DNA from: an uncultured virus (IMG/VR IMGVR_UViG_3300042507_001994)
Lineage: Duplodnaviria > Heunggongvirae > Uroviricota > Caudoviricetes
Virus record (IMG/VR): IMGVR_UViG_3300042507_001994
Reading direction: 5' to 3' (one strand)
Length of the DNA: 64,000 nucleotides
The notes beneath the pieces were generated by a model. It was not told where the DNA came from. It ran no database searches and saw only the letters and a list, made by a program, of their open reading frames with translations. This document shows, one piece after another, positions 1 through 64,000 of the stretch (position 1 is its first letter; each line of letters begins with the position of its first letter). Both the position numbers and the translations under genes were made by a program.

Positions 1-3000
1 AAGGCAGTCCACGATGTTGTGATGCGCTGGGTGGTGGTGCCAATGTTAATGGTGTTGGCACCGGCGGCAGTGCTGCTGATAATCTTGAAGGTGTTGTTGC
101 CACTGATGGTGAGCGTGCCGTTGCCGCCTTGGTTCAGGGTGATGTTGGTGTAGGCTATGTCGCCGCCAGCGAAGGTCTTGGCAGATGCTGAGGTGAGGCT
201 GATGGTGCCGGTGCCGGTGACGGTGAGGTTGGTGGGGGTGGCTGTGAATACAGCGCCAGAACCAGCAAAAGTCCAAGTACCAGAACCAAAAGCAAGGGTT
301 CTTATATTCTGAGAAGTAGAATCAAAATTTGAACCGCTTGTTGTGGTGAAGTTATATGTGTTAGCGTCTAGTGTCCCAGCAGAAAGTGTCAGATTAGCTC
401 CGGTTGAAGTGACAAATGCATCTTGCAAAGTAACCGATCCGCTTGGGCTGTTAATTGTAAATCCCTGTGTGAAAGTCCTGCCGGCATTTGTAATAGTCTG
501 ACCACCGCGCCCAGCAAACGTAATCGTTCCCGTACCAGTCAGCGTCGTCCCTGTACCGTTGACCCAGTTTCCATAAATAGCAGGCGTCGTAGACCCTGTC
601 GCCAGCGTCATCGTATTCGTCGTCCTAGCCGACATGTCGATGGTGCCGATGTTGTAGGACTGGTTGATGGTGACAGTGGCGCCGCTGTTCAGCCCTGTGG
701 CTTCAAAGAAGCAGGTGTCCTGCGCCAATGGGAAGTTGTTTACAGCAGGTGCATCACCACTGTTGAGCGCCCAGCCTGTCGCAGACCAATTGCCGCCAGC
801 AGCAAGGTTCCAATACTTGTGGGCAGCGGCTGTAAACGTGATGCCGCTGTTGCCCTTGCAGTCGCCAATGCGCGTACCGGAGGCTGGCGCAGCAGCACCA
901 GCGATGGTGATGTCGCGGAAGTCAACGTCGGTCATTGACAAGGCGTTAGCCGTAATGGTGCGGGTGGTGCCGATGGTGTCGCTGCGGCAGAAGTGCCGCA
1001 TGGTGGCGTTGGTGCCTGCGGAGAAGGTGAGTGTGCCTGTGACGGTTTGGTTGGCGGATAAAATAACAGGTCTGCACCCGCTAGCAGTTAACCCAGAAAA
1101 AGACAGGTTGTTAAAACTGTTTGTGCCGTTAATAGTTCTGTCAACTGGATTGGTTTGAGTAAAACTAACGTTGTAAAAGGTCTGATTGTTGCCGGAAAAG
1201 TTGGGGCCAATTGCAGATATATTTATTTGCGAAGTTCCTGCCGTGACGGTGAGATTGGCTCGGCTCGTTTCGGTTGTACCAAAATTGATTGGCGTAGACC
1301 CAGATAGAGTAGCCGTCCCTGCACCAAAATCAATTGTTCTGGAATTTGCGCTACTAGAACTTATTGACAACCCTGTATAGTTGTAATTTGCAAAACTGAA
1401 CGTTCCGTTGGTAACGGTTATTCCATTTGATGCTCCTGTATCCAATGCAGAACCCAAGCTCCACGAGCAATCTACGCCATTGACGGTAATGGAAGATGCC
1501 AGCGCAACCCCGTTCGTCGTAAACGTCAGCCCGGTGGAATTGCTCGACAGCGTCATCGCCCCCGTATACGTCCGAGTCAGCCCCGTCGCGGGCAGCGTCA
1601 CATTGCCATGGATACCGTCCATTGCCGTAGAACCCGCCAACGTCACATTCCCCGACGCCGGTCCAGCAATGGTCAACGCCTTCATCCTGATGCCGCCTGT
1701 AACAGCGTTCACTGTGGCTGTGTAGGCTGTCCCATTGCTGCCTGAATCAAACACAACATCATCGTGGCTGCGCGGCACAGAAGCTCCGCTGCCTGTTCCA
1801 GATGTCGTAGACCAGCGTGCTGTGTCGCTCCAGTTGCCTGTGCCACCAACCCAATAGCGCGTGCTGTCAGCAGGCTTGGCTGTGCGATAGACAGGCGCTG
1901 CGGCCGTGCCGGTGCTGTTGGCACCAGCGTAGAACTCACCAGGGCTTGTGGCAGCAAAGCCAATGCTTCCCATAGCAAGGTAGTCAATGCCGCTGGTGCA
2001 GGCTCCTGCGAGGATGTGGGAGGTTCCAGTGCCGGTCAGAGTGACGACGTTTCCAGCAGTGCCAGTCACTGTCCACTTGCCGAAAATCTGGATGGTAGAG
2101 CCTAGAGCAATGGTGTGCGCTACGGTCTTAGTGCTGGCGAGTTCGGTGAATTGATTGTTGCCGGTTATGGTTGTAGTTGATATGCCGGTTGCACCGCCAA
2201 TAGTGAGTTTGTTATAGGAAAAGCTCTCGCCTGCAAACTGCCTGGAATTTGTAGACGTACTAGAGAGAACAATATCTGCTGTATCTTTATAAAAAGTTAT
2301 TCCTGAAATTCTCCACACATTAGTCTCTTGGCTGGAATAGGTGAGTGTCCAAGTACCTGAACCCATTCTCACAACCAGACTCGTGTCTCCACTTGCCTGA
2401 AAGGCTCCAATCGTTACATTGTAAGTTTTTGCGTTAAATTGTCCGTATAAAACCCTAAAAAGCACGCCACTAGTGAATGCGTCTTCTAACTCTATGTTCG
2501 CCCTTATAGAGTTAATTTGTACTGGAATCGGTATAGAGACTCCGTTGGTTTTAATATAGTTTGTTGCGTCGTATGAGGAAATGTTTATAGTATTTGAATT
2601 ACTGGTAATTGTTACACCTGAACCAAAGCGTAAATTTTTGAAGATATTAAATGTGATACTTACCGTTAGTGTCATAGCGGTTGTTCTAGAACCCATTTCT
2701 AGTGTTCCCAACCTAAACACGGCACTTGTAGAAACAGTGCCTGCTGAACCGGCGTCATCAAATACGGCAGTGTCTTGTGCTAATGGAAAATTATTTACAT
2801 TCGGCGTACCACCACTGGAGGTTGCCCATCCCGTAGAGAAGAAAGTCTGTGTGCCGGCCAGATTCCAGTAAAGTGTTTTCGAAGCCGGGAAAACAATACC
2901 AGCGTTGTTTCCGCAATCCCCCGCGTTTGATGGGGCGGTATTGATGGCGGCTCCGGTCAGGTTAATCCCTTCAAAATCACAGTTATCGGCAAGCAGTGTA

Positions 3001-4925
3001 TTGACAGACAGGTTGCACCTGTTGTTTGTAATATGTGGATTAACGTTTCTTATGGCATATCGGTTTCGAAGACTTGTACCAACAACCTGAAACGTCCCTG
3101 TAATGGTGGCGTCCCCAGTAAAGTTTATCAGGTTTGTTCCGTCAACTCCCGGTGCCCTTAGTGTAAGGTTGGCAATTGTGCCGACATTTGTAAACGCGAC
3201 AGATCTATTAGAAACCGAGGACGCGGCCGCGTTCGCTGTTATGTTATAAAACGTGAGCGGCAGACCACAGGTTATAGACAAGTTGGGGTCTTGCGGCAAT
3301 ACAATATTTGACGTTCCGGCATTAAATGTCAAGTTTGTGCTTGTATTAAAGGAGATGCCAACAGTCCCTGATAAGGTAAAGGTGCTCGACCCAAGCGTGA
3401 TCGTCCTGACGTTGCTGTTGTTGGACGACAACGAACTAGCAGTGACGTTGTAGTTCTTGGTGTCGAACGTGCCGTTGGTGACGGTGAGTGCGCCTGTGCC
3501 CGTATTTAAGGCGTCGGCTAATTCGACCGATCCACCATAGGTATCGATGATCAAATCCTGAGCAAACGCTTTTCCGGCGCTTGTAATCGTCTGAGTGTTC
3601 CGTCCGGAAAAGGTCAGAGAACTTGAATACGTCCTTGTAACGCTACTTCCAAACTTCCAATCCCCGTAAACCGTATATGCCGTTGATCCCGCCAGCGTCA
3701 TCGCATTTGTCCGCGTAGACATATCAATGGTGCCGAGAGACGGAAGAGCCGAGTCCAGCGTCACCGTAGCCGACGTATTCAGACCAGTGTTACCAATGAC
3801 AGCCGTGTCCTGAGCAAGCGGGAAGTTGTCTGTACTGACCCCGCCACCGGACGACGCAGCCCAAGCGTTTGCAGACCAGTTTCCACCTGCGGCAAGGTTC
3901 CAATAGACGGATTTAGGCGTGTCAAAGGTGATGCCTCTGCATCCCCTGAGGTCGCCTATCCTGGTGCCGCTGATGGGCGCTGCTGTGCCGATGACGTAGA
4001 TGTCTCTGAAGTCTGCGTCGGTCAGGCTTGGGGCGCTGTTGATGGTGAGGGTTTGGGCGATGCCATAGAGGTCGCCACGGAACCAGACGCGGCGGTTGCC
4101 TGCGGTGCCTGTGGTGGATAGGGTGCCGTTGATGGTTTGACGGGATCTGAAAGATATGGTGCGAACGCCAGCAGATGCCGGCCCAGTGACGGTTAAGTTA
4201 TTGAAAATGTTAGCACCAAGAATTACACTTACTATTGCGCCTGTTCCTGTAAATGAAAAATTATTAAATGTTAACCCTGTTTGAATAACAATGTCACAAA
4301 AAGCTGAGGACGTTGTACATACAATAACTGAAGTCCCGGCATTAAATGTAAGATTTGTTTGTACTGATATACTTATTGGAACAGAGCCTTGAAGTGTTAC
4401 TGTGCTTCCATTCAAACTTATTGTTCTTGTATTTGCATTGCTGGACGAAAGTGCTCCTGCCGTAACAGAATAATTGCTTGCTGATGTCGTGAACGTTCCC
4501 TGCGTGACGGTCAGCGTGTTGCTGCCAATATTCAGCGCATCCCCAAGCGTCACAGTGATGCCGCTGCCGCTAATGGTCACAGAACCAAGCGTCTTGCCTG
4601 CGCTGGTCAGCGTGCCTGTAGCGTTGAACGTGGTAGTACCGGCATAGGTCAGCGTCATGCCAGCGACAAGCGTCAGAGAGCCTGAGATCGTCAGCGCAGG
4701 CGTGGCCGTCCCAGCCAGCGTGGCGGTATAGCCGGTACAGTTGATGGACTTGGCAACGCGGGAACCGGAGATGGTGCAGGTTAACGATGTGCCGTCAAAG
4801 AACACATCGTCTGCCGCCGTAGGCACAGCAGCACCACCGGCCCCACCTACCGTGTCAGCCCACTTGGTGCCTGCTGTACCGTCCCAAACGTCGGTTGCAA
4901 GGCCGCGCCAGAAGCGATCTGCCAC
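1..4925 (-). CDS. Large tail fibre/adhesin-like protein (>1640 aa, 3' end beyond window)
   Basis: GTG at 4925 begins MADRFWRGLATDVWDGTAGTKW; the same frame reads ANTINIGTTTQRITTSWTA at the window start. It is absent from the ORF track, consistent with having no stop in the window. T/G/S/N-rich, with repeated YWNLAAGGNWSA...NFPLAQDT modules. Confidence 0.8.
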   Translation of the reverse strand, partial: MADRFWRGLATDVWDGTAGTKWADTVGGAGGAAVPTAADDVFFDGTSLTCTISGSRVAKSINCTGYTATLAGTATPALTISGSLTLVAGMTLTYAGTTTFNATGTLTSAGKTLGSVTISGSGITVTLGDALNIGSNTLTVTQGTFTTSASNYSVTAGALSSSNANTRTISLNGSTVTLQGSVPISISVQTNLTFNAGTSVIVCTTSSAFCDIVIQTGLTFNNFSFTGTGAIVSVILGANIFNNLTVTGPASAGVRTISFRSRQTINGTLSTTGTAGNRRVWFRGDLYGIAQTLTINSAPSLTDADFRDIYVIGTAAPISGTRIGDLRGCRGITFDTPKSVYWNLAAGGNWSANAWAASSGGGVSTDNFPLAQDTAVIGNTGLNTSATVTLDSALPSLGTIDMSTRTNAMTLAGSTAYTVYGDWKFGSSVTRTYSSSLTFSGRNTQTITSAGKAFAQDLIIDTYGGSVELADALNTGTGALTVTNGTFDTKNYNVTASSLSSNNSNVRTITLGSSTFTLSGTVGISFNTSTNLTFNAGTSNIVLPQDPNLSITCGLPLTFYNITANAAASSVSNRSVAFTNVGTIANLTLRAPGVDGTNLINFTGDATITGTFQVVGTSLRNRYAIRNVNPHITNNRCNLSVNTLLADNCDFEGINLTGAAINTAPSNAGDCGNNAGIVFPASKTLYWNLAGTQTFFSTGWATSSGGTPNVNNFPLAQDTAVFDDAGSAGTVSTSAVFRLGTLEMGSRTTAMTLTVSITFNIFKNLRFGSGVTITSNSNTINISSYDATNYIKTNGVSIPIPVQINSIRANIELEDAFTSGVLFRVLYGQFNAKTYNVTIGAFQASGDTSLVVRMGSGTWTLTYSSQETNVWRISGITFYKDTADIVLSSTSTNSRQFAGESFSYNKLTIGGATGISTTTITGNNQFTELASTKTVAHTIALGSTIQIFGKWTVTGTAGNVVTLTGTGTSHILAGACTSGIDYLAMGSIGFAATSPGEFYAGANSTGTAAAPVYRTAKPADSTRYWVGGTGNWSDTARWSTTSGTGSGASVPRSHDDVVFDSGSNGTAYTATVNAVTGGIRMKALTIAGPASGNVTLAGSTAMDGIHGNVTLPATGLTRTYTGAMTLSSNSTGLTFTTNGVALASSITVNGVDCSWSLGSALDTGASNGITVTNGTFSFANYNYTGLSISSSSANSRTIDFGAGTATLSGSTPINFGTTETSRANLTVTAGTSQINISAIGPNFSGNNQTFYNVSFTQTNPVDRTINGTNSFNNLSFSGLTASGCRPVILSANQTVTGTLTFSAGTNATMRHFCRSDTIGTTRTITANALSMTDVDFRDITIAGAAAPASGTRIGDCKGNSGITFTAAAHKYWNLAAGGNWSATGWALNSGDAPAVNNFPLAQDTCFFEATGLNSGATVTINQSYNIGTIDMSARTTNTMTLATGSTTPAIYGNWVNGTGTTLTGTGTITFAGRGGQTITNAGRTFTQGFTINSPSGSVTLQDAFVTSTGANLTLSAGTLDANTYNFTTTSGSNFDSTSQNIRTLAFGSGTWTFAGSGAVFTATPTNLTVTGTGTISLTSASAKTFAGGDIAYTNITLNQGGNGTLTISGNNTFKIISSTAAGANTINIGTTTQRITTSWTA

Positions 4926-4928
4926 CGT

Positions 4929-5201
4929 TTACACCTTGTAGTACCAGACGCCCTCAACCTCAACGAGCTTGGCGCCGCTCGGAGGAACTCCTTCCAGCTT
5001 CTGGTAGGTTTCGCCAGCAATGTCCAGCGTGGGCGTCTCAGGCTCTACAGGCGGGGCCGTAACGACAGCAATCCAGTTGTCCCGCCGCTGCTCCTTCAGG
5101 GCTTGGATCTCATCCTCCGTGAAGGCGTGATCATCAGGAAGGTGCAGAGCATCTCGGAACACCCCGTGAGGGGTGTCGAACTCGAAGTCGATCTTGATCA
5201 T
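4929..5201 (-). CDS. Hypothetical protein (possible tail-fibre assembly protein)
   Basis: 90-aa ORF tightly packed upstream of the tail fibre. Confidence 0.6.
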   Translation of the reverse strand: MIKIDFEFDTPHGVFRDALHLPDDHAFTEDEIQALKEQRRDNWIAVVTAPPVEPETPTLDIAGETYQKLEGVPPSGAKLVEVEGVWYYKV

Positions 5202-5776
5202 GCCGCATCAAGGCTGAAGGTGTAGGTGACGTTCAGCGTGTCGCCGCTAGCCACAGAACGGTCCCCAGGCGCCGCAAAGTCCGCAGCGGAGAACAGCGTT
5301 CCCGTCGTGCCGCCCTTGGTGTTGTTGGAGGTCAGGAATGCACCCCCAATCACTGCGGTGGCGTTGATGTTGAACGACGCAGGAGAGGCCGTGTTGCTGA
5401 TCACAGAAGGATCTGCGGTGGTGGAGGTGCCGAAGGTACAGGTAGGCCGATTGGCGTTGCTGTAGCCCGTTTCTTCCGTCCAGCCGCCGTGCAGCGCCAT
5501 GGTGTCGCCAGCAGCGGGGTTGTTGCTGGACGCGGCGCCGTACAGGCCGATGTACCACGTAGTGATCTGAGCAACGCCGCCCAGAGCCGATTCGTTCATG
5601 TACTTCAAGCCGACGTTCACCACGAGGTTGTGGGACTCTGCTTCCCACTTCAGCTTACCGTCCGGGCCGATACACTGGATGTGGAACACGCCACCAGCAC
5701 GAACCCTGTCGGTGGGAGCGGTATTGCGCTCTACGGTGGCGGCAACAGCATCGCTCGCCTTGGACTTGTTGATCAT
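5198..5776 (-). CDS. Putative virion structural (tail) protein
   Basis: 192 aa, S/T/G-rich beta protein, NLVVNVG...GDTLNVTYTFSL pattern, structural operon. Confidence 0.6.
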   Translation of the reverse strand: MINKSKASDAVAATVERNTAPTDRVRAGGVFHIQCIGPDGKLKWEAESHNLVVNVGLKYMNESALGGVAQITTWYIGLYGAASSNNPAAGDTMALHGGWTEETGYSNANRPTCTFGTSTTADPSVISNTASPASFNINATAVIGGAFLTSNNTKGGTTGTLFSAADFAAPGDRSVASGDTLNVTYTFSLDAA

Positions 5777-5785
5777 CTTGTACTC

Positions 5786-6211
5786 CTATGCAAAGCGCAG
5801 CAGCGCAGTTGTGGCAGTTGCTGCCGGAAGTTGAACGGTGAATGTGCCAGAGGCGGTTTTGTCTGCGCCGAAGTCAATGACCGCGATTGCTCGGTTGGCC
5901 TTGGATGAGTTGTAGATCAACCCGCCACGGCACGTAAACGATGCGCCGGTCCAGACCGGATTGTCGAAGGTGACGTAGGCAGTGGTCCCGGACAGGAGGA
6001 CTTGCACGTTGACCAGGGTCACCCCGCCGGTCGTATATCCAGATCCGTTGGGAACCTGCCCTGCCGTTGAAACGCTGTATGCGGTCGTGGCTTGACTCAG
6101 GTCGGCGCTTGCCGTGTAAAGGGCAAACTTCAAGACATCGGTGTCCAAGTCATGGATACCGAGCCAAGACTCCTGTTTGAACGATGAGCAAAGACCTTGC
6201 AGGATAGCCAT
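5786..6211 (-). CDS. Putative virion structural protein
   Basis: 141 aa, SFKQE...KFALYT...LIYNSS...DFGADKT pattern typical of phage tail-region proteins. Confidence 0.6.
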   Translation of the reverse strand: MAILQGLCSSFKQESWLGIHDLDTDVLKFALYTASADLSQATTAYSVSTAGQVPNGSGYTTGGVTLVNVQVLLSGTTAYVTFDNPVWTGASFTCRGGLIYNSSKANRAIAVIDFGADKTASGTFTVQLPAATATTALLRFA

Positions 6212-6865
6212 TTACTTCACCGGATACCTTACCTGACCGTCCCGATACGAATCCATCCGGTTCTTTGCGTCACCAAGCTGCTTCAGCAGCAAGATGGACT
6301 CACCAAACTGGTTCGTGTACAGCGCCACAATGTCCTGCTCGGCCTTCATAAACCGAGCCGCTTCTACCAAGACCGCGTTGAGCAAAGCACTGTCAAAGTT
6401 GTCACCAAGCCAAGATGTCCCAGCAGTGACGATGCTCTCGGGGTAGTAGAAGTAATGCAGTTCTGCCGTGTAGCCTGCCGTCGGGGTTGGGCCCAGGATG
6501 AATGTCAGCTCTGTCGGCAGGTTATATACCGGGCCAAACAAAGCGTAGTACTTCGGCACTCCCTGCGTCAAAGAGTTTGGATAACTCTCTCGGATGAAGT
6601 TCACATCCTTGTTGAGCAGGTACGTGTAATCCCCGCCGCCCGTTGGAAATACTGCCAAACTGAAGACCGACAGGAAGTCATTAGGCGTTGCCAAGTACTG
6701 ATTGCCTTGGCTCAAAACACCCGTGACGTTCTTTCGCAGCGAAGGAAGCTGCACCGTGTTGTAGATCTTCTGCTCTGCCTGCTTCGTCATCGTGGCAAAG
6801 TCAGCCGCCGAGAACGTGTTCTCGGTGTAATCCTCCACAGCAGTCTTCAGTTCGGTGTAGTTCAC
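6212..6865 (-). CDS. Putative head-tail adaptor / tail tubular protein
   Basis: 217 aa, MNYTELK...GVPKYYA...GPTP...HYFYYP...WL pattern; position between head and tail genes. Confidence 0.6.
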   Translation of the reverse strand: MNYTELKTAVEDYTENTFSAADFATMTKQAEQKIYNTVQLPSLRKNVTGVLSQGNQYLATPNDFLSVFSLAVFPTGGGDYTYLLNKDVNFIRESYPNSLTQGVPKYYALFGPVYNLPTELTFILGPTPTAGYTAELHYFYYPESIVTAGTSWLGDNFDSALLNAVLVEAARFMKAEQDIVALYTNQFGESILLLKQLGDAKNRMDSYRDGQVRYPVK

Positions 6866-7035
6866 GCCATCGGCCCCCGGGCCATGAAGCCCTTGGTCTG
6901 CGCCTTGCCGCCGCGCACCTTAATGCCGGAGGTCTTCGGCTCAGGAGCGGGGGAACTGGCGATGTTGCCCACCACCACACGCGGCATGGGCGCGGGAGCG
7001 TTCACCACCGGGGTCGGTACGGACTTGGCCTTCAT
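6862..7035 (-). CDS. Small basic protein (57 aa)
   Basis: Translated by hand: MKAKSVPTPVV...KTSGIKVRGGKAQTKGFMARGPMA; stop/start overlaps with both neighbours. Confidence 0.65.
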   Translation of the reverse strand: MKAKSVPTPVVNAPAPMPRVVVGNIASSPAPEPKTSGIKVRGGKAQTKGFMARGPMA

Positions 7036-7205
7036 TTCTTCCCCTTGCGCCCGACCGGGCCCTGATTGGCAACACGAGCCATGCCAGCGCCCATCTTGAG
7101 CAGCATGTCGTTGGTGACCCCGCCCTTGGCGAGCTTGGTCTTGGGTTTGCCCGGGTGCATCGCCGCCTCATGCTTGTGGACGGCTTGTTTGGGTGTCATC
7201 TTCAT
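7032..7205 (-). CDS. Small basic protein with LAKGG motif (57 aa)
   Basis: Translated by hand: MKMTPKQAVHKHEAAMHPGKPKTKLAKGGVTND...; AAGGAG RBS upstream. Confidence 0.65.
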   Translation of the reverse strand: MKMTPKQAVHKHEAAMHPGKPKTKLAKGGVTNDMLLKMGAGMARVANQGPVGRKGKK

Positions 7206-7218
7206 GGGTTTCTCCTTG

Positions 7219-7644
7219 TCAGGCGACCGTTACTGTACCAACTTCTCCCAGACCCACCAAGGTGTTTGGGGTCAGGAGCGCATCGAAATCTCTTGCACCA
7301 CCTATAGGGTTCCAGCCCCATTGGATGACCAGCATGCCCTCTCCAGGGAAGCCATCTTGGAACGGCCCAGTGCCGGAAACGGTGTCAGTTTGAAGACCGT
7401 TGGTGCCTGACTGATACCAAGTGTTCGTGTCAGGACGCGGATCGCGGATGGCCTGAGGGTCGCTGACGGGGAAGGTTCCTAGCAATAATTGGGGGTGATC
7501 CATTGACCAACATTGGGGACACGCACGAATTTGCGTCTGCTTGGTCTTGACTACTTCATTTTTTAGTTTCTTTAACGGAAACCTAAAATTACAATAATCA
7601 CAGAACCCAAAGGCCTTGGCGCCATTCGCAAACCGATTAGCCAT
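7219..7644 (-). CDS. Conserved phage protein with Zn-binding CxxC pairs
   Basis: CDYC...CPQC, DPQAIRDPRPD. Confidence 0.65.
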   Translation of the reverse strand: MANRFANGAKAFGFCDYCNFRFPLKKLKNEVVKTKQTQIRACPQCWSMDHPQLLLGTFPVSDPQAIRDPRPDTNTWYQSGTNGLQTDTVSGTGPFQDGFPGEGMLVIQWGWNPIGGARDFDALLTPNTLVGLGEVGTVTVA

Positions 7645-8287
7645 TTGACACCTCGAACTTGTTCTTTTTCGAGATGTTTTCTACCCCAAGCATTACGCGA
7701 AGATTTGAAGGGACATGAAGCCCCGACACCAATTTTCCTTGTAACGGAATAACGTGATCTACGTGCCAAGGCTCTTCGTTGTGTCGCGTCAACATTGCAG
7801 CAATAGAATACATGCAGCGAATGCGGAGCTTGTCATGTTCCGTCAGCCATTTTGGCGTACGCTGTTTAACAGCTTTTTTACGCATCGTGGCTAGGTAGAT
7901 AATATGCGAGTGGGCTCTTGCGCGGTACTCTTTTTTCTGCGCCAACCGAGCAGTTTTGTTCACTTCGTAGTCAGCTTTTTTGATAGCTGCAAGACGTTCT
8001 TTGTTTGCTTCTCTATAAGCCTTTTTTACCTCTGCTATTCGCAATTTGTTAGCTTCGTAATATGCCTTCTGGTACTCAGAACTGTTGACGCGTTGCGTAG
8101 CGTTGTACTCTTTATAGTACGTTTTTAGCTTTTCTGCGTTGGCTGCGGCGTACGCTTTTTGTTTCTGCCGGGCGTACTCTTTATTTTCTTCAGCCCATTT
8201 TTTACGGGCGGCGTCTCTCCGCTCGCGGTTTTCCGCGTTGTACTTTTTGTAGTAGGCTAGCGCCTGCTCGCGGGTTTTGAATGCCAT
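7637..8287 (-). CDS. HNH homing endonuclease
   Basis: C-terminal WHVDHVIPLQGKLVSGLHVPSNLRV...NISKKN; K/A/Y-rich helical repeats; more AT-rich than flanks; start placed at MAFKT. Confidence 0.85.
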   Translation of the reverse strand: MAFKTREQALAYYKKYNAENRERRDAARKKWAEENKEYARQKQKAYAAANAEKLKTYYKEYNATQRVNSSEYQKAYYEANKLRIAEVKKAYREANKERLAAIKKADYEVNKTARLAQKKEYRARAHSHIIYLATMRKKAVKQRTPKWLTEHDKLRIRCMYSIAAMLTRHNEEPWHVDHVIPLQGKLVSGLHVPSNLRVMLGVENISKKNKFEVSNG

Positions 8288-8289
8288 GA

Positions 8290-9030
8290 TTACCCGATGA
8301 ACATCTGCCTCGGTACGAACCGTACCGCCGCCTTCTCGCGGTCTTCGCTGGAGGCTCGATCCCAATCCTCGTCATACTGCGCCTTCAGAACCTGCATACG
8401 CTCCATGGCGCCAGGGATCTTCATCGACAGGTAGTACGCCAGCCCAGACACGAGGCAGGGCAGGAAGCGGAAAGGGATGTCCTGCGTAGCGGTGCCGCCG
8501 TCTCCAGCATCTTGGATGCGCCGCAAGTACCAGTACACAAACTGATACACGCCCGTCTGATCCGGCGTGGGCCACACGGTGATGCTTGGCAAGGCCGTGG
8601 CGCTGGGGGAGTAGCTGCTTCCGACAGGGTAGGCCGCGCCGGAGTTCCGGTTCACTAGTACCTGGATAGGTCTCGCCTGCTGGAGCTTGTTTGGGATGGA
8701 GGAGTACGTGCTGATGCTGATCCGCGTGATGGTCAGATCAACCTGCGTTGAAACGTTCCCTGCCCCCGTGCGGATGACATGCTCCAGAAGATCCACGGTG
8801 TCTGACGGCAGCGTGTAGGTGTTGGTCCCCTGTACCAGGGGGATCATGCCCTGGTTAAAGGTCCACATGTTTACACCACGGTTCGCCCAATCTGCAAACA
8901 GCAGGTTCAGGGATCGCCGCGCCGTGCGCAGGTCGTAGCCCGTGCGAAGCTCGGATCCGCAGCGTTCAAACGCTTCCTCGACCGCGTCATTGAGGTCGAG
9001 GTTGAACGTGGTAGCTCCTGATGTAGTCAT
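8290..9030 (-). CDS. Putative head-tail connector / tail tubular protein
   Basis: 246 aa, EEAFERCG...ARRSLNLLFADWANRG...WPTPD...PFRFLPCLVSGLAYY. Confidence 0.65.
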   Translation of the reverse strand: MTTSGATTFNLDLNDAVEEAFERCGSELRTGYDLRTARRSLNLLFADWANRGVNMWTFNQGMIPLVQGTNTYTLPSDTVDLLEHVIRTGAGNVSTQVDLTITRISISTYSSIPNKLQQARPIQVLVNRNSGAAYPVGSSYSPSATALPSITVWPTPDQTGVYQFVYWYLRRIQDAGDGGTATQDIPFRFLPCLVSGLAYYLSMKIPGAMERMQVLKAQYDEDWDRASSEDREKAAVRFVPRQMFIG

Positions 9031-9260
9031 CGGAATCTCGCGGTCTTCTGGGCAACGCCCTTGGGCTGCTTCACGAACTGCTTGCCTGCGGCCTTACCAG
9101 CACGCTTGGCCCTGGTCGTTGCGGCGTACTCGGCAGGGGACAAAGCGGCAATCGCGGCTTTAGGCAGATACCGCTCCCCCGTCTTGGAAGACGGTTTCCC
9201 AGACTTGGTCTGCCATTCTTGGCTTGTCCAGTCGCGGAGCGATTTCTGCGGGGACTTCAT
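9027..9260 (-). CDS. Small basic conserved phage protein
   Basis: 77 aa, QKSLRDWTSQEW...GERYLPK. Confidence 0.7.
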   Translation of the reverse strand: MKSPQKSLRDWTSQEWQTKSGKPSSKTGERYLPKAAIAALSPAEYAATTRAKRAGKAAGKQFVKQPKGVAQKTARFR

Positions 9261-9261
9261 G

Positions 9262-9540
9262 TCAGTCCTTGTACGAGCCGCCCTTGGCCTTGTACTGCTT
9301 CGCCAGAAGCTGTGCCTTGCGTGCGGACCACTGGCCCGCTGCCGTGCCCTGGGTCGCTTGGCCCTTGATGCGCTCGAAGAGCGCCTTCCGCATCCCGGGT
9401 TTGGTGTAGTTGCCTGCGGCGTTGACCTTCGTCTCCCCGCCTTCGGCGTAGAGATCCACCTTGTCCCCGTCCTTGCGACGGATGACCTTGGGCTTCTTCA
9501 ACTCCGGGCGGATGGCGCCCATGCCGCGTGAAATCCTCAT
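9262..9540 (-). CDS. Small basic protein with YAEGG motif
   Basis: MRISRGMG...YAEGG...NYTKP...GQWSARKAQLLAKQYK. Confidence 0.7.
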   Translation of the reverse strand: MRISRGMGAIRPELKKPKVIRRKDGDKVDLYAEGGETKVNAAGNYTKPGMRKALFERIKGQATQGTAAGQWSARKAQLLAKQYKAKGGSYKD

Positions 9541-9541
9541 C

Positions 9542-10429
9542 TCAGTACACCTTGCACGGCCTGACACCGCGCTGCTCGCAGCCCGAACCCTTGACGCTGC
9601 CGCCAGAGGCATAGGTCTTGACCTTGCCGCCCTTGCGGAATTCCACCTCCTCCTCATCCCGGGTGCGGGAGCGCGGAGATTCCTTGGCCCTCTCCTTCCG
9701 AAGGATGGGCCTCTCTGCCTTGGCTTCTGCTGCAGCCTGGGAACGTCCCGTCCGAGCTTCTTGAACTGCCTTGCGGCTTGCGGCGCCCCTGACAGCAGAG
9801 GTCGCTGCTTCCATCTCCTGTGCCGGTGTAAACCTGCGTCCAGTCTCAGAGGTGGCTGCCGTCGATCTCATGGGAGTGCCGCGCCCGATAGAGCCAGAAC
9901 TGATGTCCTGCGCCAGATCCTTTGCCAGCCCTTCCTTCAGGGTAGACATCGCCCGGCGCTCAGCCCCAGCCCTTTGGGCGGCTTCCATTGCGGGCTCGTC
10001 TAGGCGACGGAGAGCTTCAGCAGCATCCCGAGCCTTCTTGGCCCTGTAGAGACCATATCCAAGCCCACCAGCAGCCGCCGTGGCGCCTGTAGCCGCCATA
10101 ACTTTCTTGGCGGTATCGCTGAGACCAGAGCCTACGCGCTCCATACTAGATGGAGGAGAGGGTTCGGGACGGTTGGCGGGGGCGCCAGGGATCTCAGCAC
10201 GACCAGACGGAGCGGTGCTTGCTTCTTGCGGCCCTCGGGCTCGCATATCAGAGGCGCTCGACGGTGTCCGCCCGGTACGATCTGCGTTCAGAAGATCCCG
10301 CAGGGTTTTGTCCGCGCCGTACTTACGGCGGAAGTCAGCGAGTTCCTCGCGGCTAACGAGGGCTCGACCCTTATCATCTCTGCCCCGGCCTTGCACCGGG
10401 CCGGTGTACGTGGTTTTGGCGTATGACAT
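9542..10429 (-). CDS. Basic, low-complexity putative internal virion protein
   Basis: Start at MSYAKT; C-terminal FRKGG and YASGG...GC motif shared with neighbours. Confidence 0.65.
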   Translation of the reverse strand: MSYAKTTYTGPVQGRGRDDKGRALVSREELADFRRKYGADKTLRDLLNADRTGRTPSSASDMRARGPQEASTAPSGRAEIPGAPANRPEPSPPSSMERVGSGLSDTAKKVMAATGATAAAGGLGYGLYRAKKARDAAEALRRLDEPAMEAAQRAGAERRAMSTLKEGLAKDLAQDISSGSIGRGTPMRSTAATSETGRRFTPAQEMEAATSAVRGAASRKAVQEARTGRSQAAAEAKAERPILRKERAKESPRSRTRDEEEVEFRKGGKVKTYASGGSVKGSGCEQRGVRPCKVY

Positions 10430-10430
10430 C

Positions 10431-10850
10431 TCACACCATCCTTCCCTTGGTATGGCCCTTAGTAACACAGCCATCGGCGCGGGTCACCCCACCTTTGGCG
10501 TAGCCCTTGATGCTGCCGCCTTTAGCTTTCCCATCAGCAGGCAAATCAACGGGTTTCCCGTATCCGGCGCGATTGCGAGATGTGCGCCCAGCATACTTTG
10601 TGCCTTTGGGGTACTGATCAGCAACTTGCTGCTCCGCGTCCTCAGCCATTGATTCATACATGTTTTCAATGTGCCGCCTTGCAGCATCAGCCGCTTGGCC
10701 TTGCTTTTTCCCAGCCAAATGCGCTGTTGTCTGCCAAATTCTTGAACTTGGAGACGAGCTTTCTTCTACTTTGTTGCGCAGTTTCCGAGCGCGCTCTGAC
10801 TGCGTTTTTGACGTTTCATTCCATTCACCTGGGCCAGCATAAGTAGCCAT
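10431..10850 (-). CDS. Small basic protein with C-terminal YAKGG...GC...KG motif
   Basis: Last 23 aa identical to those of 10852-11124. Confidence 0.7.
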   Translation of the reverse strand: MATYAGPGEWNETSKTQSERARKLRNKVEESSSPSSRIWQTTAHLAGKKQGQAADAARRHIENMYESMAEDAEQQVADQYPKGTKYAGRTSRNRAGYGKPVDLPADGKAKGGSIKGYAKGGVTRADGCVTKGHTKGRMV

Positions 10851-10851
10851 T

Positions 10852-11124
10852 TCACACCATCCTTCCCTTGGTGTGCCCCTTGGTCACGCAGCCATCAGCG
10901 CGGGTGACGCCTCCCTTGGCATACGCCTTGGTCATGCCGCCTTTGGCCTTCTTCGTTGGCTTGGGCATCGGCTCCATCGGAGCCATTCCGGGCTTGCCGT
11001 AGTCACCGCGCTTGATCTTGCGCTCGGTGGTCAGGCCCTCTTCTTCATAGTCACGAAGCTCTTCTGCCGTGGCGCCACCACGGCCTGCAGACCGACCACC
11101 ACCGACATTGACTTGCGTTGCCAT
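10852..11124 (-). CDS. Small basic protein with C-terminal YAKGG...GC...KG motif
   Basis: GAGGAG RBS; shared 23-aa C-terminus. Confidence 0.7.
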   Translation of the reverse strand: MATQVNVGGGRSAGRGGATAEELRDYEEEGLTTERKIKRGDYGKPGMAPMEPMPKPTKKAKGGMTKAYAKGGVTRADGCVTKGHTKGRMV

Positions 11125-11133
11125 GTTTACTCC

Positions 11134-11463
11134 TCAGCAGGCTTTGCCGCCCATTGCCATCTTCACCATCTTGCCCCTGGTCTTGCCCTTGGACTCGATG
11201 CCGCCGCCCTTGGCGAACGGCTTGCCCTTGGCTTCCGCCATCTCATGCTTGATCATGGGCTTGGGAGCGCCCTTCTTTTTCATGAAGGCCACTTCCTTCT
11301 TCATCATGGCAGGAGATTCTTTCTTCATGGTCGGGCCTCCTTCGGCCTTGTGAGCTTCAAACTTCCGGCCTACGGCCTGGGGGATTCCCGTCTTCTTGGC
11401 GAAGCTGGGGCTGTGCGCGACAGCACGCATGAGGCGTGCCTGAGGTTCAGATTTGTACGGCAT
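11134..11463 (-). CDS. Small K/M-rich basic protein
   Basis: MPYKSEPQARLMRAVAH...FAKGG...MAMGG. Confidence 0.7.
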   Translation of the reverse strand: MPYKSEPQARLMRAVAHSPSFAKKTGIPQAVGRKFEAHKAEGGPTMKKESPAMMKKEVAFMKKKGAPKPMIKHEMAEAKGKPFAKGGGIESKGKTRGKMVKMAMGGKAC

Positions 11464-11698
11464 GAGGCTTGCTCCTCAGCGTGTCAATCTTGGCTTCAAT
11501 CCGGTCAAAGCGTTCGATCAACTCCTTCATGTCCTGCCGAAACTCTGCGCGAGTGATGTGGTCCCGGGCGACTTCCTCACGGGTCCGGTTCAGCAGGATG
11601 CTGAGCCTATCAAGCTCTCTGAACTTGGATGCCATGAAGAAACCCACAACACCAATCAACACCGTCAGGATGGCGTTCCAAATGACCGTTGCTTCCAT
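11447..11698 (-). CDS. Small membrane-anchored coiled-coil protein
   Basis: N-terminal hydrophobic helix followed by a coiled coil. Confidence 0.65.
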   Translation of the reverse strand: MEATVIWNAILTVLIGVVGFFMASKFRELDRLSILLNRTREEVARDHITRAEFRQDMKELIERFDRIEAKIDTLRSKPHAVQI

Positions 11699-11699
11699 G

Positions 11700-11954
11700 T
11701 CAGCAATTCCATGCCCTCAGGGATTTGTTGATGCGGGAGTTGGGGTCGTTGGCCGTCTTGGATGAAGTGAGCTTCTTCTTCATGCCTTTCATCCTGGCGC
11801 AGAATGAGTCCCTTCGGGGACCGCCTTCCGGTTGCGGAGCTTTGAGCCCAGGCTTGCCGGGATTGGCAGCGTTGTAAGACGCCCGCCCCTTGGCATTGAG
11901 CCCCCCTTTGGGGTTCTTGCCTTCAGAACGCTGCCAAGCGGGGGTCTTAGCCAT
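11700..11954 (-). CDS. Small basic conserved phage protein
   Basis: AWQRSEGKNPKGGLN...SFCARMKG...SRINKSLRAWNC. Confidence 0.7.
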   Translation of the reverse strand: MAKTPAWQRSEGKNPKGGLNAKGRASYNAANPGKPGLKAPQPEGGPRRDSFCARMKGMKKKLTSSKTANDPNSRINKSLRAWNC

Positions 11955-12225
11955 AGAACACCGTCGCAGTGGTGTCCGTCCCGGAGACGGTCACATGGAG
12001 ATCGGTGTAGCACAAGACCCCTTCACCGGGGATCAGAAACGAGAAGGGAGTGCCATTGGCAACCGTGGCCGTTGAGTACAGCGTAGTGCCTGTAGCTCCC
12101 CCGTCTCGCACAACCACCGTACCCGCCGTGGACCCTGGCGTGATCACCAGACCCTTGAAACGAGTCCGGGCCGCAAAGACAGTTGCTGTGCTACTGACGT
12201 AGCCAGCCTTTACGTCAGTTTGCAT
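11947..12225 (-). CDS. Putative capsid-associated beta protein
   Basis: 92 aa, T/V/G-rich, downstream of the capsid gene. Confidence 0.6.
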   Translation of the reverse strand: MQTDVKAGYVSSTATVFAARTRFKGLVITPGSTAGTVVVRDGGATGTTLYSTATVANGTPFSFLIPGEGVLCYTDLHVTVSGTDTTATVFYG

Positions 12226-12237
12226 GACAGCCTCCTA

Positions 12238-12597
12238 TTAGGCTGCAAGCAGACCGAGGTCTTTCAGCGCCTTGACAATGTCGCCAACGGTGTAAGCAGC
12301 CGTGCCGGTGTTGCCGGTGTAGGTGCTGTCTGCACGCGCAGCCGTGCCCGAGCCTGCGGTAAACCCGGTCGTCGTGCCGGTCGTTGCAGGCTGAACCACC
12401 GCCGTTGCGCCGTAGAAACCGACCGTGTCGGTAGCGGCATTTCCAATGGACGCAGTGGCGGTCACGGCCAGCGAATCCACAGTGGTATCGGGCCCAAGAG
12501 TGGAGGTGACCGCAACCGCACCAGTGGTGCTGTTCTTTGTGATGGTTTGGAAGCCGTTCTCCGAACGAACCGGCCCGTTAAAAGTCGTGGAAGCCAT
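12238..12597 (-). CDS. Putative head fibre/decoration protein
   Basis: MASTTFNGPVRSENGF...GFYGATAVVQP...IVKALKDLGLLA. Confidence 0.6.
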   Translation of the reverse strand: MASTTFNGPVRSENGFQTITKNSTTGAVAVTSTLGPDTTVDSLAVTATASIGNAATDTVGFYGATAVVQPATTGTTTGFTAGSGTAARADSTYTGNTGTAAYTVGDIVKALKDLGLLAA

Positions 12598-12599
12598 GG

Positions 12600-12680
12600 A
12601 GGTTTTCCTCAGTTTGCGCCCGCCGTCGTTGAGGTGACGTCTGCCGAGTCAGTCGGCGGGCTGGGGTAGGTCTCGGTTTA
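12600..12680 (-). ncRNA. Candidate structured cis-regulatory leader RNA
   Basis: 8-bp stem (12618-12625 with 12654-12661) plus two 5-bp pseudoknot-type pairings, one of which covers the RBS. Confidence 0.45.
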
Positions 12681-12705
12681 GGCGCAGCCTAACATACTCT
12701 CGGAT

Positions 12706-12732
12706 AAAAGAAAAGGCCCCCGAAGGGGCCTT
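12706..12732 (-). terminator. Rho-independent terminator after major capsid gene
   Basis: Minus strand: AAGGCCCC-TTCG-GGGGCCTT followed by TTCTTTT. Confidence 0.85.
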
Positions 12733-12754
12733 AAAGGTCAAACTCCGTGAGGTA

Positions 12755-13663
12755 TCAGGCCCCAGGCGAACCGAACGCCCCAAGGGGGTCGCTCACTCCA
12801 AACGAGTACCTCTCACGCGCCTTGTACCGGCTGTTGCCCGTGTCGAAGTCAGCATCCATGGACGTTGCCAGGGGCACGCGCACGAAGTGCTTCAGACCGT
12901 TGGGCACATCGGTGGTCAGGAACCACGCGTTGGTATCGGTCAACCAGTGGTTGATCGTGTAGCCCTCGGGGATCGAGCCATTGTTCTTCAGGGCGTTGAT
13001 GTCGTTGTCGGCGGTGCCAACACGGAGGTTGGTTTCCAACAGACGCGTTGCAACGAACTGAAGCGCCGGGGGCACGATCAGCTTGCGGGGCTTGGCGGCG
13101 ATCAGGAGGCCGCGCTCATCGGTCCAGCCAGCGATCTGGATGACCGCAGCTTCCAGCGAGGTCTCGTTCAGGTCAGCGCCGACCGTGGGACGGTTGCTGT
13201 TGGAACCACCAGACACCAGCGGGTGAGCGGTGCTGAACAGCGATTGGCCGTCCCCGTAGGTCACGGAGGCGTTGAAACCGTTGTTCAGGATGGCGGCAGC
13301 CTTGACCTGCTTCGTATACGCCATGGCCCGGGCAAGGGCCTTGGTGTACCGCGCCGAGAGACTGTCGTACAGGTTGTCTTCCATCGCCTCTTCGGTGATG
13401 GAGAAACCCATAGCGATGGTCTCGTGGTTGTAACGAGCGGTCCAGGCTTCCTGCGCATTGTCATACGCGATGGCTTGGCCTTCGTTCTTCACCGGGGCGG
13501 CGCTGAAGCCGGAGAGCTTGGTCTCCTCTTCAAACGAACGCTCGGAGGTCTCCGTCTCGTAGATCTCCTTGTGCTCTTCGCCGTAACGCTTGTACTCCAG
13601 GCCGAACAGGGCGTTCAGTCCAGGGAGCAGTTCCTTGAGTAGTTGGGCACGAGAAATTGCCAT
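12755..13663 (-). CDS. Major capsid protein
   Basis: 302 aa, MAISRAQLLKELLPGLNALFG...KARERYSFG; AAGGAG RBS; downstream of scaffold, followed by a terminator. Confidence 0.9.
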   Translation of the reverse strand: MAISRAQLLKELLPGLNALFGLEYKRYGEEHKEIYETETSERSFEEETKLSGFSAAPVKNEGQAIAYDNAQEAWTARYNHETIAMGFSITEEAMEDNLYDSLSARYTKALARAMAYTKQVKAAAILNNGFNASVTYGDGQSLFSTAHPLVSGGSNSNRPTVGADLNETSLEAAVIQIAGWTDERGLLIAAKPRKLIVPPALQFVATRLLETNLRVGTADNDINALKNNGSIPEGYTINHWLTDTNAWFLTTDVPNGLKHFVRVPLATSMDADFDTGNSRYKARERYSFGVSDPLGAFGSPGA

Positions 13664-13675
13664 GATGTGTGCTCC

Positions 13676-14602
13676 TTAGACGCCAGCAGCCAGCAGGTAG
13701 CTGTGGTAGCCGAAGTTCCAGCCAACGATCACTTCCGGGTAGCCCACGAAAGAGACACCGCCTCCACTAGTGGCGGTAACGTTGGCGCTGACCGTGATGG
13801 TCTTGGTGCTGGTGACAACACCCGTGACCGTCAGGTTGCTGCCCGGCGAGCCTGCGGTCGTGCTGGAGATACCAGCAATAACGCACTGCATACCGGGTTG
13901 GATGCCCGTAACGGAATCGACCGTGAAAGTCGTGCCGCCCGCAGGCGACGAGGTCAAAACCGTTGCAACGGTGACCGCCGTATCCGGGACCATCTGGATC
14001 ACGCGCAGGCACGGCGAAGTGCCAGCCCCGGTGCCGACCGTTTGACGGATGTTGCCCGCCACGGAAGACGCGACCGTCGGGTTTGCGCCCGAGATCGCCA
14101 TGGCCGAGTTGCCCGTCGTGATGCTGCCCGCATTTCCTGCAACCAGGAACGCATTGGAACCAAGGAACGACGGCGACATGTAGCCGATGGTCGTGCCCGT
14201 GTTCAGTTGCGTGTTGGCCGAGCCTTGGGGCTGGGTGACCACCGCCGCCTTGAAGAGGGCGTTGGGGTCGTCCAGCACATAGGCCACCGCGTCAGGAGCG
14301 TTGGTCCCTGCGGGCCATTGCTCATTGCGCAGCTTGCCGAACACCGGCCCGCCCGTGGGGGTGTACTCGCAGCCGAGGAAGACACCGAGGATGTCCCCAG
14401 CGGCAGCGGCGGATTGCGTGTCCGCGTTGTACGGGGTGATGATGGTGTTGCCGTTGGAAAGACCCACAACGTCGCCCGTGAAGAGGCCCGTGTTGTAGCC
14501 CTGACCAATCGGAATCATCCGGGTAGACCCAGCGAAGGGGATGCCCCCGCGCAGGTTCACCGGCTTTAGGCCGTAAGGCCCGTCGATGATGGGATAAGCC
14601 AT
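13676..14602 (-). CDS. Capsid decoration/cement-like protein
   Basis: 308 aa, PYGLKPV...GVFLGCEY...YVLDDPNALFK; immediately upstream of the MCP. Confidence 0.6.
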   Translation of the reverse strand: MAYPIIDGPYGLKPVNLRGGIPFAGSTRMIPIGQGYNTGLFTGDVVGLSNGNTIITPYNADTQSAAAAGDILGVFLGCEYTPTGGPVFGKLRNEQWPAGTNAPDAVAYVLDDPNALFKAAVVTQPQGSANTQLNTGTTIGYMSPSFLGSNAFLVAGNAGSITTGNSAMAISGANPTVASSVAGNIRQTVGTGAGTSPCLRVIQMVPDTAVTVATVLTSSPAGGTTFTVDSVTGIQPGMQCVIAGISSTTAGSPGSNLTVTGVVTSTKTITVSANVTATSGGGVSFVGYPEVIVGWNFGYHSYLLAAGV

Positions 14603-14616
14603 TTAAGACTCCTTGA

Positions 14617-15066
14617 TTACTGACCGCGTCCGAACGAGACCTCAGACCGCCGGTTCTTGAAGAGCGGCATACGAGGATCGTTCTCGCGCATGAAGGTGTT
14701 GTCCACGGACTCCATCTGACCAGACGCCTGACCCTGGTAGAAGGCATTCCGTTGATCAACAAGTTCTTTTGGGGTTCGGCAAAGCACCAGACCGCCGATC
14801 TCCAGCGCATCAGGAATCCGGGATTTCGGATCGCATAGATGTTGGAGTTCGGGATGATCTGCCACCTTGACAGGCTCCCAGCCTTCGCGGAACTTGGAGG
14901 TGATATTCCTTGGGTCGGCGGTGCCCAAGGTGCTGACGCGAACCCACCGATAGACATATCCAGGATCCGGGATCGGATCCGGGAGAAGTTCAGCGGGCTT
15001 CCAGGTCATGGGTCGCTCCGCCTTGGCGCGAGATTCCGCTTCGCGGGGGGTACGTTGGTCAGCCAT
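14617..15066 (-). CDS. Conserved head-module protein
   Basis: 149 aa, YRWVR...REGWEPV...GGLVLC. Confidence 0.7.
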   Translation of the reverse strand: MADQRTPREAESRAKAERPMTWKPAELLPDPIPDPGYVYRWVRVSTLGTADPRNITSKFREGWEPVKVADHPELQHLCDPKSRIPDALEIGGLVLCRTPKELVDQRNAFYQGQASGQMESVDNTFMRENDPRMPLFKNRRSEVSFGRGQ

Positions 15067-15994
15067 TGTCTTTCCTCATCTGTTCAGCTACTGCACGCGC
15101 GTACTGCTCAGGGGTGAGCCCGAGGCGCTTTGCAAGGGTTACCTGGGTTTGCGTCAGCACGATCTTCTTGGGCGCGGTGCTGCGCGTTGCCGGGGCAACT
15201 ACAGATGACTTCTTCTTCTCCTGGGTAAACGCTCCAGGGAAAGTAGATTTCATCTCAGAGTCGATACGATTGAAGTACTCGTCGCTTCCGGCGGGCACCC
15301 CTTCTCGCTCAAGTTCTCTGTGAATCTCCATCGCCACAGCCGACATTCGGAGATTTGACCCAAACCACGGATTGGCTTCTTGCCACGCTCGGGTTTTTGG
15401 GTCAACTTGTGGCGTTGGCGGCGTTTGTACAACATTTTCCGGCGTTTGTACAGGGGTGGGTTTCGGCGGGCGGAATGCCGCCAGCTTTTCCGCCTTCAGC
15501 TTGACCGAGAAAAGCTCTTCCTGGGCAGCAAGAACTGCCTTGGCATCGCCTTCTTCATAAGCCTTTTCATACTTCTTCCGGGCCGCGTCCAATTCGCCTT
15601 CGACAGCTTTTTTGGCTTGTTCGATGGCGACTTGCTGGCTTTGTCCTGCCGATTTCTGGAGCTTTTGGTTCTCTTCCAGAAGCCTTTGGGTGAGACGTAG
15701 TGCCTCTTCCCGCTCTCGCAGCGCCGCTTCTTTCGCCCTACGCTCCTCGTGGTAGCCCTTCGAGAAGTGTTGGATGCGCTGCTTGACCCCTTCGGAGTAT
15801 TTCGCCAACTCGTCGTCGGTGACATCCGCAGGCGGCTCCTTCATTGGAGCGCGGCCCTTGTCTGCCTCTGGGGTGTCGTCCACCACCTCGATCTCTGCGT
15901 CACCTTCGATCTCAAAATCGACCTTCTTGTCGTCGGCCTTGGTGTCCACCTGAACTTCGTCGGGGAACTTGAACTCTTCTTTGTCCAGTGCCAT
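15059..15994 (-). CDS. Putative capsid scaffolding protein
   Basis: Acidic N-terminus, long coiled coil, W..NPWFG and AKRLGLTPEQYA C-terminus. Confidence 0.7.
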   Translation of the reverse strand: MALDKEEFKFPDEVQVDTKADDKKVDFEIEGDAEIEVVDDTPEADKGRAPMKEPPADVTDDELAKYSEGVKQRIQHFSKGYHEERRAKEAALREREEALRLTQRLLEENQKLQKSAGQSQQVAIEQAKKAVEGELDAARKKYEKAYEEGDAKAVLAAQEELFSVKLKAEKLAAFRPPKPTPVQTPENVVQTPPTPQVDPKTRAWQEANPWFGSNLRMSAVAMEIHRELEREGVPAGSDEYFNRIDSEMKSTFPGAFTQEKKKSSVVAPATRSTAPKKIVLTQTQVTLAKRLGLTPEQYARAVAEQMRKDNG

Positions 15995-15996
15995 GG

Positions 15997-16395
15997 TTAT
16001 GCCCTCTGAATGCCACGCGGGTCTTGAACGACGGCTTCTACGCTGTCGTCATTGATGATTCGGAACTCTTGTCCGTGGATCTTGATCCGAGTGCCACTGT
16101 TTGGGCGGACAAGAATGAAGTCACCCACCTTGCAGGAGGGGCCGGAGGGGAACCGAATGGGGTCTTTGTAGCAGTCCGGGCCCATCTTCATGACGAACAG
16201 CACCGGGGAGAGAACCTCCTCGAAGTGCATCGTCTGACCGGCCTTCAGGAGCCCACTTTCATAGGACTCTTCGGACTTTGGCAGGACGCAGAGGATGTGA
16301 TACGTCCTTGGATCGGGCACCTGACGGGCCTTTTCCTCTGGAGTTTGGGGTAGAACGGTTTCGCACTGCCCATCGGACAGGAGTAGCTCACTCAT
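15997..16395 (-). CDS. groES: GroES/Cpn10-like co-chaperonin
   Basis: KMGPDCY...CKVGDFIL...GQEFRIINDDSVEAVV. Confidence 0.8.
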   Translation of the reverse strand: MSELLLSDGQCETVLPQTPEEKARQVPDPRTYHILCVLPKSEESYESGLLKAGQTMHFEEVLSPVLFVMKMGPDCYKDPIRFPSGPSCKVGDFILVRPNSGTRIKIHGQEFRIINDDSVEAVVQDPRGIQRA

Positions 16396-16585
16396 CTTCA
16401 GATCTTTCAAGTCGGTCTACGAGGTCGGTGATGTAAACATGAGCCTGCGATAGACCTCGGATCTCGCCGGTCATGGACTTGTACTCAGAAAAGTCCCGTG
16501 CGCCGCCGGAGATGAGGGCTTGGGCGATTTGCTCGCGCCTGTCTTCAATCTCTTTTAGCACCACGGAGAACGCAGTGGTTGCCAT
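16388..16585 (-). CDS. Small helical hypothetical protein
   Basis: 65-aa ORF with AAAGGAG RBS, between portal and GroES. Confidence 0.65.
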   Translation of the reverse strand: MATTAFSVVLKEIEDRREQIAQALISGGARDFSEYKSMTGEIRGLSQAHVYITDLVDRLERSEDE

Positions 16586-16654
16586 AAAGCTCCTTTCGGA
16601 GGTTTCAAGATGTCCGAAATGCCGTTTTTGGACGTTTTGGACTGATTTCAGTCA

Positions 16655-19066
16655 TTACTGGGTGGGTTTTGACTGTTGTTTCTGCTGAGAAGGGCGAACC
16701 ATGGTCTTGACAAGGTCCGTCCGCAGCTTTTTGTCCGTCTGGGCAGCTTGTGACTGCAGTCTGGACTGTTCCTTGAGCATTTCAGCCTTGATTCGCTCTT
16801 GCTCAAGGGCGATTTTCTGTTGGGCAATCTGGAAATCCCGTTGACTATCAGCCTCCTTTCGCTGAAGTTCTTGTGCCCGAAGCTGAAGTTCAGCTTGTTG
16901 AAGCTGCAACTCAGGGTTTTGTGCCTGCTGTTGAGCCTGCTGCTGGGCAAACATGGCTTGGTTTTGCACCATCGTCCTCTGGGCTGCCGCCGCGATAAGA
17001 GGAGCAAGTGCCTTTTCATCCTCCGGGGCGATGGGAGCGTTGTCTTCCTCGTCCAATTCTGGAAGAGGCACGCCCAACTGCATCTCAACCTGCGCCCGGT
17101 AGGCAAACGCCGCATGTTCTGCCATGTGAGCCATCAGCGCAGCCATCATTTGCTGAGACATGGGGTTCTGCCCCAGGACCGCAGCAATGTTCGGGTCTTG
17201 CATGAATGCCTGATGGGTAGCCATGTGGGCCTGATGATCCTGGTATGCAAACGCCTTGACGGGCTGCATACGAAGGACAGCCATGTTCTCCGACACCGGA
17301 TCCCTTGGCTTTTGATCATCGGAGGTCGGAACCAGCTTTTCTGCATCCTTGATCCCCAAAACCTCCAGCATCTGCCTGTGGAGCTTGGGAAGGTCATAGA
17401 TCTGAGGGGCGCCTTGGGCCAGTTGGAGGGCCGCTTGGTACTGCATGATCCGCTGGGCCATCGTGGCCGCATTGGGATCACTGACCGGGATCACCTCCAC
17501 CATGTCGTAGTCGGACTGTTTCAACGACCTATTCCCACCCTCTGGGACATAGGAATACGCCGGCGACATGAAGTCCCTGATGATCTTCTTCAGGAGCTTG
17601 AACTCCATCCGAAGACTTGCGTGGACCCGGGCCTGGACGGCACTCATGGTCTTGAGTTGCCGCTCCAGGATAGCCAGGGTGGTCCCCACAGGAGCCTGGG
17701 CCGACATGTCGCTGACCTTCAGATCAGCGATGGCCGCGAGTCTTCGTCCGTCTTCCGTGATTCGATCCAAGAGAGCCGCCAGAACTTGGCTGGGCTCCTT
17801 GTACGGAAGGGGCATGATGTTCTCTTTGACCGTACCAGAAGGAACATCAACATCCCGGAACTCTCCAGGAGCAATCGGGGTGTCGTCTCCCTTGATTCTC
17901 AAGCCCCGAGCCTTCAGGCCCCCAGGGAGGTTGCTCAAGGTTCCCGCATCCACCAGTTGCCTGATAAGGGAAGTGCCTGCTCGTGCGTATCCACCGATCA
18001 GATGGATGTAGCCCAAACCATACGCACCAAACCCAGGGATGTAGGTGTACTGGACGAAGTGCTGACGCTTCTGCTGTTTCTCGTCATCCTCTTCCCAGTT
18101 CCGCCGGATGGACAGAACGGTGTTGTTCCCCTTCTCAATGGTCACCACATATGGGAGGGCAACGTCCTCTTCATACCCCGGGAGATCCAGGTCGGCATGG
18201 ATCTCAAAGATCCGATACCGATCATCATCTTGAAGACTGAAGCCCTGCTCCTCTGCCTTCTTCTTCTCAATGTCCGTGAAGAACTGCGTGGGCTCTCCCA
18301 GCTCCACATCCCGGTAGAACCCGCTGACTTGTAGCTTACGGATCTCGTTCTTCGTCTTGCGCATCACATGAGTGACGCGCTCTGCCGTGTAAACGTTGGA
18401 TGCGCCGTAGGGAATGATGAGATCTTCTGCCGGGACAAAGGGGGCGGCGGGGAGTGCCGTGTTGTCATCTGGGTAGATCTTCTTGAATGCCGCTCCTGAG
18501 AGGCCCAGGGAATACAGCATCCGCTCATGCTCTGACCTGTAGTCCACCATCTTCTCGGTCAAGGTGACGTTCATATCCTCCCGGACACGATCAGCCACCT
18601 CTTCCTTGACTCTGGTGATCTCCCCAATGATCTGGGTCTTGACCGGCCCTTGAGCGGGGAACGTTTCAACGATCATCTCTGACTGGAACCTGACAGCGGC
18701 TTCCGTCAAGAGGGGAGAGAAGACACCACAGGCCCCAGACCACGGCTCCGTCCTCTCTTCATACTTCATCCCCAAGACCTCCAGACCCTTGATGTACATC
18801 TCGGTCCAGTCTTTGCGGGAGTTGATGTCTGCGTCTACAAGCTCCACAAGCTCAGAGGCAAGAGAACTCAGTGCCCCCTCATCCATGAACTCTGCGAGGT
18901 TCGCCCCGAACTCTTCTGCTGTCTCTTCTTCTGGCTCAAGGACAACCTCCAGACCATCCATGCCGACGGTCACCTTGTCCGGGTTCTCAATCTCAATCTC
19001 CATGACGGACTCAGAAACCACCGGGATATCAGCAGGCACCATCGCCCGGTCAATGTTTGTTGCCAT
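16655..19066 (-). CDS. Portal protein
   Basis: ~800 aa directly after TerL, Q-rich coiled-coil C-terminus like P22-type portals; start placed at MATNID. Confidence 0.85.
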   Translation of the reverse strand: MATNIDRAMVPADIPVVSESVMEIEIENPDKVTVGMDGLEVVLEPEEETAEEFGANLAEFMDEGALSSLASELVELVDADINSRKDWTEMYIKGLEVLGMKYEERTEPWSGACGVFSPLLTEAAVRFQSEMIVETFPAQGPVKTQIIGEITRVKEEVADRVREDMNVTLTEKMVDYRSEHERMLYSLGLSGAAFKKIYPDDNTALPAAPFVPAEDLIIPYGASNVYTAERVTHVMRKTKNEIRKLQVSGFYRDVELGEPTQFFTDIEKKKAEEQGFSLQDDDRYRIFEIHADLDLPGYEEDVALPYVVTIEKGNNTVLSIRRNWEEDDEKQQKRQHFVQYTYIPGFGAYGLGYIHLIGGYARAGTSLIRQLVDAGTLSNLPGGLKARGLRIKGDDTPIAPGEFRDVDVPSGTVKENIMPLPYKEPSQVLAALLDRITEDGRRLAAIADLKVSDMSAQAPVGTTLAILERQLKTMSAVQARVHASLRMEFKLLKKIIRDFMSPAYSYVPEGGNRSLKQSDYDMVEVIPVSDPNAATMAQRIMQYQAALQLAQGAPQIYDLPKLHRQMLEVLGIKDAEKLVPTSDDQKPRDPVSENMAVLRMQPVKAFAYQDHQAHMATHQAFMQDPNIAAVLGQNPMSQQMMAALMAHMAEHAAFAYRAQVEMQLGVPLPELDEEDNAPIAPEDEKALAPLIAAAAQRTMVQNQAMFAQQQAQQQAQNPELQLQQAELQLRAQELQRKEADSQRDFQIAQQKIALEQERIKAEMLKEQSRLQSQAAQTDKKLRTDLVKTMVRPSQQKQQSKPTQ

Positions 19067-19086
19067 GTCTTGTCCTTGTAAACGCA

Positions 19087-20583
19087 TCAATAATAACTGA
19101 CGGGCCGTCTGTAAGCCATCTCATCAGGCTCATCCGAGGCAATGGAGATGAAGCCTCCCTTGCGGAACCTCATCAATGCCTGAGAGGCAGAGTCCGTCAA
19201 GTCATCATGCTCCCCATAGGGGAACTCTGCCATCTCTTCAGAAACCTCCTCCGCCCACCTCCGGTCAGGTCTCCAAACCATCCCAGAGGCAAACAGATCC
19301 ACCACGGCATTCACCCGGGAGATCTTGTCCTGCCCTTTGTAGGGGGTGTATTCAGAGACCGGGACTCCGGCCTTACGAAGCTCATACACCAAAGGAGCGC
19401 CAGCGGCTCTCTTTTCAATGATCGTCGTGTCAGGGCTCCATTCCCTGTAAAGCTCCACAGCCTTCCTCTTCAGGTCCGGGAACTCCATCCGCTGCTTCAA
19501 CGCATCCAGAAGGATGATGTTGGGAACCATGTTCCCATGTCTATCCTCCCGGTCAAACACCCCCCAGGTGGTACATGCCGAGTAGTCAGCCCTGTTGGAT
19601 GTCTCAAAAGCGGTGTCCCAAGACTGAATGATGTACTGGCACGGCGGAGGACTCTCCCCCTCCCATATCTTCCAGTACTCCCTCTTAACTATCGCCCCCT
19701 CTTCCGAGGTTGGGTTCTGCTGGTACTGAGCCTCCCACTTGGCTACAGGGATCTCAGCCTTGATCGACTCCAACTCCTCCTTCTTCCAGAACCCAGGCCA
19801 CAAGGGAGTGCCAGAAGGAAGAATGGCCGGGAACTCAATGATCTCCCAGTCATCAGTGCCATCTTTTGAAGAGTTCTTCAGGATCTGCCCGGTCAAGTCC
19901 TTCTTGGACCACCGGGTCATCACAACAATGATCGCTCCCCCAGGCTGTAAACGCTGTCTCGGTCCAGAGGTGTACCACTCATACACAGCGTCATACACCG
20001 CAGGGTTCCCCTGCTTGGCCTCCTGCTCACTATGGGGATCGTCAATGATCAACAGATCCGCACCCTTACCCGTCACCGCCCCACCAACACCGATAGCGAA
20101 GTAGTCCCCACCCTTGTCTGTGTTCCATCTCCCAGCAGCCTTCGAGTCACTGGAAAGCTGAGTCCCAAAGACCTTCTTGTAATCCTCCGACGAGACAAGG
20201 TTGCGAACCTTCCGGCCAAACCCCACAGCCAATTCCGCTGTATGTGCCGTCTGGATGATCTTCTTCTCAGGAAACTTCCCAAGGAACCAAGCAGGAAGCA
20301 GATACGAAGCAAACTCAGACTTGGTGTGTCTCGGAGGCATGTTGATGATCAGCCTCTTCAACTCCCCATTGGCAACCCTCTCGAAAGCATCAGCCATGAT
20401 CTGATGATGCTTCCCAGAGATAAACACAGGCCACATCTGCTTGACAAAGAACAGGAAGCTCTCCCGGCACCTCTGTACCCTGTCCATCTCAAGAAGAGCC
20501 TTGATCTTCTTCCTGTCCCCCTCCGACACCTTGTCCACTATCTGAAGATAACTTGAGATCTCCTGCCTTGACAACAATGTCAT
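19087..20583 (-). CDS. terL: Terminase large subunit
   Basis: MPPRHTKS Walker A, LLIIDDP Walker B, SWDTA and HDDLTDS RNaseH-like nuclease motifs. Confidence 0.95.
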   Translation of the reverse strand: MTLLSRQEISSYLQIVDKVSEGDRKKIKALLEMDRVQRCRESFLFFVKQMWPVFISGKHHQIMADAFERVANGELKRLIINMPPRHTKSEFASYLLPAWFLGKFPEKKIIQTAHTAELAVGFGRKVRNLVSSEDYKKVFGTQLSSDSKAAGRWNTDKGGDYFAIGVGGAVTGKGADLLIIDDPHSEQEAKQGNPAVYDAVYEWYTSGPRQRLQPGGAIIVVMTRWSKKDLTGQILKNSSKDGTDDWEIIEFPAILPSGTPLWPGFWKKEELESIKAEIPVAKWEAQYQQNPTSEEGAIVKREYWKIWEGESPPPCQYIIQSWDTAFETSNRADYSACTTWGVFDREDRHGNMVPNIILLDALKQRMEFPDLKRKAVELYREWSPDTTIIEKRAAGAPLVYELRKAGVPVSEYTPYKGQDKISRVNAVVDLFASGMVWRPDRRWAEEVSEEMAEFPYGEHDDLTDSASQALMRFRKGGFISIASDEPDEMAYRRPVSYY

Positions 20584-20764
20584 ATCGCCCTCTGTCCTTT
20601 GATATATATCCCTTGTCCCTCAGCGCCCCCACCAACCTGTACGTGCCGCCACATGATCTGACCTTGCAGCCTATCGCTATCACCCTGTACGTCGGAACAA
20701 CGCCCCATTTCCTCTTGTACGCCTCTATAAACTCCAGGACGAACCTCTGTCTCCTGGTCAACAT
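20489..20764 (-). CDS. LexA-like N-terminal winged-HTH DNA-binding protein (no protease domain)
   Basis: MLTRRQRFVLEFI...PTYRVIA...LRDKGYI. Confidence 0.7.
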   Translation of the reverse strand: MLTRRQRFVLEFIEAYKRKWGVVPTYRVIAIGCKVRSCGGTYRLVGALRDKGYISKDRGRYDIVVKAGDLKLSSDSGQGVGGGQEEDQGSS

Positions 20765-20871
20765 ACATCCGGCTTTTTCCATTTCTCAACATGACCGGGG
20801 GGTGTCTCTATATATATAGGGGGTGGGGGTCTGGAGGATGGGAATGAAAGGGGGTGGGCTGGATATTGGGG

Positions 20872-20938
20872 GAAATGTTTGAGTGGAATCGGGGTGAAAT
20901 GTTTGAGTGGAATCTAGGGGAAATGTTTGAGTGGAATC
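20872..20938 (+). repeat. Three exact 19-bp direct repeats GAAATGTTTGAGTGGAATC, 24-bp period
   Basis: Copies start at 20872, 20896 and 20920. Confidence 0.95.
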
Positions 20939-21034
20939 GAGCGTAACGTGGCGGAGGGTGGTCATCGCAGCCCAGCCCCCCTCCCCCACCGGTGCCCTCC
21001 CGCTCACCCGCTCCCGTGTACACGCACCCGCGTT

Positions 21035-21706
21035 TCAACGCTCGTCAGTGCCGGTCTTGCCCACTAGGCGCAGGTGCTGCGCGAGGTCGCGTCGCAGTGC
21101 ATCGGGCGACGCGGTCTTGTCCTGCTGTTGAGGTGCTGATGTAAACGCGCCGGAGGCCTTGCCGAGCATTTCAAGGGCTCGCAGCCGTGTCGTGTCCGAT
21201 GCCCCCTTACTCAACTCCACCAGACTCTTCAGCACATACCGTCTCGCCGCCGCCTGATCCTCCACCAGCGCCTCCTGGGTCTCATCCCATGCTGCCTGGA
21301 TGATTGCCCGGATCCTTGGGTTCTTGCTCAGCCTGGACGCTGCGACGCTCACTGCCTCATCTGATGCATGCGACCCATACGCTTGTCTGTACGCTGCGCG
21401 GAGGCCCATCCCCTCGATAACGCCTCTGGCGAAGGACAGTTGCTTCTGCGTCAGAGGACGCACCCTCCTGAAGTCAGGCGCTCCCCTTAGCTGCCCATCA
21501 GCCCTCTTCCCTGGTCCTGGTGATGTCCAGGCCGACTGTTCCGCTTCGCTTCCCTCCTGGCCGGGGCTTGATGCGTTTACACGCTCGAGGTCTTCCTCGG
21601 CCTGCTCCAGGGCAGCGAGTAGCTCCTCGGAGGTCGCTCGGCCCCTTCCCTCTCCCGGGCGCTGGTCTTTTCCTGGATGCATGTACAGCCCTGATGTTCT
21701 ATCCAA
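21035..21706 (-). CDS. terS: Terminase small subunit (start uncertain)
   Basis: LTQKQLSFA...AAYRQAY...ASRLSKNPRI...RLRALEMLGK; upstream of terL. Confidence 0.8.
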   Translation of the reverse strand: MDRTSGLYMHPGKDQRPGEGRGRATSEELLAALEQAEEDLERVNASSPGQEGSEAEQSAWTSPGPGKRADGQLRGAPDFRRVRPLTQKQLSFARGVIEGMGLRAAYRQAYGSHASDEAVSVAASRLSKNPRIRAIIQAAWDETQEALVEDQAAARRYVLKSLVELSKGASDTTRLRALEMLGKASGAFTSAPQQQDKTASPDALRRDLAQHLRLVGKTGTDER

Positions 21707-21717
21707 TGGTGTTCACA

Positions 21718-21767
21718 TTATCCACAGGTTGTTCAAACAGAGCAAGTTGTCCACAGGCTGTGGATAA
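21718..21767. promoter_or_regulatory. DnaA-box cluster
   Basis: TTATCCACA 21718-21726, TTGTCCACA 21747-21755, TGTGGATAA 21759-21767. Confidence 0.75.
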
Positions 21768-21888
21768 ACTCTTGACCCTTGGGTTTACTTGGTCTTCTGT
21801 CCCTGCTACTCACGCGTGCGGGCGCACGCATTCGTTGTCCGGCTGGCCGGGCCTTGTGCTGCTAGTGCAGTCCTCGCGCAACACCCTA

Positions 21889-21917
21889 TTGCAATTACCC
21901 GTTTAACACGGTATGCT
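21889..21917 (+). promoter_or_regulatory. Sigma70-like promoter of the early operon
   Basis: TTGCAA-17 bp-TATGCT. Confidence 0.65.
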
Positions 21918-21978
21918 CGCGGTGCCCGCAAGGGCCCCCGCAGCGAAGGTCGCAGCGGCGGCAGAACAGGAGTTCGAG

Positions 21979-22551
21979 ATGTCCTATCAGACCCGCGAGG
22001 AGTGGCTCACTGCCGCCCTCGGCATCATCCGGGACCGCGTGCCCGGCGTCGCGTCACGCGTGCGTGTCGCGTGCGGCTTCCCCTCGACCTACACCCGGTC
22101 CGGCACTCTGTCGGAGTGCTGGCCCGACCAAGCATCCCGGGACGGCACCTGGGAAGTTCTCATCTCCCCGACCGTCGCCCTCCCCACTGAAGTGTTCGCC
22201 CTGCTCCTGGGCAGCGTGCTGCATACCCTCCCGGGCGCTGCCTCGAAGACGTCCAACACCTACCGGGCGGCCTGCTTGGATGCTGGTCTGGCCCCCGCCG
22301 ACGACGCGTGGAAGTCCCTGACCGGCACCGAGTACTTGTGGGAGGCATGCGGGGCAGACCTTGAGGCCATCGGGCCTTACCCCCATGCCGAGATCCAGGC
22401 CGGGACCAAGAAGGTCCAGACAACCCGCATGCTCAAGCTCACCTGCCCTCAGTGCGGCTACATCGTCCGCACCAGCGCCCGCTGGCTCGCCACCGGCGTT
22501 CCGACCTGCCACGACGGCGCCCAGTTCAATGTTGAGGAGTCCGCAGAATGA
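21979..22551 (+). CDS. SprT-like zincin homologue with degenerate HExxH and C-terminal Zn ribbon
   Basis: ECW...EVLISP...LLGSVLH...GPYPHA...QTTRMLKLTCPQCGY; ACAGGAG RBS. Confidence 0.65.
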   Translation: MSYQTREEWLTAALGIIRDRVPGVASRVRVACGFPSTYTRSGTLSECWPDQASRDGTWEVLISPTVALPTEVFALLLGSVLHTLPGAASKTSNTYRAACLDAGLAPADDAWKSLTGTEYLWEACGADLEAIGPYPHAEIQAGTKKVQTTRMLKLTCPQCGYIVRTSARWLATGVPTCHDGAQFNVEESAE

Positions 22552-24065
22552 ATTCAATCCAGGCCCAGGCCGCGCTGGCCTCCATCCCCATGCCTGCTCT
22601 GCTCGCTGCCTATCGGGCCCTGACGGGCGATATGGCATCGACCGTGTCCCGGTCCAAGGTCATCCAGTCCCTGGCATCACTGGTCGGCAAGGGTCAACTG
22701 ACCGTTGACGACATCCGCAACAACGGTGCCCAGGCTGGCCGCGCCACGTTGGGTCGCGCCACGCCCGCATTCACCCCCCCAGCAGCCCCCGCCCTCGATG
22801 CCCGCGTCATGCAGCATGTAGCCGACGCGAAGGACGCAGCCGAGGCAGTCCGCCAGCAGGAGGAGGCATCCGCCCGAGCCCTGGCTGCCCGCATCGACGG
22901 GGTCGCTCGGGACATTGGATCCCTGGCCTCGACTGTGTCCGCCCGGGTGACGTCCATCGACGGCACCATCGCAGACCTGGGCACCAAGATCGGCGCCCTG
23001 GCGACCGACCTGCGCAGGGTTGCGCGGTCCGATGCTGACCAGATCCAGACCCAGGTGGCCGAGGCAGTGTCTGCCGCACTGCGTCCGATCCTGGCGGTGA
23101 TCGAGGAGCGCCCCGAGCTTGTCCCCCAGGTCGCCCAGGCTGCAGCAACTCCGGTCCTGGCCGACTGCGATGAGGTCTTCGGCCTCGATGTCCGCGACCC
23201 CCGGGGCGAGCCGCTGCGGTTCTCTGTCTACGCGCACCCCGAGGCGCCCGCGATTGACGGTCACCATCTCTGGACCGAACGCATGGTGCGCTACCTCGCC
23301 CTCGCCCAGGCTACCGGGCGAAATGTCTGGCTAGGTGGTCCCGCTGGCACGGGCAAGACACAGACCGTCGCGCAGTTCGCCGCCCGCACCGGACGCATGT
23401 TCCGGCGCTTTGTCTTCGACCGGCTGGCGACCCGCGAGGACTACCTCGGCGCCATCGGCCTGCAGCAGGGCTCGACCGTGTTTCAACAGGGTCCGGTGTT
23501 GGACGTTTACACCACGCCCGGTGCGGTCTGCCTGCTCGATGAGGTCGGCATGGGCAATGCGAGCGCCCTGTCCAGCCTCAATGGCTGGCTCGAACCCGGC
23601 GCCCGCATGGCTTATGCCGACAAGGTCTGGCACCGCGCCGCAGGGTCGATGTTCTTCGCGTGCGACAACTCGCTCACCCAGGGTGACCAGTCTGGTAGGT
23701 ATGCCGGGGTTGGACAGATGAACGTGGCCTTCGCTGACCGGTTCAGCTTTGTCGTGCCGATGACATACCTCGACCCCGACCAGGAGGCCGACGCTATCGC
23801 CCGGCACACTGGCTGCTCGGTCGCCCTGGCGCGGCACGTAGTCGATGCCCTGGCCGTTTGCCGCTCGAAGGTTGACAAGGGCGAGATCATCGACGCCCCG
23901 TCGATCAGACAGGCTATCGCCTTCGTCGAGGCGTGCCGGTTCCTGCCCGTCGCTGAGGCGTGGCAACTGGCGATCCTGGCCCGCCAGCCCGCCGAGTCCT
24001 CGGTCGCGCTGGCTGCGGTCTACGCATCCACCATCAGCGAATACCTGATCATGCAGGAGGTCTGA
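22548..24065 (+). CDS. MoxR/CobS-like AAA+ ATPase
   Basis: GPAGTGKT Walker A, LLDEV Walker B, AFADRF arginine finger; coiled-coil N-terminal part. Confidence 0.85.
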   Translation: MNSIQAQAALASIPMPALLAAYRALTGDMASTVSRSKVIQSLASLVGKGQLTVDDIRNNGAQAGRATLGRATPAFTPPAAPALDARVMQHVADAKDAAEAVRQQEEASARALAARIDGVARDIGSLASTVSARVTSIDGTIADLGTKIGALATDLRRVARSDADQIQTQVAEAVSAALRPILAVIEERPELVPQVAQAAATPVLADCDEVFGLDVRDPRGEPLRFSVYAHPEAPAIDGHHLWTERMVRYLALAQATGRNVWLGGPAGTGKTQTVAQFAARTGRMFRRFVFDRLATREDYLGAIGLQQGSTVFQQGPVLDVYTTPGAVCLLDEVGMGNASALSSLNGWLEPGARMAYADKVWHRAAGSMFFACDNSLTQGDQSGRYAGVGQMNVAFADRFSFVVPMTYLDPDQEADAIARHTGCSVALARHVVDALAVCRSKVDKGEIIDAPSIRQAIAFVEACRFLPVAEAWQLAILARQPAESSVALAAVYASTISEYLIMQEV

Positions 24066-24066
24066 C

Positions 24067-25815
24067 ATGTCCGCCCTCGCCACCCTCGCCCCCATCATGG
24101 CCCGCCCCTGGGTCCACGGTCACGCCTTCCGGCGTGGCATCGAGACGTTCGCTCACCACGCTTGCGCAGCCCTGGGCCTCGCCCCGGTGGAGGTCGCGTG
24201 GACCAACTACATCATGACCGCAGCTATCAACGCGCACGGCACGATGCTCCTGCCCGACTGCGCCGACGACGAACGCAAGACGCGTGGTGACGTTGCCCGC
24301 ATCGCTGGGTACGTGACGCACGAACTCCTGCACCGCAAGTACACCGACTTCACCGCCCGCGACAAGCGCCCCTATGTCGCCGCCCTGCACAACGCAATCG
24401 AGGATGCATGGATCGAGCGCCGCGCCGCCCGCGAAGGCCTGCTCGGCAATATCCGGCCCCTGCTCGGGGCCATGATCGAGGACATGGTGACCGAGTCCCT
24501 GGCCGCTAACCCCGACTGGACCGACCCAGCACAGTACCCATGGTCCCTGGCAGTCCTGGCTCGGGGCTATGGGGTGACCGTCCCGATCCCCGGCACCCTC
24601 CTGCCCGCCTTCCGGTCGGTCGCTGACGGGGTCGATGGATGCAGCACCTCTCACGACACCCTCGCCCTGGCGCAATGGCTCTTCGACCAACTGCAGCAAG
24701 ACCCGCAGGACCAGGACCAGCAGCAGGACCAGGATCAGCAGCAGGATCAGCAGCAGGACTCGCAAGGCCAGGACGGAGAGGGCCAGGACGATGCCGCCCA
24801 GGACGGGCAGCAGGATGGCCCGCAGGGCGCCCAGGACGGAGAGGGCCAGGACGGGCAGCAGGATGCCCAGGACGGAGAGGGCCAGGACGGGCAGCAGGAC
24901 GGGCAGCAGCAGGGCCAGGAAGGCCAGCAGCAGGGCCAGCAGCAGGGCGATGCCCCCGCCGACGCAGGCCCCGCGCAGCGCCCCGGCCCCCATACGACGC
25001 CCCGCGAGACTGAGCCGCACCCGGGGCACGGGACCGGGCCCGCATCCGGCGGCAGCTACCAGCGCAAACCGGCGCCCCCCGGGAAGCTGGGCTCCTATGC
25101 ATCAGTGTCCTGGGCCGCGAACCTCGCAGTCCCCGCCCGCCTGCGCTATGAGGTCCGCAGGCTCTTCGAGAACTCAGCCCGTGAGTGGAGAGACGGTGGC
25201 TTTAGGTCCGGCACCCTGCACCGCGCCGCCCTGCACAAGGTGCCGCTGGACCGACCCGAGGTCTTCGCCCGACGGTTCAGTGAGGAGGGGATCGATTCCG
25301 CCGTGGTGATCCTGCTCGACATCTCCGGGTCGATGAACCCCGAATTCTTCCAGCCGCCCTACATCGAGCAATCAAAGATTGCGACTGCGGTGTCCTCCTG
25401 CATCATGCTCATGGACTGCCTCGCCCAGGCGGGGGCTCAATCGATGGTCATCGCGTTCGGCATGAACACGCACGTGATCAAGGGCTGGAATCAGAACTGG
25501 CGTACCGTGGTGCCTACCCTGCAGCAGATCGGGACCGAGGGCGACACGAACGACTTCCATGCTCTGCGCCTCGCGCATGAGCATCTACTGCAGCACCCCG
25601 CACAACGTCGCGTGGTGTTCGCCCTGACCGATGGCGAGGGAAACAAGGACGACACCCGGGCGCAGCGGGCCAGCGGGGAGGCACTGGGAATCCAGCACTG
25701 GTGCCTGGGCATCCAGCACGACGCCCGCCATACCTGGGGCCCGAACACCATCCGCGTGGACCGCGTCGCAGACCTGGGCCGGGTGGCCTTTCAACAGATC
25801 AAGCAAGCCGCTTGA
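24067..25815 (+). CDS. CobT-like protein: HExxH metallopeptidase-like domain, acidic Q/D/G linker, VWA domain
   Basis: THELLH...[23 protein letters not shown]. Confidence 0.85.
24700..24955 (+). repeat. Low-complexity tandem repeats ([23 protein letters not shown] units)
   Basis: CCAGGACGGAGAGGGCCAGGACG occurs three times within the linker. Confidence 0.85.
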
Positions 25816-25858
25816 AACCAGTAGCCCCCCACTGGGGGAATCAACAGGAGGTGTAAAC

Positions 25859-26152
25859 ATGTTCGCAGAACTCTTCCAGAACGAGGCCCAGGCCCGCGCC
25901 CGCCTCGACGCCTGGGCAGCAGGCATCCGGGACGATTGGTCCGTCGGGCCCGTCGTCGAGGCCCGCAGGGGCCCGGACAGCCCCGCGCCACACTGGAGCG
26001 CCGACAGCGTGGCGCCCGTGCAGCGCCCCCAGGTGACCGGCCCGCTGCGCGTCCTGCGCCGAGAGGCCCGGGGACTGTGGGCCGGCGCCGGGGCATGGGG
26101 CACGAGCCGCGCCGCCATCGAGGTCGCCTTCCCCGTGGAGGCGCAGCAATGA
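25859..26152 (+). CDS. Hypothetical protein
   Basis: ACAGGAGG RBS, start MFAELFQ. Confidence 0.55.
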   Translation: MFAELFQNEAQARARLDAWAAGIRDDWSVGPVVEARRGPDSPAPHWSADSVAPVQRPQVTGPLRVLRREARGLWAGAGAWGTSRAAIEVAFPVEAQQ

Positions 26153-26472
26153 TTGACTCAATCATCAGAGCCCTGGACGCTGGCAGGGACTGCGCGATAG
26201 CCGCAGGAGAGGCGGACTATCAATCCGCCCAGCAACTCGAACGCCAGGGTATGCAGGGATCAGCCGCCCGGGCGCACGACAGCTACAAGCGGCGCATGGC
26301 CGCGCTGCACGTAATCGAAGCGGCACGGGCGCGGGCGCGACTGCTCCCGGAACTAGTGGAAGCCCTTCGCTGGGCACTGTCCCAGGTGGAGGATGACATG
26401 GACCCGGACCACCGGGCCGCGCTCACCGCCGCCCGCAAGGTGCTGGCCCTGGCCGAGGAGGGGCAGCCGTGA
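26149..26472 (+). CDS. Hypothetical protein
   Basis: ATGA overlap; PELVEALR motif common in small phage ORFs. Confidence 0.55.
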   Translation: MIDSIIRALDAGRDCAIAAGEADYQSAQQLERQGMQGSAARAHDSYKRRMAALHVIEAARARARLLPELVEALRWALSQVEDDMDPDHRAALTAARKVLALAEEGQP

Positions 26473-26660
26473 GCAAATACGACGAAGAGGAGTCCCCCCT
26501 CGACGGACGCACGTTTACATGTAAACGATGCGGGGAGCAATGCCAAGCCCGCTTTGTCGACAACGGAATCGGGCCCTACGAATACTGGGGCGCCGCCGGG
26601 CGCCATTCTCAGATCGACATCGAATCTATCTGCTGCGGCAGTTCCGTGGAGGAACAATGA
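26469..26660 (+). CDS. Small Zn-ribbon protein
   Basis: CKRCG...DNGIGPYEYWG...CCG. Confidence 0.6.
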   Translation: MSKYDEEESPLDGRTFTCKRCGEQCQARFVDNGIGPYEYWGAAGRHSQIDIESICCGSSVEEQ

Positions 26661-27028
26661 ACACTCACAAACTCGCTATCGGAATCATCCGAGAGGTTTC
26701 CCTCGGGAAACGGGAAGCATGGGACGTTCTTTGCCTTGTGGCAGAGCATGAGCCCGATGCACTGTGCCGGTCGCTGGGGATCTCCATCCCTTCGGGGTTT
26801 GCTCGGGCAGGAGCCACGGCCCCGGGGTGGGTCGAGGAGGCTCGACAGTTTTTGGCGGCAGGCAATATGGTCGCGGCTATCAAGCATGTCCGCACCCACC
26901 GTGGTTTTGGCTTGAAGGGAGCCAAGGACGTTGTCGATTACTCCAAGCAATTCACCAACGACGAGCAGTGCCGCGAGGCTTTGGCGACATGGGTTCCCCC
27001 TCCGGCTAACTCATCAATTCCGTTCTGA
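26657..27028 (+). CDS. Protein with ribosomal L7/L12 C-terminal-like domain
   Basis: NMVAAIKHVRTHRGFGLKGAKDVVD matches the bL12 AIK.VR..TG.GLKEAK..V pattern; GGAGG RBS. Confidence 0.65.
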   Translation: MNTHKLAIGIIREVSLGKREAWDVLCLVAEHEPDALCRSLGISIPSGFARAGATAPGWVEEARQFLAAGNMVAAIKHVRTHRGFGLKGAKDVVDYSKQFTNDEQCREALATWVPPPANSSIPF

Positions 27029-27092
27029 ACATGGAAAGATATATTCTTCCCGTTTACATCTTGATCATCCTCCTTCTGCTGACGGGGGTTAT

Positions 27093-27329
27093 ATGATCAA
27101 GACCATCACCCACCATGCCCCACAGTTCCTCAAAGATACATGGAGGCAACATGAGGTTTCTCTGGTTCTGGTGCCGACGATTGACCATGTGCTGGCCGGC
27201 GAACTGTTCATTCAGTGGCAGGGCAAGGCATACGGTCTGTATAGACTGACCCAAGACCGGGCGCCTCGGTTCATCGGTCTTTACAGGGACATCATGGGCG
27301 CCCTGTTCAAAGCAGAGCAGCTGGACTGA
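27093..27329 (+). CDS. Hypothetical protein
   Basis: 78 aa, last gene before the terminator. Confidence 0.5.
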   Translation: MIKTITHHAPQFLKDTWRQHEVSLVLVPTIDHVLAGELFIQWQGKAYGLYRLTQDRAPRFIGLYRDIMGALFKAEQLD

Positions 27330-27350
27330 AATCGACCATTTCAATCCGAC

Positions 27351-27381
27351 AAAAAACGGGGCCTCGGCCCCGTTGTCTTTT
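27351..27381. terminator. Bidirectional terminator between convergent operons
   Basis: AACGGGGCC..GGCCCCGTT inverted repeat flanked by an A-run and a T-rich run. Confidence 0.85.
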
Positions 27382-27382
27382 G

Positions 27383-29074
27383 TCAGAACGCGTCTAGGTT
27401 CTCGGTGTACGTCCCTGCCGTACGGTTGAAGAGGAGGGTCGTTTCTCCCTGTGTCCCGACCCACCGATACCGGCATTTCCAAACAGCTATCTCGACGTAT
27501 TTGTCCTGCCGGTGGACCGTCAAGCCGCAGTCTGCCTTGGCCCACCATGCCATTGACCCGCTGATGCTCATGCCATCTGGCCGGGGTTGATCTGTCCCTG
27601 ACCGCGTCATCTTCGATGGGTGAGCGACAAACCATGTGTGAACGTCCTGCGCCTTGCAAAACCTTTGGACCCTGGTCAGCATCTGACTGATAGCGTCAGT
27701 TTCTGTCGTGTCCTTACGGTCCAGGTCAATGTAGTTGTACGGGTCTATGACCATTCCCCGCACACCCATGCGCTTGACTGCTGCCCGGGCTCTGGTCAGG
27801 ATGCTATCCAGAGTGTTGGGCTCTTCCCCCGCTGAGTCGATGAAGAGGAAGTGTTCCTTGACCCATGTAAACGCATCCTCCTTCTCCTTCTCAGTCATCC
27901 GATCCCGACCCTCGAAGAATCTCTTCCTCGTATAGATCTCCATCAGGCGACTGATATGGATCTCCGGGCTGTTCTCAAACGACGCAACAGCGAACTTCCA
28001 ATCACTGTCCCTTGCGAGGTTGACCATCAACTGATCAACGAAATTGGACTTGCCAGAAGATGGGTAGCCGGTGACCACGGTCAACTGCCCCGGCGCTACC
28101 GTGTAAATGGTGTCTAGAGACGAGTACCCGGTTGTGAACCCCGACCCCTGACCCTTGGTGTATAGGTCGTTTACACGTTCCTCGAAGGTGCCGGCATCCG
28201 ACAGGCCAGCGATGGGGTACGGCTCCGCAGCCTGGACGATCCGCTGCACCTCCTCCTTCCCATTCCGAGATGGGTCATTGAGGATCTCGTTGAAGTCCTT
28301 TGCATCGAACTTCGCAAGCCGGCACTTGTCCTTGCCGATCCTTCGCGCAAGCTCTTCAGCCAACGCTTGACCCGGAGGATCCTGATCCGTTGCCAAGACG
28401 ACGTAAGGAACAGCATCCAGAAGTTCGCGTGCGTTCCATACAAATGCGAACTTTTTGTCCTCGGAAGGCATGACCTTCCCGTCCGCAACCTTCAAAGGCG
28501 CACCTCCCGGGACGCTGACGACGTTCTCTATCCCCGCTTCTTTTGCAGAGAGAACATCAATCTCTCCCTCAACGATAACCAGAGGCTTTGTCTTGTCTGT
28601 CCACTGCATTCCGAAGAAGTCATGTGCCCCTCCTGAATCTTGTGTAAATGCCTTGTCTGGTACGGCACGGTACTTCGCCGCGACTATCGTGCCATCTCTG
28701 AAGTATGGAAAGCCGATGGCATCTTCTTCCCTGTCCAGTTTGTTGAAGTACTTCCGAGAGGAGAACAGCTTGGCCTCGTCTGCCGTGAGCCTTGATATGC
28801 CTCTTCCTTCAAGCCACTGGTAATGCTGTTCTGTAAGCGTTGTGTCCTCGATCTTGGGGACTGCTTGCACGTATCTCTCCTTCCTGTGTTCTCTGTTATC
28901 CCTCGAAGGGATGATTCCGTTTACACCGCAGTGATGGCAAAAGTAGAGCACTGACCCGTCTTCTTTACGGGTCAGGGTCATGTCTTTGCTTCTTGTCTTT
29001 TTCCTGTCCCCGGTGCATTCGGGACAGACTACGCGGGCGTTGTCTTGAAAATGAATCCCATCAAGGGCTATCAC
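27383..29074 (-). CDS. T7 gp4/Twinkle-like primase-helicase
   Basis: CPEC...CHHC Zn finger, TOPRIM EGEID and DQD, Walker A GYPSSGKS, VIDPY, VAHP. Confidence 0.92.
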   Translation of the reverse strand: MIALDGIHFQDNARVVCPECTGDRKKTRSKDMTLTRKEDGSVLYFCHHCGVNGIIPSRDNREHRKERYVQAVPKIEDTTLTEQHYQWLEGRGISRLTADEAKLFSSRKYFNKLDREEDAIGFPYFRDGTIVAAKYRAVPDKAFTQDSGGAHDFFGMQWTDKTKPLVIVEGEIDVLSAKEAGIENVVSVPGGAPLKVADGKVMPSEDKKFAFVWNARELLDAVPYVVLATDQDPPGQALAEELARRIGKDKCRLAKFDAKDFNEILNDPSRNGKEEVQRIVQAAEPYPIAGLSDAGTFEERVNDLYTKGQGSGFTTGYSSLDTIYTVAPGQLTVVTGYPSSGKSNFVDQLMVNLARDSDWKFAVASFENSPEIHISRLMEIYTRKRFFEGRDRMTEKEKEDAFTWVKEHFLFIDSAGEEPNTLDSILTRARAAVKRMGVRGMVIDPYNYIDLDRKDTTETDAISQMLTRVQRFCKAQDVHTWFVAHPSKMTRSGTDQPRPDGMSISGSMAWWAKADCGLTVHRQDKYVEIAVWKCRYRWVGTQGETTLLFNRTAGTYTENLDAF

Positions 29075-29316
29075 TTCATTGACCCGTCCTTCCTCCTTGG
29101 GAAGCTACGGTTCTTGGACGGAGTCTGCAGCTTGTACCCGTCCTTGTTTGAACCGCCCTTGGACAGCGCAACGGTGTGAGCTACGTCTTGCCCTTGCCTG
29201 TTCACTTCCTTCGCGTCCAGAGCCCTTCTGGCCCTTTGGCGCTCCATCCGAGAGGGGTGTTCGTCCCTCTGCTTCTGGGTCTTGTACTCCTGCTTGTAGT
29301 CTCTTTTGGTCATCAT
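29071..29316 (-). CDS. Small HNH-like protein
   Basis: DVAHTVALSKGGSN...SKNRS. Confidence 0.55.
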   Translation of the reverse strand: MMTKRDYKQEYKTQKQRDEHPSRMERQRARRALDAKEVNRQGQDVAHTVALSKGGSNKDGYKLQTPSKNRSFPRRKDGSMK

Positions 29317-29325
29317 TCTGCCCCT

Positions 29326-29787
29326 TTACAAGCTCTTGAGACGACGTACTGCCCTTGCTTGACAGGCGTACCCGCGCCAAATCCGGCGGGAACAAACGCT
29401 GTGGAGAACTCCGTCATTGAATATCACGAAGTCCCCCTCTCGCATCGGGCGGAATTCTTTCCCAACCTGAAGAAAGAGGTCTTGAAACTTGGCAATTTCT
29501 ACCAACCAAAACATTCCGGCATGCCGTATCGGCCTGAGTTTTCCTAGCCATTCATCTACGTGCGGCTCAACACATTTCATTCGGAGGGCTACGCCTGTTT
29601 GCCTGTCTAGCTCCCATGGAATTCTGCATGGGACTTCGCCAAAACTTTCTGGTACTACGGCTGTAAACGAGTCATCCGCATATTCCTTAAGCATTCTCTT
29701 TTGGAATGCCGAAGGTTTTTGGTTGCCATGGTAATAAATCACGGCAACCTCACTGCATGGTTTCAGGGGTACGGTGGCTATCTGCAT
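29326..29787 (-). CDS. Possible 2OG-Fe(II) oxygenase / cupin-fold protein
   Basis: PHVD ... GDFVIFNDGVLHSV gives an HxD...H triad. Confidence 0.45.
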   Translation of the reverse strand: MQIATVPLKPCSEVAVIYYHGNQKPSAFQKRMLKEYADDSFTAVVPESFGEVPCRIPWELDRQTGVALRMKCVEPHVDEWLGKLRPIRHAGMFWLVEIAKFQDLFLQVGKEFRPMREGDFVIFNDGVLHSVCSRRIWRGYACQARAVRRLKSL

Positions 29788-30016
29788 TCAGGTCATCCCC
29801 AAGCATCTTGACGGCCTCCACCAAGGTGACCAAGACCCCGAGGGCCTCCATGTTGAAACTCGCCATGTTGATCTTTATGGCATCTTTCGTCTCATCCACG
29901 TAGATGACGATGGCCGCAACCCCTGAGCCATTCCTGATGCCACGGGTCAGTGCCTCGATTTCATCAAGGCCGGCGAGGATGGGCTTGTCTTCTTTCTGCA
30001 CGGCTTCTCTATTCAC
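29750..30016 (-). CDS. Hypothetical protein
   Basis: 88-aa ORF overlapping both neighbours. Confidence 0.5.
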   Translation of the reverse strand: MNREAVQKEDKPILAGLDEIEALTRGIRNGSGVAAIVIYVDETKDAIKINMASFNMEALGVLVTLVEAVKMLGDDLNADSHRTPETMQ

Positions 30017-30336
30017 TTGGATCTCCAGACGGGCTGTGCCCGCGCATGACTCCTGACTGAACGGCTGCTTCTGTACTCGCCCGTCTTCTCAATGAGCTTG
30101 AGCTTGGACATATGTAAACAGACCGCTCCCCATGCGTTCGGAGAGGGGGGCTCAGGAAAGCCGTTACGCTCCGCCCGGATCCGCACCTCTTCAAACAGGG
30201 CACCTTTGTACCCTATGTCTTTGAGGTATGCAAGTGCTATCTTGACAGCATCGCTATGCCAATCACCGCCTGCGCTGTCCAAGGCTCTCTTGGCGCCGTC
30301 GTCACGAAGTTGCTGGCCGTCCATGCGTTCTCCCAT
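30013..30336 (-). CDS. Hypothetical protein (possible winged helix)
   Basis: PPSPNAWGA...SVRSHAR...VW pattern. Confidence 0.55.
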   Translation of the reverse strand: MGERMDGQQLRDDGAKRALDSAGGDWHSDAVKIALAYLKDIGYKGALFEEVRIRAERNGFPEPPSPNAWGAVCLHMSKLKLIEKTGEYRSSRSVRSHARAQPVWRSK

Positions 30337-30785
30337 AGGTCTGCCAAAGCCAGGGGTTGGGTGATCCCCCCTGTCTTGCTCTGCCCTCAAGGAAGGAATC
30401 CTGAGAACAGCTTGTCATCCTCCGTGATGCCTGTCATCCTCTGTATCGGATGCTGACCGATTGAGAAGGTGGGTAAGTCCTTCCGGCTGGTCCCTGCCGC
30501 CCCGCACATCACCCTGTACGCATCATTCGCTTCCTGTGCTGGAGGGCACATGAAGCCCGGTCCCCTGGATCACCGGCGTTGACAGGCCCGCCCACATGCT
30601 CTGAGCGGTGAGGTGTTTCCCGGGTGCGGTCCATGCAGACCCATTTGCTAACGCGCCCTGACGACCATCTGCACTGAAAACCCCCGGCACCTGGGGTCAG
30701 AGGCTCAGTCTGATTGCCCAAGGGTGAGAGCCCCGGGGGTCATCAGTGAAGACGGCATGAACATCCTAAGACAAGTTCAAAGGCT

Positions 30786-30813
30786 TTGCAAGGGTCAACC
30801 TCTGTGTTATCCT
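30786..30813 (+). promoter_or_regulatory. Sigma70-like promoter for candidate sRNA
   Basis: TTGCAA-16 bp-TATCCT with an extended -10 TG. Confidence 0.5.
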
Positions 30814-31265
30814 TGTCTCCGCTCTGTTGCTGGAGCGATCTCCCTCCTGTGGCGCTTCGGCGCCTTGGCCCCGGTTGACCTCCGTCCCGGGGCCTTTTTT
30901 TGTCCCGGCATCTCCCGGACGGTGATGACACATCGAGGGCACTCCTTGTCTTGATGCCAGTAGATGTGCTTCTCCTTGACCTGTCTGTCGTTTACATAGA
31001 GCCTTCCCTGGAGCAGATCCAAGATGAGGCTCTCGTCCAAGTCTGGCCGTCGGGAGGCGTACCAGATATGGATCTCCGCAGAGACATCCTTGTCCGTGGG
31101 GTTCTCCGCCGGGGCGCATTGCTGTTGAAACATCTCTGAGTAGGTTAGGGCCTTCTGGCTCTTGATCAGCCGAGACATCCCGCCGAACCGGACGACCCTC
31201 CTGCTGTTGGCCTTGCTCGCAGGCTCACCAAAAATTTCTCTGGTTTCGCAGAAAAGTGCTTGCAC
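30807..31265 (-). CDS. rusA: RusA-like Holliday junction resolvase (start uncertain)
   Basis: GEPASKANSRR...RRPDLD...ILDLLQG..YVNDRQV. Confidence 0.75.
   Translation of the reverse strand: MQALFCETREIFGEPASKANSRRVVRFGGMSRLIKSQKALTYSEMFQQQCAPAENPTDKDVSAEIHIWYASRRPDLDESLILDLLQGRLYVNDRQVKEKHIYWHQDKECPRCVITVREMPGQKKAPGRRSTGAKAPKRHRREIAPATERRQG
30820..30901 (+). ncRNA. Candidate ~80-nt sRNA with exposed anti-Shine-Dalgarno
   Basis: Hairpin, single-stranded ATCTCCCTCCTGT, cUUCGg hairpin, then terminator hairpin and T7. Confidence 0.55.
30867..30901 (+). terminator. Rho-independent terminator on the + strand
   Basis: GGCCCCGG-12 nt-CCGGGGCC-TTTTTTT. Confidence 0.75.
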
Positions 31266-31298
31266 ATCTTCGGCACTAGTGCTAGGATCTGTCTCATC
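31260..31298 (+). promoter_or_regulatory. Sigma70-like promoter with palindromic operator
   Basis: TTGCAC-17 bp-TAGGAT with GCACTAGTGC in the spacer; motif partly repeated at 35463-35488. Confidence 0.6.
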
Positions 31299-31318
31299 GT
31301 TCAACACAGGAGGTCTCC

Positions 31319-32194
31319 TTGATCATCACGAACAACCATGGCGCCCCGGCTACGCTGGTCGCCTTGGCCCGGAAGAACTACTACTCGAAGGGGGACTCGG
31401 ACTACTCCGTCACGGAGCTTCTGTCTCCCCCCAGGGTTCGACGGCTTCAGGAACGGCACGATGCCGCCCTGACAAAGGATGTCTCTGACATGCTCTGGGC
31501 CCTGCTCGGATCGGCACTCCATGTGGTAGCTGAGCGGGCCTCTGCCGAGGATCATGTCACAGAAGAGAGGATCGTCGCAGAGATCGACGGCGTCAAGGTC
31601 TCTGGCGGCATTGATCTCCAGGAGATGACCCCCGAGGGAGTGATCATCACCGACTACAAGTTCACCTCTGCCTACTCCGTGATGAACGAGAAGAAGGAGT
31701 GGGAAGAGCAGTTGAACCTGTACAAGTGGCTGGTGGAATCCGTCAAGCGGATTCCGGTCAAGGGCCTTCGGATCTGCGCCCTGATCCGGGACTTCTCTCG
31801 CCATGACCGGCGGGAAAACTACCCGGACGCTCCGATCCACATGGTGGACATCCCCATGTGGGACTCGGTGACCGCAGAGGCGTTTGTCCGCTCCCGTTTA
31901 CAGCTTCACACTGAAGCCAAGTTTGCAGATGCGATGGAGGAGCCCCTTCCTCCATGCTCTGCGGAAGAGCGTTGGTTTTCCGAGACGACCTACGCTGTGA
32001 AGAAGGAAGGCAGGAAGACTGCCGTCCGCGTGTTCAAGACCATCGAAGAGGCCCAAGAGTTGGCCGCAAAGGAGAAGGGATATGTCGAAACCCGAGCAGG
32101 AGAGCCCCGCCGCTGCACCGGAAACTTCTGTGGAGTCGCAGAGTTCTGCGAGCAGTACCAGTCAGAAGTCAGTCTACGACTTGCTGAAACTTGA
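31319..32194 (+). CDS. PD-(D/E)xK exonuclease (Cas4/RecB-like)
   Basis: GSALH, E...GGIDL...DYK, QLNLY, four C-terminal cysteines. Confidence 0.85.
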   Translation: MIITNNHGAPATLVALARKNYYSKGDSDYSVTELLSPPRVRRLQERHDAALTKDVSDMLWALLGSALHVVAERASAEDHVTEERIVAEIDGVKVSGGIDLQEMTPEGVIITDYKFTSAYSVMNEKKEWEEQLNLYKWLVESVKRIPVKGLRICALIRDFSRHDRRENYPDAPIHMVDIPMWDSVTAEAFVRSRLQLHTEAKFADAMEEPLPPCSAEERWFSETTYAVKKEGRKTAVRVFKTIEEAQELAAKEKGYVETRAGEPRRCTGNFCGVAEFCEQYQSEVSLRLAET

Positions 32195-32858
32195 TGTCAG
32201 CAAGTTCATCGAGAAGAAGCAAGGGCTCAGCTACGTCTCCTGGGCTCATGCCTGGGCGATTGCCCTGAACGCAGATCCATACGCGAACTTCCGCGTCCAT
32301 ACGTTCGGGCCCAACGGTGACGAGTGCTACATGCGTGTAAATGGAACCGCGATGGTATGGGTGGATGTCACCCTCTTCTCCAAGTCCGTCACCTGCTGGC
32401 TGCCGGTCATGGACCACCGCAACAAGCCTATCGCTGACCCGGATTCTTTCCAGGTCAACACGGCACTCATGCGGTGTTTGACGAAGGCGCTGGGGTTCCA
32501 CGGCCTGGGGCTGAACGTCTATGCCGGGGAAGATCTGCCTCTGTCCGTACCTGGAGAGGAAGAAGAGAAGCCCGCCAAAACGCCCGCAAAGGCTCAGAAG
32601 GACTCTCCCAAGGAGCCCGTGAAGGAGCCCGTGAAGGAGGAGGCGAAGAGCCCCGATGAAGATCCCCAACTGTCTGCAGAACTGTTTACAGAGGGGTTTG
32701 TGGAATACATGATCGTTGTGCAAAGCACGGACGGCCTGAACAGCTACTGGAAGTCCAACCAGACCAAGCTGGACAAGCTCAAGGCGAAGTACCCCGATCT
32801 GTATGAGCGATGCCTGTCCGTTGCCAAGGACAGGAAGCAGCAACTGAGCAAGGAGTGA
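32082..32858 (+). CDS. sak: Sak/Rad52-like single-strand annealing protein
   Basis: LSYVSWAHAW...LPVMDHRNK...RCLTKAL..HGLGL.VYAGEDLP. Confidence 0.85.
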   Translation: MSKPEQESPAAAPETSVESQSSASSTSQKSVYDLLKLDVSKFIEKKQGLSYVSWAHAWAIALNADPYANFRVHTFGPNGDECYMRVNGTAMVWVDVTLFSKSVTCWLPVMDHRNKPIADPDSFQVNTALMRCLTKALGFHGLGLNVYAGEDLPLSVPGEEEEKPAKTPAKAQKDSPKEPVKEPVKEEAKSPDEDPQLSAELFTEGFVEYMIVVQSTDGLNSYWKSNQTKLDKLKAKYPDLYERCLSVAKDRKQQLSKE

Positions 32859-32860
32859 TC

Positions 32861-33139
32861 ATGGCATTTGAACAACGTCCCGATTCCGGGCGGCTGATGG
32901 CCGCTCAGAGCAAGCGCAGCGAGAAAGCCCCGGACTACTGGGGTGAGATCGCCATCAACATCAAGGACTTGACCAACGCACAGGTCGAGAAGGGCTTTGT
33001 CACCTTCAAGCTCTCGGGCTGGAAGAAGCAGAGCAAGACTGGCGTCACCTACCTCTCGCTGGCGATTGATCGCCGTGTGAAGGATGAAGCGCCGAGCAAG
33101 CCGACCCGTCCTCAAGACGATAACGACGTTCCCTTCTAA
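32861..33139 (+). CDS. Putative single-stranded DNA-binding protein
   Basis: PDYWG...SGWKK...YLSL; acidic DDNDVPF tail; follows sak. Confidence 0.7.
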   Translation: MAFEQRPDSGRLMAAQSKRSEKAPDYWGEIAINIKDLTNAQVEKGFVTFKLSGWKKQSKTGVTYLSLAIDRRVKDEAPSKPTRPQDDNDVPF

Positions 33140-33148
33140 GGAGTTGAG

Positions 33149-33484
33149 ATGAGCAAGAGCAAAGAAGCTGAAGACCTGTTTCGCGCTGACCCCAAGGTTT
33201 CCGTAAAGGAAGTGGCAGAGAAGGTCGGGATCACCGTGGCACATTCCTACGCTGTGCGGCGCAGGGTGATCGGCCCGGTTTACGGAAAGAAGCGCCGGAA
33301 GGCTCGCGTTTCAACGGGCACAGTTCTGACCGTGGTGTCTCGCCCCGAGACGAGCCCCGAAGCAGAGAAGATGGAGAACTCCAACATCCTTCTGCATGCT
33401 CAACTGAACGAGGCACTGCGGGAGCTTGAGGACTGCCGTGCCGTGATTCGGTATCTGGAGAAGAAGATTGCCGATGCAGTTTGA
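33149..33484 (+). CDS. Putative HTH DNA-binding protein
   Basis: SVKEVAEKVGIT...; C-terminal coiled coil. Confidence 0.55.
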   Translation: MSKSKEAEDLFRADPKVSVKEVAEKVGITVAHSYAVRRRVIGPVYGKKRRKARVSTGTVLTVVSRPETSPEAEKMENSNILLHAQLNEALRELEDCRAVIRYLEKKIADAV

Positions 33485-33845
33485 GGCGCGGAAGGTCGCC
33501 CTCAAGCAGGACAGGACAGGGTTCGTACTGACCCTGTCCGTCCACCCCGACGAGTTCCCCTCAGAGCTTCTGAGGGACTTCGTCGGGGCAAGGTATGCCT
33601 GCGCGATGGTGCGGATCAACGAAGACGAAACGCCCGTCACCTACAAGAACCGGGTCCAGCAAGCAGCCATGCTTTGCAAGAACCCGTCGTTTCAACAGTT
33701 CCTTGGCACCGATGGAGAAGATGCCACTGCGAAAGCCCTGTGTTCCCGTCTGGGGATTGACTCCCGGACAGAACTCAATGGCAACTCCTTGGCTCAATCC
33801 CTCTTCGATGACCTTGTGGCGGAGTTTGAAAATGAAGCCTTCTAA
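33474..33845 (+). CDS. Conserved hypothetical protein
   Basis: FEARKVALKQ...LSVHPDE...GIDSRTEL. Confidence 0.6.
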   Translation: MQFEARKVALKQDRTGFVLTLSVHPDEFPSELLRDFVGARYACAMVRINEDETPVTYKNRVQQAAMLCKNPSFQQFLGTDGEDATAKALCSRLGIDSRTELNGNSLAQSLFDDLVAEFENEAF

Positions 33846-34209
33846 GCTACGCCCCTTCTTCGCCTATCTTACCGACGAGCAGTATGCATCGTTGAAACAG
33901 TTCAGCGGAGAGACGGGGTCATCCATGACTCAACTCATCAGGGAAAGTGTCGATGCGCGGCTGTCCAAAGGCGACCAGTATGTCGCCGGGTACAACCAAG
34001 CTATCAAGGATGCGATCCAGACAATCAACGGTAACAACCTGTCGAAGATGGCATTCCCCTCTGGGAAGACCTTTGGGGAAGTGATCATCGAGGACATCTC
34101 TGCACACATGAGGCACAACGATGGAACTGGAACAAGCGGAGCCGATGCGCAAGAGCGTCAAGCGAGTGAAGAGCAAGGGCTCTCTCCCAACCCCGGAGCA
34201 GCAACGTGA
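33832..34209 (+). CDS. Ribbon-helix-helix-like regulator
   Basis: FFAYLTDEQYASLKQFS.ETGSSMTQLIRESVD. Confidence 0.55.
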   Translation: MKPSKLRPFFAYLTDEQYASLKQFSGETGSSMTQLIRESVDARLSKGDQYVAGYNQAIKDAIQTINGNNLSKMAFPSGKTFGEVIIEDISAHMRHNDGTGTSGADAQERQASEEQGLSPNPGAAT

Positions 34210-34399
34210 AGCGCAGCGGCTCAAGGACGCGGCGATCCGAGCCTGGGCATCTGACCGAAAGGTCGGAACTCAACCCCCAACGTTCCCGGAACGTCGCTAA
34301 CTGGCCCTTCCCCATTTCCATCATCGATGGAGAGGTGGTGAGAAACGTTTACAGGTTCGACCGCAAGGCATTCCTTGCGGCTCAGCAGGAGGCTCTTCT

Positions 34400-34615
34400 A
34401 TGAATCCCATGCATCTCAACAAGCCGGCGGAGAGAGATCTTCAAGACGCCTATGTACTTGGGAAGATCATCTGTCTGCCCCATTACGTCGAGAAGGGGAA
34501 ATTTGTCTGGCCGGGGCACACCAAAGATGCCCCTCGGATCGTCTCAAGGACGGAACTGATCAACCGGGGAGCCAAGAAGGTTGACCTATATCTCTGGAAG
34601 AGGGCCTACGCATGA
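34400..34615 (+). CDS. Hypothetical protein
   Basis: AGGAGG RBS, ATGA overlaps. Confidence 0.55.
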   Translation: MNPMHLNKPAERDLQDAYVLGKIICLPHYVEKGKFVWPGHTKDAPRIVSRTELINRGAKKVDLYLWKRAYA

Positions 34616-34920
34616 TGACCTACCCCATCGTGGAACTGGAGGTGATCCGCTGGGCTGAGGCCCGGGGCATCATTCCCAATGCAACCACCAAGTCACAGCT
34701 TCTCAAGGCTATGTCTGAGTTCGGTGAACTTGCAGATGCTGAGGGCAAAGGAGACATGGAGGCCATCAAGGATGCCGTTGGGGATGTGATGGTCTGCTTG
34801 ATCAATTACTGCGCCCTCCACGACATCAACCTTGTTTCATGCCTGAACGGTGCGTTTGAACAGATCAAGCACCGCAAGGGCCGGCTGATGCCTGATGGCA
34901 CTTTCGTGAAGGAAGCGTGA
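34612..34920 (+). CDS. MazG-like nucleotide pyrophosphohydrolase
   Basis: SEFGELAD...DAVGD...IKHRKG...GTFVKE. Confidence 0.8.
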   Translation: MMTYPIVELEVIRWAEARGIIPNATTKSQLLKAMSEFGELADAEGKGDMEAIKDAVGDVMVCLINYCALHDINLVSCLNGAFEQIKHRKGRLMPDGTFVKEA

Positions 34921-34969
34921 TGAGGATGTTGATCCGGGCGCTCTTGGCTGGGTGCGTGGAGCAGAGAAC

Positions 34970-35239
34970 ATGAGCGGCGGCTTCTTTGGTTACGCTCAGT
35001 ACAAGATCGATCAGATCGCGGATCAGATCTCTGATGTGATCCAAAGAAACGATCAGACCCCCTTCCCGCACTCCCCAGCCACCATTCAAAGACTGACAGA
35101 AGCTGTCCGGGCTTTGGAGATCGCCTTCGTTTACGCGAATAGAACTGACTGGCTCCTCAGCAACGATGACTCAGAGGAAAGTTTCGAGAAGCGTCTTCAG
35201 CAAGACCTGATCGCCGTGGACGAAGATCTGAAGGACTGA
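34970..35239 (+). CDS. Hypothetical protein
   Basis: MSGGFFGY...DWLLSNDD pattern. Confidence 0.6.
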   Translation: MSGGFFGYAQYKIDQIADQISDVIQRNDQTPFPHSPATIQRLTEAVRALEIAFVYANRTDWLLSNDDSEESFEKRLQQDLIAVDEDLKD

Positions 35240-35240
35240 C

Positions 35241-35456
35241 ATGGACAAGCTCTACGTCATTTCTTTTGATTCCGTTGGAAACGTCATTGACACCAAACGG
35301 GTCGCTGTAAACGCCAAATCCCCAGACCGGGCATTGGATGCGTTCTGGTGCTGGGCGCGGCTTCAACCCTGGTATATGCACACCTGGGATTTGAAGATCC
35401 ATTTGGAAGAGATCCGCCAGATCGATTCCCCAGTGGGGCCAGTCAAACTGAACTAA
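35241..35456 (+). CDS. Hypothetical protein
   Basis: AAGGA RBS, 71 aa. Confidence 0.5.
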   Translation: MDKLYVISFDSVGNVIDTKRVAVNAKSPDRALDAFWCWARLQPWYMHTWDLKIHLEEIRQIDSPVGPVKLN

Positions 35457-37388
35457 GGGTTAGCACTAGTAGACAGATCTATCTCATCTGCGATGCTATC
35501 GCTAGCTGTGATGACAGCAACGTCACAATCAATGTGAACCAGGAGCAAGCATGAAAACCAAGATGCTAACCAAGGCCCGTCGCCTATGGAACACGGGCAA
35601 CACGCGCCTTGACCGGCGCAACCAACGGGAATGGGTTCGTGCCATCCGCCGTCTGGGCGATAAGTGGCTGCTGGCGGTGCCGGTGGCGCGGAAGGAGGGG
35701 GTATGAAAGACACCGGAGGACCGGCGTTCCCCGTGAAGACGGCGATGTTCGACTGCACGCAGTCCGGCATGACCCTGCGCGACTACTTTGCGGCGAAGGC
35801 GATGCAGGCGCTGATTACGCGAATTTCCATGTCGGGTGTGGATCAAGCAAGAAAAGCGTACGAAATAGCCGACTCTATGCTGAAAGCGAGGAGCCAATGA
35901 GCAAGCACACACCGGGGCCGTGGGTGGTCGGCAACCAAGACCCGCTGAACTTTGGCGTGCCGCGCGGTTGGGGAACAGAACCCATCGGCTTTGTGTACGG
36001 CCCCAGCTTCCCAGAGCATTCTGAAGTCGGGCAACGCGCCCTTGCTAACGCCCGCCTGATCGCCGCCGCACCTGAGTTGCTGGAGGCGCTCCGAAGCATC
36101 GCGGACTGCTGCGATGAAGAACACGCCGCACGCGATTACGCATCTCGGCAGGCTGAGATTCGCGGCATTGCCCGCGCCGCCATCGCCAAAGCCACAGGAG
36201 AGCAACCATGACCCCCGAAGAAGAGATCCGCCGCGTATTGCACCCGGAAGCGCATGAGCGTTTGAACGATGTCTACAAACCGATGGAGTTCAACCCTCGA
36301 CCACAGGCCGCTGAGCCCTGCATCGACCCCGACGAGATCGGCGGCAGGCCGTGGTATCAGGAGCAGCCAGAGCCGTGGTGGCCGTACATCTTGGGTGCAG
36401 TTTGCGCCATCCTGGCGCTGGTGCTGGTGTTTGCGCCGGTGGGGGTGCTGAAATGATCTACACCACACTCAACAAAATCTTCATCCACAACCCTTGTGCT
36501 GACGACTGGTCCAAACTGCTGCGCCACCTTAACAAGGGGCTGCCAGATGATGAGCCTGTCGATTTGCTGACGATCCTTGAGAGCAACGGGCTGGACGATG
36601 CGCTCTGGTGTTTATGCGCGGTTGATGACTTTCAACGAGAGATACGTTTATATGCTGTCTGGTGCGCTCGGCAGGTACAAAACTTCATGCCAGATCAACG
36701 TTCGCTAGAAGCCTTGGATGTTGCAGAGCGCCACGCCAACGGGCAGGCGACGGATAAAGACCTAGCAGAAGCGAGACAAGAAGCAAGGTGCGCGGCCATA
36801 GATGCAGCGCGACACGGCTACAAGCCGTATCTTCCATCGATAGACGCAGCAAATCATGCCGCTTTTCATGCAACACGAGCTGATGGGTCGATTGCGGCGC
36901 GAGGCGCTGCCCGCGATGCTGCGCGTGCTTTGTTTTGGGCCGGCAAAGGCGGGTGGGATGAAATAAGAGAGTCGCAATCTGCCGAGTTCCGGAGGGTGGC
37001 TGGTGTTTGCGCCGCTGGGGGTGTGAAATGACCAGAACACTTGCGGCAAAAGTGATAGCGGGCATACACAGCCAACGCTGGACGCTTAGCGGCTATGGCG
37101 GCACTTGGGCCGGAGCCATGCGCCCGCTGGAGGAGTACGTCAAGCGCAAGGTTGAGAAAGCCGTGGCCGCTGAGCGCGAGGCCATCATCCAAGCCATGCC
37201 CGGCGGGCACAGCGTTGACCCGCAGTGGGTGTGCGACATGATCAGAGCAAGGGGGAACAAATGACCATCAACCCCCGAGCCTTCCTCCGCAGGTGCTTTA
37301 CCTGCAACAAAGACTACCGCGACCACCCGGGCAGCAGTCTGCGGCGGAAAATTTGGAGATGTGCGGAATGCACGAAGAAAGGGACTCA

Positions 37389-38057
37389 ATGACGCCTCTC
37401 ATAACTGAGTTTGTAAGGGTCACCAAGGATGCTGAACGGTGGACTTGGTTTGATGTGGGAAGCATTCCAGAACTTGTGGAGGCATTGCTTGATGATGAAT
37501 TATTTGCTATGCCATATCCACGCACCGCGTTTTGCGGCGTTGATGTGGACGGAAGTAAGTTTTGCGTGGCGCTGATTACTGGTGACAACCATGTAAGCGT
37601 AGCCGGCAGGTATGACACCGGCAAATTCCCCGCAATCATCAAGCCATTTTCTTACATAAACACCGACGAAGGGATACGCATCTACGGAGGAGAAGGCATG
37701 GAGCCTCCTCCTCGGGCGCATTACCTACCAGTCATCGCGCTCGTCAGTCGTTTCGCACAAAGCCTAAACGCTGTGACGCAAACGGCGTATTTGCCGACGC
37801 CCAAAAAGTCCCTTCTGAATGCCGCTCGTGCCGCCAAGGGGAAGCCATTGGCGTTGTTTGATTGGCACACCGTTGAGATTGCGCCCAGAAAACCCAAGAG
37901 CGAGCCGCAGGGCGGGACCCACGCATCACCAAGATTGCATGACAGGCGCGGTCATTGGCGCATCTGTAAGGGCGGCAAAAAGGCTTGGGTCAAAGCCTGC
38001 AAGGTTGGTGACGCCAGCAAAGGCGTTGTGTTCAAGGACTATGAGGTGAAAGTATGA
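37389..38057 (+). CDS. Conserved hypothetical phage protein
   Basis: C-terminal THASPRLHDRRGHWR...WVK.CKVG motif. Confidence 0.65.
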   Translation: MTPLITEFVRVTKDAERWTWFDVGSIPELVEALLDDELFAMPYPRTAFCGVDVDGSKFCVALITGDNHVSVAGRYDTGKFPAIIKPFSYINTDEGIRIYGGEGMEPPPRAHYLPVIALVSRFAQSLNAVTQTAYLPTPKKSLLNAARAAKGKPLALFDWHTVEIAPRKPKSEPQGGTHASPRLHDRRGHWRICKGGKKAWVKACKVGDASKGVVFKDYEVKV

Positions 38058-40282
38058 CCACCATGCAGATTGACCGCGCCGTGGTTGAGCAGGCGCTGGA
38101 TGCGTTGGAGAGTTATGCGACGCATAGGCCGCTTCCCGGACGTTGCCCAGTCAGGGACGTTGAATACGCCCTGCGCACCGTGCTGGCAGAGCCCGAAACC
38201 TGCACATGGCAGCAAGACGGCGACAGTGATTCAGGCCTGTATGCCACATCGTGCCGCCACTACTTCAACCTTGAAGACGGCACGCCGGAAGACAACAAGC
38301 TGGCGTGGTGCTGCTACTGCGGTAAGAAGCTGGCGCAGGAACTGATTACGGAGGACGGCGATGAGTGACTTGAGAGCCGCCGCCCAGCGGGCGCTGGAGG
38401 CGCTGGAGAACTGCTCCAGCGAGTATGGGCACAGGTGCAACCGCTGCGACAGCGAGGTTGACGAAGGAGGCAAGGTTGCTTCCGCCCTCCGCGCCGCGCT
38501 GGCGCAGCAGGATGAGCCCGACCTCTCTCGTTGCCCCCAATGCAACGGCCCCGCCGACAACGGTTTCGACCGCAGCATCCCGCCAAACCCTTACCTTTGC
38601 ACGAAGTGCATGGCCGAGCCGGTGGAGCCGGTGGTGACGCTGACCGCTCAGCGCGATGCGCTGCTGGAGGCGTTGAAGTTTGTGATCCGTGGAGTGCCCG
38701 ACACATGGGAAGGCGTGCAGAAAGCTCGCGCCGCAATCAAGATGGTGGAGGGAACCAAATGATCGACGCAACAAAGATCCAATGCCTCACGACGGCAAAC
38801 TGGCTGAAAGGCTACGCATCCACACTGGACGCCGATCTACACTCGGCGCTCATCCACAGACTCAACCAAGCATCGCAACTGCTGCAACAGGTGTGGAATG
38901 AGTACGAAAGAGCGCAAGGGGAAACACATGAACCGCGATGACATTCTCCGCATGGCGCGGGAGGCTGGGTTGACCTCTGTTATAGACGCACACCACAAAG
39001 AGTACGGAAGCGGGGCGTTCGATTTGTCGTTGTACGAAGAGGTAACGCGCTTCTCCGCTTTTGTCGCCGCTGCCGAGCGTGAGGCGTGTGCGAAGGTGTG
39101 TGAGGACATTGAAGAGGCATACCAACGCCAAGAAAGCATACGCTACCCAGCACTGAGAACAGACGCCGAAACAGGGTCTGGGGAATGCGCCGCCGCCATC
39201 CGCGCAAGGGGGATCAAATGAGCGACAGGGAAATGCTGGAGTTTGCCGCGAAGGCGGCGGGGCTGCGTGTTGGCTTTGAACCCGATGGAAAAGAGCGAGG
39301 CAGGCATGACCTGTACTGGAGCAACGTCCATCACCAACTCGCATGGCACGGCAAGAGTGCAGGCTCCAAATACCCGAGACCGGTCTTCTGGAACCCCCTC
39401 GCCGACGACGGCGATGCGCTGCGGTTGGCGGTGCGGCTCAACATCCCGGTGTTCCCTTACGAAGACGAAACCAGCACCGGCACCATCGGTGTTCGCGCTA
39501 AAAACTGGGGGAGCAAGGAGGCAAACACCCGCCGCGCCATCGTCCGCGCTGCGGCAGAGATTGGGAGGAGCATGACATGATAGGCTTCGGCCCCGTGCCC
39601 CTAAAACGCGAAGGCGCAATAGCGGATCCCGACGAATACACCTGGGAATGTAACCTTGACGAGTGCGCCGATTGCCGCAAGCATTACCTTGAGTGGAAAC
39701 AGAAGTATCTTGAACAGGAGCGACAGCATGACCCGCGAACAACACCTCAACATCCTCATCCTGATCAGCGCCTTGGAGTCGCTGATGTTGGCGCACAAAG
39801 TGCCGTTTCCGGCGGGGCTGTCTGAAGACCTCGATCTGGTTACAGAGGCGCTCCGGGAGGCAGTGCTGAAAGAATGATTTTTCTCAAAATCTTGCTGCGG
39901 CGCGATTTATTAGAGGAGCATAAATGAATTTAACACCATGGTTTCTTGGAAACACACATCCCATCAGGCCGGGGGTGTATCAGAGAGACTTTGGCCGTGA
40001 ACGAAAATATGCCTACTGGGATGGACAGCACTGGCTATGGGGGGCTGCGACTCCAGAAAGGGCTGTTGAAACAGAAGGGTTTTCCGCCGTCCAGCTTCAG
40101 CTTGTCTCTGTTCTCTGGCGTGGACTGATGGAGGAATCAAATGACCCTGCCATATGACATTGCCCGCTGCCTCGGCACCAAGAAGGCAGAATGCGAAGAC
40201 TGCCTACGCAGGACTTCCCCGCCCGGCCCATGGCAATCATGGATAGCGGCCCGGTATTCCACAACCCCATGCAAATCAAGGA

Positions 40283-40471
40283 TTGCCAGTGAGGTGCCCG
40301 AAATGTCAGAAGGAAGGAAAAAGCCCAGTCTTGGAAAGCCGCCCGCATGATGGGGATGTTTGGAGACGGCGCTACTGCAAGTTCTGTTTCAACGTGTTTG
40401 TTTCCCGTGAAACAGCAGAGCCTGGGATGAAGATGCCCCCGGAGACTTGGTCAAAAAATAGGAAGAAATGA
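40283..40471 (+). CDS. NrdR-like N-terminal Zn-ribbon protein
   Basis: CPKC...VLESR...RRRYCKFC..VFVSRE. Confidence 0.6.
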   Translation: MPVRCPKCQKEGKSPVLESRPHDGDVWRRRYCKFCFNVFVSRETAEPGMKMPPETWSKNRKK

Positions 40472-40725
40472 ACAACAAGCTAAACGCCGCAGAGAGGGAG
40501 CACCTACGCAGGGTCAAGGAGCTACCCTGCGGGGTCTGCGGAGCTTCGGGCCCTTCTGATGCTCATCACATCAAGCAAGGGCTCCAGTACCTCTGCATCC
40601 CCCTATGTAGGGACTGTCATCAAGGGAGTTTCAACGGCATCCATGGACAGGCCAGGATCTGGTCTGTCCTCAAGAAGGATGAGATGACCGTCCTGAACGA
40701 TGTCATTGCGCGTCTATCATCTTAA
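40468..40725 (+). CDS. Ref-like small HNH nuclease
   Basis: CGVCG...DAHH...IPLCRDCH...GIHG. Confidence 0.7.
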   Translation: MNNKLNAAEREHLRRVKELPCGVCGASGPSDAHHIKQGLQYLCIPLCRDCHQGSFNGIHGQARIWSVLKKDEMTVLNDVIARLSS

Positions 40726-40726
40726 T

Positions 40727-42286
40727 ATGAAGTTTGGTTCTGTTTGCAGCGGTATTGAAGCCGCCAGCGTGGCATGGCACTTGTTGGGCTGGCATGCCTC
40801 TTGGTTTAGCGAGATCGAGCCGTTCCCGTCGGCGGTGCTGGCGCATCACTACCCGGGCGCGCCCAACTTGGGGGACATGACGACGCTGCCTGATCGCATT
40901 CTGTCGGGTGAGGTTGAGGCGCCTGACCTGTTCTGTGGGGGCACGCCGTGTCAGGCGTTCAGTGTGGCCGGCCTGCGCCGGTCGCTGGATGATGCCCGGG
41001 GCAACCTTTCTCTTATCTTCTGCGAGATCGCCGATGCAATTGACCATGTTCGACTTGCTGGAGGAGAGCCTGCCAGCATCGTCTTCTGGGAGAACGTGCC
41101 CGGAGTCCTCTCAACCAAGGACAACGCCTTCGGGTGCCTCCTCGCACGTCTATGCGGGGGTGATGAGCCACTGCATGCGCCCGACGGCTGGCCGGATGCG
41201 GGTTGCGTTTCTGGACCCACGAGAACAGCGGCGTGGCGCGTCTTGGATGCCCAATACTTCGGCTTGGCCCAACGACGCCGCCGCGTGTTCGTTGTCGCGA
41301 GTGCTAGAGACGGGTTCGATCCCGCCCAGGTTCTTCTTGAGTTCGAAGGCGTGCGCCGGGATTCTGCGCCGCGCCGAGAAGCGGGGGAAGGAGTTGCCCG
41401 AGGCGCTGCGCCGAGCTTTGGAATCCGTAGCGCGAACACCAGCAGCAACGGATGGGGAATCCAGCGAGAACTGACGCACACACTGGACACGGCGTCGCCT
41501 CAGATCGTGGCGCAAGCCTTTGGTGGCGGGCAGAACTGCGCTCAGACTGATGTGAGTACAACGCTGAGTGCCCATCCTGGTGGGTCAACGCTGGACTTCC
41601 AGACGGAGACGTTTGTCGCTCACACCCTGCGCGGCGAAGGCTTCGACGCCAGCGAGGACGGCACTGGGCGGGGGACGCCGCTGGTGCCGGTGGCGTTCAG
41701 CATCATGCCCATGAACAGCGGCAAGGACTACAAGGCCCGAGAGGTCGATGTGGCGCAACCGCTGATGGCTGCAGGCCCCTTTGGCGGGAATCAGGGTGGT
41801 GATTTCATTGCGCAGCCGGTGGAGCCGGTGCCTATGATCAATATGCAAGGCAGCAAAGGCAATGCAGTCGCGCAAGCTGACGGCCCGAGCTTCACGCTCA
41901 ACGCCATGCACGGCCACGATATGCACGCTGTAGCGGTGCCGGTGGCGATGCGCGAGTCTGGCCAGGGCTACTGGATGCAGGACGATATTGCCGGAACGAT
42001 AGATGCCAACATGGGCATGAGCGGACACGCCAATCGGCCTGCCGTCATCAAGCAGCAAGCCATGCAAGTCCGCCGCCTCACGCCCGTTGAGTGCGAGCGG
42101 CTGCAAGGCTTCCCAGACGGCTACACCGCCATCCCCTGGCGCGGCAAGCCCGCCAGCGAGTGCCCTGACGGCCCGCGCTACAAGGCCCTGGGCAACTCTT
42201 GGGCCGTGCCGGTGGTGCGGTGGATTGGAAGACGAATTGATGATCTGTTGAAGCAAAACCTTATTGCGCGTCTATCATCTTCTTGA
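40727..42286 (+). CDS. Orphan C5-cytosine DNA methyltransferase with long variable region
   Basis: SVCSGIE, GGTPCQ, WENV, QRRRRVF, RRLTPVECERLQGFPD, ALGNS. Confidence 0.92.
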   Translation: MKFGSVCSGIEAASVAWHLLGWHASWFSEIEPFPSAVLAHHYPGAPNLGDMTTLPDRILSGEVEAPDLFCGGTPCQAFSVAGLRRSLDDARGNLSLIFCEIADAIDHVRLAGGEPASIVFWENVPGVLSTKDNAFGCLLARLCGGDEPLHAPDGWPDAGCVSGPTRTAAWRVLDAQYFGLAQRRRRVFVVASARDGFDPAQVLLEFEGVRRDSAPRREAGEGVARGAAPSFGIRSANTSSNGWGIQRELTHTLDTASPQIVAQAFGGGQNCAQTDVSTTLSAHPGGSTLDFQTETFVAHTLRGEGFDASEDGTGRGTPLVPVAFSIMPMNSGKDYKAREVDVAQPLMAAGPFGGNQGGDFIAQPVEPVPMINMQGSKGNAVAQADGPSFTLNAMHGHDMHAVAVPVAMRESGQGYWMQDDIAGTIDANMGMSGHANRPAVIKQQAMQVRRLTPVECERLQGFPDGYTAIPWRGKPASECPDGPRYKALGNSWAVPVVRWIGRRIDDLLKQNLIARLSSS

Positions 42287-45200
42287 TCTCTTGGATGTTG
42301 GAGGCTAGGTTGTTCTCCAACTCCGTGATGTTGGCGATGATGTCCTTCTTTCCCTCTGCATCCATGGTGGAGGCGCGGACAAAGTTCTTCATCTCCCGGT
42401 ACTGCTTCATGGACTTTTCCAGATCCAGGACAAAGTCCTTCGTGGCGAGGAGACCCATGTTCTCCTGCATGAACTCTCCCCATTCCTGGGGTTTCATGTT
42501 CCTCTCCAGGAGGTTGGCCGTCCGGACAGCCTCGTCTACAGAGTTCTTCAACTCGTAGTACGCGGTGACTTGTCCTCGCGCCAGAGGATCCACAGCAAAC
42601 CGCCGGATGACGGGCATCTGTTCAAACCGCTTTGCTGCCTTGGGGGCATCGGTATTCATGTCATAGATGGCATCGAACAGATCCATCATGTATCCACCGA
42701 TGGTTCCCGTATAGCCTCTGATCATCTCGTCAATCTTGACCGGAGACAGTTGGAGTGCCGTGGGTAGATCCTTGGTTGCTCCGCCGATCAGTTCTCCAAT
42801 CCGGGATGTGCCGGGCGCGATCTGGTAAGCCGGGTTTACATCTTCCAGTCCCTGAGAGACGATAGGCCGTCCGGTGAAGAACGAGTAGTTCGTCACGGAT
42901 TCAATGAGAGGAAGGGCTGTCTGGGGGATCGGGTTAAACGACAAGGTGCTGGTCAACTGCCTTGTCATGGACTTCAGGAAGTCCTTCCCGGTGTCGTCCC
43001 CAAAGCTGTACTCCAGGATCCGCTCAGGGATCACCTTGAACAGGACGCCGATTTCAAAGGGGATAGGGATCTTGACATCACCCAAGATCCAGTAGTTGTC
43101 CCGCGTTTCCTGCTCTTGTCTCTTCCACTCATCATCTTCGGAGGCAAGCATCCAGTACATCGTGGACAGGGCTGCAATGGTCATGCCCCGGATGAAGAAG
43201 CTCTTCTGGATCTCCTTGGCGTTTGCTTCCGTGCCCCTCCCAAATGCCGCCCGGTACAGAACATCAAGGCCCTGCATCCGCGCATTCAAGAACGGCACTG
43301 CTGCGGTCAGAACCCGAACCATGGGGTTGTTGCCCTTCCGGTTGAAGTTCATCACCTCCACCGCCCGGAACAGAGCTTCCGCCTCATTGCCCGTCTCAGC
43401 AAGGGTCTTCTTGTAGACCTCCATACGAGTTGCTGCGTCAGAGGCCGTCGTTCCCTTTTCAAGGGCATCCCAAAGAGAGACAAAGGGGCGGGCCAACTGC
43501 TCTGCTGGCGTATAAACACCCGCTTCCTTGCGAAGGGCCCGGTCAAACCTTTGTGCGCTGATCTCTACCCCTTGGGAGTAGTCATAGCCACCGATCACCC
43601 CAGAGTTGAGAAGTGCCGCGTATTCGGGGTTCTGCCCTCTTAGGGCCTTGGTGAAGTTTGTCAGGGTATCCACCATGGGTGTCATCTTGACCCCGGAAGA
43701 CACCCAGGCAGACATCGAGTCCCGCATCATGTTGGCAAGCATGAAGGCAGGATCCTTTGTGACCAAGTTCCGCAGCAGGTTTGCCGGCCCGGCCAGCAGG
43801 CCGATGAACGGCAGATCCCCCAGGTTCAGACTCTTCATGGCTTCCACGAAGAGAGGATCCTTGGTGGCGTAATATGAAGTTAGTCCATTTTCCAGAACTT
43901 TAATCACATTTGGAGCAGAAGAGGCATAGTTCAGCCTATTGGCTTGTCCAATAAGCACAGCAGTGTTTACAGCCCTCTGTGCTGCGACGTTTTTCATCCC
44001 CGCTTCAATGGAATATTGGACGTTCCGAACCACGGTCTCCAGGAATTCTCCAATCTTTAATTCTGACTCTTTAAGTTTCTTCGGTGCGCGGACCCCTGAC
44101 AAGGATGCAAAGATCTGGGGCCCGACAGTCTCCTCCCCTTCTACCTGCCGATAGAAGGGGATGTAGTCCGAATACTTGACAAACTCCTTGGCCGCTTCTT
44201 CAGAGAGAACCCCGGTGTCCTTCAGATATTTAACCAGACCATTGTTGAACTTGATCCATTCATCATGGATGTCTTTGAACTCAGGATGATCCTTGAGGAT
44301 CTGCGCGGCAGTAGCACGATCTGCCGGCGTGATGATCCCGGTTTCTCTACCCTGTCCGTACAAACGGATGCCCCTGTTTATAGCGGCCCAGGTCTGGTAC
44401 TTCTGGTAGATGAACGGATCGTTGTACTTCGCCAGCGGGGCGAAGATGGCAATCGGCCCCTTGACCGTGTTGTTGTTGTTGACGATCTTGGTGTGACCGT
44501 TTACATACACAGGGATGCCGCCAACACCGTCATGCACCCCCATGGCCCCGGCCAGAACACCGGCACTCAGATCAGACATGAGCGCAGCGCCATGAGAACT
44601 TGCATCTGCAAGCAGAGGAGCGCCGCCCATCAGGCGGACAAGCTCTTTGTCGTACTCGCTCAGACGGTTGTACCGATCCAGGAAAGCCGCCCGGAAGGAC
44701 GATGCAGACTTCGGGGCAATGGCCTCGGTAATCCGCTTGATGAAGGACTTCTCTTCCCGTGGGGTGGTGATCTGATCAACCCGGGCACGGGTGACAGGAT
44801 CTGTCGTATCACGCAGGCTTGCCTTGATGCTCGGATCTACAGGATCAAACTTTCCAACGTTGCCGATGGCAGATTTGATCTGGGTAGGATTGAAAGCAAC
44901 AATCTCCGTCAGCTTTCCATCCCGGTACTGCATGAGACCGTCATAGCCCTGAGAAAGGGCTCGGTTCATCACTTGTTTTCCGATGTAGCCCTTCTCTTCA
45001 TAAGCCTTCTCCACCATGGCCTCGGCCTTGTCCTGCTTCATGCCAAGCTGGACAAGAGCCATGATCATCGGGTCTTCGTTGCCTTTGTGTTTCAACAGCA
45101 AAGGTTTTTGCAGAGACACATACAGCGGCATTACATTGGGCGACTCGCCCTCTGCGTAATACGAAGCAAAACTTGCGCTTGGGGTCGTGTAAATGCCAGC

Positions 45201-48200
45201 ACCAAGGGCGCCTTCTTTAGATACCCGGGCCGTAGTGCCGTAGTCAGTATCAACACCACGGTAAACAACCAAAGGCCTTCCATCATCATCAACAACGGCA
45301 CTATCCTTGAACCACCTCCAGAAGTTCTTGGTTCCTTCTTCAGTGGGGTAGATAGGCTTGTTGGTGCTGCTGGTGGTGGGACGTTCAGTACCGTCTACGT
45401 TGACAGTGTCACGCAGGCTGGGCTTGGCAATCGGGATGATCTTCTTGCCGGCCTTGATCTTCTCTTGGTCTCGGATGACAACGGTGTCTCCGTCCCTCTC
45501 CCGGTCGTAATCGACAAAGAACCCATCGTGCCGTAGTGCGGCGTCTTCTGGCCTGCCCGTCCTGTCCTTGTTGGTCAGGCCGATGATCATGCCCTTGTTG
45601 AAGAGGTTGCCCTTCTGGCCGGGCCGAGGATCCAGGAACCGGGCGTCGTAGTTGTCGCCGTTCCAGACCTGGAACTTGTCCCCGGTCTTCTCGTCCAGCA
45701 CAAAGTCGGGCATGTCCCGCTTGCTTGTAAACGCCATCGCCACGTTGAACCCATTGTTCAAACGCTTGATCATGGCGTCCCAGTTGGATCCGACACCAAC
45801 CGTCTTTCCTTCAACAACCTGAGCCGCGCCGTCAGAGCTATAGGTCAGGTGGTGGTTGTCAGCAATCGGGCCCGGCGTTGCCAGCTTGGTGTAGTCATAG
45901 AACCGGACGCCAGGGAACCCCTCAATGAACGGCTTGAGCATCTTCGGCGGGAAGTCGCTCGTCACGTTCAGACGTATAGCAGGTGTGTAAACCTGCTTCT
46001 TAACGCGACTTTTTTCTCCGTTCTCTTCCGTGATGACCTCAAAGCCCTTGTCGCTCTTGGCCCAGGATTCAAACTTCTTGATCTCGTCGTAGAGGACGAT
46101 GCCGAACTCTTCCGGGTGCATCACCAGAGCTTCGGTCTTGAGATACTGAGACAGCCTGGGGCCGGCGCGGAACGGACCATCACCGCCGTAAAGCTGGTTC
46201 TGACCGCTGGTCTCACCCAGGCACAGACCCTCACACCGGGCCGACTGCGGGCAGGTAGACAGGTTGCGCTCGTTGATCTTCTGGGCGCTGGCAAGCCCAA
46301 GCCCCAGAGACGCCACGCTGTTCTGGATGTCTTCCGGAAGCTGGTACTCGTTCAAGCGGGTCTTCTGCAGCTTCCCGTTTTCACCAAGGAGGGTGCCGAC
46401 GTTGTGCTCGTCCTTGAGCACCTGCCGGGCCTGGGCGAGCTTGGCACGCTGATCTGCCGGCGAGAGTTGCTTGTACGCAGAGATGGCAGACTCAAGGCCC
46501 TTGCCGATGTCACCAATCGTCGTGGTCTTGGCGATAGCCTCGCTGCGCGGCTTGTAGAGCGTGAACAGCTTGGTCATCTTCATCTTCTCGGCGAAGGCAT
46601 TGCCCTCTGCCAGTTGGATGAAGAAGTCCTTCCGGCCATCCGAATGCTCCATGTCGAACTGGAGCATCTCCGGCGGCACCTGAACCATCACGTTGGCTTC
46701 AATCGGACCCTGATCGATGTTGCCAGCCCTGGTCCGGACAGCAGCAGGATTGGACTCGTTGGTCAGGTAGATCCGGTTGGACGTTGGGCTGGTCGCCTTG
46801 AGTCTCTTGGTCTTGGCGACTTCCCGGGCGGACAGATTGCTGGTCGGGAAGTACAGGGTGACCGTGCCATTCGCGTTGAGCGGCACGTTCAGAACAGGAT
46901 GGTTCTCCTTGCCCTTGGCAAGCTCTTTCTCCCCATACGGGGCTTTGATGGAGAGCTTGGGCGTTTCAACAGGCGCCTCGATCTGCCCCGCCGAGGTGTA
47001 GGGAAGAATGCCGTTCTGCTCTTCGTACTTCTCGGCGTCCTTCTCTTCCTGTGCAGTGTCTTTCCAAGAATCGGGCTCGATGGGGCCGGCACGAAGCTCG
47101 CCCCGCTCGGCCTTCTTGAATATCCGCTCTGCATCAAGCGCGGCACCAAATGCCTCCTTGATAGCCTGGAAGAAGTTCTGGATCTTCTTCAGCAGAGCCT
47201 GGAGCATCCCAGCAGGAGCCTTGGTGGCGCTGAAATCGGCAAAGGCATCAGCGATAGCCTCCTCCAGCATCGCCTCTTCGTCGCCGCCGTAGAACTTCAT
47301 GTAGGCGTCGTACCGGGACATCTGCCCTTCTTGCAGAGGCTGTCTGTTTACATTCTTCTTCTTCAGGTACTGATCGACCCACTTCTCCTTGGCCTGCCTC
47401 TCCAAAGACTTCCACTGCGCCGGGGAGAAGAAGCCAAGCTCCTTCATGGCATGGATTGCTTCATGCCTCAGAGCAACGACAGGATCTGTCGCATCAAGTG
47501 CCAGACTGAGAACCTTGGAGGCGTACTCCCCCTCGGCCTTCATGTCGGCAACCAACCGGAGACCCACATCCTTCAGGCCATACCGGGTCAGGATCCTCTG
47601 AAGAGCCTTGCCAAGTGCATCAATCTTGGCCTCAACATCCTTGGGAAGTTCCTTGGGCTCAGCTTCCCGGACAGAGGGCTTCTCTTCCGGCTTCTCTGCA
47701 GGCTCCATCTCCTTGCGGATCTCTTGCACAAGCTCAGGAGAGCTTGACCAGTTATCCCAGGACGCTTTCTGCTGACGGAGTTCCTTCTCCCGCTTCTTGA
47801 GTGCCTCGGGATCCTTGATGTCGATCCCTTCCTTCTTGGCGATCTCCGGGCGCCTGCTGGCGCCAGAGATGGCAGCAAGCCTCTGCGCAATCTGGTTCTG
47901 CTTGAGAGTGGCGATCTTCGCCATCTCCTCAGCTTCCTTCATGGCGGAGTCATCAAACCCAAAGAGGTCACCACCCTCTAGCGCAGGACGGCCCTTGGAG
48001 ATCTCCTGTACCGCCTTGATGATGTTTACAGCAGCAAGAGGGCTCTTCCCCTCCTGGATGGCCTTTATGCCGACTGCTTGGAGTCGGGAGTCTCCGGGGG
48101 CGGCGTTGGCGATTGCGGCTGCGCCTGCGTCAGGGATGACATCGGCACGATGCGCCGCAACAAGCTCGGGACTTCCTTTGGTTGCGATGGCGAAGCCTTG

Positions 48201-50156
48201 CTTTCCCGGAGCCCGCGCCAGAAGACCTCTTGCGTCGGCATCTGCTTCTGGGATTCCTGCATTTTCAAAGTAGGCGACATAGTCCTTGACCTTCCCCTGT
48301 TGGTCCCGAATGTTCAACTCGGCATCCAGCATCGCTGCCTGTTTGGCATCGAAACCAGTAGCCTCTTCATGGATCTGGGCAGGGATGGTTTGTTCTCCAC
48401 TGCGCTGGGCAAGATCCAACCTATGCCGCCCGGAGATCACCTCCATGCGGCCATCGTTTCGCTTCCAGACCTGGATGGGCGCGACACCGCGCCGGTCAAA
48501 CGTGCCGCCCAGGGCCTCAACAACACCCTTGGCATCAGCATCCGACTTGAACTGAGGAACGTCTTTCGACAGCATCAACTCAGCAAGGGGCAACTCAATG
48601 ACGGGATAGCCAGCGACCGCGTGCTGCTCTGACGCTTGCTCGGCCTTCGCCTCATCCGCCGCGGCTTGCTCTTCTTCTTTGGTCTCAGCCTGGGCCGGCT
48701 TGGTCTCGGTGGGCTTGGCCTGCTCAGGGATCTCGGTGGCTGGCTTCTCTGCCGTTTCAACGGGAGTGAGCGGCAGCGTTGTCGGCGCAGCGCCTTCTGC
48801 AGGCTGTGTAGCCGTTTGTGTAACGAGATCGGGCGGGACAGTCTTCTCTCGGGGAACCCGCTGCGCCAGGATGGATTGAAGCGTGGATGCCCGCTGCTCC
48901 GGCGGCAGGTTCATGGCATACGCCCTCACCTGATCCAGAGTGCCGACTGATCCATCGGGAAGGCGGAAGACATCCTCTCCCTCCGGGGCCGTTGAAACAA
49001 CAGGCTCAGTGGGGGCGGCGGGCGGCGTCACCGGGGCAAGAGGCTGTTCTGCACGCCGAGCGGCGTCGATCTCCCGGCTCATCCTACGGGCGAAAGCAGA
49101 GTCGGACTCACCCTCTTGTTGACCCGGCAAACGCTCCACACCAGTGCGAGGAACAGCAAGTCCACCACCCAGGATGGCCCCGGCAGCACCTTCCATTGCG
49201 CCAGCACCAAAGACATTCCTGAACAGAGGAACATCAAAGCCTTCACTCCTCAAGGCTATGTTCTGGGCAAGTTGAGACTGTCCAGCTTGTGCGAACTCAG
49301 GAGCGCCTTCTTGAAGAGCGCCAAGACCGACGCGGGACAGCAGGCCCCTCTCGGCATCTCGAAGAGCTTGCTGCTCTGCAACATCCTTGACAGCACCTCT
49401 GCTCAGCATGGACGTCAGAGGACGTTCAATGCCCATACCGCCAGCAATTGCCCCCAACCCACCGGCAGCAACCATGGACGGAAGATTGGAACTTGCATAG
49501 GACTGAGCCTCTAGAGCCTTGGCCCGAGCGATCTCATCGGAGGCGCCCTTCTCCTTGTAAGCCTGCTCGACAGCCTCGTAGATGGAGCCCTTGACCTCAC
49601 CAACCCCCATGGCCGCGCCGACAGCAGGCATGGCAACAGCACCGGCACGGGCCACACCAAGAGCAGCCCCAACAGGGCCAGAAGCAAGACCAGCAATGAT
49701 TACCGGCGCGGTAGACCCAAGAGCCTGGGCCAGCGTATCTACAGGGGCGGTGGCTAGAGCCCGAAGACCAGCACCAACCTGAGCAAGGACACCCTTGTCT
49801 TCTGCCTCCTTGAGGATCTCTGCAACCCTTCTCTGGTCATTCTTTGCCTGAGAAGACAGAAGATCTGCCAGCCAAGTATCGGCAGACTTGAGTGCCTCTG
49901 ATGCCGAAGATCCCGCCCCGAAGAGGTCGGCCAGCATCCTGATGCCACCAACACCGCCCCGGACAACCTGAAGGGGAACATCGAGGATCTGCCGAAGAAC
50001 GCCGCTCTGTTCTGGCTGAGGGGCCGGAGGAGCAGTGATGGCCTGTCGTCCAACTTGAGATTGGACATATTGAATGATCTGGTCTTGTGTTGCTCCCTCC
50101 GGGGCAGTAACACGATACCGATTGCCATCAGGAGCAGTGACTTCGTAAGTCGGCAT
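42261..50156 (-). CDS. Giant polyvalent (probably ejected) virion protein: ParB-like, HExxH zincin, GP88-like, ART-like and LPD38-like domains
   Basis: 2631 aa; VISGRHR; LRHEAIH; CPQSARCEGLC/RLNVTSD/FYDYTK; VVYRG/GIYTT/GYDG/QIKSA; C-terminal RDNYWI..KIPIPFEIG. Confidence 0.8.
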   Translation of the reverse strand: MPTYEVTAPDGNRYRVTAPEGATQDQIIQYVQSQVGRQAITAPPAPQPEQSGVLRQILDVPLQVVRGGVGGIRMLADLFGAGSSASEALKSADTWLADLLSSQAKNDQRRVAEILKEAEDKGVLAQVGAGLRALATAPVDTLAQALGSTAPVIIAGLASGPVGAALGVARAGAVAMPAVGAAMGVGEVKGSIYEAVEQAYKEKGASDEIARAKALEAQSYASSNLPSMVAAGGLGAIAGGMGIERPLTSMLSRGAVKDVAEQQALRDAERGLLSRVGLGALQEGAPEFAQAGQSQLAQNIALRSEGFDVPLFRNVFGAGAMEGAAGAILGGGLAVPRTGVERLPGQQEGESDSAFARRMSREIDAARRAEQPLAPVTPPAAPTEPVVSTAPEGEDVFRLPDGSVGTLDQVRAYAMNLPPEQRASTLQSILAQRVPREKTVPPDLVTQTATQPAEGAAPTTLPLTPVETAEKPATEIPEQAKPTETKPAQAETKEEEQAAADEAKAEQASEQHAVAGYPVIELPLAELMLSKDVPQFKSDADAKGVVEALGGTFDRRGVAPIQVWKRNDGRMEVISGRHRLDLAQRSGEQTIPAQIHEEATGFDAKQAAMLDAELNIRDQQGKVKDYVAYFENAGIPEADADARGLLARAPGKQGFAIATKGSPELVAAHRADVIPDAGAAAIANAAPGDSRLQAVGIKAIQEGKSPLAAVNIIKAVQEISKGRPALEGGDLFGFDDSAMKEAEEMAKIATLKQNQIAQRLAAISGASRRPEIAKKEGIDIKDPEALKKREKELRQQKASWDNWSSSPELVQEIRKEMEPAEKPEEKPSVREAEPKELPKDVEAKIDALGKALQRILTRYGLKDVGLRLVADMKAEGEYASKVLSLALDATDPVVALRHEAIHAMKELGFFSPAQWKSLERQAKEKWVDQYLKKKNVNRQPLQEGQMSRYDAYMKFYGGDEEAMLEEAIADAFADFSATKAPAGMLQALLKKIQNFFQAIKEAFGAALDAERIFKKAERGELRAGPIEPDSWKDTAQEEKDAEKYEEQNGILPYTSAGQIEAPVETPKLSIKAPYGEKELAKGKENHPVLNVPLNANGTVTLYFPTSNLSAREVAKTKRLKATSPTSNRIYLTNESNPAAVRTRAGNIDQGPIEANVMVQVPPEMLQFDMEHSDGRKDFFIQLAEGNAFAEKMKMTKLFTLYKPRSEAIAKTTTIGDIGKGLESAISAYKQLSPADQRAKLAQARQVLKDEHNVGTLLGENGKLQKTRLNEYQLPEDIQNSVASLGLGLASAQKINERNLSTCPQSARCEGLCLGETSGQNQLYGGDGPFRAGPRLSQYLKTEALVMHPEEFGIVLYDEIKKFESWAKSDKGFEVITEENGEKSRVKKQVYTPAIRLNVTSDFPPKMLKPFIEGFPGVRFYDYTKLATPGPIADNHHLTYSSDGAAQVVEGKTVGVGSNWDAMIKRLNNGFNVAMAFTSKRDMPDFVLDEKTGDKFQVWNGDNYDARFLDPRPGQKGNLFNKGMIIGLTNKDRTGRPEDAALRHDGFFVDYDRERDGDTVVIRDQEKIKAGKKIIPIAKPSLRDTVNVDGTERPTTSSTNKPIYPTEEGTKNFWRWFKDSAVVDDDGRPLVVYRGVDTDYGTTARVSKEGALGAGIYTTPSASFASYYAEGESPNVMPLYVSLQKPLLLKHKGNEDPMIMALVQLGMKQDKAEAMVEKAYEEKGYIGKQVMNRALSQGYDGLMQYRDGKLTEIVAFNPTQIKSAIGNVGKFDPVDPSIKASLRDTTDPVTRARVDQITTPREEKSFIKRITEAIAPKSASSFRAAFLDRYNRLSEYDKELVRLMGGAPLLADASSHGAALMSDLSAGVLAGAMGVHDGVGGIPVYVNGHTKIVNNNNTVKGPIAIFAPLAKYNDPFIYQKYQTWAAINRGIRLYGQGRETGIITPADRATAAQILKDHPEFKDIHDEWIKFNNGLVKYLKDTGVLSEEAAKEFVKYSDYIPFYRQVEGEETVGPQIFASLSGVRAPKKLKESELKIGEFLETVVRNVQYSIEAGMKNVAAQRAVNTAVLIGQANRLNYASSAPNVIKVLENGLTSYYATKDPLFVEAMKSLNLGDLPFIGLLAGPANLLRNLVTKDPAFMLANMMRDSMSAWVSSGVKMTPMVDTLTNFTKALRGQNPEYAALLNSGVIGGYDYSQGVEISAQRFDRALRKEAGVYTPAEQLARPFVSLWDALEKGTTASDAATRMEVYKKTLAETGNEAEALFRAVEVMNFNRKGNNPMVRVLTAAVPFLNARMQGLDVLYRAAFGRGTEANAKEIQKSFFIRGMTIAALSTMYWMLASEDDEWKRQEQETRDNYWILGDVKIPIPFEIGVLFKVIPERILEYSFGDDTGKDFLKSMTRQLTSTLSFNPIPQTALPLIESVTNYSFFTGRPIVSQGLEDVNPAYQIAPGTSRIGELIGGATKDLPTALQLSPVKIDEMIRGYTGTIGGYMMDLFDAIYDMNTDAPKAAKRFEQMPVIRRFAVDPLARGQVTAYYELKNSVDEAVRTANLLERNMKPQEWGEFMQENMGLLATKDFVLDLEKSMKQYREMKNFVRASTMDAEGKKDIIANITELENNLASNIQEIKKMIDAQ

Positions 50157-50158
50157 GG

Positions 50159-51805
50159 TTATTCCTGGCCGGGCGTTTTAACTTTTTCAATACTCCATCC
50201 TGCGGTGTTTACAGAGGATGGCATGGGAACACCTGCCTCTTGGCTCATTCTGGAAATGGCAGCATCAAGATTGCGGATTTCCTGGCTGTTTTTGAAAGAC
50301 GTTTCAAAATCTTGTTGCATTTTTTCCCAAGCATCAGTCTTTTCTTTTGGTGCGTTGGGTGCGGAAGCGGCCATTTGAGCCAGTTTGACTGGAGTGCTGT
50401 TTAACCAATCCGCCCTTGCTTTTTGATACGTTTTGTTCCGGTTGTCCAGTGCTACGGTCAACCTCTGCAGACCGATCATTTCTCGCCCTTGTGCCGCGGA
50501 ATCTCTTGAGGCCCTTGCCGCCGATTCCCGAGCTTTAACATCTTGAAGCCTAGTATCGATCTCGGCTTGCGTCTGCCGCATTCTGACGTTGTTATCGGCA
50601 ATCTTCTGATCCGTCTCCCGCTTCAGATCTGCGTCACGGTTTTGGATGGCATACTTCCTCTGTTCTTCCAAAAACTCAGACTCTTGATACTGAGAATTGA
50701 GAAGACGAACCTTCTCGTTGAGAACAGAGATGCCCTCTTCTGCCTTCTCGGCCCTAGCTCTCCTGCCAGCAAGAATAGAGGATAGGCCCCCGGCCAGGGA
50801 GCCCATCGTCTTGCCGCGCTGAGGATTGATGCTTGCCGCAAGTGAAAGCAGGGCTTCAGGATCATCAATCAACGGACGCCGGGCAGCATCAATCCTTCCT
50901 TGAAGTTGCCTGATTCCTTCTGAACGAATCTTCTCCGCGTCCTGTTGAGACCGTTGAAGCCTTCCCGCTGAGAGTTGTTCCATGCGCTGCCGCGCAGCCA
51001 ACACCTCTGGAGAGATGGCCGCCCCCTCTTGGACGATTCGATTTCGTTCTTCTTCCGCTCTTTCAAGTCTTTGAGAGTAGGGCGAAAGACCTGTTGGAGC
51101 CTCTGCCGCAGGCGAAGTTGCGGCGGGCGGAGTAAAGATCGAGGTAAGCGGCGTCACGCCGGTCGCAGAGCGTGCGGCGGGCGGAGATGACGAAGCGGCG
51201 GTGCGGGCAGGTGTTTGAGCAGCAGACCGCCCTTGCGCCAACCATGGATGCTGCTGCAGCATCCGTTGCACTGCAGGCTCAGACCCGGATGCTTGAACAA
51301 ATTCAAATTGCTGGCGAATCCTTTGGCGCCGAGCCTCTTCAACTCGCGCAGCATCTTCTTGGTCAGTGACACGTGAGCCGCCAAAGCTAGGATCAAGCTG
51401 AGCAACGATGTCCCCGTCAAGATCGCCAACCTCCCCGCCAGGGGCATAAGACTTCATCTCCCCACCAGAAGCAGCCATGACAGCCATGACCTGATCTGCC
51501 ACTGGAGGCGTTTGTTGCGCCGCAGCATTCTGGGCTTGAGCTTGTTGGCCCATGGCTCCTTGTTGTAGAGCCTTGGCCTTCATCGCATCGGCATAAGCAG
51601 AAGCAACAGCCCACTTGGGCCGCATGTCATTTGGGTCGTTGTAGATCCTGATCAGGTCTTCTGCTGGGATCTGTTTCAACGCCCTGGTGTATGCAACAGG
51701 GTTTCGCCCTTGTTGTGCAGGAAGGGCTGTAAACGCCCCTGCTTGGCCGGGCATGGCAGGTTTGTTTCCGCCTTGGATAAGGGATTGAAGACCTGCCATG
51801 ATCAT
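50159..51805 (-). CDS. Putative internal virion/ejection protein
   Basis: 548 aa, helical, A/Q-rich, contains MAASGG and YAPGG. Confidence 0.6.
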   Translation of the reverse strand: MIMAGLQSLIQGGNKPAMPGQAGAFTALPAQQGRNPVAYTRALKQIPAEDLIRIYNDPNDMRPKWAVASAYADAMKAKALQQGAMGQQAQAQNAAAQQTPPVADQVMAVMAASGGEMKSYAPGGEVGDLDGDIVAQLDPSFGGSRVTDQEDAARVEEARRQRIRQQFEFVQASGSEPAVQRMLQQHPWLAQGRSAAQTPARTAASSSPPAARSATGVTPLTSIFTPPAATSPAAEAPTGLSPYSQRLERAEEERNRIVQEGAAISPEVLAARQRMEQLSAGRLQRSQQDAEKIRSEGIRQLQGRIDAARRPLIDDPEALLSLAASINPQRGKTMGSLAGGLSSILAGRRARAEKAEEGISVLNEKVRLLNSQYQESEFLEEQRKYAIQNRDADLKRETDQKIADNNVRMRQTQAEIDTRLQDVKARESAARASRDSAAQGREMIGLQRLTVALDNRNKTYQKARADWLNSTPVKLAQMAASAPNAPKEKTDAWEKMQQDFETSFKNSQEIRNLDAAISRMSQEAGVPMPSSVNTAGWSIEKVKTPGQE

Positions 51806-52653
51806 CCCGTCGTGGTGTTGGACTGGTTCCCGAACAGCATCTGATACAGAGCCAGCCCGCCGATGCCGCCTTGGGTCAGCGCCCCCAGCAAGGAGTCGCC
51901 TTCACTGTACTTCGGAGCTTCAAGCGGGAGGCCCTGCAAGAGGCTCTGCATGTACGTCGCCTGCTGGTAGGGATACTTCAGAGACTCCTGGAACTGCTGG
52001 TAGCCAAAGTCCAACGGCTGTTGAGCGATGGCCCGCTCTTTCTCGCCCGCAGCCATTTGCTGCTGGAGTGCATCCAGCCCGAACTTGGCGCCGTACTGCT
52101 GCGCCTGCTCGCCGTACTGTTGGGATTTCAGCCCAAGCTCAGACTCGGCAAGACGTTGTTTCTGGGCCTGATCAAACGCAGCCTGCAATCCCTTGATGTT
52201 GATGTCCGAGATCTGTTGACCCAGGTTGCGCTGCCGCTCCGCCTCCATGATCGCCTGTCGGCTACCGCCGTAGGCGCCCGCTTGAGCAAGCCGCGCCTGC
52301 TCCGATTGGCGGCTGATGTCAGCCTGCCTGCGGGCTTCCCGTGCAGCGATGTCAGTGACATTACTCGTATACGGGTTCATGTAGTCTTGAACAGAACCCA
52401 GAGCGCCAAGACCCGTGTTGAACTGCGTTGGGTTGTACGTGCCCAGGTTCTGAAATCCTGTAAACGCGTTCTTTAGCGCATCAGGCGTTGCAGCAAACCG
52501 ATCACCTGTAAACGGCTGGTAGGCTTGATTGGCCGCGCCCCATCCTTTGGACAACATGTCCTGAACATAGGGTCCGAAGCTGGCAGAGAGCGTGGACTGA
52601 CCCGGGGTGATCGCCGGGCTGGTCGTGCCGGTAGTTGTGGTGACATCCATCAC
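51802..52653 (-). CDS. Putative DNA ejection/pilot protein
   Basis: YMNPY...AGAYGGSRQA, Q-rich, G-rich hydrophobic C-terminus. Confidence 0.65.
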   Translation of the reverse strand: MMDVTTTTGTTSPAITPGQSTLSASFGPYVQDMLSKGWGAANQAYQPFTGDRFAATPDALKNAFTGFQNLGTYNPTQFNTGLGALGSVQDYMNPYTSNVTDIAAREARRQADISRQSEQARLAQAGAYGGSRQAIMEAERQRNLGQQISDINIKGLQAAFDQAQKQRLAESELGLKSQQYGEQAQQYGAKFGLDALQQQMAAGEKERAIAQQPLDFGYQQFQESLKYPYQQATYMQSLLQGLPLEAPKYSEGDSLLGALTQGGIGGLALYQMLFGNQSNTTTG

Positions 52654-53402
52654 GCTCTCCTTTGAAGCTGGTTCATCAGCGCGTAGAGTGCCTTGGCGCC
52701 GCCTGCTTGGTTGACTGCACGCTTGGGCACGTAGGCTTCTCCGTTGGACACCCTGGCCGGGGTGTTCCCATCGATTGTCGCAGGGATGTGGTCGCTTGTG
52801 CCAGTCCCCGGGCCCACAATCGGTCGAGCGCCGGGAAGCATTTGAGCAATACCCCTTGGGCCCCCAGCGCCGTCCACCGCCCGCTTGGTCATCACGAAGC
52901 CGCCATCCTCCATGCGAAGAGGGTTCTTGTGGGTGCCTGTGACAGCACCGCCATGGGCATAGGCGTGCATAAGACCGCCTTGGGCAGCGTACTGAGCGAT
53001 GGGCCCGTACTTCCCCTGCACCATGGTGCGGTTCGTCGGAGTGGGAGATGCCACCTGGGTATAACCGCCGCCCGAAGGACTGGCGCGGTTCAGTGCCCCA
53101 AGAAGCGCCATCAGACCCACTGTGCCGCCCATCCCGACGCCGGATCTCATCAGGCTGTTGAACGCCTGCATGGACGGGTTTGAGAGAAACGCCCTGAGAG
53201 GGTCAAGGGCGCTGGCTTGATATGACCCCGCTGCTGTGGGATTGTTGGCACCAGATACGCCGGGGCCTTCTTGCGCGGCGGTTTCTGACATACCGCTGAG
53301 CCACGTATAGGCCGGAGGAATGTCGTACCCCAATGCGGCGTTTACATCCGCATCAGACACACCGGGCAAGTAATAATCTTCAGCGGTGTAATAATCATCC
53401 AT
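52650..53402 (-). CDS. Protein with YAxGG motifs and a tape-measure-type GPGTGTSD..PA..SNGE domain
   Basis: YAAQGG, YAHGG, DGGFVMTKRAV, GPGTGTSDHIPA, SNGEAYVPKRAV. Confidence 0.65.
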   Translation of the reverse strand: MDDYYTAEDYYLPGVSDADVNAALGYDIPPAYTWLSGMSETAAQEGPGVSGANNPTAAGSYQASALDPLRAFLSNPSMQAFNSLMRSGVGMGGTVGLMALLGALNRASPSGGGYTQVASPTPTNRTMVQGKYGPIAQYAAQGGLMHAYAHGGAVTGTHKNPLRMEDGGFVMTKRAVDGAGGPRGIAQMLPGARPIVGPGTGTSDHIPATIDGNTPARVSNGEAYVPKRAVNQAGGAKALYALMNQLQRRA

Positions 53403-53403
53403 A

Positions 53404-56073
53404 TCATCCTCCGTAGGGCAATCCATAGGGCGACATTCTCAGCCCTGCTTGAACATCTGCAATGTTGGGCCGATCCTGTTCTTGCTTCTTCTGCTGATTC
53501 ATCATTGCCATCAGCGCGAATAAGCCCTGTAGGTCTCCCATTGGCGAGCGGGTGGGCGCGGGTGGGCGCGGCGCCGGAGCGGGTGCTGGGGCTGGTGCCG
53601 GCGCAGGAGCGGGCGCAGGAGCAGGCGACGGGGCCGCGATGACATTCCCCGCGTAGTCCACGATGTTGCCCGTGGAGGACTCAAGTCCTTGATCTGCGCC
53701 GCCAGGGACGATAGCACCAGGGACGCCATTCAGTTGCTCCAACAGGTCAAAAATTTCCTGCCCATAGTCCCCTTCGGTAGCAGCAGTATCTAGCGTCAGC
53801 GTGCCGCCGTAGGTTGGGTCAAAGACGCTTTCTTGCGTTAGGTCGTAACCTTCATCCACGCTTCCGACGCCACCCTCTGGCGGCAAAGTAGGAAGAATCT
53901 CTTCCAGGATTTGCTCCCACTCGTCCTTTGCTGGTAAACCAGTATCAATGACAGGTCGTTGGGTCGCGACATCTTCATCAATGTACTTGAAGATGTCATC
54001 AAGCGACGGGGGAGGCGGCTCAACAGGAAGTGGTTCCGCAAAGGTCGGCTCTGCAGGAGGCTGCTCAACAACCGGTAATTCAACAAACGGCGGCTCTACA
54101 GGCGGTGGCTCAACAAACGGTGGTTCGGTAAGAAATGGCTCCTCAAACTCAGGAAAAAAGGGCGGCGGCTCAACAGGCGGTGGTTCTGTAAGAAGAGGCT
54201 CTTCAAACTCGGGGAAAATGGGTGGCGGCTCAGCAAGAGGCGGCTCAGCAGGAGCGGGTTCGGTAAGGGGCGGCTCCTCAAACTCGGGGAAAAGGGGTGG
54301 TTCTGCAACAGGCAGCTCTACAGGAGGCGGCTCTGTAAAAAGCGGTTCTTCAAACTCCGGGAATAGCGGCGTCTCTTCAAAGAACGGAGGCTCAACAGGA
54401 GGCGGCTCTACGGGCTCAGGCTCAACAGGCGCCAAGTCGTAAATATTGGGCGTGAAGTATTCCGGCTCGGGCTCGAAGAACGGCGGCGCTGTGACCTCTA
54501 CCGGGGGCTCATCAGACGGAGGTGCTTCTGTTGCTTCGCTGGGTGTCGTGATGTACGGCTCAACGAATTCATCCTTCGGCTGTTGAGTTTCTGGAGTGAA
54601 GATGTCGGGCTCTGCTGGCTCTGTGGGCAGCGTGACCGGCGGATTGATGTTCAGCAGTTCTTCTGCAAGATCTTCAATCGTTCTTTCAGTCTCAAAATCC
54701 CCGCTAAAAACATCTCCTTCACCGCCTGTAAACGCGTCTTCTTCAGACACAACATCGCGTGACGGCTGAACTACATCCAGGGCCCGTGAAGGATCTCTGT
54801 ATGCCTGATCAATAACGGCTTGCTGTTGATTTTCTTCAAGCTGTTGGACAAAGTCAGTAGCCGCCGTGAGCGCCTTCATCGGGTCGATCTTGCCGGAGGT
54901 GCCAAGCTCAACAGCCCCCCGAACAACGCTTGACGGCAGACCCAAAGTCTCACTAGCAGACCCAATAGCGGAGCCTGTCAAACTACCCACGACAGCGTCG
55001 CCAAAGTCCTGCTTGCCGCTAAGCTCCCCCATGATGCCGCTGGTGATGGCACGCTCTGCAGCTTTCTCCAATGGGCCAAGGGATTCAGGCACAAGGCCGC
55101 TAACAACACTGGACACACCTGTGCCGGCCAAGGGCAAAACGCCTGCCTTGGCTACATCGCCCAGGTCACCGCCAGTGATTGCGGACAAGCCCGCATTCAC
55201 AATGCCCTTACCTACCGCAGCCGTTACTGCAGCTTCCGAGACCCCCAATGCGCCTGCAATGCCCTTGGCTGCTTCAGCAGGAAGAAGCGCATTGCCAAGG
55301 GATGAGATTGCCTCTCCCCCGTAGCCAGGGATACCGACGACGGTTGTGGCTACCGGCAGCACAAAGTCCTTAAAGAAGGACTTGATGTCGTCGTCGTCGC
55401 CCGTCTTGGTCTGCGCAACAACCTCTCCAGACGGCAGTTTGAATCCCGTGTAGTTGTTGTAGTTATGGAAATTGCTGCGCTTGGAAACAAAGTCGTAGCC
55501 CTCTGCCCGCTTTTGGTCTACGAACTGCTGCAGTGCCCTTGTGGGATTGCCCTGCATGAAGCCGCCTTCACTATCGTAGCCGACTTCAAACATTTGCCCC
55601 TTGAACCCAAGCTGCGGCGCAACTTGAGCCCAACGGCTGTAATCTACCGGGCCCTGAGACGGCACGCCTCCTTCGTCAGTCTGAACGTAGTCAGGAACCC
55701 ATTCGGAGTAGATCTTTGACGCGGGCTCGTATGCTTGCGTAAACGGCAGTACCGCAGACTCCCAAGAGCCAAACGCTTTCTTGCTGAAAAACGGAGATGC
55801 CTTTTCAAAGCCTTCCAGCACCTTCATTGCATAGCCAAGGCGCTCCTGATCTGATGCCTTGGAAACATCCTCTGGGACGCTGTCGGCTGCGTCGGTGTAG
55901 TCACGAATGACGCGCTGCCCTGAGCCCTTGACATTGGTTCCCCAAGCGTCAAGAACCTTGTCAACCGCTGACTTGACCTTGGGGTCAACCACGCTGCGCT
56001 GCGCCATCAAGGCAGCCGGCATAACCGGCCCGAAGGAGTAGTCGATTGCGGAGTTATCAGGAGCTGTTGTCAT
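53404..56073 (-). CDS. Large acidic Pro/Glu-rich putative internal virion protein
   Basis: 889 aa; G/A-rich hydrophobic middle part, EPP/FPEFEEP repeats, PA repeat. Confidence 0.7.
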   Translation of the reverse strand: MTTAPDNSAIDYSFGPVMPAALMAQRSVVDPKVKSAVDKVLDAWGTNVKGSGQRVIRDYTDAADSVPEDVSKASDQERLGYAMKVLEGFEKASPFFSKKAFGSWESAVLPFTQAYEPASKIYSEWVPDYVQTDEGGVPSQGPVDYSRWAQVAPQLGFKGQMFEVGYDSEGGFMQGNPTRALQQFVDQKRAEGYDFVSKRSNFHNYNNYTGFKLPSGEVVAQTKTGDDDDIKSFFKDFVLPVATTVVGIPGYGGEAISSLGNALLPAEAAKGIAGALGVSEAAVTAAVGKGIVNAGLSAITGGDLGDVAKAGVLPLAGTGVSSVVSGLVPESLGPLEKAAERAITSGIMGELSGKQDFGDAVVGSLTGSAIGSASETLGLPSSVVRGAVELGTSGKIDPMKALTAATDFVQQLEENQQQAVIDQAYRDPSRALDVVQPSRDVVSEEDAFTGGEGDVFSGDFETERTIEDLAEELLNINPPVTLPTEPAEPDIFTPETQQPKDEFVEPYITTPSEATEAPPSDEPPVEVTAPPFFEPEPEYFTPNIYDLAPVEPEPVEPPPVEPPFFEETPLFPEFEEPLFTEPPPVELPVAEPPLFPEFEEPPLTEPAPAEPPLAEPPPIFPEFEEPLLTEPPPVEPPPFFPEFEEPFLTEPPFVEPPPVEPPFVELPVVEQPPAEPTFAEPLPVEPPPPSLDDIFKYIDEDVATQRPVIDTGLPAKDEWEQILEEILPTLPPEGGVGSVDEGYDLTQESVFDPTYGGTLTLDTAATEGDYGQEIFDLLEQLNGVPGAIVPGGADQGLESSTGNIVDYAGNVIAAPSPAPAPAPAPAPAPAPAPAPRPPAPTRSPMGDLQGLFALMAMMNQQKKQEQDRPNIADVQAGLRMSPYGLPYGG

Positions 56074-57419
56074 GTCAGATCCCAGAACGCCATCGTGCCG
56101 ATGGCATCATGCGTGCCGCTCAGTGCGCGAACCGCGATGGTGTAGGTATCGCTTACCCCCGCCAGAGTGGCGCCAAGCTGCAGATCCCAGTTGTAGTCGG
56201 CGCCATTGGCGATTGGTGCAGACGATTGCGTTGATGCCACGACATAGCTTGAGAAGATGATCGTGCCCCCGGTCAGGGCAGTGGCCGACAGGTCTTGCTC
56301 CACATTAGCCGATGGGGACGCTGCCCAAGAGGCGCCGGTCAAGGTGGCATTCTTGATCATCGCCACTTCAAACGTGACGGTTGAGGTCGCGGTTGGCAGC
56401 ACCGAGTACCCGTCCGGGATCACAACCGCCCCCGTTCGTCCAGAAGCCAGCCTGATAGACATCAGAGGCACAAAGTTGACACCAATGTTGGTGTTGGCCG
56501 TCGTCATGCGGACAACGTCAGTAGCCACTCGCTTCTCATAGCCACCCTCAGAAATCACCGTGGAGCAGATCTGCTTGAGCGTAGCCGCAGTGCTGACCCC
56601 AGTGTTGGTGATCTCGTACCTGACCGGCAGGATTGCCGTGGTCATGTAAACGCTGGTCAGGTTGTTGGCGTTTTGGAACGTGTGGCAGATGATGACCTGA
56701 CCGTTGATGACAAACCCAGCCCGGACGGAGCCAACACCAAGCCACTCGAAGTCTTCCCAGAAGATCTGCGCCTTGGTCAAGTCAAGCGTGAAGCCCGAGT
56801 CTCCGGTGCCATTGAGCTTGTCGCCGTTCCAATCGGCCTGGGCCACGCGGGTGTCCACCGCCACCCCCGTGACATACGTCCTGCGGACGATGTACACCGT
56901 GGTGCCGTCGCGCTCCAGGAACACCCCGTTTTCGGTGTTGAAGTAACCAATACGGATGCGTTGGTTCTCGTTTGCCGTGGGCATCACGAAGGTGTTCAGC
57001 ACCAGCAGGCTTTTCCCAGGCTGGTAAGAGAATGACCGATACGTCTGGCGCACAACCTCCGAGCCGCTGCTCGTGGTGACGTTTAACTCAACCGTGCTGG
57101 AGTTGGCGCTGTAGGTCACATTGCCGCCCGTAGCGGTGCTCTCACTGAACAGGTCGTTCTTGGCGTAGCGGTTCTGGCTGTCGAACAGTGTGAAAGGCTG
57201 GCTGAAGCGAGCGCGTCCAAACGCATCCAGCGCGGAGCCGTAGAAATTAACCGCCACTGGGGATGCGCTCACAATCTGCTCCAGGAGGTTGTCAAGCTGG
57301 TTGAAGTAAATCCGCAGAACGCTCAGCAGCTTGTCGAAGTACTGCGGATCGTAGGTGCGCGAGGCGACCGGCAGTGCCGGAGCCTTGAACCGCTTGATGA
57401 TGTTGGCCCAGATACTCAC
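56070..57419 (-). CDS. Putative tail-associated structural protein
   Basis: N-terminal LRIYFNQLD helix fused to a large beta domain (DAFGR...YQPGKS...WLGVGSVR). Confidence 0.6.
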   Translation of the reverse strand: MSIWANIIKRFKAPALPVASRTYDPQYFDKLLSVLRIYFNQLDNLLEQIVSASPVAVNFYGSALDAFGRARFSQPFTLFDSQNRYAKNDLFSESTATGGNVTYSANSSTVELNVTTSSGSEVVRQTYRSFSYQPGKSLLVLNTFVMPTANENQRIRIGYFNTENGVFLERDGTTVYIVRRTYVTGVAVDTRVAQADWNGDKLNGTGDSGFTLDLTKAQIFWEDFEWLGVGSVRAGFVINGQVIICHTFQNANNLTSVYMTTAILPVRYEITNTGVSTAATLKQICSTVISEGGYEKRVATDVVRMTTANTNIGVNFVPLMSIRLASGRTGAVVIPDGYSVLPTATSTVTFEVAMIKNATLTGASWAASPSANVEQDLSATALTGGTIIFSSYVVASTQSSAPIANGADYNWDLQLGATLAGVSDTYTIAVRALSGTHDAIGTMAFWDLT

Positions 57420-59569
57420 GATTTGCGCCCGTCAGGACGAAGATCGATCCGGAACTTGCCCAACTGCCACTGCACGCCCAGCGAGTTTGAACGCGCCTTG
57501 ACCGCCATCTGCCTGCCGCGCACGCGGATGTACAGGTTGCCCTGGTAGGGTGTGATGGTGCCTGAGAAGCGCTCGACGCCGTTGTTGGCGTCACGCTGGA
57601 TCGTGCGCTCGTTGTTGAGTGCCACCGACATGTTGGCCGAAGGCGCCACGTTCGTCACCCCCCGCGTGTACCCGGAGCCCGAGTTCTGCAGGGGCAGGAG
57701 CGACATATTCAGGGACTGGTTCTCAACCGCTGTGGTAGACCCTGCAAAAGTCACATCAGGCAGCATCCGCGTGACAAAGCCAAAGTTGTGGCCGTCGTCA
57801 ATGTCGAATTCGGAGGAAACGATGTAGGAGTCAATAGCCACTGGAGGATTCACCGACCCGTCGTCACAACCGATCTCGTGGTACAGCAGTTGATAGTTGT
57901 AGTCCGCTGCTACGGGGATGTTGGAAAAGACACTGGCGTCGTTCCAAGCCGTCCGAGCCATGCTGCCGTAGTACCAGATCTTTTCAGCGTAGTTGTAGAC
58001 GGCGTAGCGGTCAACCGTAGTTGAGGAAGCGGAGCAGTAGAACCACCACACTTCACTGAACTGCTCAACGGTGGACGCAAAGACCTGAAGGTTTTGGCCT
58101 TGATTGAAGTCGTCAAAGATGAACTTGCGGATGTCGCACTGAAGCGTGCTCGTGCGCCCGTCGAAGACGTAGAACTTCTCGTCGCCCATCCAGTACACCA
58201 CGCCCGCCGCCACAGCCCAGGCGCGGTCACTGACGATGGTGACGTTGTCAGCAAGGATCTGCGAGCCCCAGACGATGGGCGGGCCGAGGTACTGCAGGGA
58301 GTACAGCGCCGTGTCCGTCCAGACCAGGATCTCCTGACGCGTTTGCGCCACGGCAGCGATTGCCGAGCCCCGAGACAGCGTCAGACTTCCCGCCTGCCCC
58401 GTAGCGGCGGGGGTCCAGTTGGCGGCGCTTTCCTGATCCGACCAGCGAATCAGCATGGGGTTGAGCGTGGTCGAGCCATAGTCCGTCGTGCCGAAGGCTA
58501 GGACGAAGCGCGAGGCGTCGGAGACAAGCCGGAAGAGCGCCGCAGACGGCGTGTCGCTGGCGCCGGGCAGGGTGGAGATGTCTACACCACGGTTCGTGAA
58601 TCCCGCTGAAGAGTCCCAGTAATAGATCCCGCCGCCCTTGGGGCCGTAGATTAGATCCTCACCGAAGTTGGCGTGGTTCCACAGCCCGATCTGCAGGGGG
58701 TTGCCGAAAGTGAACGCCCCGCCCCCGCCCCAGCTACCGCTGCCCCAGCCGCCCCCGCCCCAGCCCGTGCTTGTCGTACTGGTAACCTGTTGGAGTTCCG
58801 ACCCAGCGCTGACTTGGTAGTTAGACACTACCCCTGCACCACCTGAAGCACTAGAGGTAGCGTTGGTGGACGCTTGGATGAAATACGTAGCTACGTTCTC
58901 AGCGCCAAGCTGCGCGCCCGCAGGGATGTCGCTCGTAAACGCACTGCTGAGCGTGTACACGCCCGCCCCGCCCGTACCAGTGATTGTGCGCGTCTCACCG
59001 TTGTAATCCAGCGAAGCACCGGAAACAATGATCCCTGGAGAGTTGACTGCACTGACAGTCAACGTAGTGCCGCTGGATGAGCAAGTGATCAGCGTGACGT
59101 TCGAGAGGATTTGATACTCGGAAGTACCGCCGACACCTGCGGTATTGAGGTTTATGCCACCAATAGTCCCGGGGGACGTAAAGGTGACGTAGGAACCCAC
59201 CGTGAGCAGTCCGTTGACGAACGTCCCGACACCGGTAGAGGTGTCAACCACGGCGACATACGGGAAGCCGTTATAGGTGTTGAGAGACGTCAGCGCCCCA
59301 GTGACTCGGATCGGCGTGATGTCGTAGTACTGCCCGTAGTACACGTAGTACTTCAGGTGCGTGCCAAGGCCCAGGTAGATGTTCCAAGGCCACAGGGCAC
59401 GACAGACACCCAGGAAGGTATCGTTGTTGAGTTGTTGCCAGCCGCCGATCTTCTCCGGTTGCCCGGAGCGAAAACGCACTTTGTCGCACTCGTACCATCC
59501 GCCTTCTGCGGAGTAGCGGGTGTTTTCCCGGAAGATCCCGGGACGAAGTTGTAGCGTCTTCAGGGGCAT
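57416..59569 (-). CDS. Tail stabilisation/nozzle protein (P22 gp10-like)
   Basis: 717 aa, VRFRSGQPEKIGGW...IRWSDQE...EVWWFY; propeller-like composition. Confidence 0.7.
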   Translation of the reverse strand: MPLKTLQLRPGIFRENTRYSAEGGWYECDKVRFRSGQPEKIGGWQQLNNDTFLGVCRALWPWNIYLGLGTHLKYYVYYGQYYDITPIRVTGALTSLNTYNGFPYVAVVDTSTGVGTFVNGLLTVGSYVTFTSPGTIGGINLNTAGVGGTSEYQILSNVTLITCSSSGTTLTVSAVNSPGIIVSGASLDYNGETRTITGTGGAGVYTLSSAFTSDIPAGAQLGAENVATYFIQASTNATSSASGGAGVVSNYQVSAGSELQQVTSTTSTGWGGGGWGSGSWGGGGAFTFGNPLQIGLWNHANFGEDLIYGPKGGGIYYWDSSAGFTNRGVDISTLPGASDTPSAALFRLVSDASRFVLAFGTTDYGSTTLNPMLIRWSDQESAANWTPAATGQAGSLTLSRGSAIAAVAQTRQEILVWTDTALYSLQYLGPPIVWGSQILADNVTIVSDRAWAVAAGVVYWMGDEKFYVFDGRTSTLQCDIRKFIFDDFNQGQNLQVFASTVEQFSEVWWFYCSASSTTVDRYAVYNYAEKIWYYGSMARTAWNDASVFSNIPVAADYNYQLLYHEIGCDDGSVNPPVAIDSYIVSSEFDIDDGHNFGFVTRMLPDVTFAGSTTAVENQSLNMSLLPLQNSGSGYTRGVTNVAPSANMSVALNNERTIQRDANNGVERFSGTITPYQGNLYIRVRGRQMAVKARSNSLGVQWQLGKFRIDLRPDGRKS

Positions 59570-59573
59570 AGCA

Positions 59574-60101
59574 TTACCTCAAGAACAGCGTCCGCTCATC
59601 ACGGCGGCGCTTGACGAGGCCCGGAAGTTCTTTGCCGCCACCTTTGGTCCACTGCATGAACGCATCAGCAGCCCCTTCAATATCACCGCGATTGGCCTTC
59701 ATGCGGATCTGACTGCGCTGGAGGTTGCCTAGCCCTGCATTGAACGCAAAACTGACCAAAGCGTCGAACCGGCCTTGATGACCAGCACAGCCGGGAACCA
59801 GACGAAGAACGCCTCGTTCAAAAGCAGCGACATCCATCGAGAATAGTCTCTCGATCTCTTCCTTGGACCAGACACGGTTGTCCTCCGGCTTGAGCGGGTA
59901 CTCCCGACGGATCATCGGGATGTCCTGCGTGGTCTTGTCAGGCGGACGCACCATGGGTAGGCGAATCTGATCCTGATACAGAACATGCCCGTACCCAATG
60001 GTCCAGATGTGCGCAGGGCACAGGTAGGGCCGCGTGCGGTAGCCCTCGTACCTGTGCATGAGATCTGCGCCAACCGGGCTCAGTTTCACTTCTTGCTCCA
60101 C
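59574..60101 (-). CDS. Endolysin, GH24 lysozyme
   Basis: YEG...YLCPAHIWTIGYGH, FDALVSFAFNAG, GLVKRRRDE. Confidence 0.9.
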   Translation of the reverse strand: MEQEVKLSPVGADLMHRYEGYRTRPYLCPAHIWTIGYGHVLYQDQIRLPMVRPPDKTTQDIPMIRREYPLKPEDNRVWSKEEIERLFSMDVAAFERGVLRLVPGCAGHQGRFDALVSFAFNAGLGNLQRSQIRMKANRGDIEGAADAFMQWTKGGGKELPGLVKRRRDERTLFLR

Positions 60102-60589
60102 TGCCGACTCCCGAACCAGAAGCTGATGATGCCGCTTAACATCACCATTTCATCTTCGCTAAAGATGATGGCCGTCACGCGGATCAGGTCATCAACACTC
60201 TGGATCAGGCCAGGATGCTTCCAGACATAGAGCGTCAGGGCTGCGTTGATCAACACAAGCTCGATGATGAAGATGTAGGTGACCGTGGGGCGCACCGTCC
60301 CAACGTAGTTCGCCACCCACCGGCTGGCACGATCCAAGACCTTCTCGTCGTGCTGCAGCGCAGCCTGGGTCATCTGCGCCTCAGTCTGCATCGCAACCTG
60401 CTCGGTGCGGATCTCCTCCATCTTGGCCTGGGCGGCATAGCCCTGGGCGGCAAGCTGAAGCTCGCGCTCCGTCTGGAGCCGCGCCATTGCGATCTCGTGC
60501 TTCTGGTCGGACTTGTTCTGGAAGAACTCCAGCAGTTTTGGCAGACCGCTGATCAGGAGGCCACCGAGGGTGGAGAGCAGGCTGAGCAT
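60086..60589 (-). CDS. Putative holin (3TM type)
   Basis: D.KHE...VRPTVTY...IISFWFGSR; adjacent to the lysozyme. Confidence 0.65.
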   Translation of the reverse strand: MLSLLSTLGGLLISGLPKLLEFFQNKSDQKHEIAMARLQTERELQLAAQGYAAQAKMEEIRTEQVAMQTEAQMTQAALQHDEKVLDRASRWVANYVGTVRPTVTYIFIIELVLINAALTLYVWKHPGLIQSVDDLIRVTAIIFSEDEMVMLSGIISFWFGSRQWSKK

Positions 60590-60591
60590 GA

Positions 60592-61002
60592 TTACCCCTT
60601 GGTCGTGATGACATCATCACCGCGCTGGACAGTGACCTTGTCGCCTTCCACATTGACCTTCATAGACGGCTCATGCCGCTCAGGCTTGTCCAGCCGGTCG
60701 ATCAGTTCCTTGATGATGGTGATCTCGGGCTTCTCTTCCTTCTTGGTCTCGTTGACGATGCCGTTGACCATCTGTATTAAAGCCATGGTGGCGGTTGCCA
60801 CAAGCCCAATGACGGCAGGCAGCGCCTCGGTATTTAGGAAGGCCGACGACACCACGCCCACGAGGACCAGCAGAAAGATCCAGATGATGGCCGTCTTTCC
60901 GATGGCCTTGGCCGCGACCTCTTTTGCTGTGGCTTGAGCCTCTAGGCGCTGAAGTTCTACAGCAGCCTGTGCCTTCAAGGTTTTCAGATCAATTGGTTCC
61001 AT
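60592..61002 (-). CDS. Two-TM membrane protein
   Basis: Start MEPIDLK; two hydrophobic helices. Confidence 0.6.
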   Translation of the reverse strand: MEPIDLKTLKAQAAVELQRLEAQATAKEVAAKAIGKTAIIWIFLLVLVGVVSSAFLNTEALPAVIGLVATATMALIQMVNGIVNETKKEEKPEITIIKELIDRLDKPERHEPSMKVNVEGDKVTVQRGDDVITTKG

Positions 61003-61274
61003 CACAACATCCTGGGTTCCCGGAAGGCTCGTGCCGGGATCACGGAAACATCCCCGTCGAGCCATGCGATTTGAACAGAGTCGGCGCTCAGAATCCAGCA
61101 GCCCGGCACGCGAATCTTTTCCTTGATAAACAAAGCCCATCGAGCCGCGCCAACGCATGGTCCCGGCTCCCGATGAAGCTCAACACGGACCTCCCCGTCC
61201 CAGGCTTCAGCGATTACATCGCCTGCCGCGCTGCCTGCGAGCAGCAAGCTGAGCAAGGCGACGAGATAGCGCAT
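61002..61274 (-). CDS. Small secreted protein
   Basis: Signal-peptide-like MRYLVALLSLLLAGSAAG; two Cys (GCW). Confidence 0.55.
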   Translation of the reverse strand: MRYLVALLSLLLAGSAAGDVIAEAWDGEVRVELHREPGPCVGAARWALFIKEKIRVPGCWILSADSVQIAWLDGDVSVIPARAFREPRML

Positions 61275-61278
61275 GACG

Positions 61279-61380
61279 TTATCCTTTACCCTCGGCAAAC
61301 ACGTTCACAAATACCGTACCGTCTTCCAACGCTTCTATCTCATGCCATTCGTTGGCGGCAAGGGTGGTGATCGGTGCCAT
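61279..61380 (-). pseudogene. 33-aa remnant of a cupin-like gene
   Basis: MAPITTLAANEWHEIEALEDGTVFVNVFAEGKG; GGAGGAG RBS; only the second cupin motif is present. Confidence 0.5.
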
Positions 61381-61381
61381 G

Positions 61382-61684
61382 CTACTCCTCCAATTTCTGT
61401 CGCAACGCATCCAACACAAACGTCGCCTTGCGCTGTTCCAGTCGCTCTGTCAAAAGCGTGCGCTCCAGTTTGTCCTTGAACTGCAAGTCCGACAGCAACT
61501 GAATTTCCTCAAACGACCACTGCTCAATGAGCGAGACCGGCTCCGCTGCACGGTGCGGCAATAGGCGCTCGGGCCAATGCGGCAGCAGGGCAATCATGGC
61601 CGTGTAGTTGTCGATGTTGATCTGGTAGTGCGCGATTTCATCCTCGCGCTGCTTGATAGCTTCGGTGAGTTGTTCTTGGTTCAT
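61382..61684 (-). CDS. Helical hypothetical protein (possible partner of the propeller protein)
   Basis: REDEIAHYQINIDNY...LLTERLEQRKA. Confidence 0.6.
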   Translation of the reverse strand: MNQEQLTEAIKQREDEIAHYQINIDNYTAMIALLPHWPERLLPHRAAEPVSLIEQWSFEEIQLLSDLQFKDKLERTLLTERLEQRKATFVLDALRQKLEE

Positions 61685-62697
61685 ATCGTTCTCCAGGTTA
61701 CGCCTTTACCATTTCCGGCAGGCAAAGTTGACGGGTTTGTATATTTAGTACCAAAACCTGCGCTCCAAGGATAAACAGAAATAAATGGTGTAGTGGTGTG
61801 AGCCACTGCAATGTCAGCACCTGATGAAGAAAATGCTACGCCCAAACCATTTCCCGTAGGTAAAGTGGCTGGATTGGAGTATTTGGTTCCAAAACCCGAA
61901 CTCCAAACCCAGGCGGAAATACGAGGTGACGTATCATGAGCAATAGCTATGTCTGCGCCTGATGGAGAAAATGCTATACCATTTCCGGTCCCAGTAGCCA
62001 AAGTTGACGGGTTTGTGTATTTAGTACCAAAACCTGAACTCCAGGGGTATACGGTAATATATGGATTATTGTTGTGAGTAACGGCTATATCCGCTCCAGA
62101 AGGAGAAAATGCTACGCCATAACACTCACCCGTAGGTAAAGTGGCTGGGTTTGCATACTTTGTTCCAAAGCCCGAACTCCAAGGATAAACGGATATCCAT
62201 GGTGTTGAACCAAAATGGCCTACTGCAATGTCCGCACCCGAGGGAGAAAATGCTACGCCCAAACCAGTTCCGGCAGGTGACGTGGCTGGGTTTGCGTATT
62301 TGGTGCCAAATCCAGAACTCCAAGGATAAACAGAAATAAATGGTGTAGTGGTGTGAGCCACTGCAATGTCAGCACCTGATGGAGAAAATGCCACCCCATT
62401 TCCAGTTCCGGTAGGTAACGTGGCTGGATCGGCGTATTTTGTGCCAAAGCCTGCGCTCCATGGGTAAACGGAGATAAAGGGTGTAGTGTCGTGAGCCACT
62501 GCAATGTCCGCACCCGAGGGAGAAAATGCTACGCCCAAACCAGTTCCGGCAGGTAACGTGGCTGGATCGGAGTATTTGGTTCCAAACCCGCCACTCCATG
62601 GGTAAACGGAAATAAAGGGTGAAGTGGCGTGAGCCACTGCAATATACGCAGTAGCAATAAATGCGCTTTCCCTTATTGCACGCGCAGCAAAAGTCAT
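61681..62697 (-). CDS. Seven-bladed beta-propeller with near-identical ~46-aa repeats
   Basis: 7x IAVAH..TPFISVYPWS.GFGTKY..P.TLP.G.G.GVAFSPSGAD. Confidence 0.85.
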   Translation of the reverse strand: MTFAARAIRESAFIATAYIAVAHATSPFISVYPWSGGFGTKYSDPATLPAGTGLGVAFSPSGADIAVAHDTTPFISVYPWSAGFGTKYADPATLPTGTGNGVAFSPSGADIAVAHTTTPFISVYPWSSGFGTKYANPATSPAGTGLGVAFSPSGADIAVGHFGSTPWISVYPWSSGFGTKYANPATLPTGECYGVAFSPSGADIAVTHNNNPYITVYPWSSGFGTKYTNPSTLATGTGNGIAFSPSGADIAIAHDTSPRISAWVWSSGFGTKYSNPATLPTGNGLGVAFSSSGADIAVAHTTTPFISVYPWSAGFGTKYTNPSTLPAGNGKGVTWRTI

Positions 62698-64000
62698 GCA
62701 AACCCCTTGGACAACGAGGCGTACCAGAAACCCGTGGAACTCAGGTATGTGGCGACCAACAAATCAACCGAATTTGCCGCTGTGCTAAGCGTCCCCGCAA
62801 GGCCCCCCGGCCACTTAAAGCTTGTCGGCCATGTCATTGTACGGCTGCCTGTCGCATCCTGAGTAATGAACCAGTTGATGGTCTGGCCGTTCCGTGGGTT
62901 GCTGATGGTCGGTGCGGTCGTGACGTTGGCGGTGAATGTGGTGGCAAACACATTGGACAAAGCACAATCCACCGTCATGGCCGTTGCGCTAAATGTCACT
63001 GTGACCGGCGTAGTCTGGGCACCTCCGGTAAACGTAGTCGCGCCTAAAGTTGGCGCTGTTGCCAGCACAATGCTGCCCGAACCTGTTACGTTTTGACCCA
63101 GCGCCGTTGCTACGCCGGTTCCAAATGAGGTAATGCCCGTGCCGCCGCTGGCTACAGCCAAAGTCCCTGCAACGCTCACCGCGCCGTTTGTGGCTGTGCT
63201 AGGGGTTAGCCCGGTCGAACCAAAGCTGATTGTGGTGACGCCGCTTGCGGCAGGGGCCGTGCTCTGCCAAGTAGTGCCATTGCTGGTCAGGATATTGCCC
63301 GCTGTCCCAGGAGCTACCACTTGAAGCGCCGAGGTGCCGTTGCCTAGCAGGACGTTGTTCGCCGTCAGAGAAACTGCGCCTGTGCCGCCGTTGGCTACAG
63401 GCAGAGTGCCGGAGACATGTGTGGCGAGGCCCACTTTGCCCCAGGACGGAGCGACACCAATACCACCAGAGATCAAAACATTGCCCGTGGCTACATCGGC
63501 CAGCTTGGCAAGCGAGGTAGTGGTGTCTGCGTAGAGAAGATCCCCGACCGCGTAGCTGGTCTGTCCAGTGCCCCCCCGGGCCGCAGGCAATGTTCCAGTT
63601 GTGCCAGCATCAATCGGCAAACCCGTCGCATTTGTCAACGTCACTGCCGAAGGCGTGCCAAGATTGGGCGTGACAAGGATTGGAGACGTCGCCAGCACGT
63701 TGTTTCCCGTGCCGGTATTTGTGACGCTGACGATCTGCTTGTTCGCATCCAGTGCCAGTGCCGTCGATGCCGTCAGGGCAGTAAGAGTCACATTGCCCGA
63801 AGCCGTCAGGTCCACCACCGCCCCGAGCGTGACGAAGTCCGACCCGTTCCACGCCACCACCGCCATGCGCCCTGCGGGCACCACCACACCCGTCGTAGGG
63901 CCCACGCCGACGATCTTGACCCCGAAGCCCCCAGTGGTGCCGTTGATGACCACGTATGCCTTGCTGGACGCCGGAGCCGTGATGGTGCGCTGCGCAGCCC
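62694..64000 (-). CDS. Tail fibre protein (5' end beyond window)
   Basis: Frame open to the window end; repeated L.VA.GGTG fibre motifs; C-terminal QDATGSRT.TWP...W domain. Confidence 0.8.
   Translation of the reverse strand, partial: AAQRTITAPASSKAYVVINGTTGGFGVKIVGVGPTTGVVVPAGRMAVVAWNGSDFVTLGAVVDLTASGNVTLTALTASTALALDANKQIVSVTNTGTGNNVLATSPILVTPNLGTPSAVTLTNATGLPIDAGTTGTLPAARGGTGQTSYAVGDLLYADTTTSLAKLADVATGNVLISGGIGVAPSWGKVGLATHVSGTLPVANGGTGAVSLTANNVLLGNGTSALQVVAPGTAGNILTSNGTTWQSTAPAASGVTTISFGSTGLTPSTATNGAVSVAGTLAVASGGTGITSFGTGVATALGQNVTGSGSIVLATAPTLGATTFTGGAQTTPVTVTFSATAMTVDCALSNVFATTFTANVTTAPTISNPRNGQTINWFITQDATGSRTMTWPTSFKWPGGLAGTLSTAANSVDLLVATYLSSTGFWYASLSKGFA

What the first reader, a model, noticed from the sequence alone, without database searches (positions are those of the whole stretch)
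738..56651. Genome-wide over-representation of TGTAAAC/GTTTACA, absent from the accessory region
Seen: by eye I count at least 41 copies on either strand, starting at 738, 831, 3189, 4927, 8869, 9827, 16432, 18388, 19077, 19946, 21140, 21575, 23505, 25852, 26513, 26520, 27052, 27866, 28169, 28919, 29662, 30113, 30990, 31896, 32684, 34347, 35306, 42834, 43965, 44499, 45726, 45986, 47346, 48024, 50207, 51728, 52459, 52507, 53340, 54727 and 56645. A base-composition estimate at ~60% GC predicts only about 4. Most copies lie inside genes, in both orientations, and many are CGTTTACA. They are spaced roughly 1 kb apart in much of the core, and I found none in 35.3-42.8 kb (small ORFs plus methylase). 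Known: GTAAAC/GTTTAC is a subset of GTWWAC, the conserved m6A motif of Burkholderia and Ralstonia. Inference: the phage is selected to accumulate, not avoid, a host-recognised site. It could be a methylation self-mark that licenses escape from defence, or a binding site used in replication, segregation or packaging. Recently acquired DNA would not yet carry it.
Basis: partly seen in the sequence, partly recalled or inferred. Interest (0 to 1): 0.82.

Follow-up and report, generated by a model that had tools for sequence, protein, structure and literature searches.

The report
Selected 8-letter word across a phage genome
A freshwater phage has packed its genome with about 40 copies of the short DNA word TGTAAAC(G), even at the cost of rare codons and amino-acid changes, which points to a genome-wide recognition signal whose reader is still unknown.

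Summary
TGTAAAC/GTTTACA occurs 41 times at exactly the listed positions, against about 3 expected. It survives codon-preserving shuffles (41 vs about 9). The real core is the octamer TGTAAACG (28 of 41).

The window is nearly all of a 65.7-kb freshwater podophage related to HTVC023P-type phages, not a Burkholderia or Ralstonia phage. The GTWWAC reading fails: GTTAAC and GTATAC are not enriched. The phage methylase is a C5 enzyme and is unique to this genome.

Relatives carry shifted versions of the word (GTGTAAAC, the palindrome GTTTAAAC, GCGTTTAC) or none. Sites turn over quickly, with 13 gains to 4 losses. Half the new sites arose through coordinated synonymous changes and half with amino-acid changes. 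Two sister phages are now accumulating words one register apart.

Word presence co-occurs with a three-gene module (SprT-like, AAA+, VWA), and word details follow module type rather than backbone.

Density, top-octamer status, strand symmetry and a gradient from the terminase gene match Chi in phage P1. I read it as a number-selected, Chi-like recognition word. The host could not be tested.

The parts
738..744 (-). TGTAAAC copy (in gene, Val-Asn frame)
831..837 (+). TGTAAACG copy (antisense in gene)
3189..3195 (+). TGTAAACG copy
4927..4933 (-). TGTAAACG copy; its TAA is the stop codon of ORF 4929-5201
8869..8875 (-). TGTAAAC copy; shared with G006, absent in outgroups
9827..9833 (+). TGTAAAC copy
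16432..16438 (+). TGTAAAC copy, intergenic; gain in this lineage
18388..18394 (+). TGTAAACG copy in portal gene; shared with G006
19077..19083 (+). TGTAAACG copy
19946..19952 (+). TGTAAACG copy in TerL; one of the few old sites (also in G004 and G002)
21140..21146 (+). TGTAAACG copy in TerS; shared with G006
21575..21581 (-). TGTAAACG copy in TerS
23505..23511 (-). TGTAAACG copy in AAA+ gene; gain
25852..25858 (+). TGTAAAC copy between AGGAGG and an ATG
26513..26526 (.). two head-to-head copies; with the flanking C (26512) and G (26527) they form the perfect 16-bp palindrome CGTTTACATGTAAACG, which abuts the ATG of ORF 26528-27028
27052..27058 (-). TGTAAACG copy; its TAA is the stop of ORF 27054-27659
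27866..27872 (+). TGTAAACG copy in primase-helicase; shared with G006
28169..28175 (-). TGTAAACG copy in primase-helicase; shared with G006
28919..28925 (-). TGTAAACG copy in primase-helicase; shared with G006
29662..29668 (+). TGTAAACG copy
30113..30119 (+). TGTAAAC copy; shared with G006
30990..30996 (-). TGTAAACG copy in RusA gene; gain with amino-acid change
31896..31902 (-). TGTAAACG copy in exonuclease gene; shared with G006
32684..32690 (-). TGTAAAC copy in Sak gene; synonymous difference from G006
34347..34353 (-). TGTAAACG copy
35306..35312 (+). TGTAAACG copy; last one before the empty accessory region
42834..42840 (-). TGTAAAC copy in giant gene; gain with amino-acid change
43965..43971 (-). 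TGTAAAC copy; synonymous recoding (GCC-GTC-AAC in G006 vs GCT-GTA-AAC here)
44499..44505 (-). TGTAAACG copy; gain
45726..45732 (+). TGTAAACG copy; gain, synonymous
45986..45992 (+). TGTAAAC copy
47346..47352 (-). TGTAAAC copy; shared with G006
48024..48030 (-). TGTAAAC copy; shared with G006
50207..50213 (-). TGTAAAC copy
51728..51734 (+). TGTAAACG copy
52459..52465 (+). TGTAAACG copy
52507..52513 (+). TGTAAACG copy
53340..53346 (-). TGTAAACG copy
54727..54733 (+). TGTAAACG copy
56645..56651 (+). TGTAAACG copy; shared with G006
21913..22551 (+). SprT-like protein with C-terminal zinc ribbon; HExxH degenerated to GSVLH here. First gene of the module that co-occurs with the word
22548..24065 (+). 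AAA_5 (MoxR/CobS-like) ATPase with an unannotated 230-aa N-terminus; second module gene
24067..25815 (+). VWA (CobT-like) protein; third module gene
21035..21706 (-). small terminase gene (probable pac neighbourhood); reference point for the density gradient and the local polarity
35313..42833 (.). motif-free accessory region (small ORFs and a C5 methylase at 40700-42286 that is unique to this genome)
9834..16431 (.). motif-free conserved head-gene block (major head protein 12755-13663)
56652..64000 (.). motif-free tail, lysis and fibre block (the gap continues 9.8 kb round the circle to 738)

Best explanation
TGTAAAC(G) is a cis-acting recognition word kept at high copy number by selection on the DNA itself. 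It most likely works as Chi does in phage P1. It would be a short asymmetric word, on either strand, read by a protein machine that moves along or loads onto the phage chromosome. What matters is how many copies there are and how they are spaced, not where each one sits.

For a circularly permuted, headful-packaged genome, such a word would let whatever processes the DNA ends meet a correctly oriented copy within 1-3 kb. That would switch the machine from degradation to protection or recombination, allowing circularisation and recombination-dependent replication.

Shown here:
- The enrichment is real.
- It is independent of codon usage.
- Sites are being gained continually, at a coding cost.
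- Specificity differs between lineages.
- The word co-occurs with one gene module.

Inferred:
- That the word is read by a tracking or end-processing machine.
It could be the host's RecBCD/AddAB-type enzyme (favoured by precedent) or the phage's own SprT-like/AAA+/VWA module (favoured by co-occurrence and co-variation).
- Headful packaging itself.
For: Selection at DNA level:
- 41 copies vs 3.0 and vs about 9 after codon-preserving shuffles.
- Contexts are Val-Asn 14, Phe-Thr 12, Val-Tyr 5, x-Leu-x 4 and intergenic 6. The word uses rare codons (GTA 133 of 1294 Val codons, TTA 37 of 1473 Leu codons).

Number matters, not position:
- G000 and G006 (78% nt identity over 38 kb) keep 41 and 35 copies.
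- Only 11 of 28 aligned G000 sites are conserved, vs 24% for random 7-mers.
- 13 gains vs 4 losses where outgroups align, and all 6-7 polarisable shared sites are absent from outgroups.
- Of 14 new sites, 7 are purely synonymous and 7 carry an amino-acid change.

- Variants are TGTAAACG (G000), GTGTAAAC (G006), GTTTAAAC with 49 sites vs control 1 plus GTGTAAAC (G002), and GCGTTTAC (L043).
- Sites gained since the G000/G006 split have G before in 5/29 vs 16/23, p=2e-4.

Match to Chi in P1 and LLS (PMC12315714, sections 15 and 18 read; bioRxiv 10.1101/2021.07.08.451572, passages read):
- Most over-represented octamer.
- 1 per 1.56 kb here, vs 1 per 1.9 kb there.
- Both strands: 21:20 here, 31:19 in P1.
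- Near-miss words are also frequent.
- Mosaic blocks lack sites.

Position and spacing:
- Sites are skewed to the half-genome running from TerS away from TerL in all four carriers: 27:14, 22:13, 20:5 and 46:25.
- Within 12 kb on the TerL side of TerS, 14 of 14 sites point toward TerS in G000, G006 and G004, vs 24:32 on the other side.
- Spacing inside dense blocks is more even than random (CV 0.56, P=0.006; no gap under 300 bp vs 5 expected).

Other:
- TerL has a Terminase_6C domain. A concatemeric assembly with a 65,721-bp period and a 285-bp end overlap of the record fit a circular map.
- A palindromic variant that also tolerates GTGTAAAC (G002) fits a reader of a 7-mer on one strand, where the palindrome gives two sites in one.
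Against: - The host is unknown, so the defining test of a Chi-like word (enrichment and skew in the host, and recognition by its nuclease) could not be run.
- The only bacterial genome linked to the group is a Saprospiraceae MAG holding a 1.5-kb TerL contig. It is not enriched (TGTAAAC 625 vs 687; GTTTAAAC 45 vs 163).
- Chi-rich lambdoid phages lack a Rec module. This phage has an exonuclease, Sak and RusA. The motif-less sister clade has the exonuclease and Sak too, so Rec status does not explain who carries the word.
- All known Chi words that I read or recall are G-rich. This one is AT-rich.
- The polarity near TerS was noticed first and tested afterwards. It rests on about 9 independent sites and is not seen for GTGTAAAC in G002 (3:2, with the opposite trend on the other side).
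- The gradient from TerS is confounded with gene class, because gene order is conserved.
- The spacing tests used regions chosen after looking. Genome-wide CV is about 1.
- Headful packaging is inferred, not shown.
Confidence: 0.4

Rival explanations
1. The word is the cis partner of the phage's own three-gene module (SprT-like zinc-ribbon protein, MoxR/CobS-like AAA+ ATPase, VWA/CobT-like protein). Its role would not be Chi-like. For example, copies could act as docking or activation sites that recruit a DNA-dependent remodelling or protein-clearing complex to phage DNA, in the way SprT-family proteases work with AAA+ unfoldases on DNA-bound proteins.
For: Co-occurrence:
- 4 of 4 full-length carriers have the module, and 0 of 2 non-carriers do.
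- Loci spanning the TerS-primase slot: with the module, obs/exp is 7.5-36 (9 loci plus partial ones). Without it, 1.6-1.8 (4 loci: L032, L022, L060, L039).
- 45 of 47 further module-bearing loci of at least 10 kb have a GTTTA-type word as the top 7-mer, across GC 0.47-0.60.
- GC does not explain it: L054 has both at GC 0.50, and L022/L060 have neither at GC 0.50.
- G003 keeps only a 57-aa zinc-ribbon ORF and shows a weak residual signal (GTTTAAAC 6 vs 0.8).

Co-variation that disagrees with the backbone:
- SprT-like and VWA proteins pair G000 with G004 (59%, 56%) and G006 with G002 (53%, 45%). TerL and primase pair G000 with G006 (93%, 90%).
- G before TGTAAAC is 10/41 and 2/25 vs 23/35 and 22/35, p=4.5e-8.
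- Across distinct SprT sequences it is 33/72 vs 160/227, p=2e-4.

Other:
- The fold's best PDB matches are the DNA-bound Spartan SprT domain (6mdw, E=0.02) and the DNA-activated protease CapP (7t5t).
- The 16-bp palindrome lies just downstream of the module.
- The co-assembled P22-like phage has 0 copies in 29.5 kb.
Against: - All module carriers share one backbone. On the quick TerL tree the association rests on about two co-transitions (careful tree not finished, backbone unresolved).
- G000 and G004 also share a similar tail and lysis block (85-92% aa). G006 has different fibres. So module type and host are confounded.
- The AAA+ proteins do not show the G000-G004 / G006-G002 pairing clearly (49% and 39%).
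- Intermediate module types do not fit: L112 has 13/15 G-before although its best reference is G000.
- The protease site is lost in G000 and G004 but intact in G006 and G002.
- No sequence-specific DNA-reading domain was found. MoxR/VWA pairs that I know of are protein chaperones, and the closest solved relatives are CobS, midasin and NorQ.
- PDB fold matches are weak (none at E<=0.001).
Confidence: 0.25
2. No function. The word accumulates through a mutational or gene-conversion drive (for example biased repair or recombination that favours the word), as proposed for uptake sequences, and is merely tolerated.
For: - Gains exceed losses 13:4.
- One-mismatch neighbours are also above expectation (54 copies summed over 24 neighbours of the octamer).
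- Highly conserved, highly expressed head genes and recently exchanged blocks lack it, as expected if purifying selection or short residence opposes a drive.
Against: - Creating a site usually took 2-3 coordinated substitutions including flanks.
- Half the gains change the protein.
- Spacing in dense blocks avoids short gaps.
- A drive still needs a sequence-specific agent, which would itself be the interesting object.
- No Vsr-like or homing enzyme conserved among carriers was found.
Confidence: 0.1
3. The copies are start sites for the phage's T7 gp4-like primase-helicase, spaced about 1 kb apart like Okazaki fragments. They would be needed because the phage appears to lack its own DNA polymerase and relies on a very selective primase.
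For: - A gp4-like primase-helicase with a Cys4 zinc-binding domain is encoded at 27383-29074.
- No DNA polymerase was found among 69 ORFs scanned.
- Spacing is about 1 kb in dense blocks, on both strands.
Against: - The motif-less G005 and G003 have intact primases whose zinc-binding domains are no more divergent than that of the motif-bearing G002.
- G000 and G006 primases are 90% identical, yet their words differ in register.
- Per-strand coverage has gaps of 8.5-13.4 kb (positions).
- Three blocks of 6.6-9.8 kb have no copy on either strand.
- Known primases of this type read 3-5 bases (recalled, not from a call).
Confidence: 0.07
4. One reading: a methylation self-mark. A host (or phage) methyltransferase modifies GTAAAC, and the phage accumulates the site to gain a methylation-dependent benefit such as escape from defence or a methyl-dependent step in replication or packaging.
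For: - GTWWAC is a documented orphan m6A site in Burkholderiales (listing and abstracts only).
- A freshwater Burkholderiales host is not excluded. The co-assembled phage's portal is 41% identical to that of a Rhodoferax phage.
- GTAAAC is part of every TGTAAAC copy.
Against: - The other GTWWAC members are at or below expectation in all four carriers.
- The selected word is longer than the hexamer and asymmetric in its flanks.
- GTTTAAAC, the main word in the largest related clade, is not GTWWAC.
- The phage methylase is C5-type and unique to G000.
- More sites normally means more exposure to a cognate restriction enzyme (general knowledge).
Confidence: 0.07
5. The copies are regulatory sites: half-operators of a phage repressor or regulator (the 16-bp palindrome being the full operator), or a minimal promoter element like T4's late TATAAATA.
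For: - A perfect palindrome of two copies abuts the start codon of ORF 26528-27028.
- In a few cases in G000 and G002 the word sits between a Shine-Dalgarno sequence and the ATG, or directly upstream of a start.
Against: - 35 of 41 copies are inside genes.
- 21 of the 35 genic copies are antisense to the gene.
- No second conserved element lies within 12 bp on either side.
- No sigma factor or RNA polymerase was found.
Confidence: 0.05

Closest known systems
Chi-rich phages: P1 (50 Chi sites) and the lambdoid LLS/MD8 class
   Same: - A single octamer is the most frequent or most over-represented in the genome.
- Density is about 1 per 1.5-1.9 kb.
- The enrichment is not explained by codon usage.
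- Near-miss words are also common.
- Sites come and go between relatives, and mosaic blocks lack them.
- In P1, sites lie on both strands (31:19) and are denser where headful ends fall.
(PMC12315714 sections 15 and 18; bioRxiv 10.1101/2021.07.08.451572 passages; here.)
   Different: - The word is AT-rich and unrelated to any Chi that I read of.
- The host and its nuclease are unknown.
- This phage has its own exonuclease/Sak/RusA module, whereas LLS-class phages lack one.
- The strong one-strand bias of cos phages is absent.
- A palindromic variant exists in relatives.
- Word presence tracks a phage gene module.
DNA uptake sequences (Neisseria DUS, Pasteurellaceae USS)
   Same: - A short word on both strands, mostly inside genes in several frames, at about 1 per kb.
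- More evenly spaced than random.
- Dialects differ between related lineages (DUS/USS properties recalled, not from a call).
   Different: - Those are properties of competent bacterial chromosomes, driven by biased uptake. This is a lytic-looking phage genome.
- No host genome was available.
- An unrelated co-assembled phage has none.
GTWWAC orphan m6A methylation (M.BceJIV and relatives)
   Same: GTAAAC/GTTTAC is one member of GTWWAC (listing and abstracts).
   Different: - Only that member is enriched, and GTTAAC and GTATAC are not.
- Selected flanks extend beyond the hexamer.
- The relatives' main word GTTTAAAC is outside GTWWAC.
Stoperators of cluster A mycobacteriophages (many asymmetric repressor sites per genome)
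   Same: Dozens of copies of one asymmetric site spread over a phage genome and read by a phage-encoded protein (recalled, not from a call).
   Different: Stoperators are 13-14 bp, lie in short intergenic gaps, and have one orientation relative to transcription. Here 35 of 41 copies are inside genes, in both orientations.

Membership tests
Chi-rich phage (P1 / LLS class) | One octamer is the most frequent or most over-represented, beyond what codon usage explains | tested here: met
   Top 7-mer and top 8-mer by order-2 Markov z-score. 41 vs about 9 after codon-preserving shuffles.
Chi-rich phage (P1 / LLS class) | Density of about one site per 2 kb | tested here: met
   41 in 64 kb, or 1 per 1.56 kb. 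About 1 per kb in dense blocks.
Chi-rich phage (P1 / LLS class) | Orientation or position related to the packaging end | tested here: inconclusive
   Overall 21:20. Sites are skewed to the half-genome starting at TerS in 4 of 4 carriers. 14 of 14 sites within 12 kb on the TerL side point to TerS in three genomes but not in G002. This test was post hoc. The position of pac and the packaging direction are unknown.
Chi-rich phage (P1 / LLS class) | Phage lacks its own recombination module and RecBCD inhibitor (lambdoid class) | tested here: not met
   PD-(D/E)XK exonuclease, Sak SSAP and RusA are present. Whether an inhibitor is present is unknown.
Chi-rich phage (P1 / LLS class) | The word is the host's Chi, read by its RecBCD/AddAB and enriched in the host chromosome | not testable with these tools
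   Host unknown. The single bacterial-genome scan found only a 1.5-kb contig in a Saprospiraceae MAG, which is not enriched. Frequent SD motifs (34 of 70 genes) make a Bacteroidota host unlikely.
GTWWAC m6A methylation motif | All GTWWAC members (GTAAAC/GTTTAC, GTTAAC, GTATAC) behave alike | tested here: not met
   G000: GTAAAC 57 vs 12.0, GTTAAC 3 vs 3.8, GTATAC 4 vs 5.9. The pattern is the same in G006 and G004; in G002 GTAAAC itself is only weakly enriched (47 vs 31.8) and GTTAAC and GTATAC sit at expectation.
GTWWAC m6A methylation motif | An N6-adenine methyltransferase of matching specificity is available (phage or host) | tested here: not met
   The phage enzyme is C5-cytosine (PF00145) and is absent from G006, G004 and G002. 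A host enzyme could not be tested.
GTWWAC m6A methylation motif | The adenine in the site is methylated in virion DNA | not testable with these tools
   Only assembled contigs of public runs are held. No kinetic or signal data.
DNA uptake sequence (DUS/USS) | About 1 per kb across the chromosome of a competent host, which takes up DNA bearing the word | not testable with these tools
   No host genome. The unrelated co-assembled phage has 0 copies in 29.5 kb.
Stoperator / operator array | Sites lie in intergenic gaps with one orientation relative to transcription | tested here: not met
   35 of 41 are in genes: 14 sense and 21 antisense.
T7-type primase recognition site | Specificity co-varies with the primase zinc-binding domain, and both template strands are covered | tested here: not met
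   Intact, similar zinc-binding domains occur in motif-less G005 and G003. G000 and G006 primases are 90% identical but use different word registers. Per-strand gaps reach 13.4 kb.
Minimal phage promoter (T4 late TATAAATA type) | Co-oriented with genes, upstream of them, with a phage sigma factor or RNA polymerase | tested here: not met
   Orientation and location as above. No sigma factor or RNA polymerase among PHROG and Pfam hits.

The most novel reading that the evidence does not exclude
The word and the SprT-like/AAA+/VWA module together form a previously undescribed phage system. A phage-encoded complex would read a lineage-specific 8-bp address written about 40-70 times into the phage's own genome. 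It would use that address to tell phage DNA from host DNA and to load an ATP-driven remodelling or protein-clearing machine on it. Module swaps between phages would then be followed by re-writing of the address one register over, as seen between G000 (TGTAAACG) and G006 (GTGTAAAC).
Probability: 0.25. Interest if true: 0.85.

Novelty: new variant of a known kind. Interest (0 to 1): 0.66.

Why it matters
Short words that a genome writes into itself in many copies (Chi, uptake sequences, KOPS) have each revealed a DNA-handling machine. Here an uncultured, widespread group of lake phages shows such a word with unusually clean evolutionary evidence:
- The same backbone carries different dialects.
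- The word is gained again and again at a coding cost.
- Sister phages are drifting one register apart.

My one search on the triad found only one paper holding all four terms, which I did not read.

Either way the claim is directly testable with oligonucleotide binding and recoded genomes.

Tried and rejected
- Maximum-order Markov z-scores miss the word because its sub-words are enriched too. I replaced them with order-2 models.
- The first codon-shuffle script timed out with no output. I re-ran it in faster form.
- The viral-contig scan for the 16-bp palindrome gave 4 loci. Three are the same phage at 99-100% identity, so they are not independent. One is an unrelated AT-rich contig with no enrichment.
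- The megablast of the giant gene against named phages found nothing.
- A distant blastn of the accessory region matched only the widespread phage C5 methylase.
- Relatives cannot be drawn for a virus record. 'of' needs a genome handle.
- Host search:
  - A family search gave no usable control handles.
  - There are no tRNA genes.
- Sequencing runs: 18 runs hold half or more of the stretch's words (17 lake water, 1 subsurface). Ten may be the source sample. The other 8 come from 8 studies. No RNA holder is listed. I did not lay reads, because only contigs are kept for these runs.
- No iteron-like array lies in the TerS-primase slot.
- PADLOC gave no defence-system match for the module apart from a Cas4-like hit for the exonuclease.
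- The protein atlas showed only a CobT-like lead for the VWA N-terminus and nothing for the AAA+ N-terminus.
- G005's GGCAGA (109 vs 42) follows gene orientation and has no flank signature, so I reject it as a replacement signal.
- Flank preference in short partial loci was too noisy to separate module types. Whole genomes were needed.
- Literature:
  - No paper holds TGTAAACG or CGTTTACA as a word.
  - No paper combines bacteriophage, primase recognition and overrepresented.
  - One paper holds phage, CobS, CobT and SprT together; I did not read it.
  - A search on over-represented heptamers in phage genomes gave nothing relevant beyond the Chi preprint.
- Supplementary tables of the two Chi papers and of PMC8022716 (candidate motif lists) were not opened. 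They could contain AT-rich candidate words that I did not see.

Full report
**1. Observation**

The pattern search finds TGTAAAC/GTTTACA 41 times, at exactly the 41 positions listed, 21 on the + strand and 20 on the - strand. 100 dinucleotide-preserving shuffles give a mean of 3.02 (maximum 9).

With an order-2 Markov expectation it is the most over-represented 7-mer (41 vs 2.9). CGTTTACA/TGTAAACG is the most over-represented 8-mer (28 vs 0.8). The base after TGTAAAC is G in 28 copies, A in 10, C in 3 and T in 0. Nothing is conserved beyond about two bases on either side.

A maximum-order Markov test misses the word because its sub-words are enriched too.

**2. What the window is**

- The window's assembly is a single 66,006-bp virus record, and the window covers 64,000 bp of it. 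It differs at 9 positions.
- The record's ends overlap by about 285 bp. A 95-kb IMG/VR contig repeats the sequence with a 65,721-bp period. The map is therefore circular.
- PHROG and Pfam scans identify these genes:

| Coordinates | Gene |
|---|---|
| 21035-21706 | small terminase |
| 19087-20583 | large terminase (Terminase_6C) |
| 16655-19090 | portal |
| 12755-13663 | major head protein |
| 27383-29074 | T7 gp4-like primase-helicase |
| 30807-31307 | RusA |
| 31319-32194 | PD-(D/E)XK exonuclease |
| 32082-32858 | Sak annealing protein |
| 34612-34920 | MazG |
| 40700-42286 | C5-cytosine methylase |
| 42261-50156 | 2631-aa polyvalent virion protein (ART-PolyVal, LPD38) |
| 59574-60101 | endolysin |

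- No RNA polymerase, sigma factor or DNA polymerase was found among the 69 ORFs scanned. There are no tRNA genes.
- The nearest named phages by TerL (48-59% aa identity) are phage 023Pt_psg01, pelagiphages HTVC027P and HTVC023P, lake phage DSL-LC04 and Planktothrix/Synechococcus phages.
- The sequence is held by 18 public runs at half or more of its words: 17 lake water and 1 subsurface. Ten may be the source. The other 8 come from 8 studies.
- About half the genes (34 of 70) have a Shine-Dalgarno-like motif, against a 14% background.

**3. The enrichment is selected at the DNA level**

By my ORF-based gene list, the 41 copies fall in these contexts:

| Context | Copies |
|---|---|
| x-GTA-AAC (Val-Asn), sense | 14 |
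| G-TTT-ACA (Phe-Thr), antisense | 12 |
| GTT-TAC-A (Val-Tyr), antisense | 5 |
| GT-TTA-CA (x-Leu-x), antisense | 4 |
| intergenic or at gene edges | 6 |

In two of the edge copies the TAA inside the word serves as a stop codon.

Shuffling synonymous codons within genes (200 times) gives 9.2 copies on average (max 15). Shuffling codon order gives 8.8 (max 14). About 6 of these are the untouched intergenic copies. The codons used are minor ones (GTA 133 of 1294 Val codons, TTA 37 of 1473 Leu codons).

**4. It is not GTWWAC and not the phage methylase**

- GTWWAC is a documented m6A site in Burkholderia, Ralstonia and Cupriavidus (I saw the search listing and abstracts only).
- Here GTAAAC is 57 vs 12.0 expected, but GTTAAC is 3 vs 3.8 and GTATAC is 4 vs 5.9. 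The pattern is the same in the related carriers G006 and G004; in G002 GTAAAC itself is only weakly enriched (47 vs 31.8) and the two palindromic members sit at expectation.
- The methylase is a C5 enzyme. tblastn finds no homologue of it in any of the five relatives compared.

**5. Relatives carry dialects of the word, or none**

TerL-based retrieval from IMG/VR gave 76 loci. Three loci found through the palindrome are the same phage and do not count as independent. De novo k-mer scans and five complete relatives show:

| Genome | TerL identity | GC | Word |
|---|---|---|---|
| G006 | 93% | 0.575 | TGTAAAC 35 vs 2.8, mostly GTGTAAAC (23) |
| G004 | 81% | 0.572 | TGTAAAC 25 vs 3.2 |
| G002 | 77% | 0.495 | palindrome GTTTAAAC at 49 sites (reversed-word control 1) with Y..R flanks, plus GTGTAAAC 22 vs 1.8 |
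| L043/L042 | 79% | 0.53-0.55 | GCGTTTAC |
| G005 | 81% | 0.50 | TGTAAAC 6 vs 7.9 (none) |
| G003 | 74% | 0.50 | GTTTAAAC 6 vs 0.8 (weak) |
| clades at or below 65% TerL | | | none |

The 29.5-kb tail of the 95-kb contig is a different, P22-like phage joined by the assembly (own portal, terminase, primase and RecT; GC 0.64). It has 0 copies.

**6. Number is conserved, positions are not**

- G000 and G006 align over 38 kb at 78% identity. Of 28 aligned G000 sites, 11 are conserved, against 24% of random aligned 7-mers, and 17 are not. G006 has 13 aligned sites that G000 lacks.
- With G004, G002, G005 and G003 as outgroups, lineage-specific sites are gains 13 times and losses 4 times. None of the 6-7 polarisable sites shared by G000 and G006 is present in an outgroup. 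Only about four sites are older than the G000/G006 split.
- Of 14 G000-only sites in aligned coding DNA, 7 differ from G006 only synonymously. These often involve two or three coordinated changes including the flanking T, as in GCG-GTC-AAC against GCT-GTA-AAC. The other 7 involve an amino-acid difference.

**7. Distribution**

Copies per kb by region:

| Region | Copies per kb |
|---|---|
| 0-16.4 kb | 0.37 |
| 16.4-35.3 kb | 1.11 |
| 35.3-42.8 kb | 0 |
| 42.8-56.7 kb | 1.01 |
| 56.7-65.7 kb | 0 |

- A 7.5-kb gap alone has P=0.29. Three gaps of at least 6.6 kb have P=0.0055.
- The accessory region is poorly conserved and shares 115 nt at 92% identity with the co-assembled phage. The conserved head block is empty too.
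- G004 has all 25 copies in 21-57 kb and none in its 0-21 kb tail/lysis/structural block. Part of that block is 85-92% identical in protein to G000's own empty tail and lysis block.
- Inside dense blocks, spacing is more even than random (16-36 kb: CV 0.56, P=0.006; no gap under 300 bp vs 5.0 expected, P=0.001). These regions were chosen after looking, and genome-wide CV is about 1.

**8. Comparison with Chi-rich phages**

I read sections 15 and 18 and searched passages of PMC12315714, and passages of bioRxiv 10.1101/2021.07.08.451572.

- LLS has 23 Chi sites (1 per 1.86 kb), 20 of them in one orientation. MD8 has 32, all in one orientation. These phages lack Rec modules.
- P1, a headful phage, has 50 Chi sites (1 per 1.9 kb) on both strands (31:19). 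Chi is its most frequent octamer, and it is denser where packaged ends fall downstream of pac.
- Strand symmetry therefore does not exclude a Chi-like role.

In our four carrier genomes, sites are skewed to the half-genome that runs from TerS away from TerL: 27:14, 22:13, 20:5 and 46:25 (P=0.07, 0.015, 0.012 and 0.035). These tests are not independent and are confounded with gene class.

Within 12 kb on the TerL side of TerS, 14 of 14 sites in G000, G006 and G004 point toward TerS, against 24:32 within 24 kb on the other side (Fisher p=0.0001). That amounts to about 9 independent sites, the test was post hoc, and G002's GTGTAAAC does not show the pattern.

Against membership:
- This phage has an exonuclease, Sak and RusA.
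- The motif-less sister clade has the exonuclease (60%) and Sak (53%) as well.
- The word is AT-rich.
- The survey of proteobacterial Chi candidates that I read (PMC8022716, abstract and section 16) reports GCGC-rich candidates. I did not open its supplementary lists.

**9. A gene module that tracks the word**

From G000's gene list, only the block 21913-25815 is present in all four carriers and absent from G005 and G003 (Sak shows the same pattern by tblastn). In those two genomes the slot holds only small ORFs.

Among loci that span the TerS-primase slot:
- Those with the block have TKTAAAC obs/exp of 7.5-36 (L005, L006, L030, L007, L009, L010, L014, L025, L054, plus partial L043, L042, L013, L011, L049).
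- The four without it have 1.6-1.8 (L032, L022, L060, L039).

A further retrieval seeded on the first gene found 399 IMG/VR relatives, of which 80 were fetched and 47 are at least 10 kb long. In 45 of those 47 the top 7-mer is a GTTTA-type word, at GC 0.47-0.60. All of them belong to this same backbone.

The quick TerL tree places the motif-less L022 group beside a 22-row clade in which 16 rows are scored motif-bearing, 6 short loci are ambiguous and none is motif-free (support 83), with other motif-bearing clades outside it. The careful tree did not finish and the backbone is unresolved. The association therefore rests on about two co-transitions.

The three proteins are:
- A SprT-like protein with a zinc ribbon.
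  - Two of the 120 listed homologues carry PF10263, one of them also PF01863.
  - HExxH is intact in G006 and G002, and lost in G000 and G004.
  - The AlphaFold model has pLDDT 88. Its best PDB matches are the Spartan SprT domain 6mdw at E=0.02 and CapP 7t5t, with none at E<=0.001.
- An AAA_5 ATPase closest to CobS, midasin and NorQ.
- A VWA/CobT-like protein.

No PADLOC defence model matches. G003 retains only a 57-aa zinc-ribbon ORF and has the weak residual signal noted above.

**10. Word details follow module type, not backbone**

Pairwise protein identities:

| Protein | G000-G004 | G006-G002 | G000-G006 |
|---|---|---|---|
| SprT-like | 59% | 53% | 44% |
| VWA | 56% | 45% | 35% |
| TerL | 81% | 77% | 93% |
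| primase | 74% | 68% | 90% |

- G precedes TGTAAAC in 10/41 (G000) and 2/25 (G004), against 23/35 (G006) and 22/35 (G002), p=4.5e-8.
- Among sites not shared by the sisters, G precedes in 5/29 (G000) vs 16/23 (G006), p=2e-4. G follows in 20/29 vs 9/23, p=0.049.
- G006, like G002, also shows TTTAAAC enrichment (7 vs 0.9), while G000 has 0.
- Across loci with distinct SprT sequences the contrast is 33/72 vs 160/227, p=2e-4. Intermediate module types do not fit neatly, and short loci are noisy.

Caveats:
- The AAA+ proteins do not show the same pairing.
- G000 and G004 also share a similar tail and lysis block, while G006 has different fibre genes. A difference of host is therefore confounded with the difference of module.

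**11. Other readings tested**

- Primase. All six primases keep the Cys4 zinc-binding domain, and motif-less G005 is as similar as motif-bearing G002. Per-strand gaps reach 13.4 kb.
- Regulatory sites. Most copies are intragenic and half are antisense, though a perfect palindrome of two copies abuts the start of ORF 26528-27028.
- Host imprint. The only linked bacterial genome is not enriched, but its link to this phage is weak.

**12. Verdict**

The GTWWAC/m6A mechanism and the Burkholderia/Ralstonia frame are not supported.

The best reading is a number-selected recognition word that works like Chi in P1. The second option would be a new kind of system. The decisive data are a host genome, binding assays and virion end mapping, all outside these tools.

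Noticed in passing
window 26512-27028: A perfect 16-bp palindrome, CGTTTACATGTAAACG (26512-27), made of two head-to-head copies of the word, directly abuts the ATG of a 166-aa ORF (26528-27028). That ORF has homologues in G006 (59%) and G004 (40%) but not in G002. It could be an autoregulated DNA-binding protein.
   Followed up: partly
G001 (IMGVR_UViG_3300042516_001671), contig 66,200-95,467 = L081:7200-19001 and L082: The 95-kb IMG/VR record is a chimera. It holds one full unit of this phage plus 29.5 kb of an unrelated P22-like phage (GC 0.64; portal 70% identical to phage DSL-LC05). The join lies at window coordinate 5202.
   Followed up: yes
window 20809-20818: TATATATATA followed by a G-run sits in the gap between the small and large terminase genes. 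ATATATA is also among the top words in 14 of the 76 related loci (L007, L010, L011, L013, L021, L023, L025, L038, L050, L052, L055; L107, L108, L178). It may be a promoter or a packaging-related element.
   Followed up: no
window 21913-22551 and homologues: The SprT-like protein has lost its HExxH in this phage (GSVLH) and in G004 (RELAH), but keeps it in G006 and G002 (HELCH). The zinc ribbon is invariant in all of them. G003 keeps a stand-alone 57-aa zinc-ribbon ORF.
   Followed up: partly
window 21913-25815: The three-gene module is a compositional outlier (GC 0.68 vs 0.58 for the genome). It exists in at least two very divergent versions (about 42% aa identity) within backbones whose TerL is 93-100% identical, so it is exchanged between phages.
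   Followed up: partly
window 61681-62697: A tail-fibre-like ORF contains five copies of a repeat of about 138 bp (marker AAAATGCTA at 61830, 61968, 62106, 62247 and 62523).
   Followed up: no
window 2000-4900: The 3' two-thirds of the 1641-aa ORF drops to GC 0.48. It holds four copies of ATTAAATG(T) in related contexts (2646, 3321, 4263, 4341). These look like internal repeats in a probably recently acquired receptor-binding part.
   Followed up: no
window, genome-wide: GTGCCG/CGGCAC is the next most over-represented hexamer (115 vs 44.7). It is also enriched in G006 (105 vs 48.9). It may be a codon-pair effect; I did not examine it.
   Followed up: no
G005 (IMGVR_UViG_3300044636_000374): The motif-less relative has GGCAGA 109 times vs 42 expected (69:40 by strand). 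It follows gene orientation and has no flank signature, so it looks like a codon-pair effect.
   Followed up: yes
G007 contig C273 (Saprospiraceae MAG): A short contig of this MAG holds three GTTTAAAC sites within 1.1 kb, although the MAG as a whole is depleted for the word (45 vs 163). It may be another binned fragment of a phage from this group.
   Followed up: no
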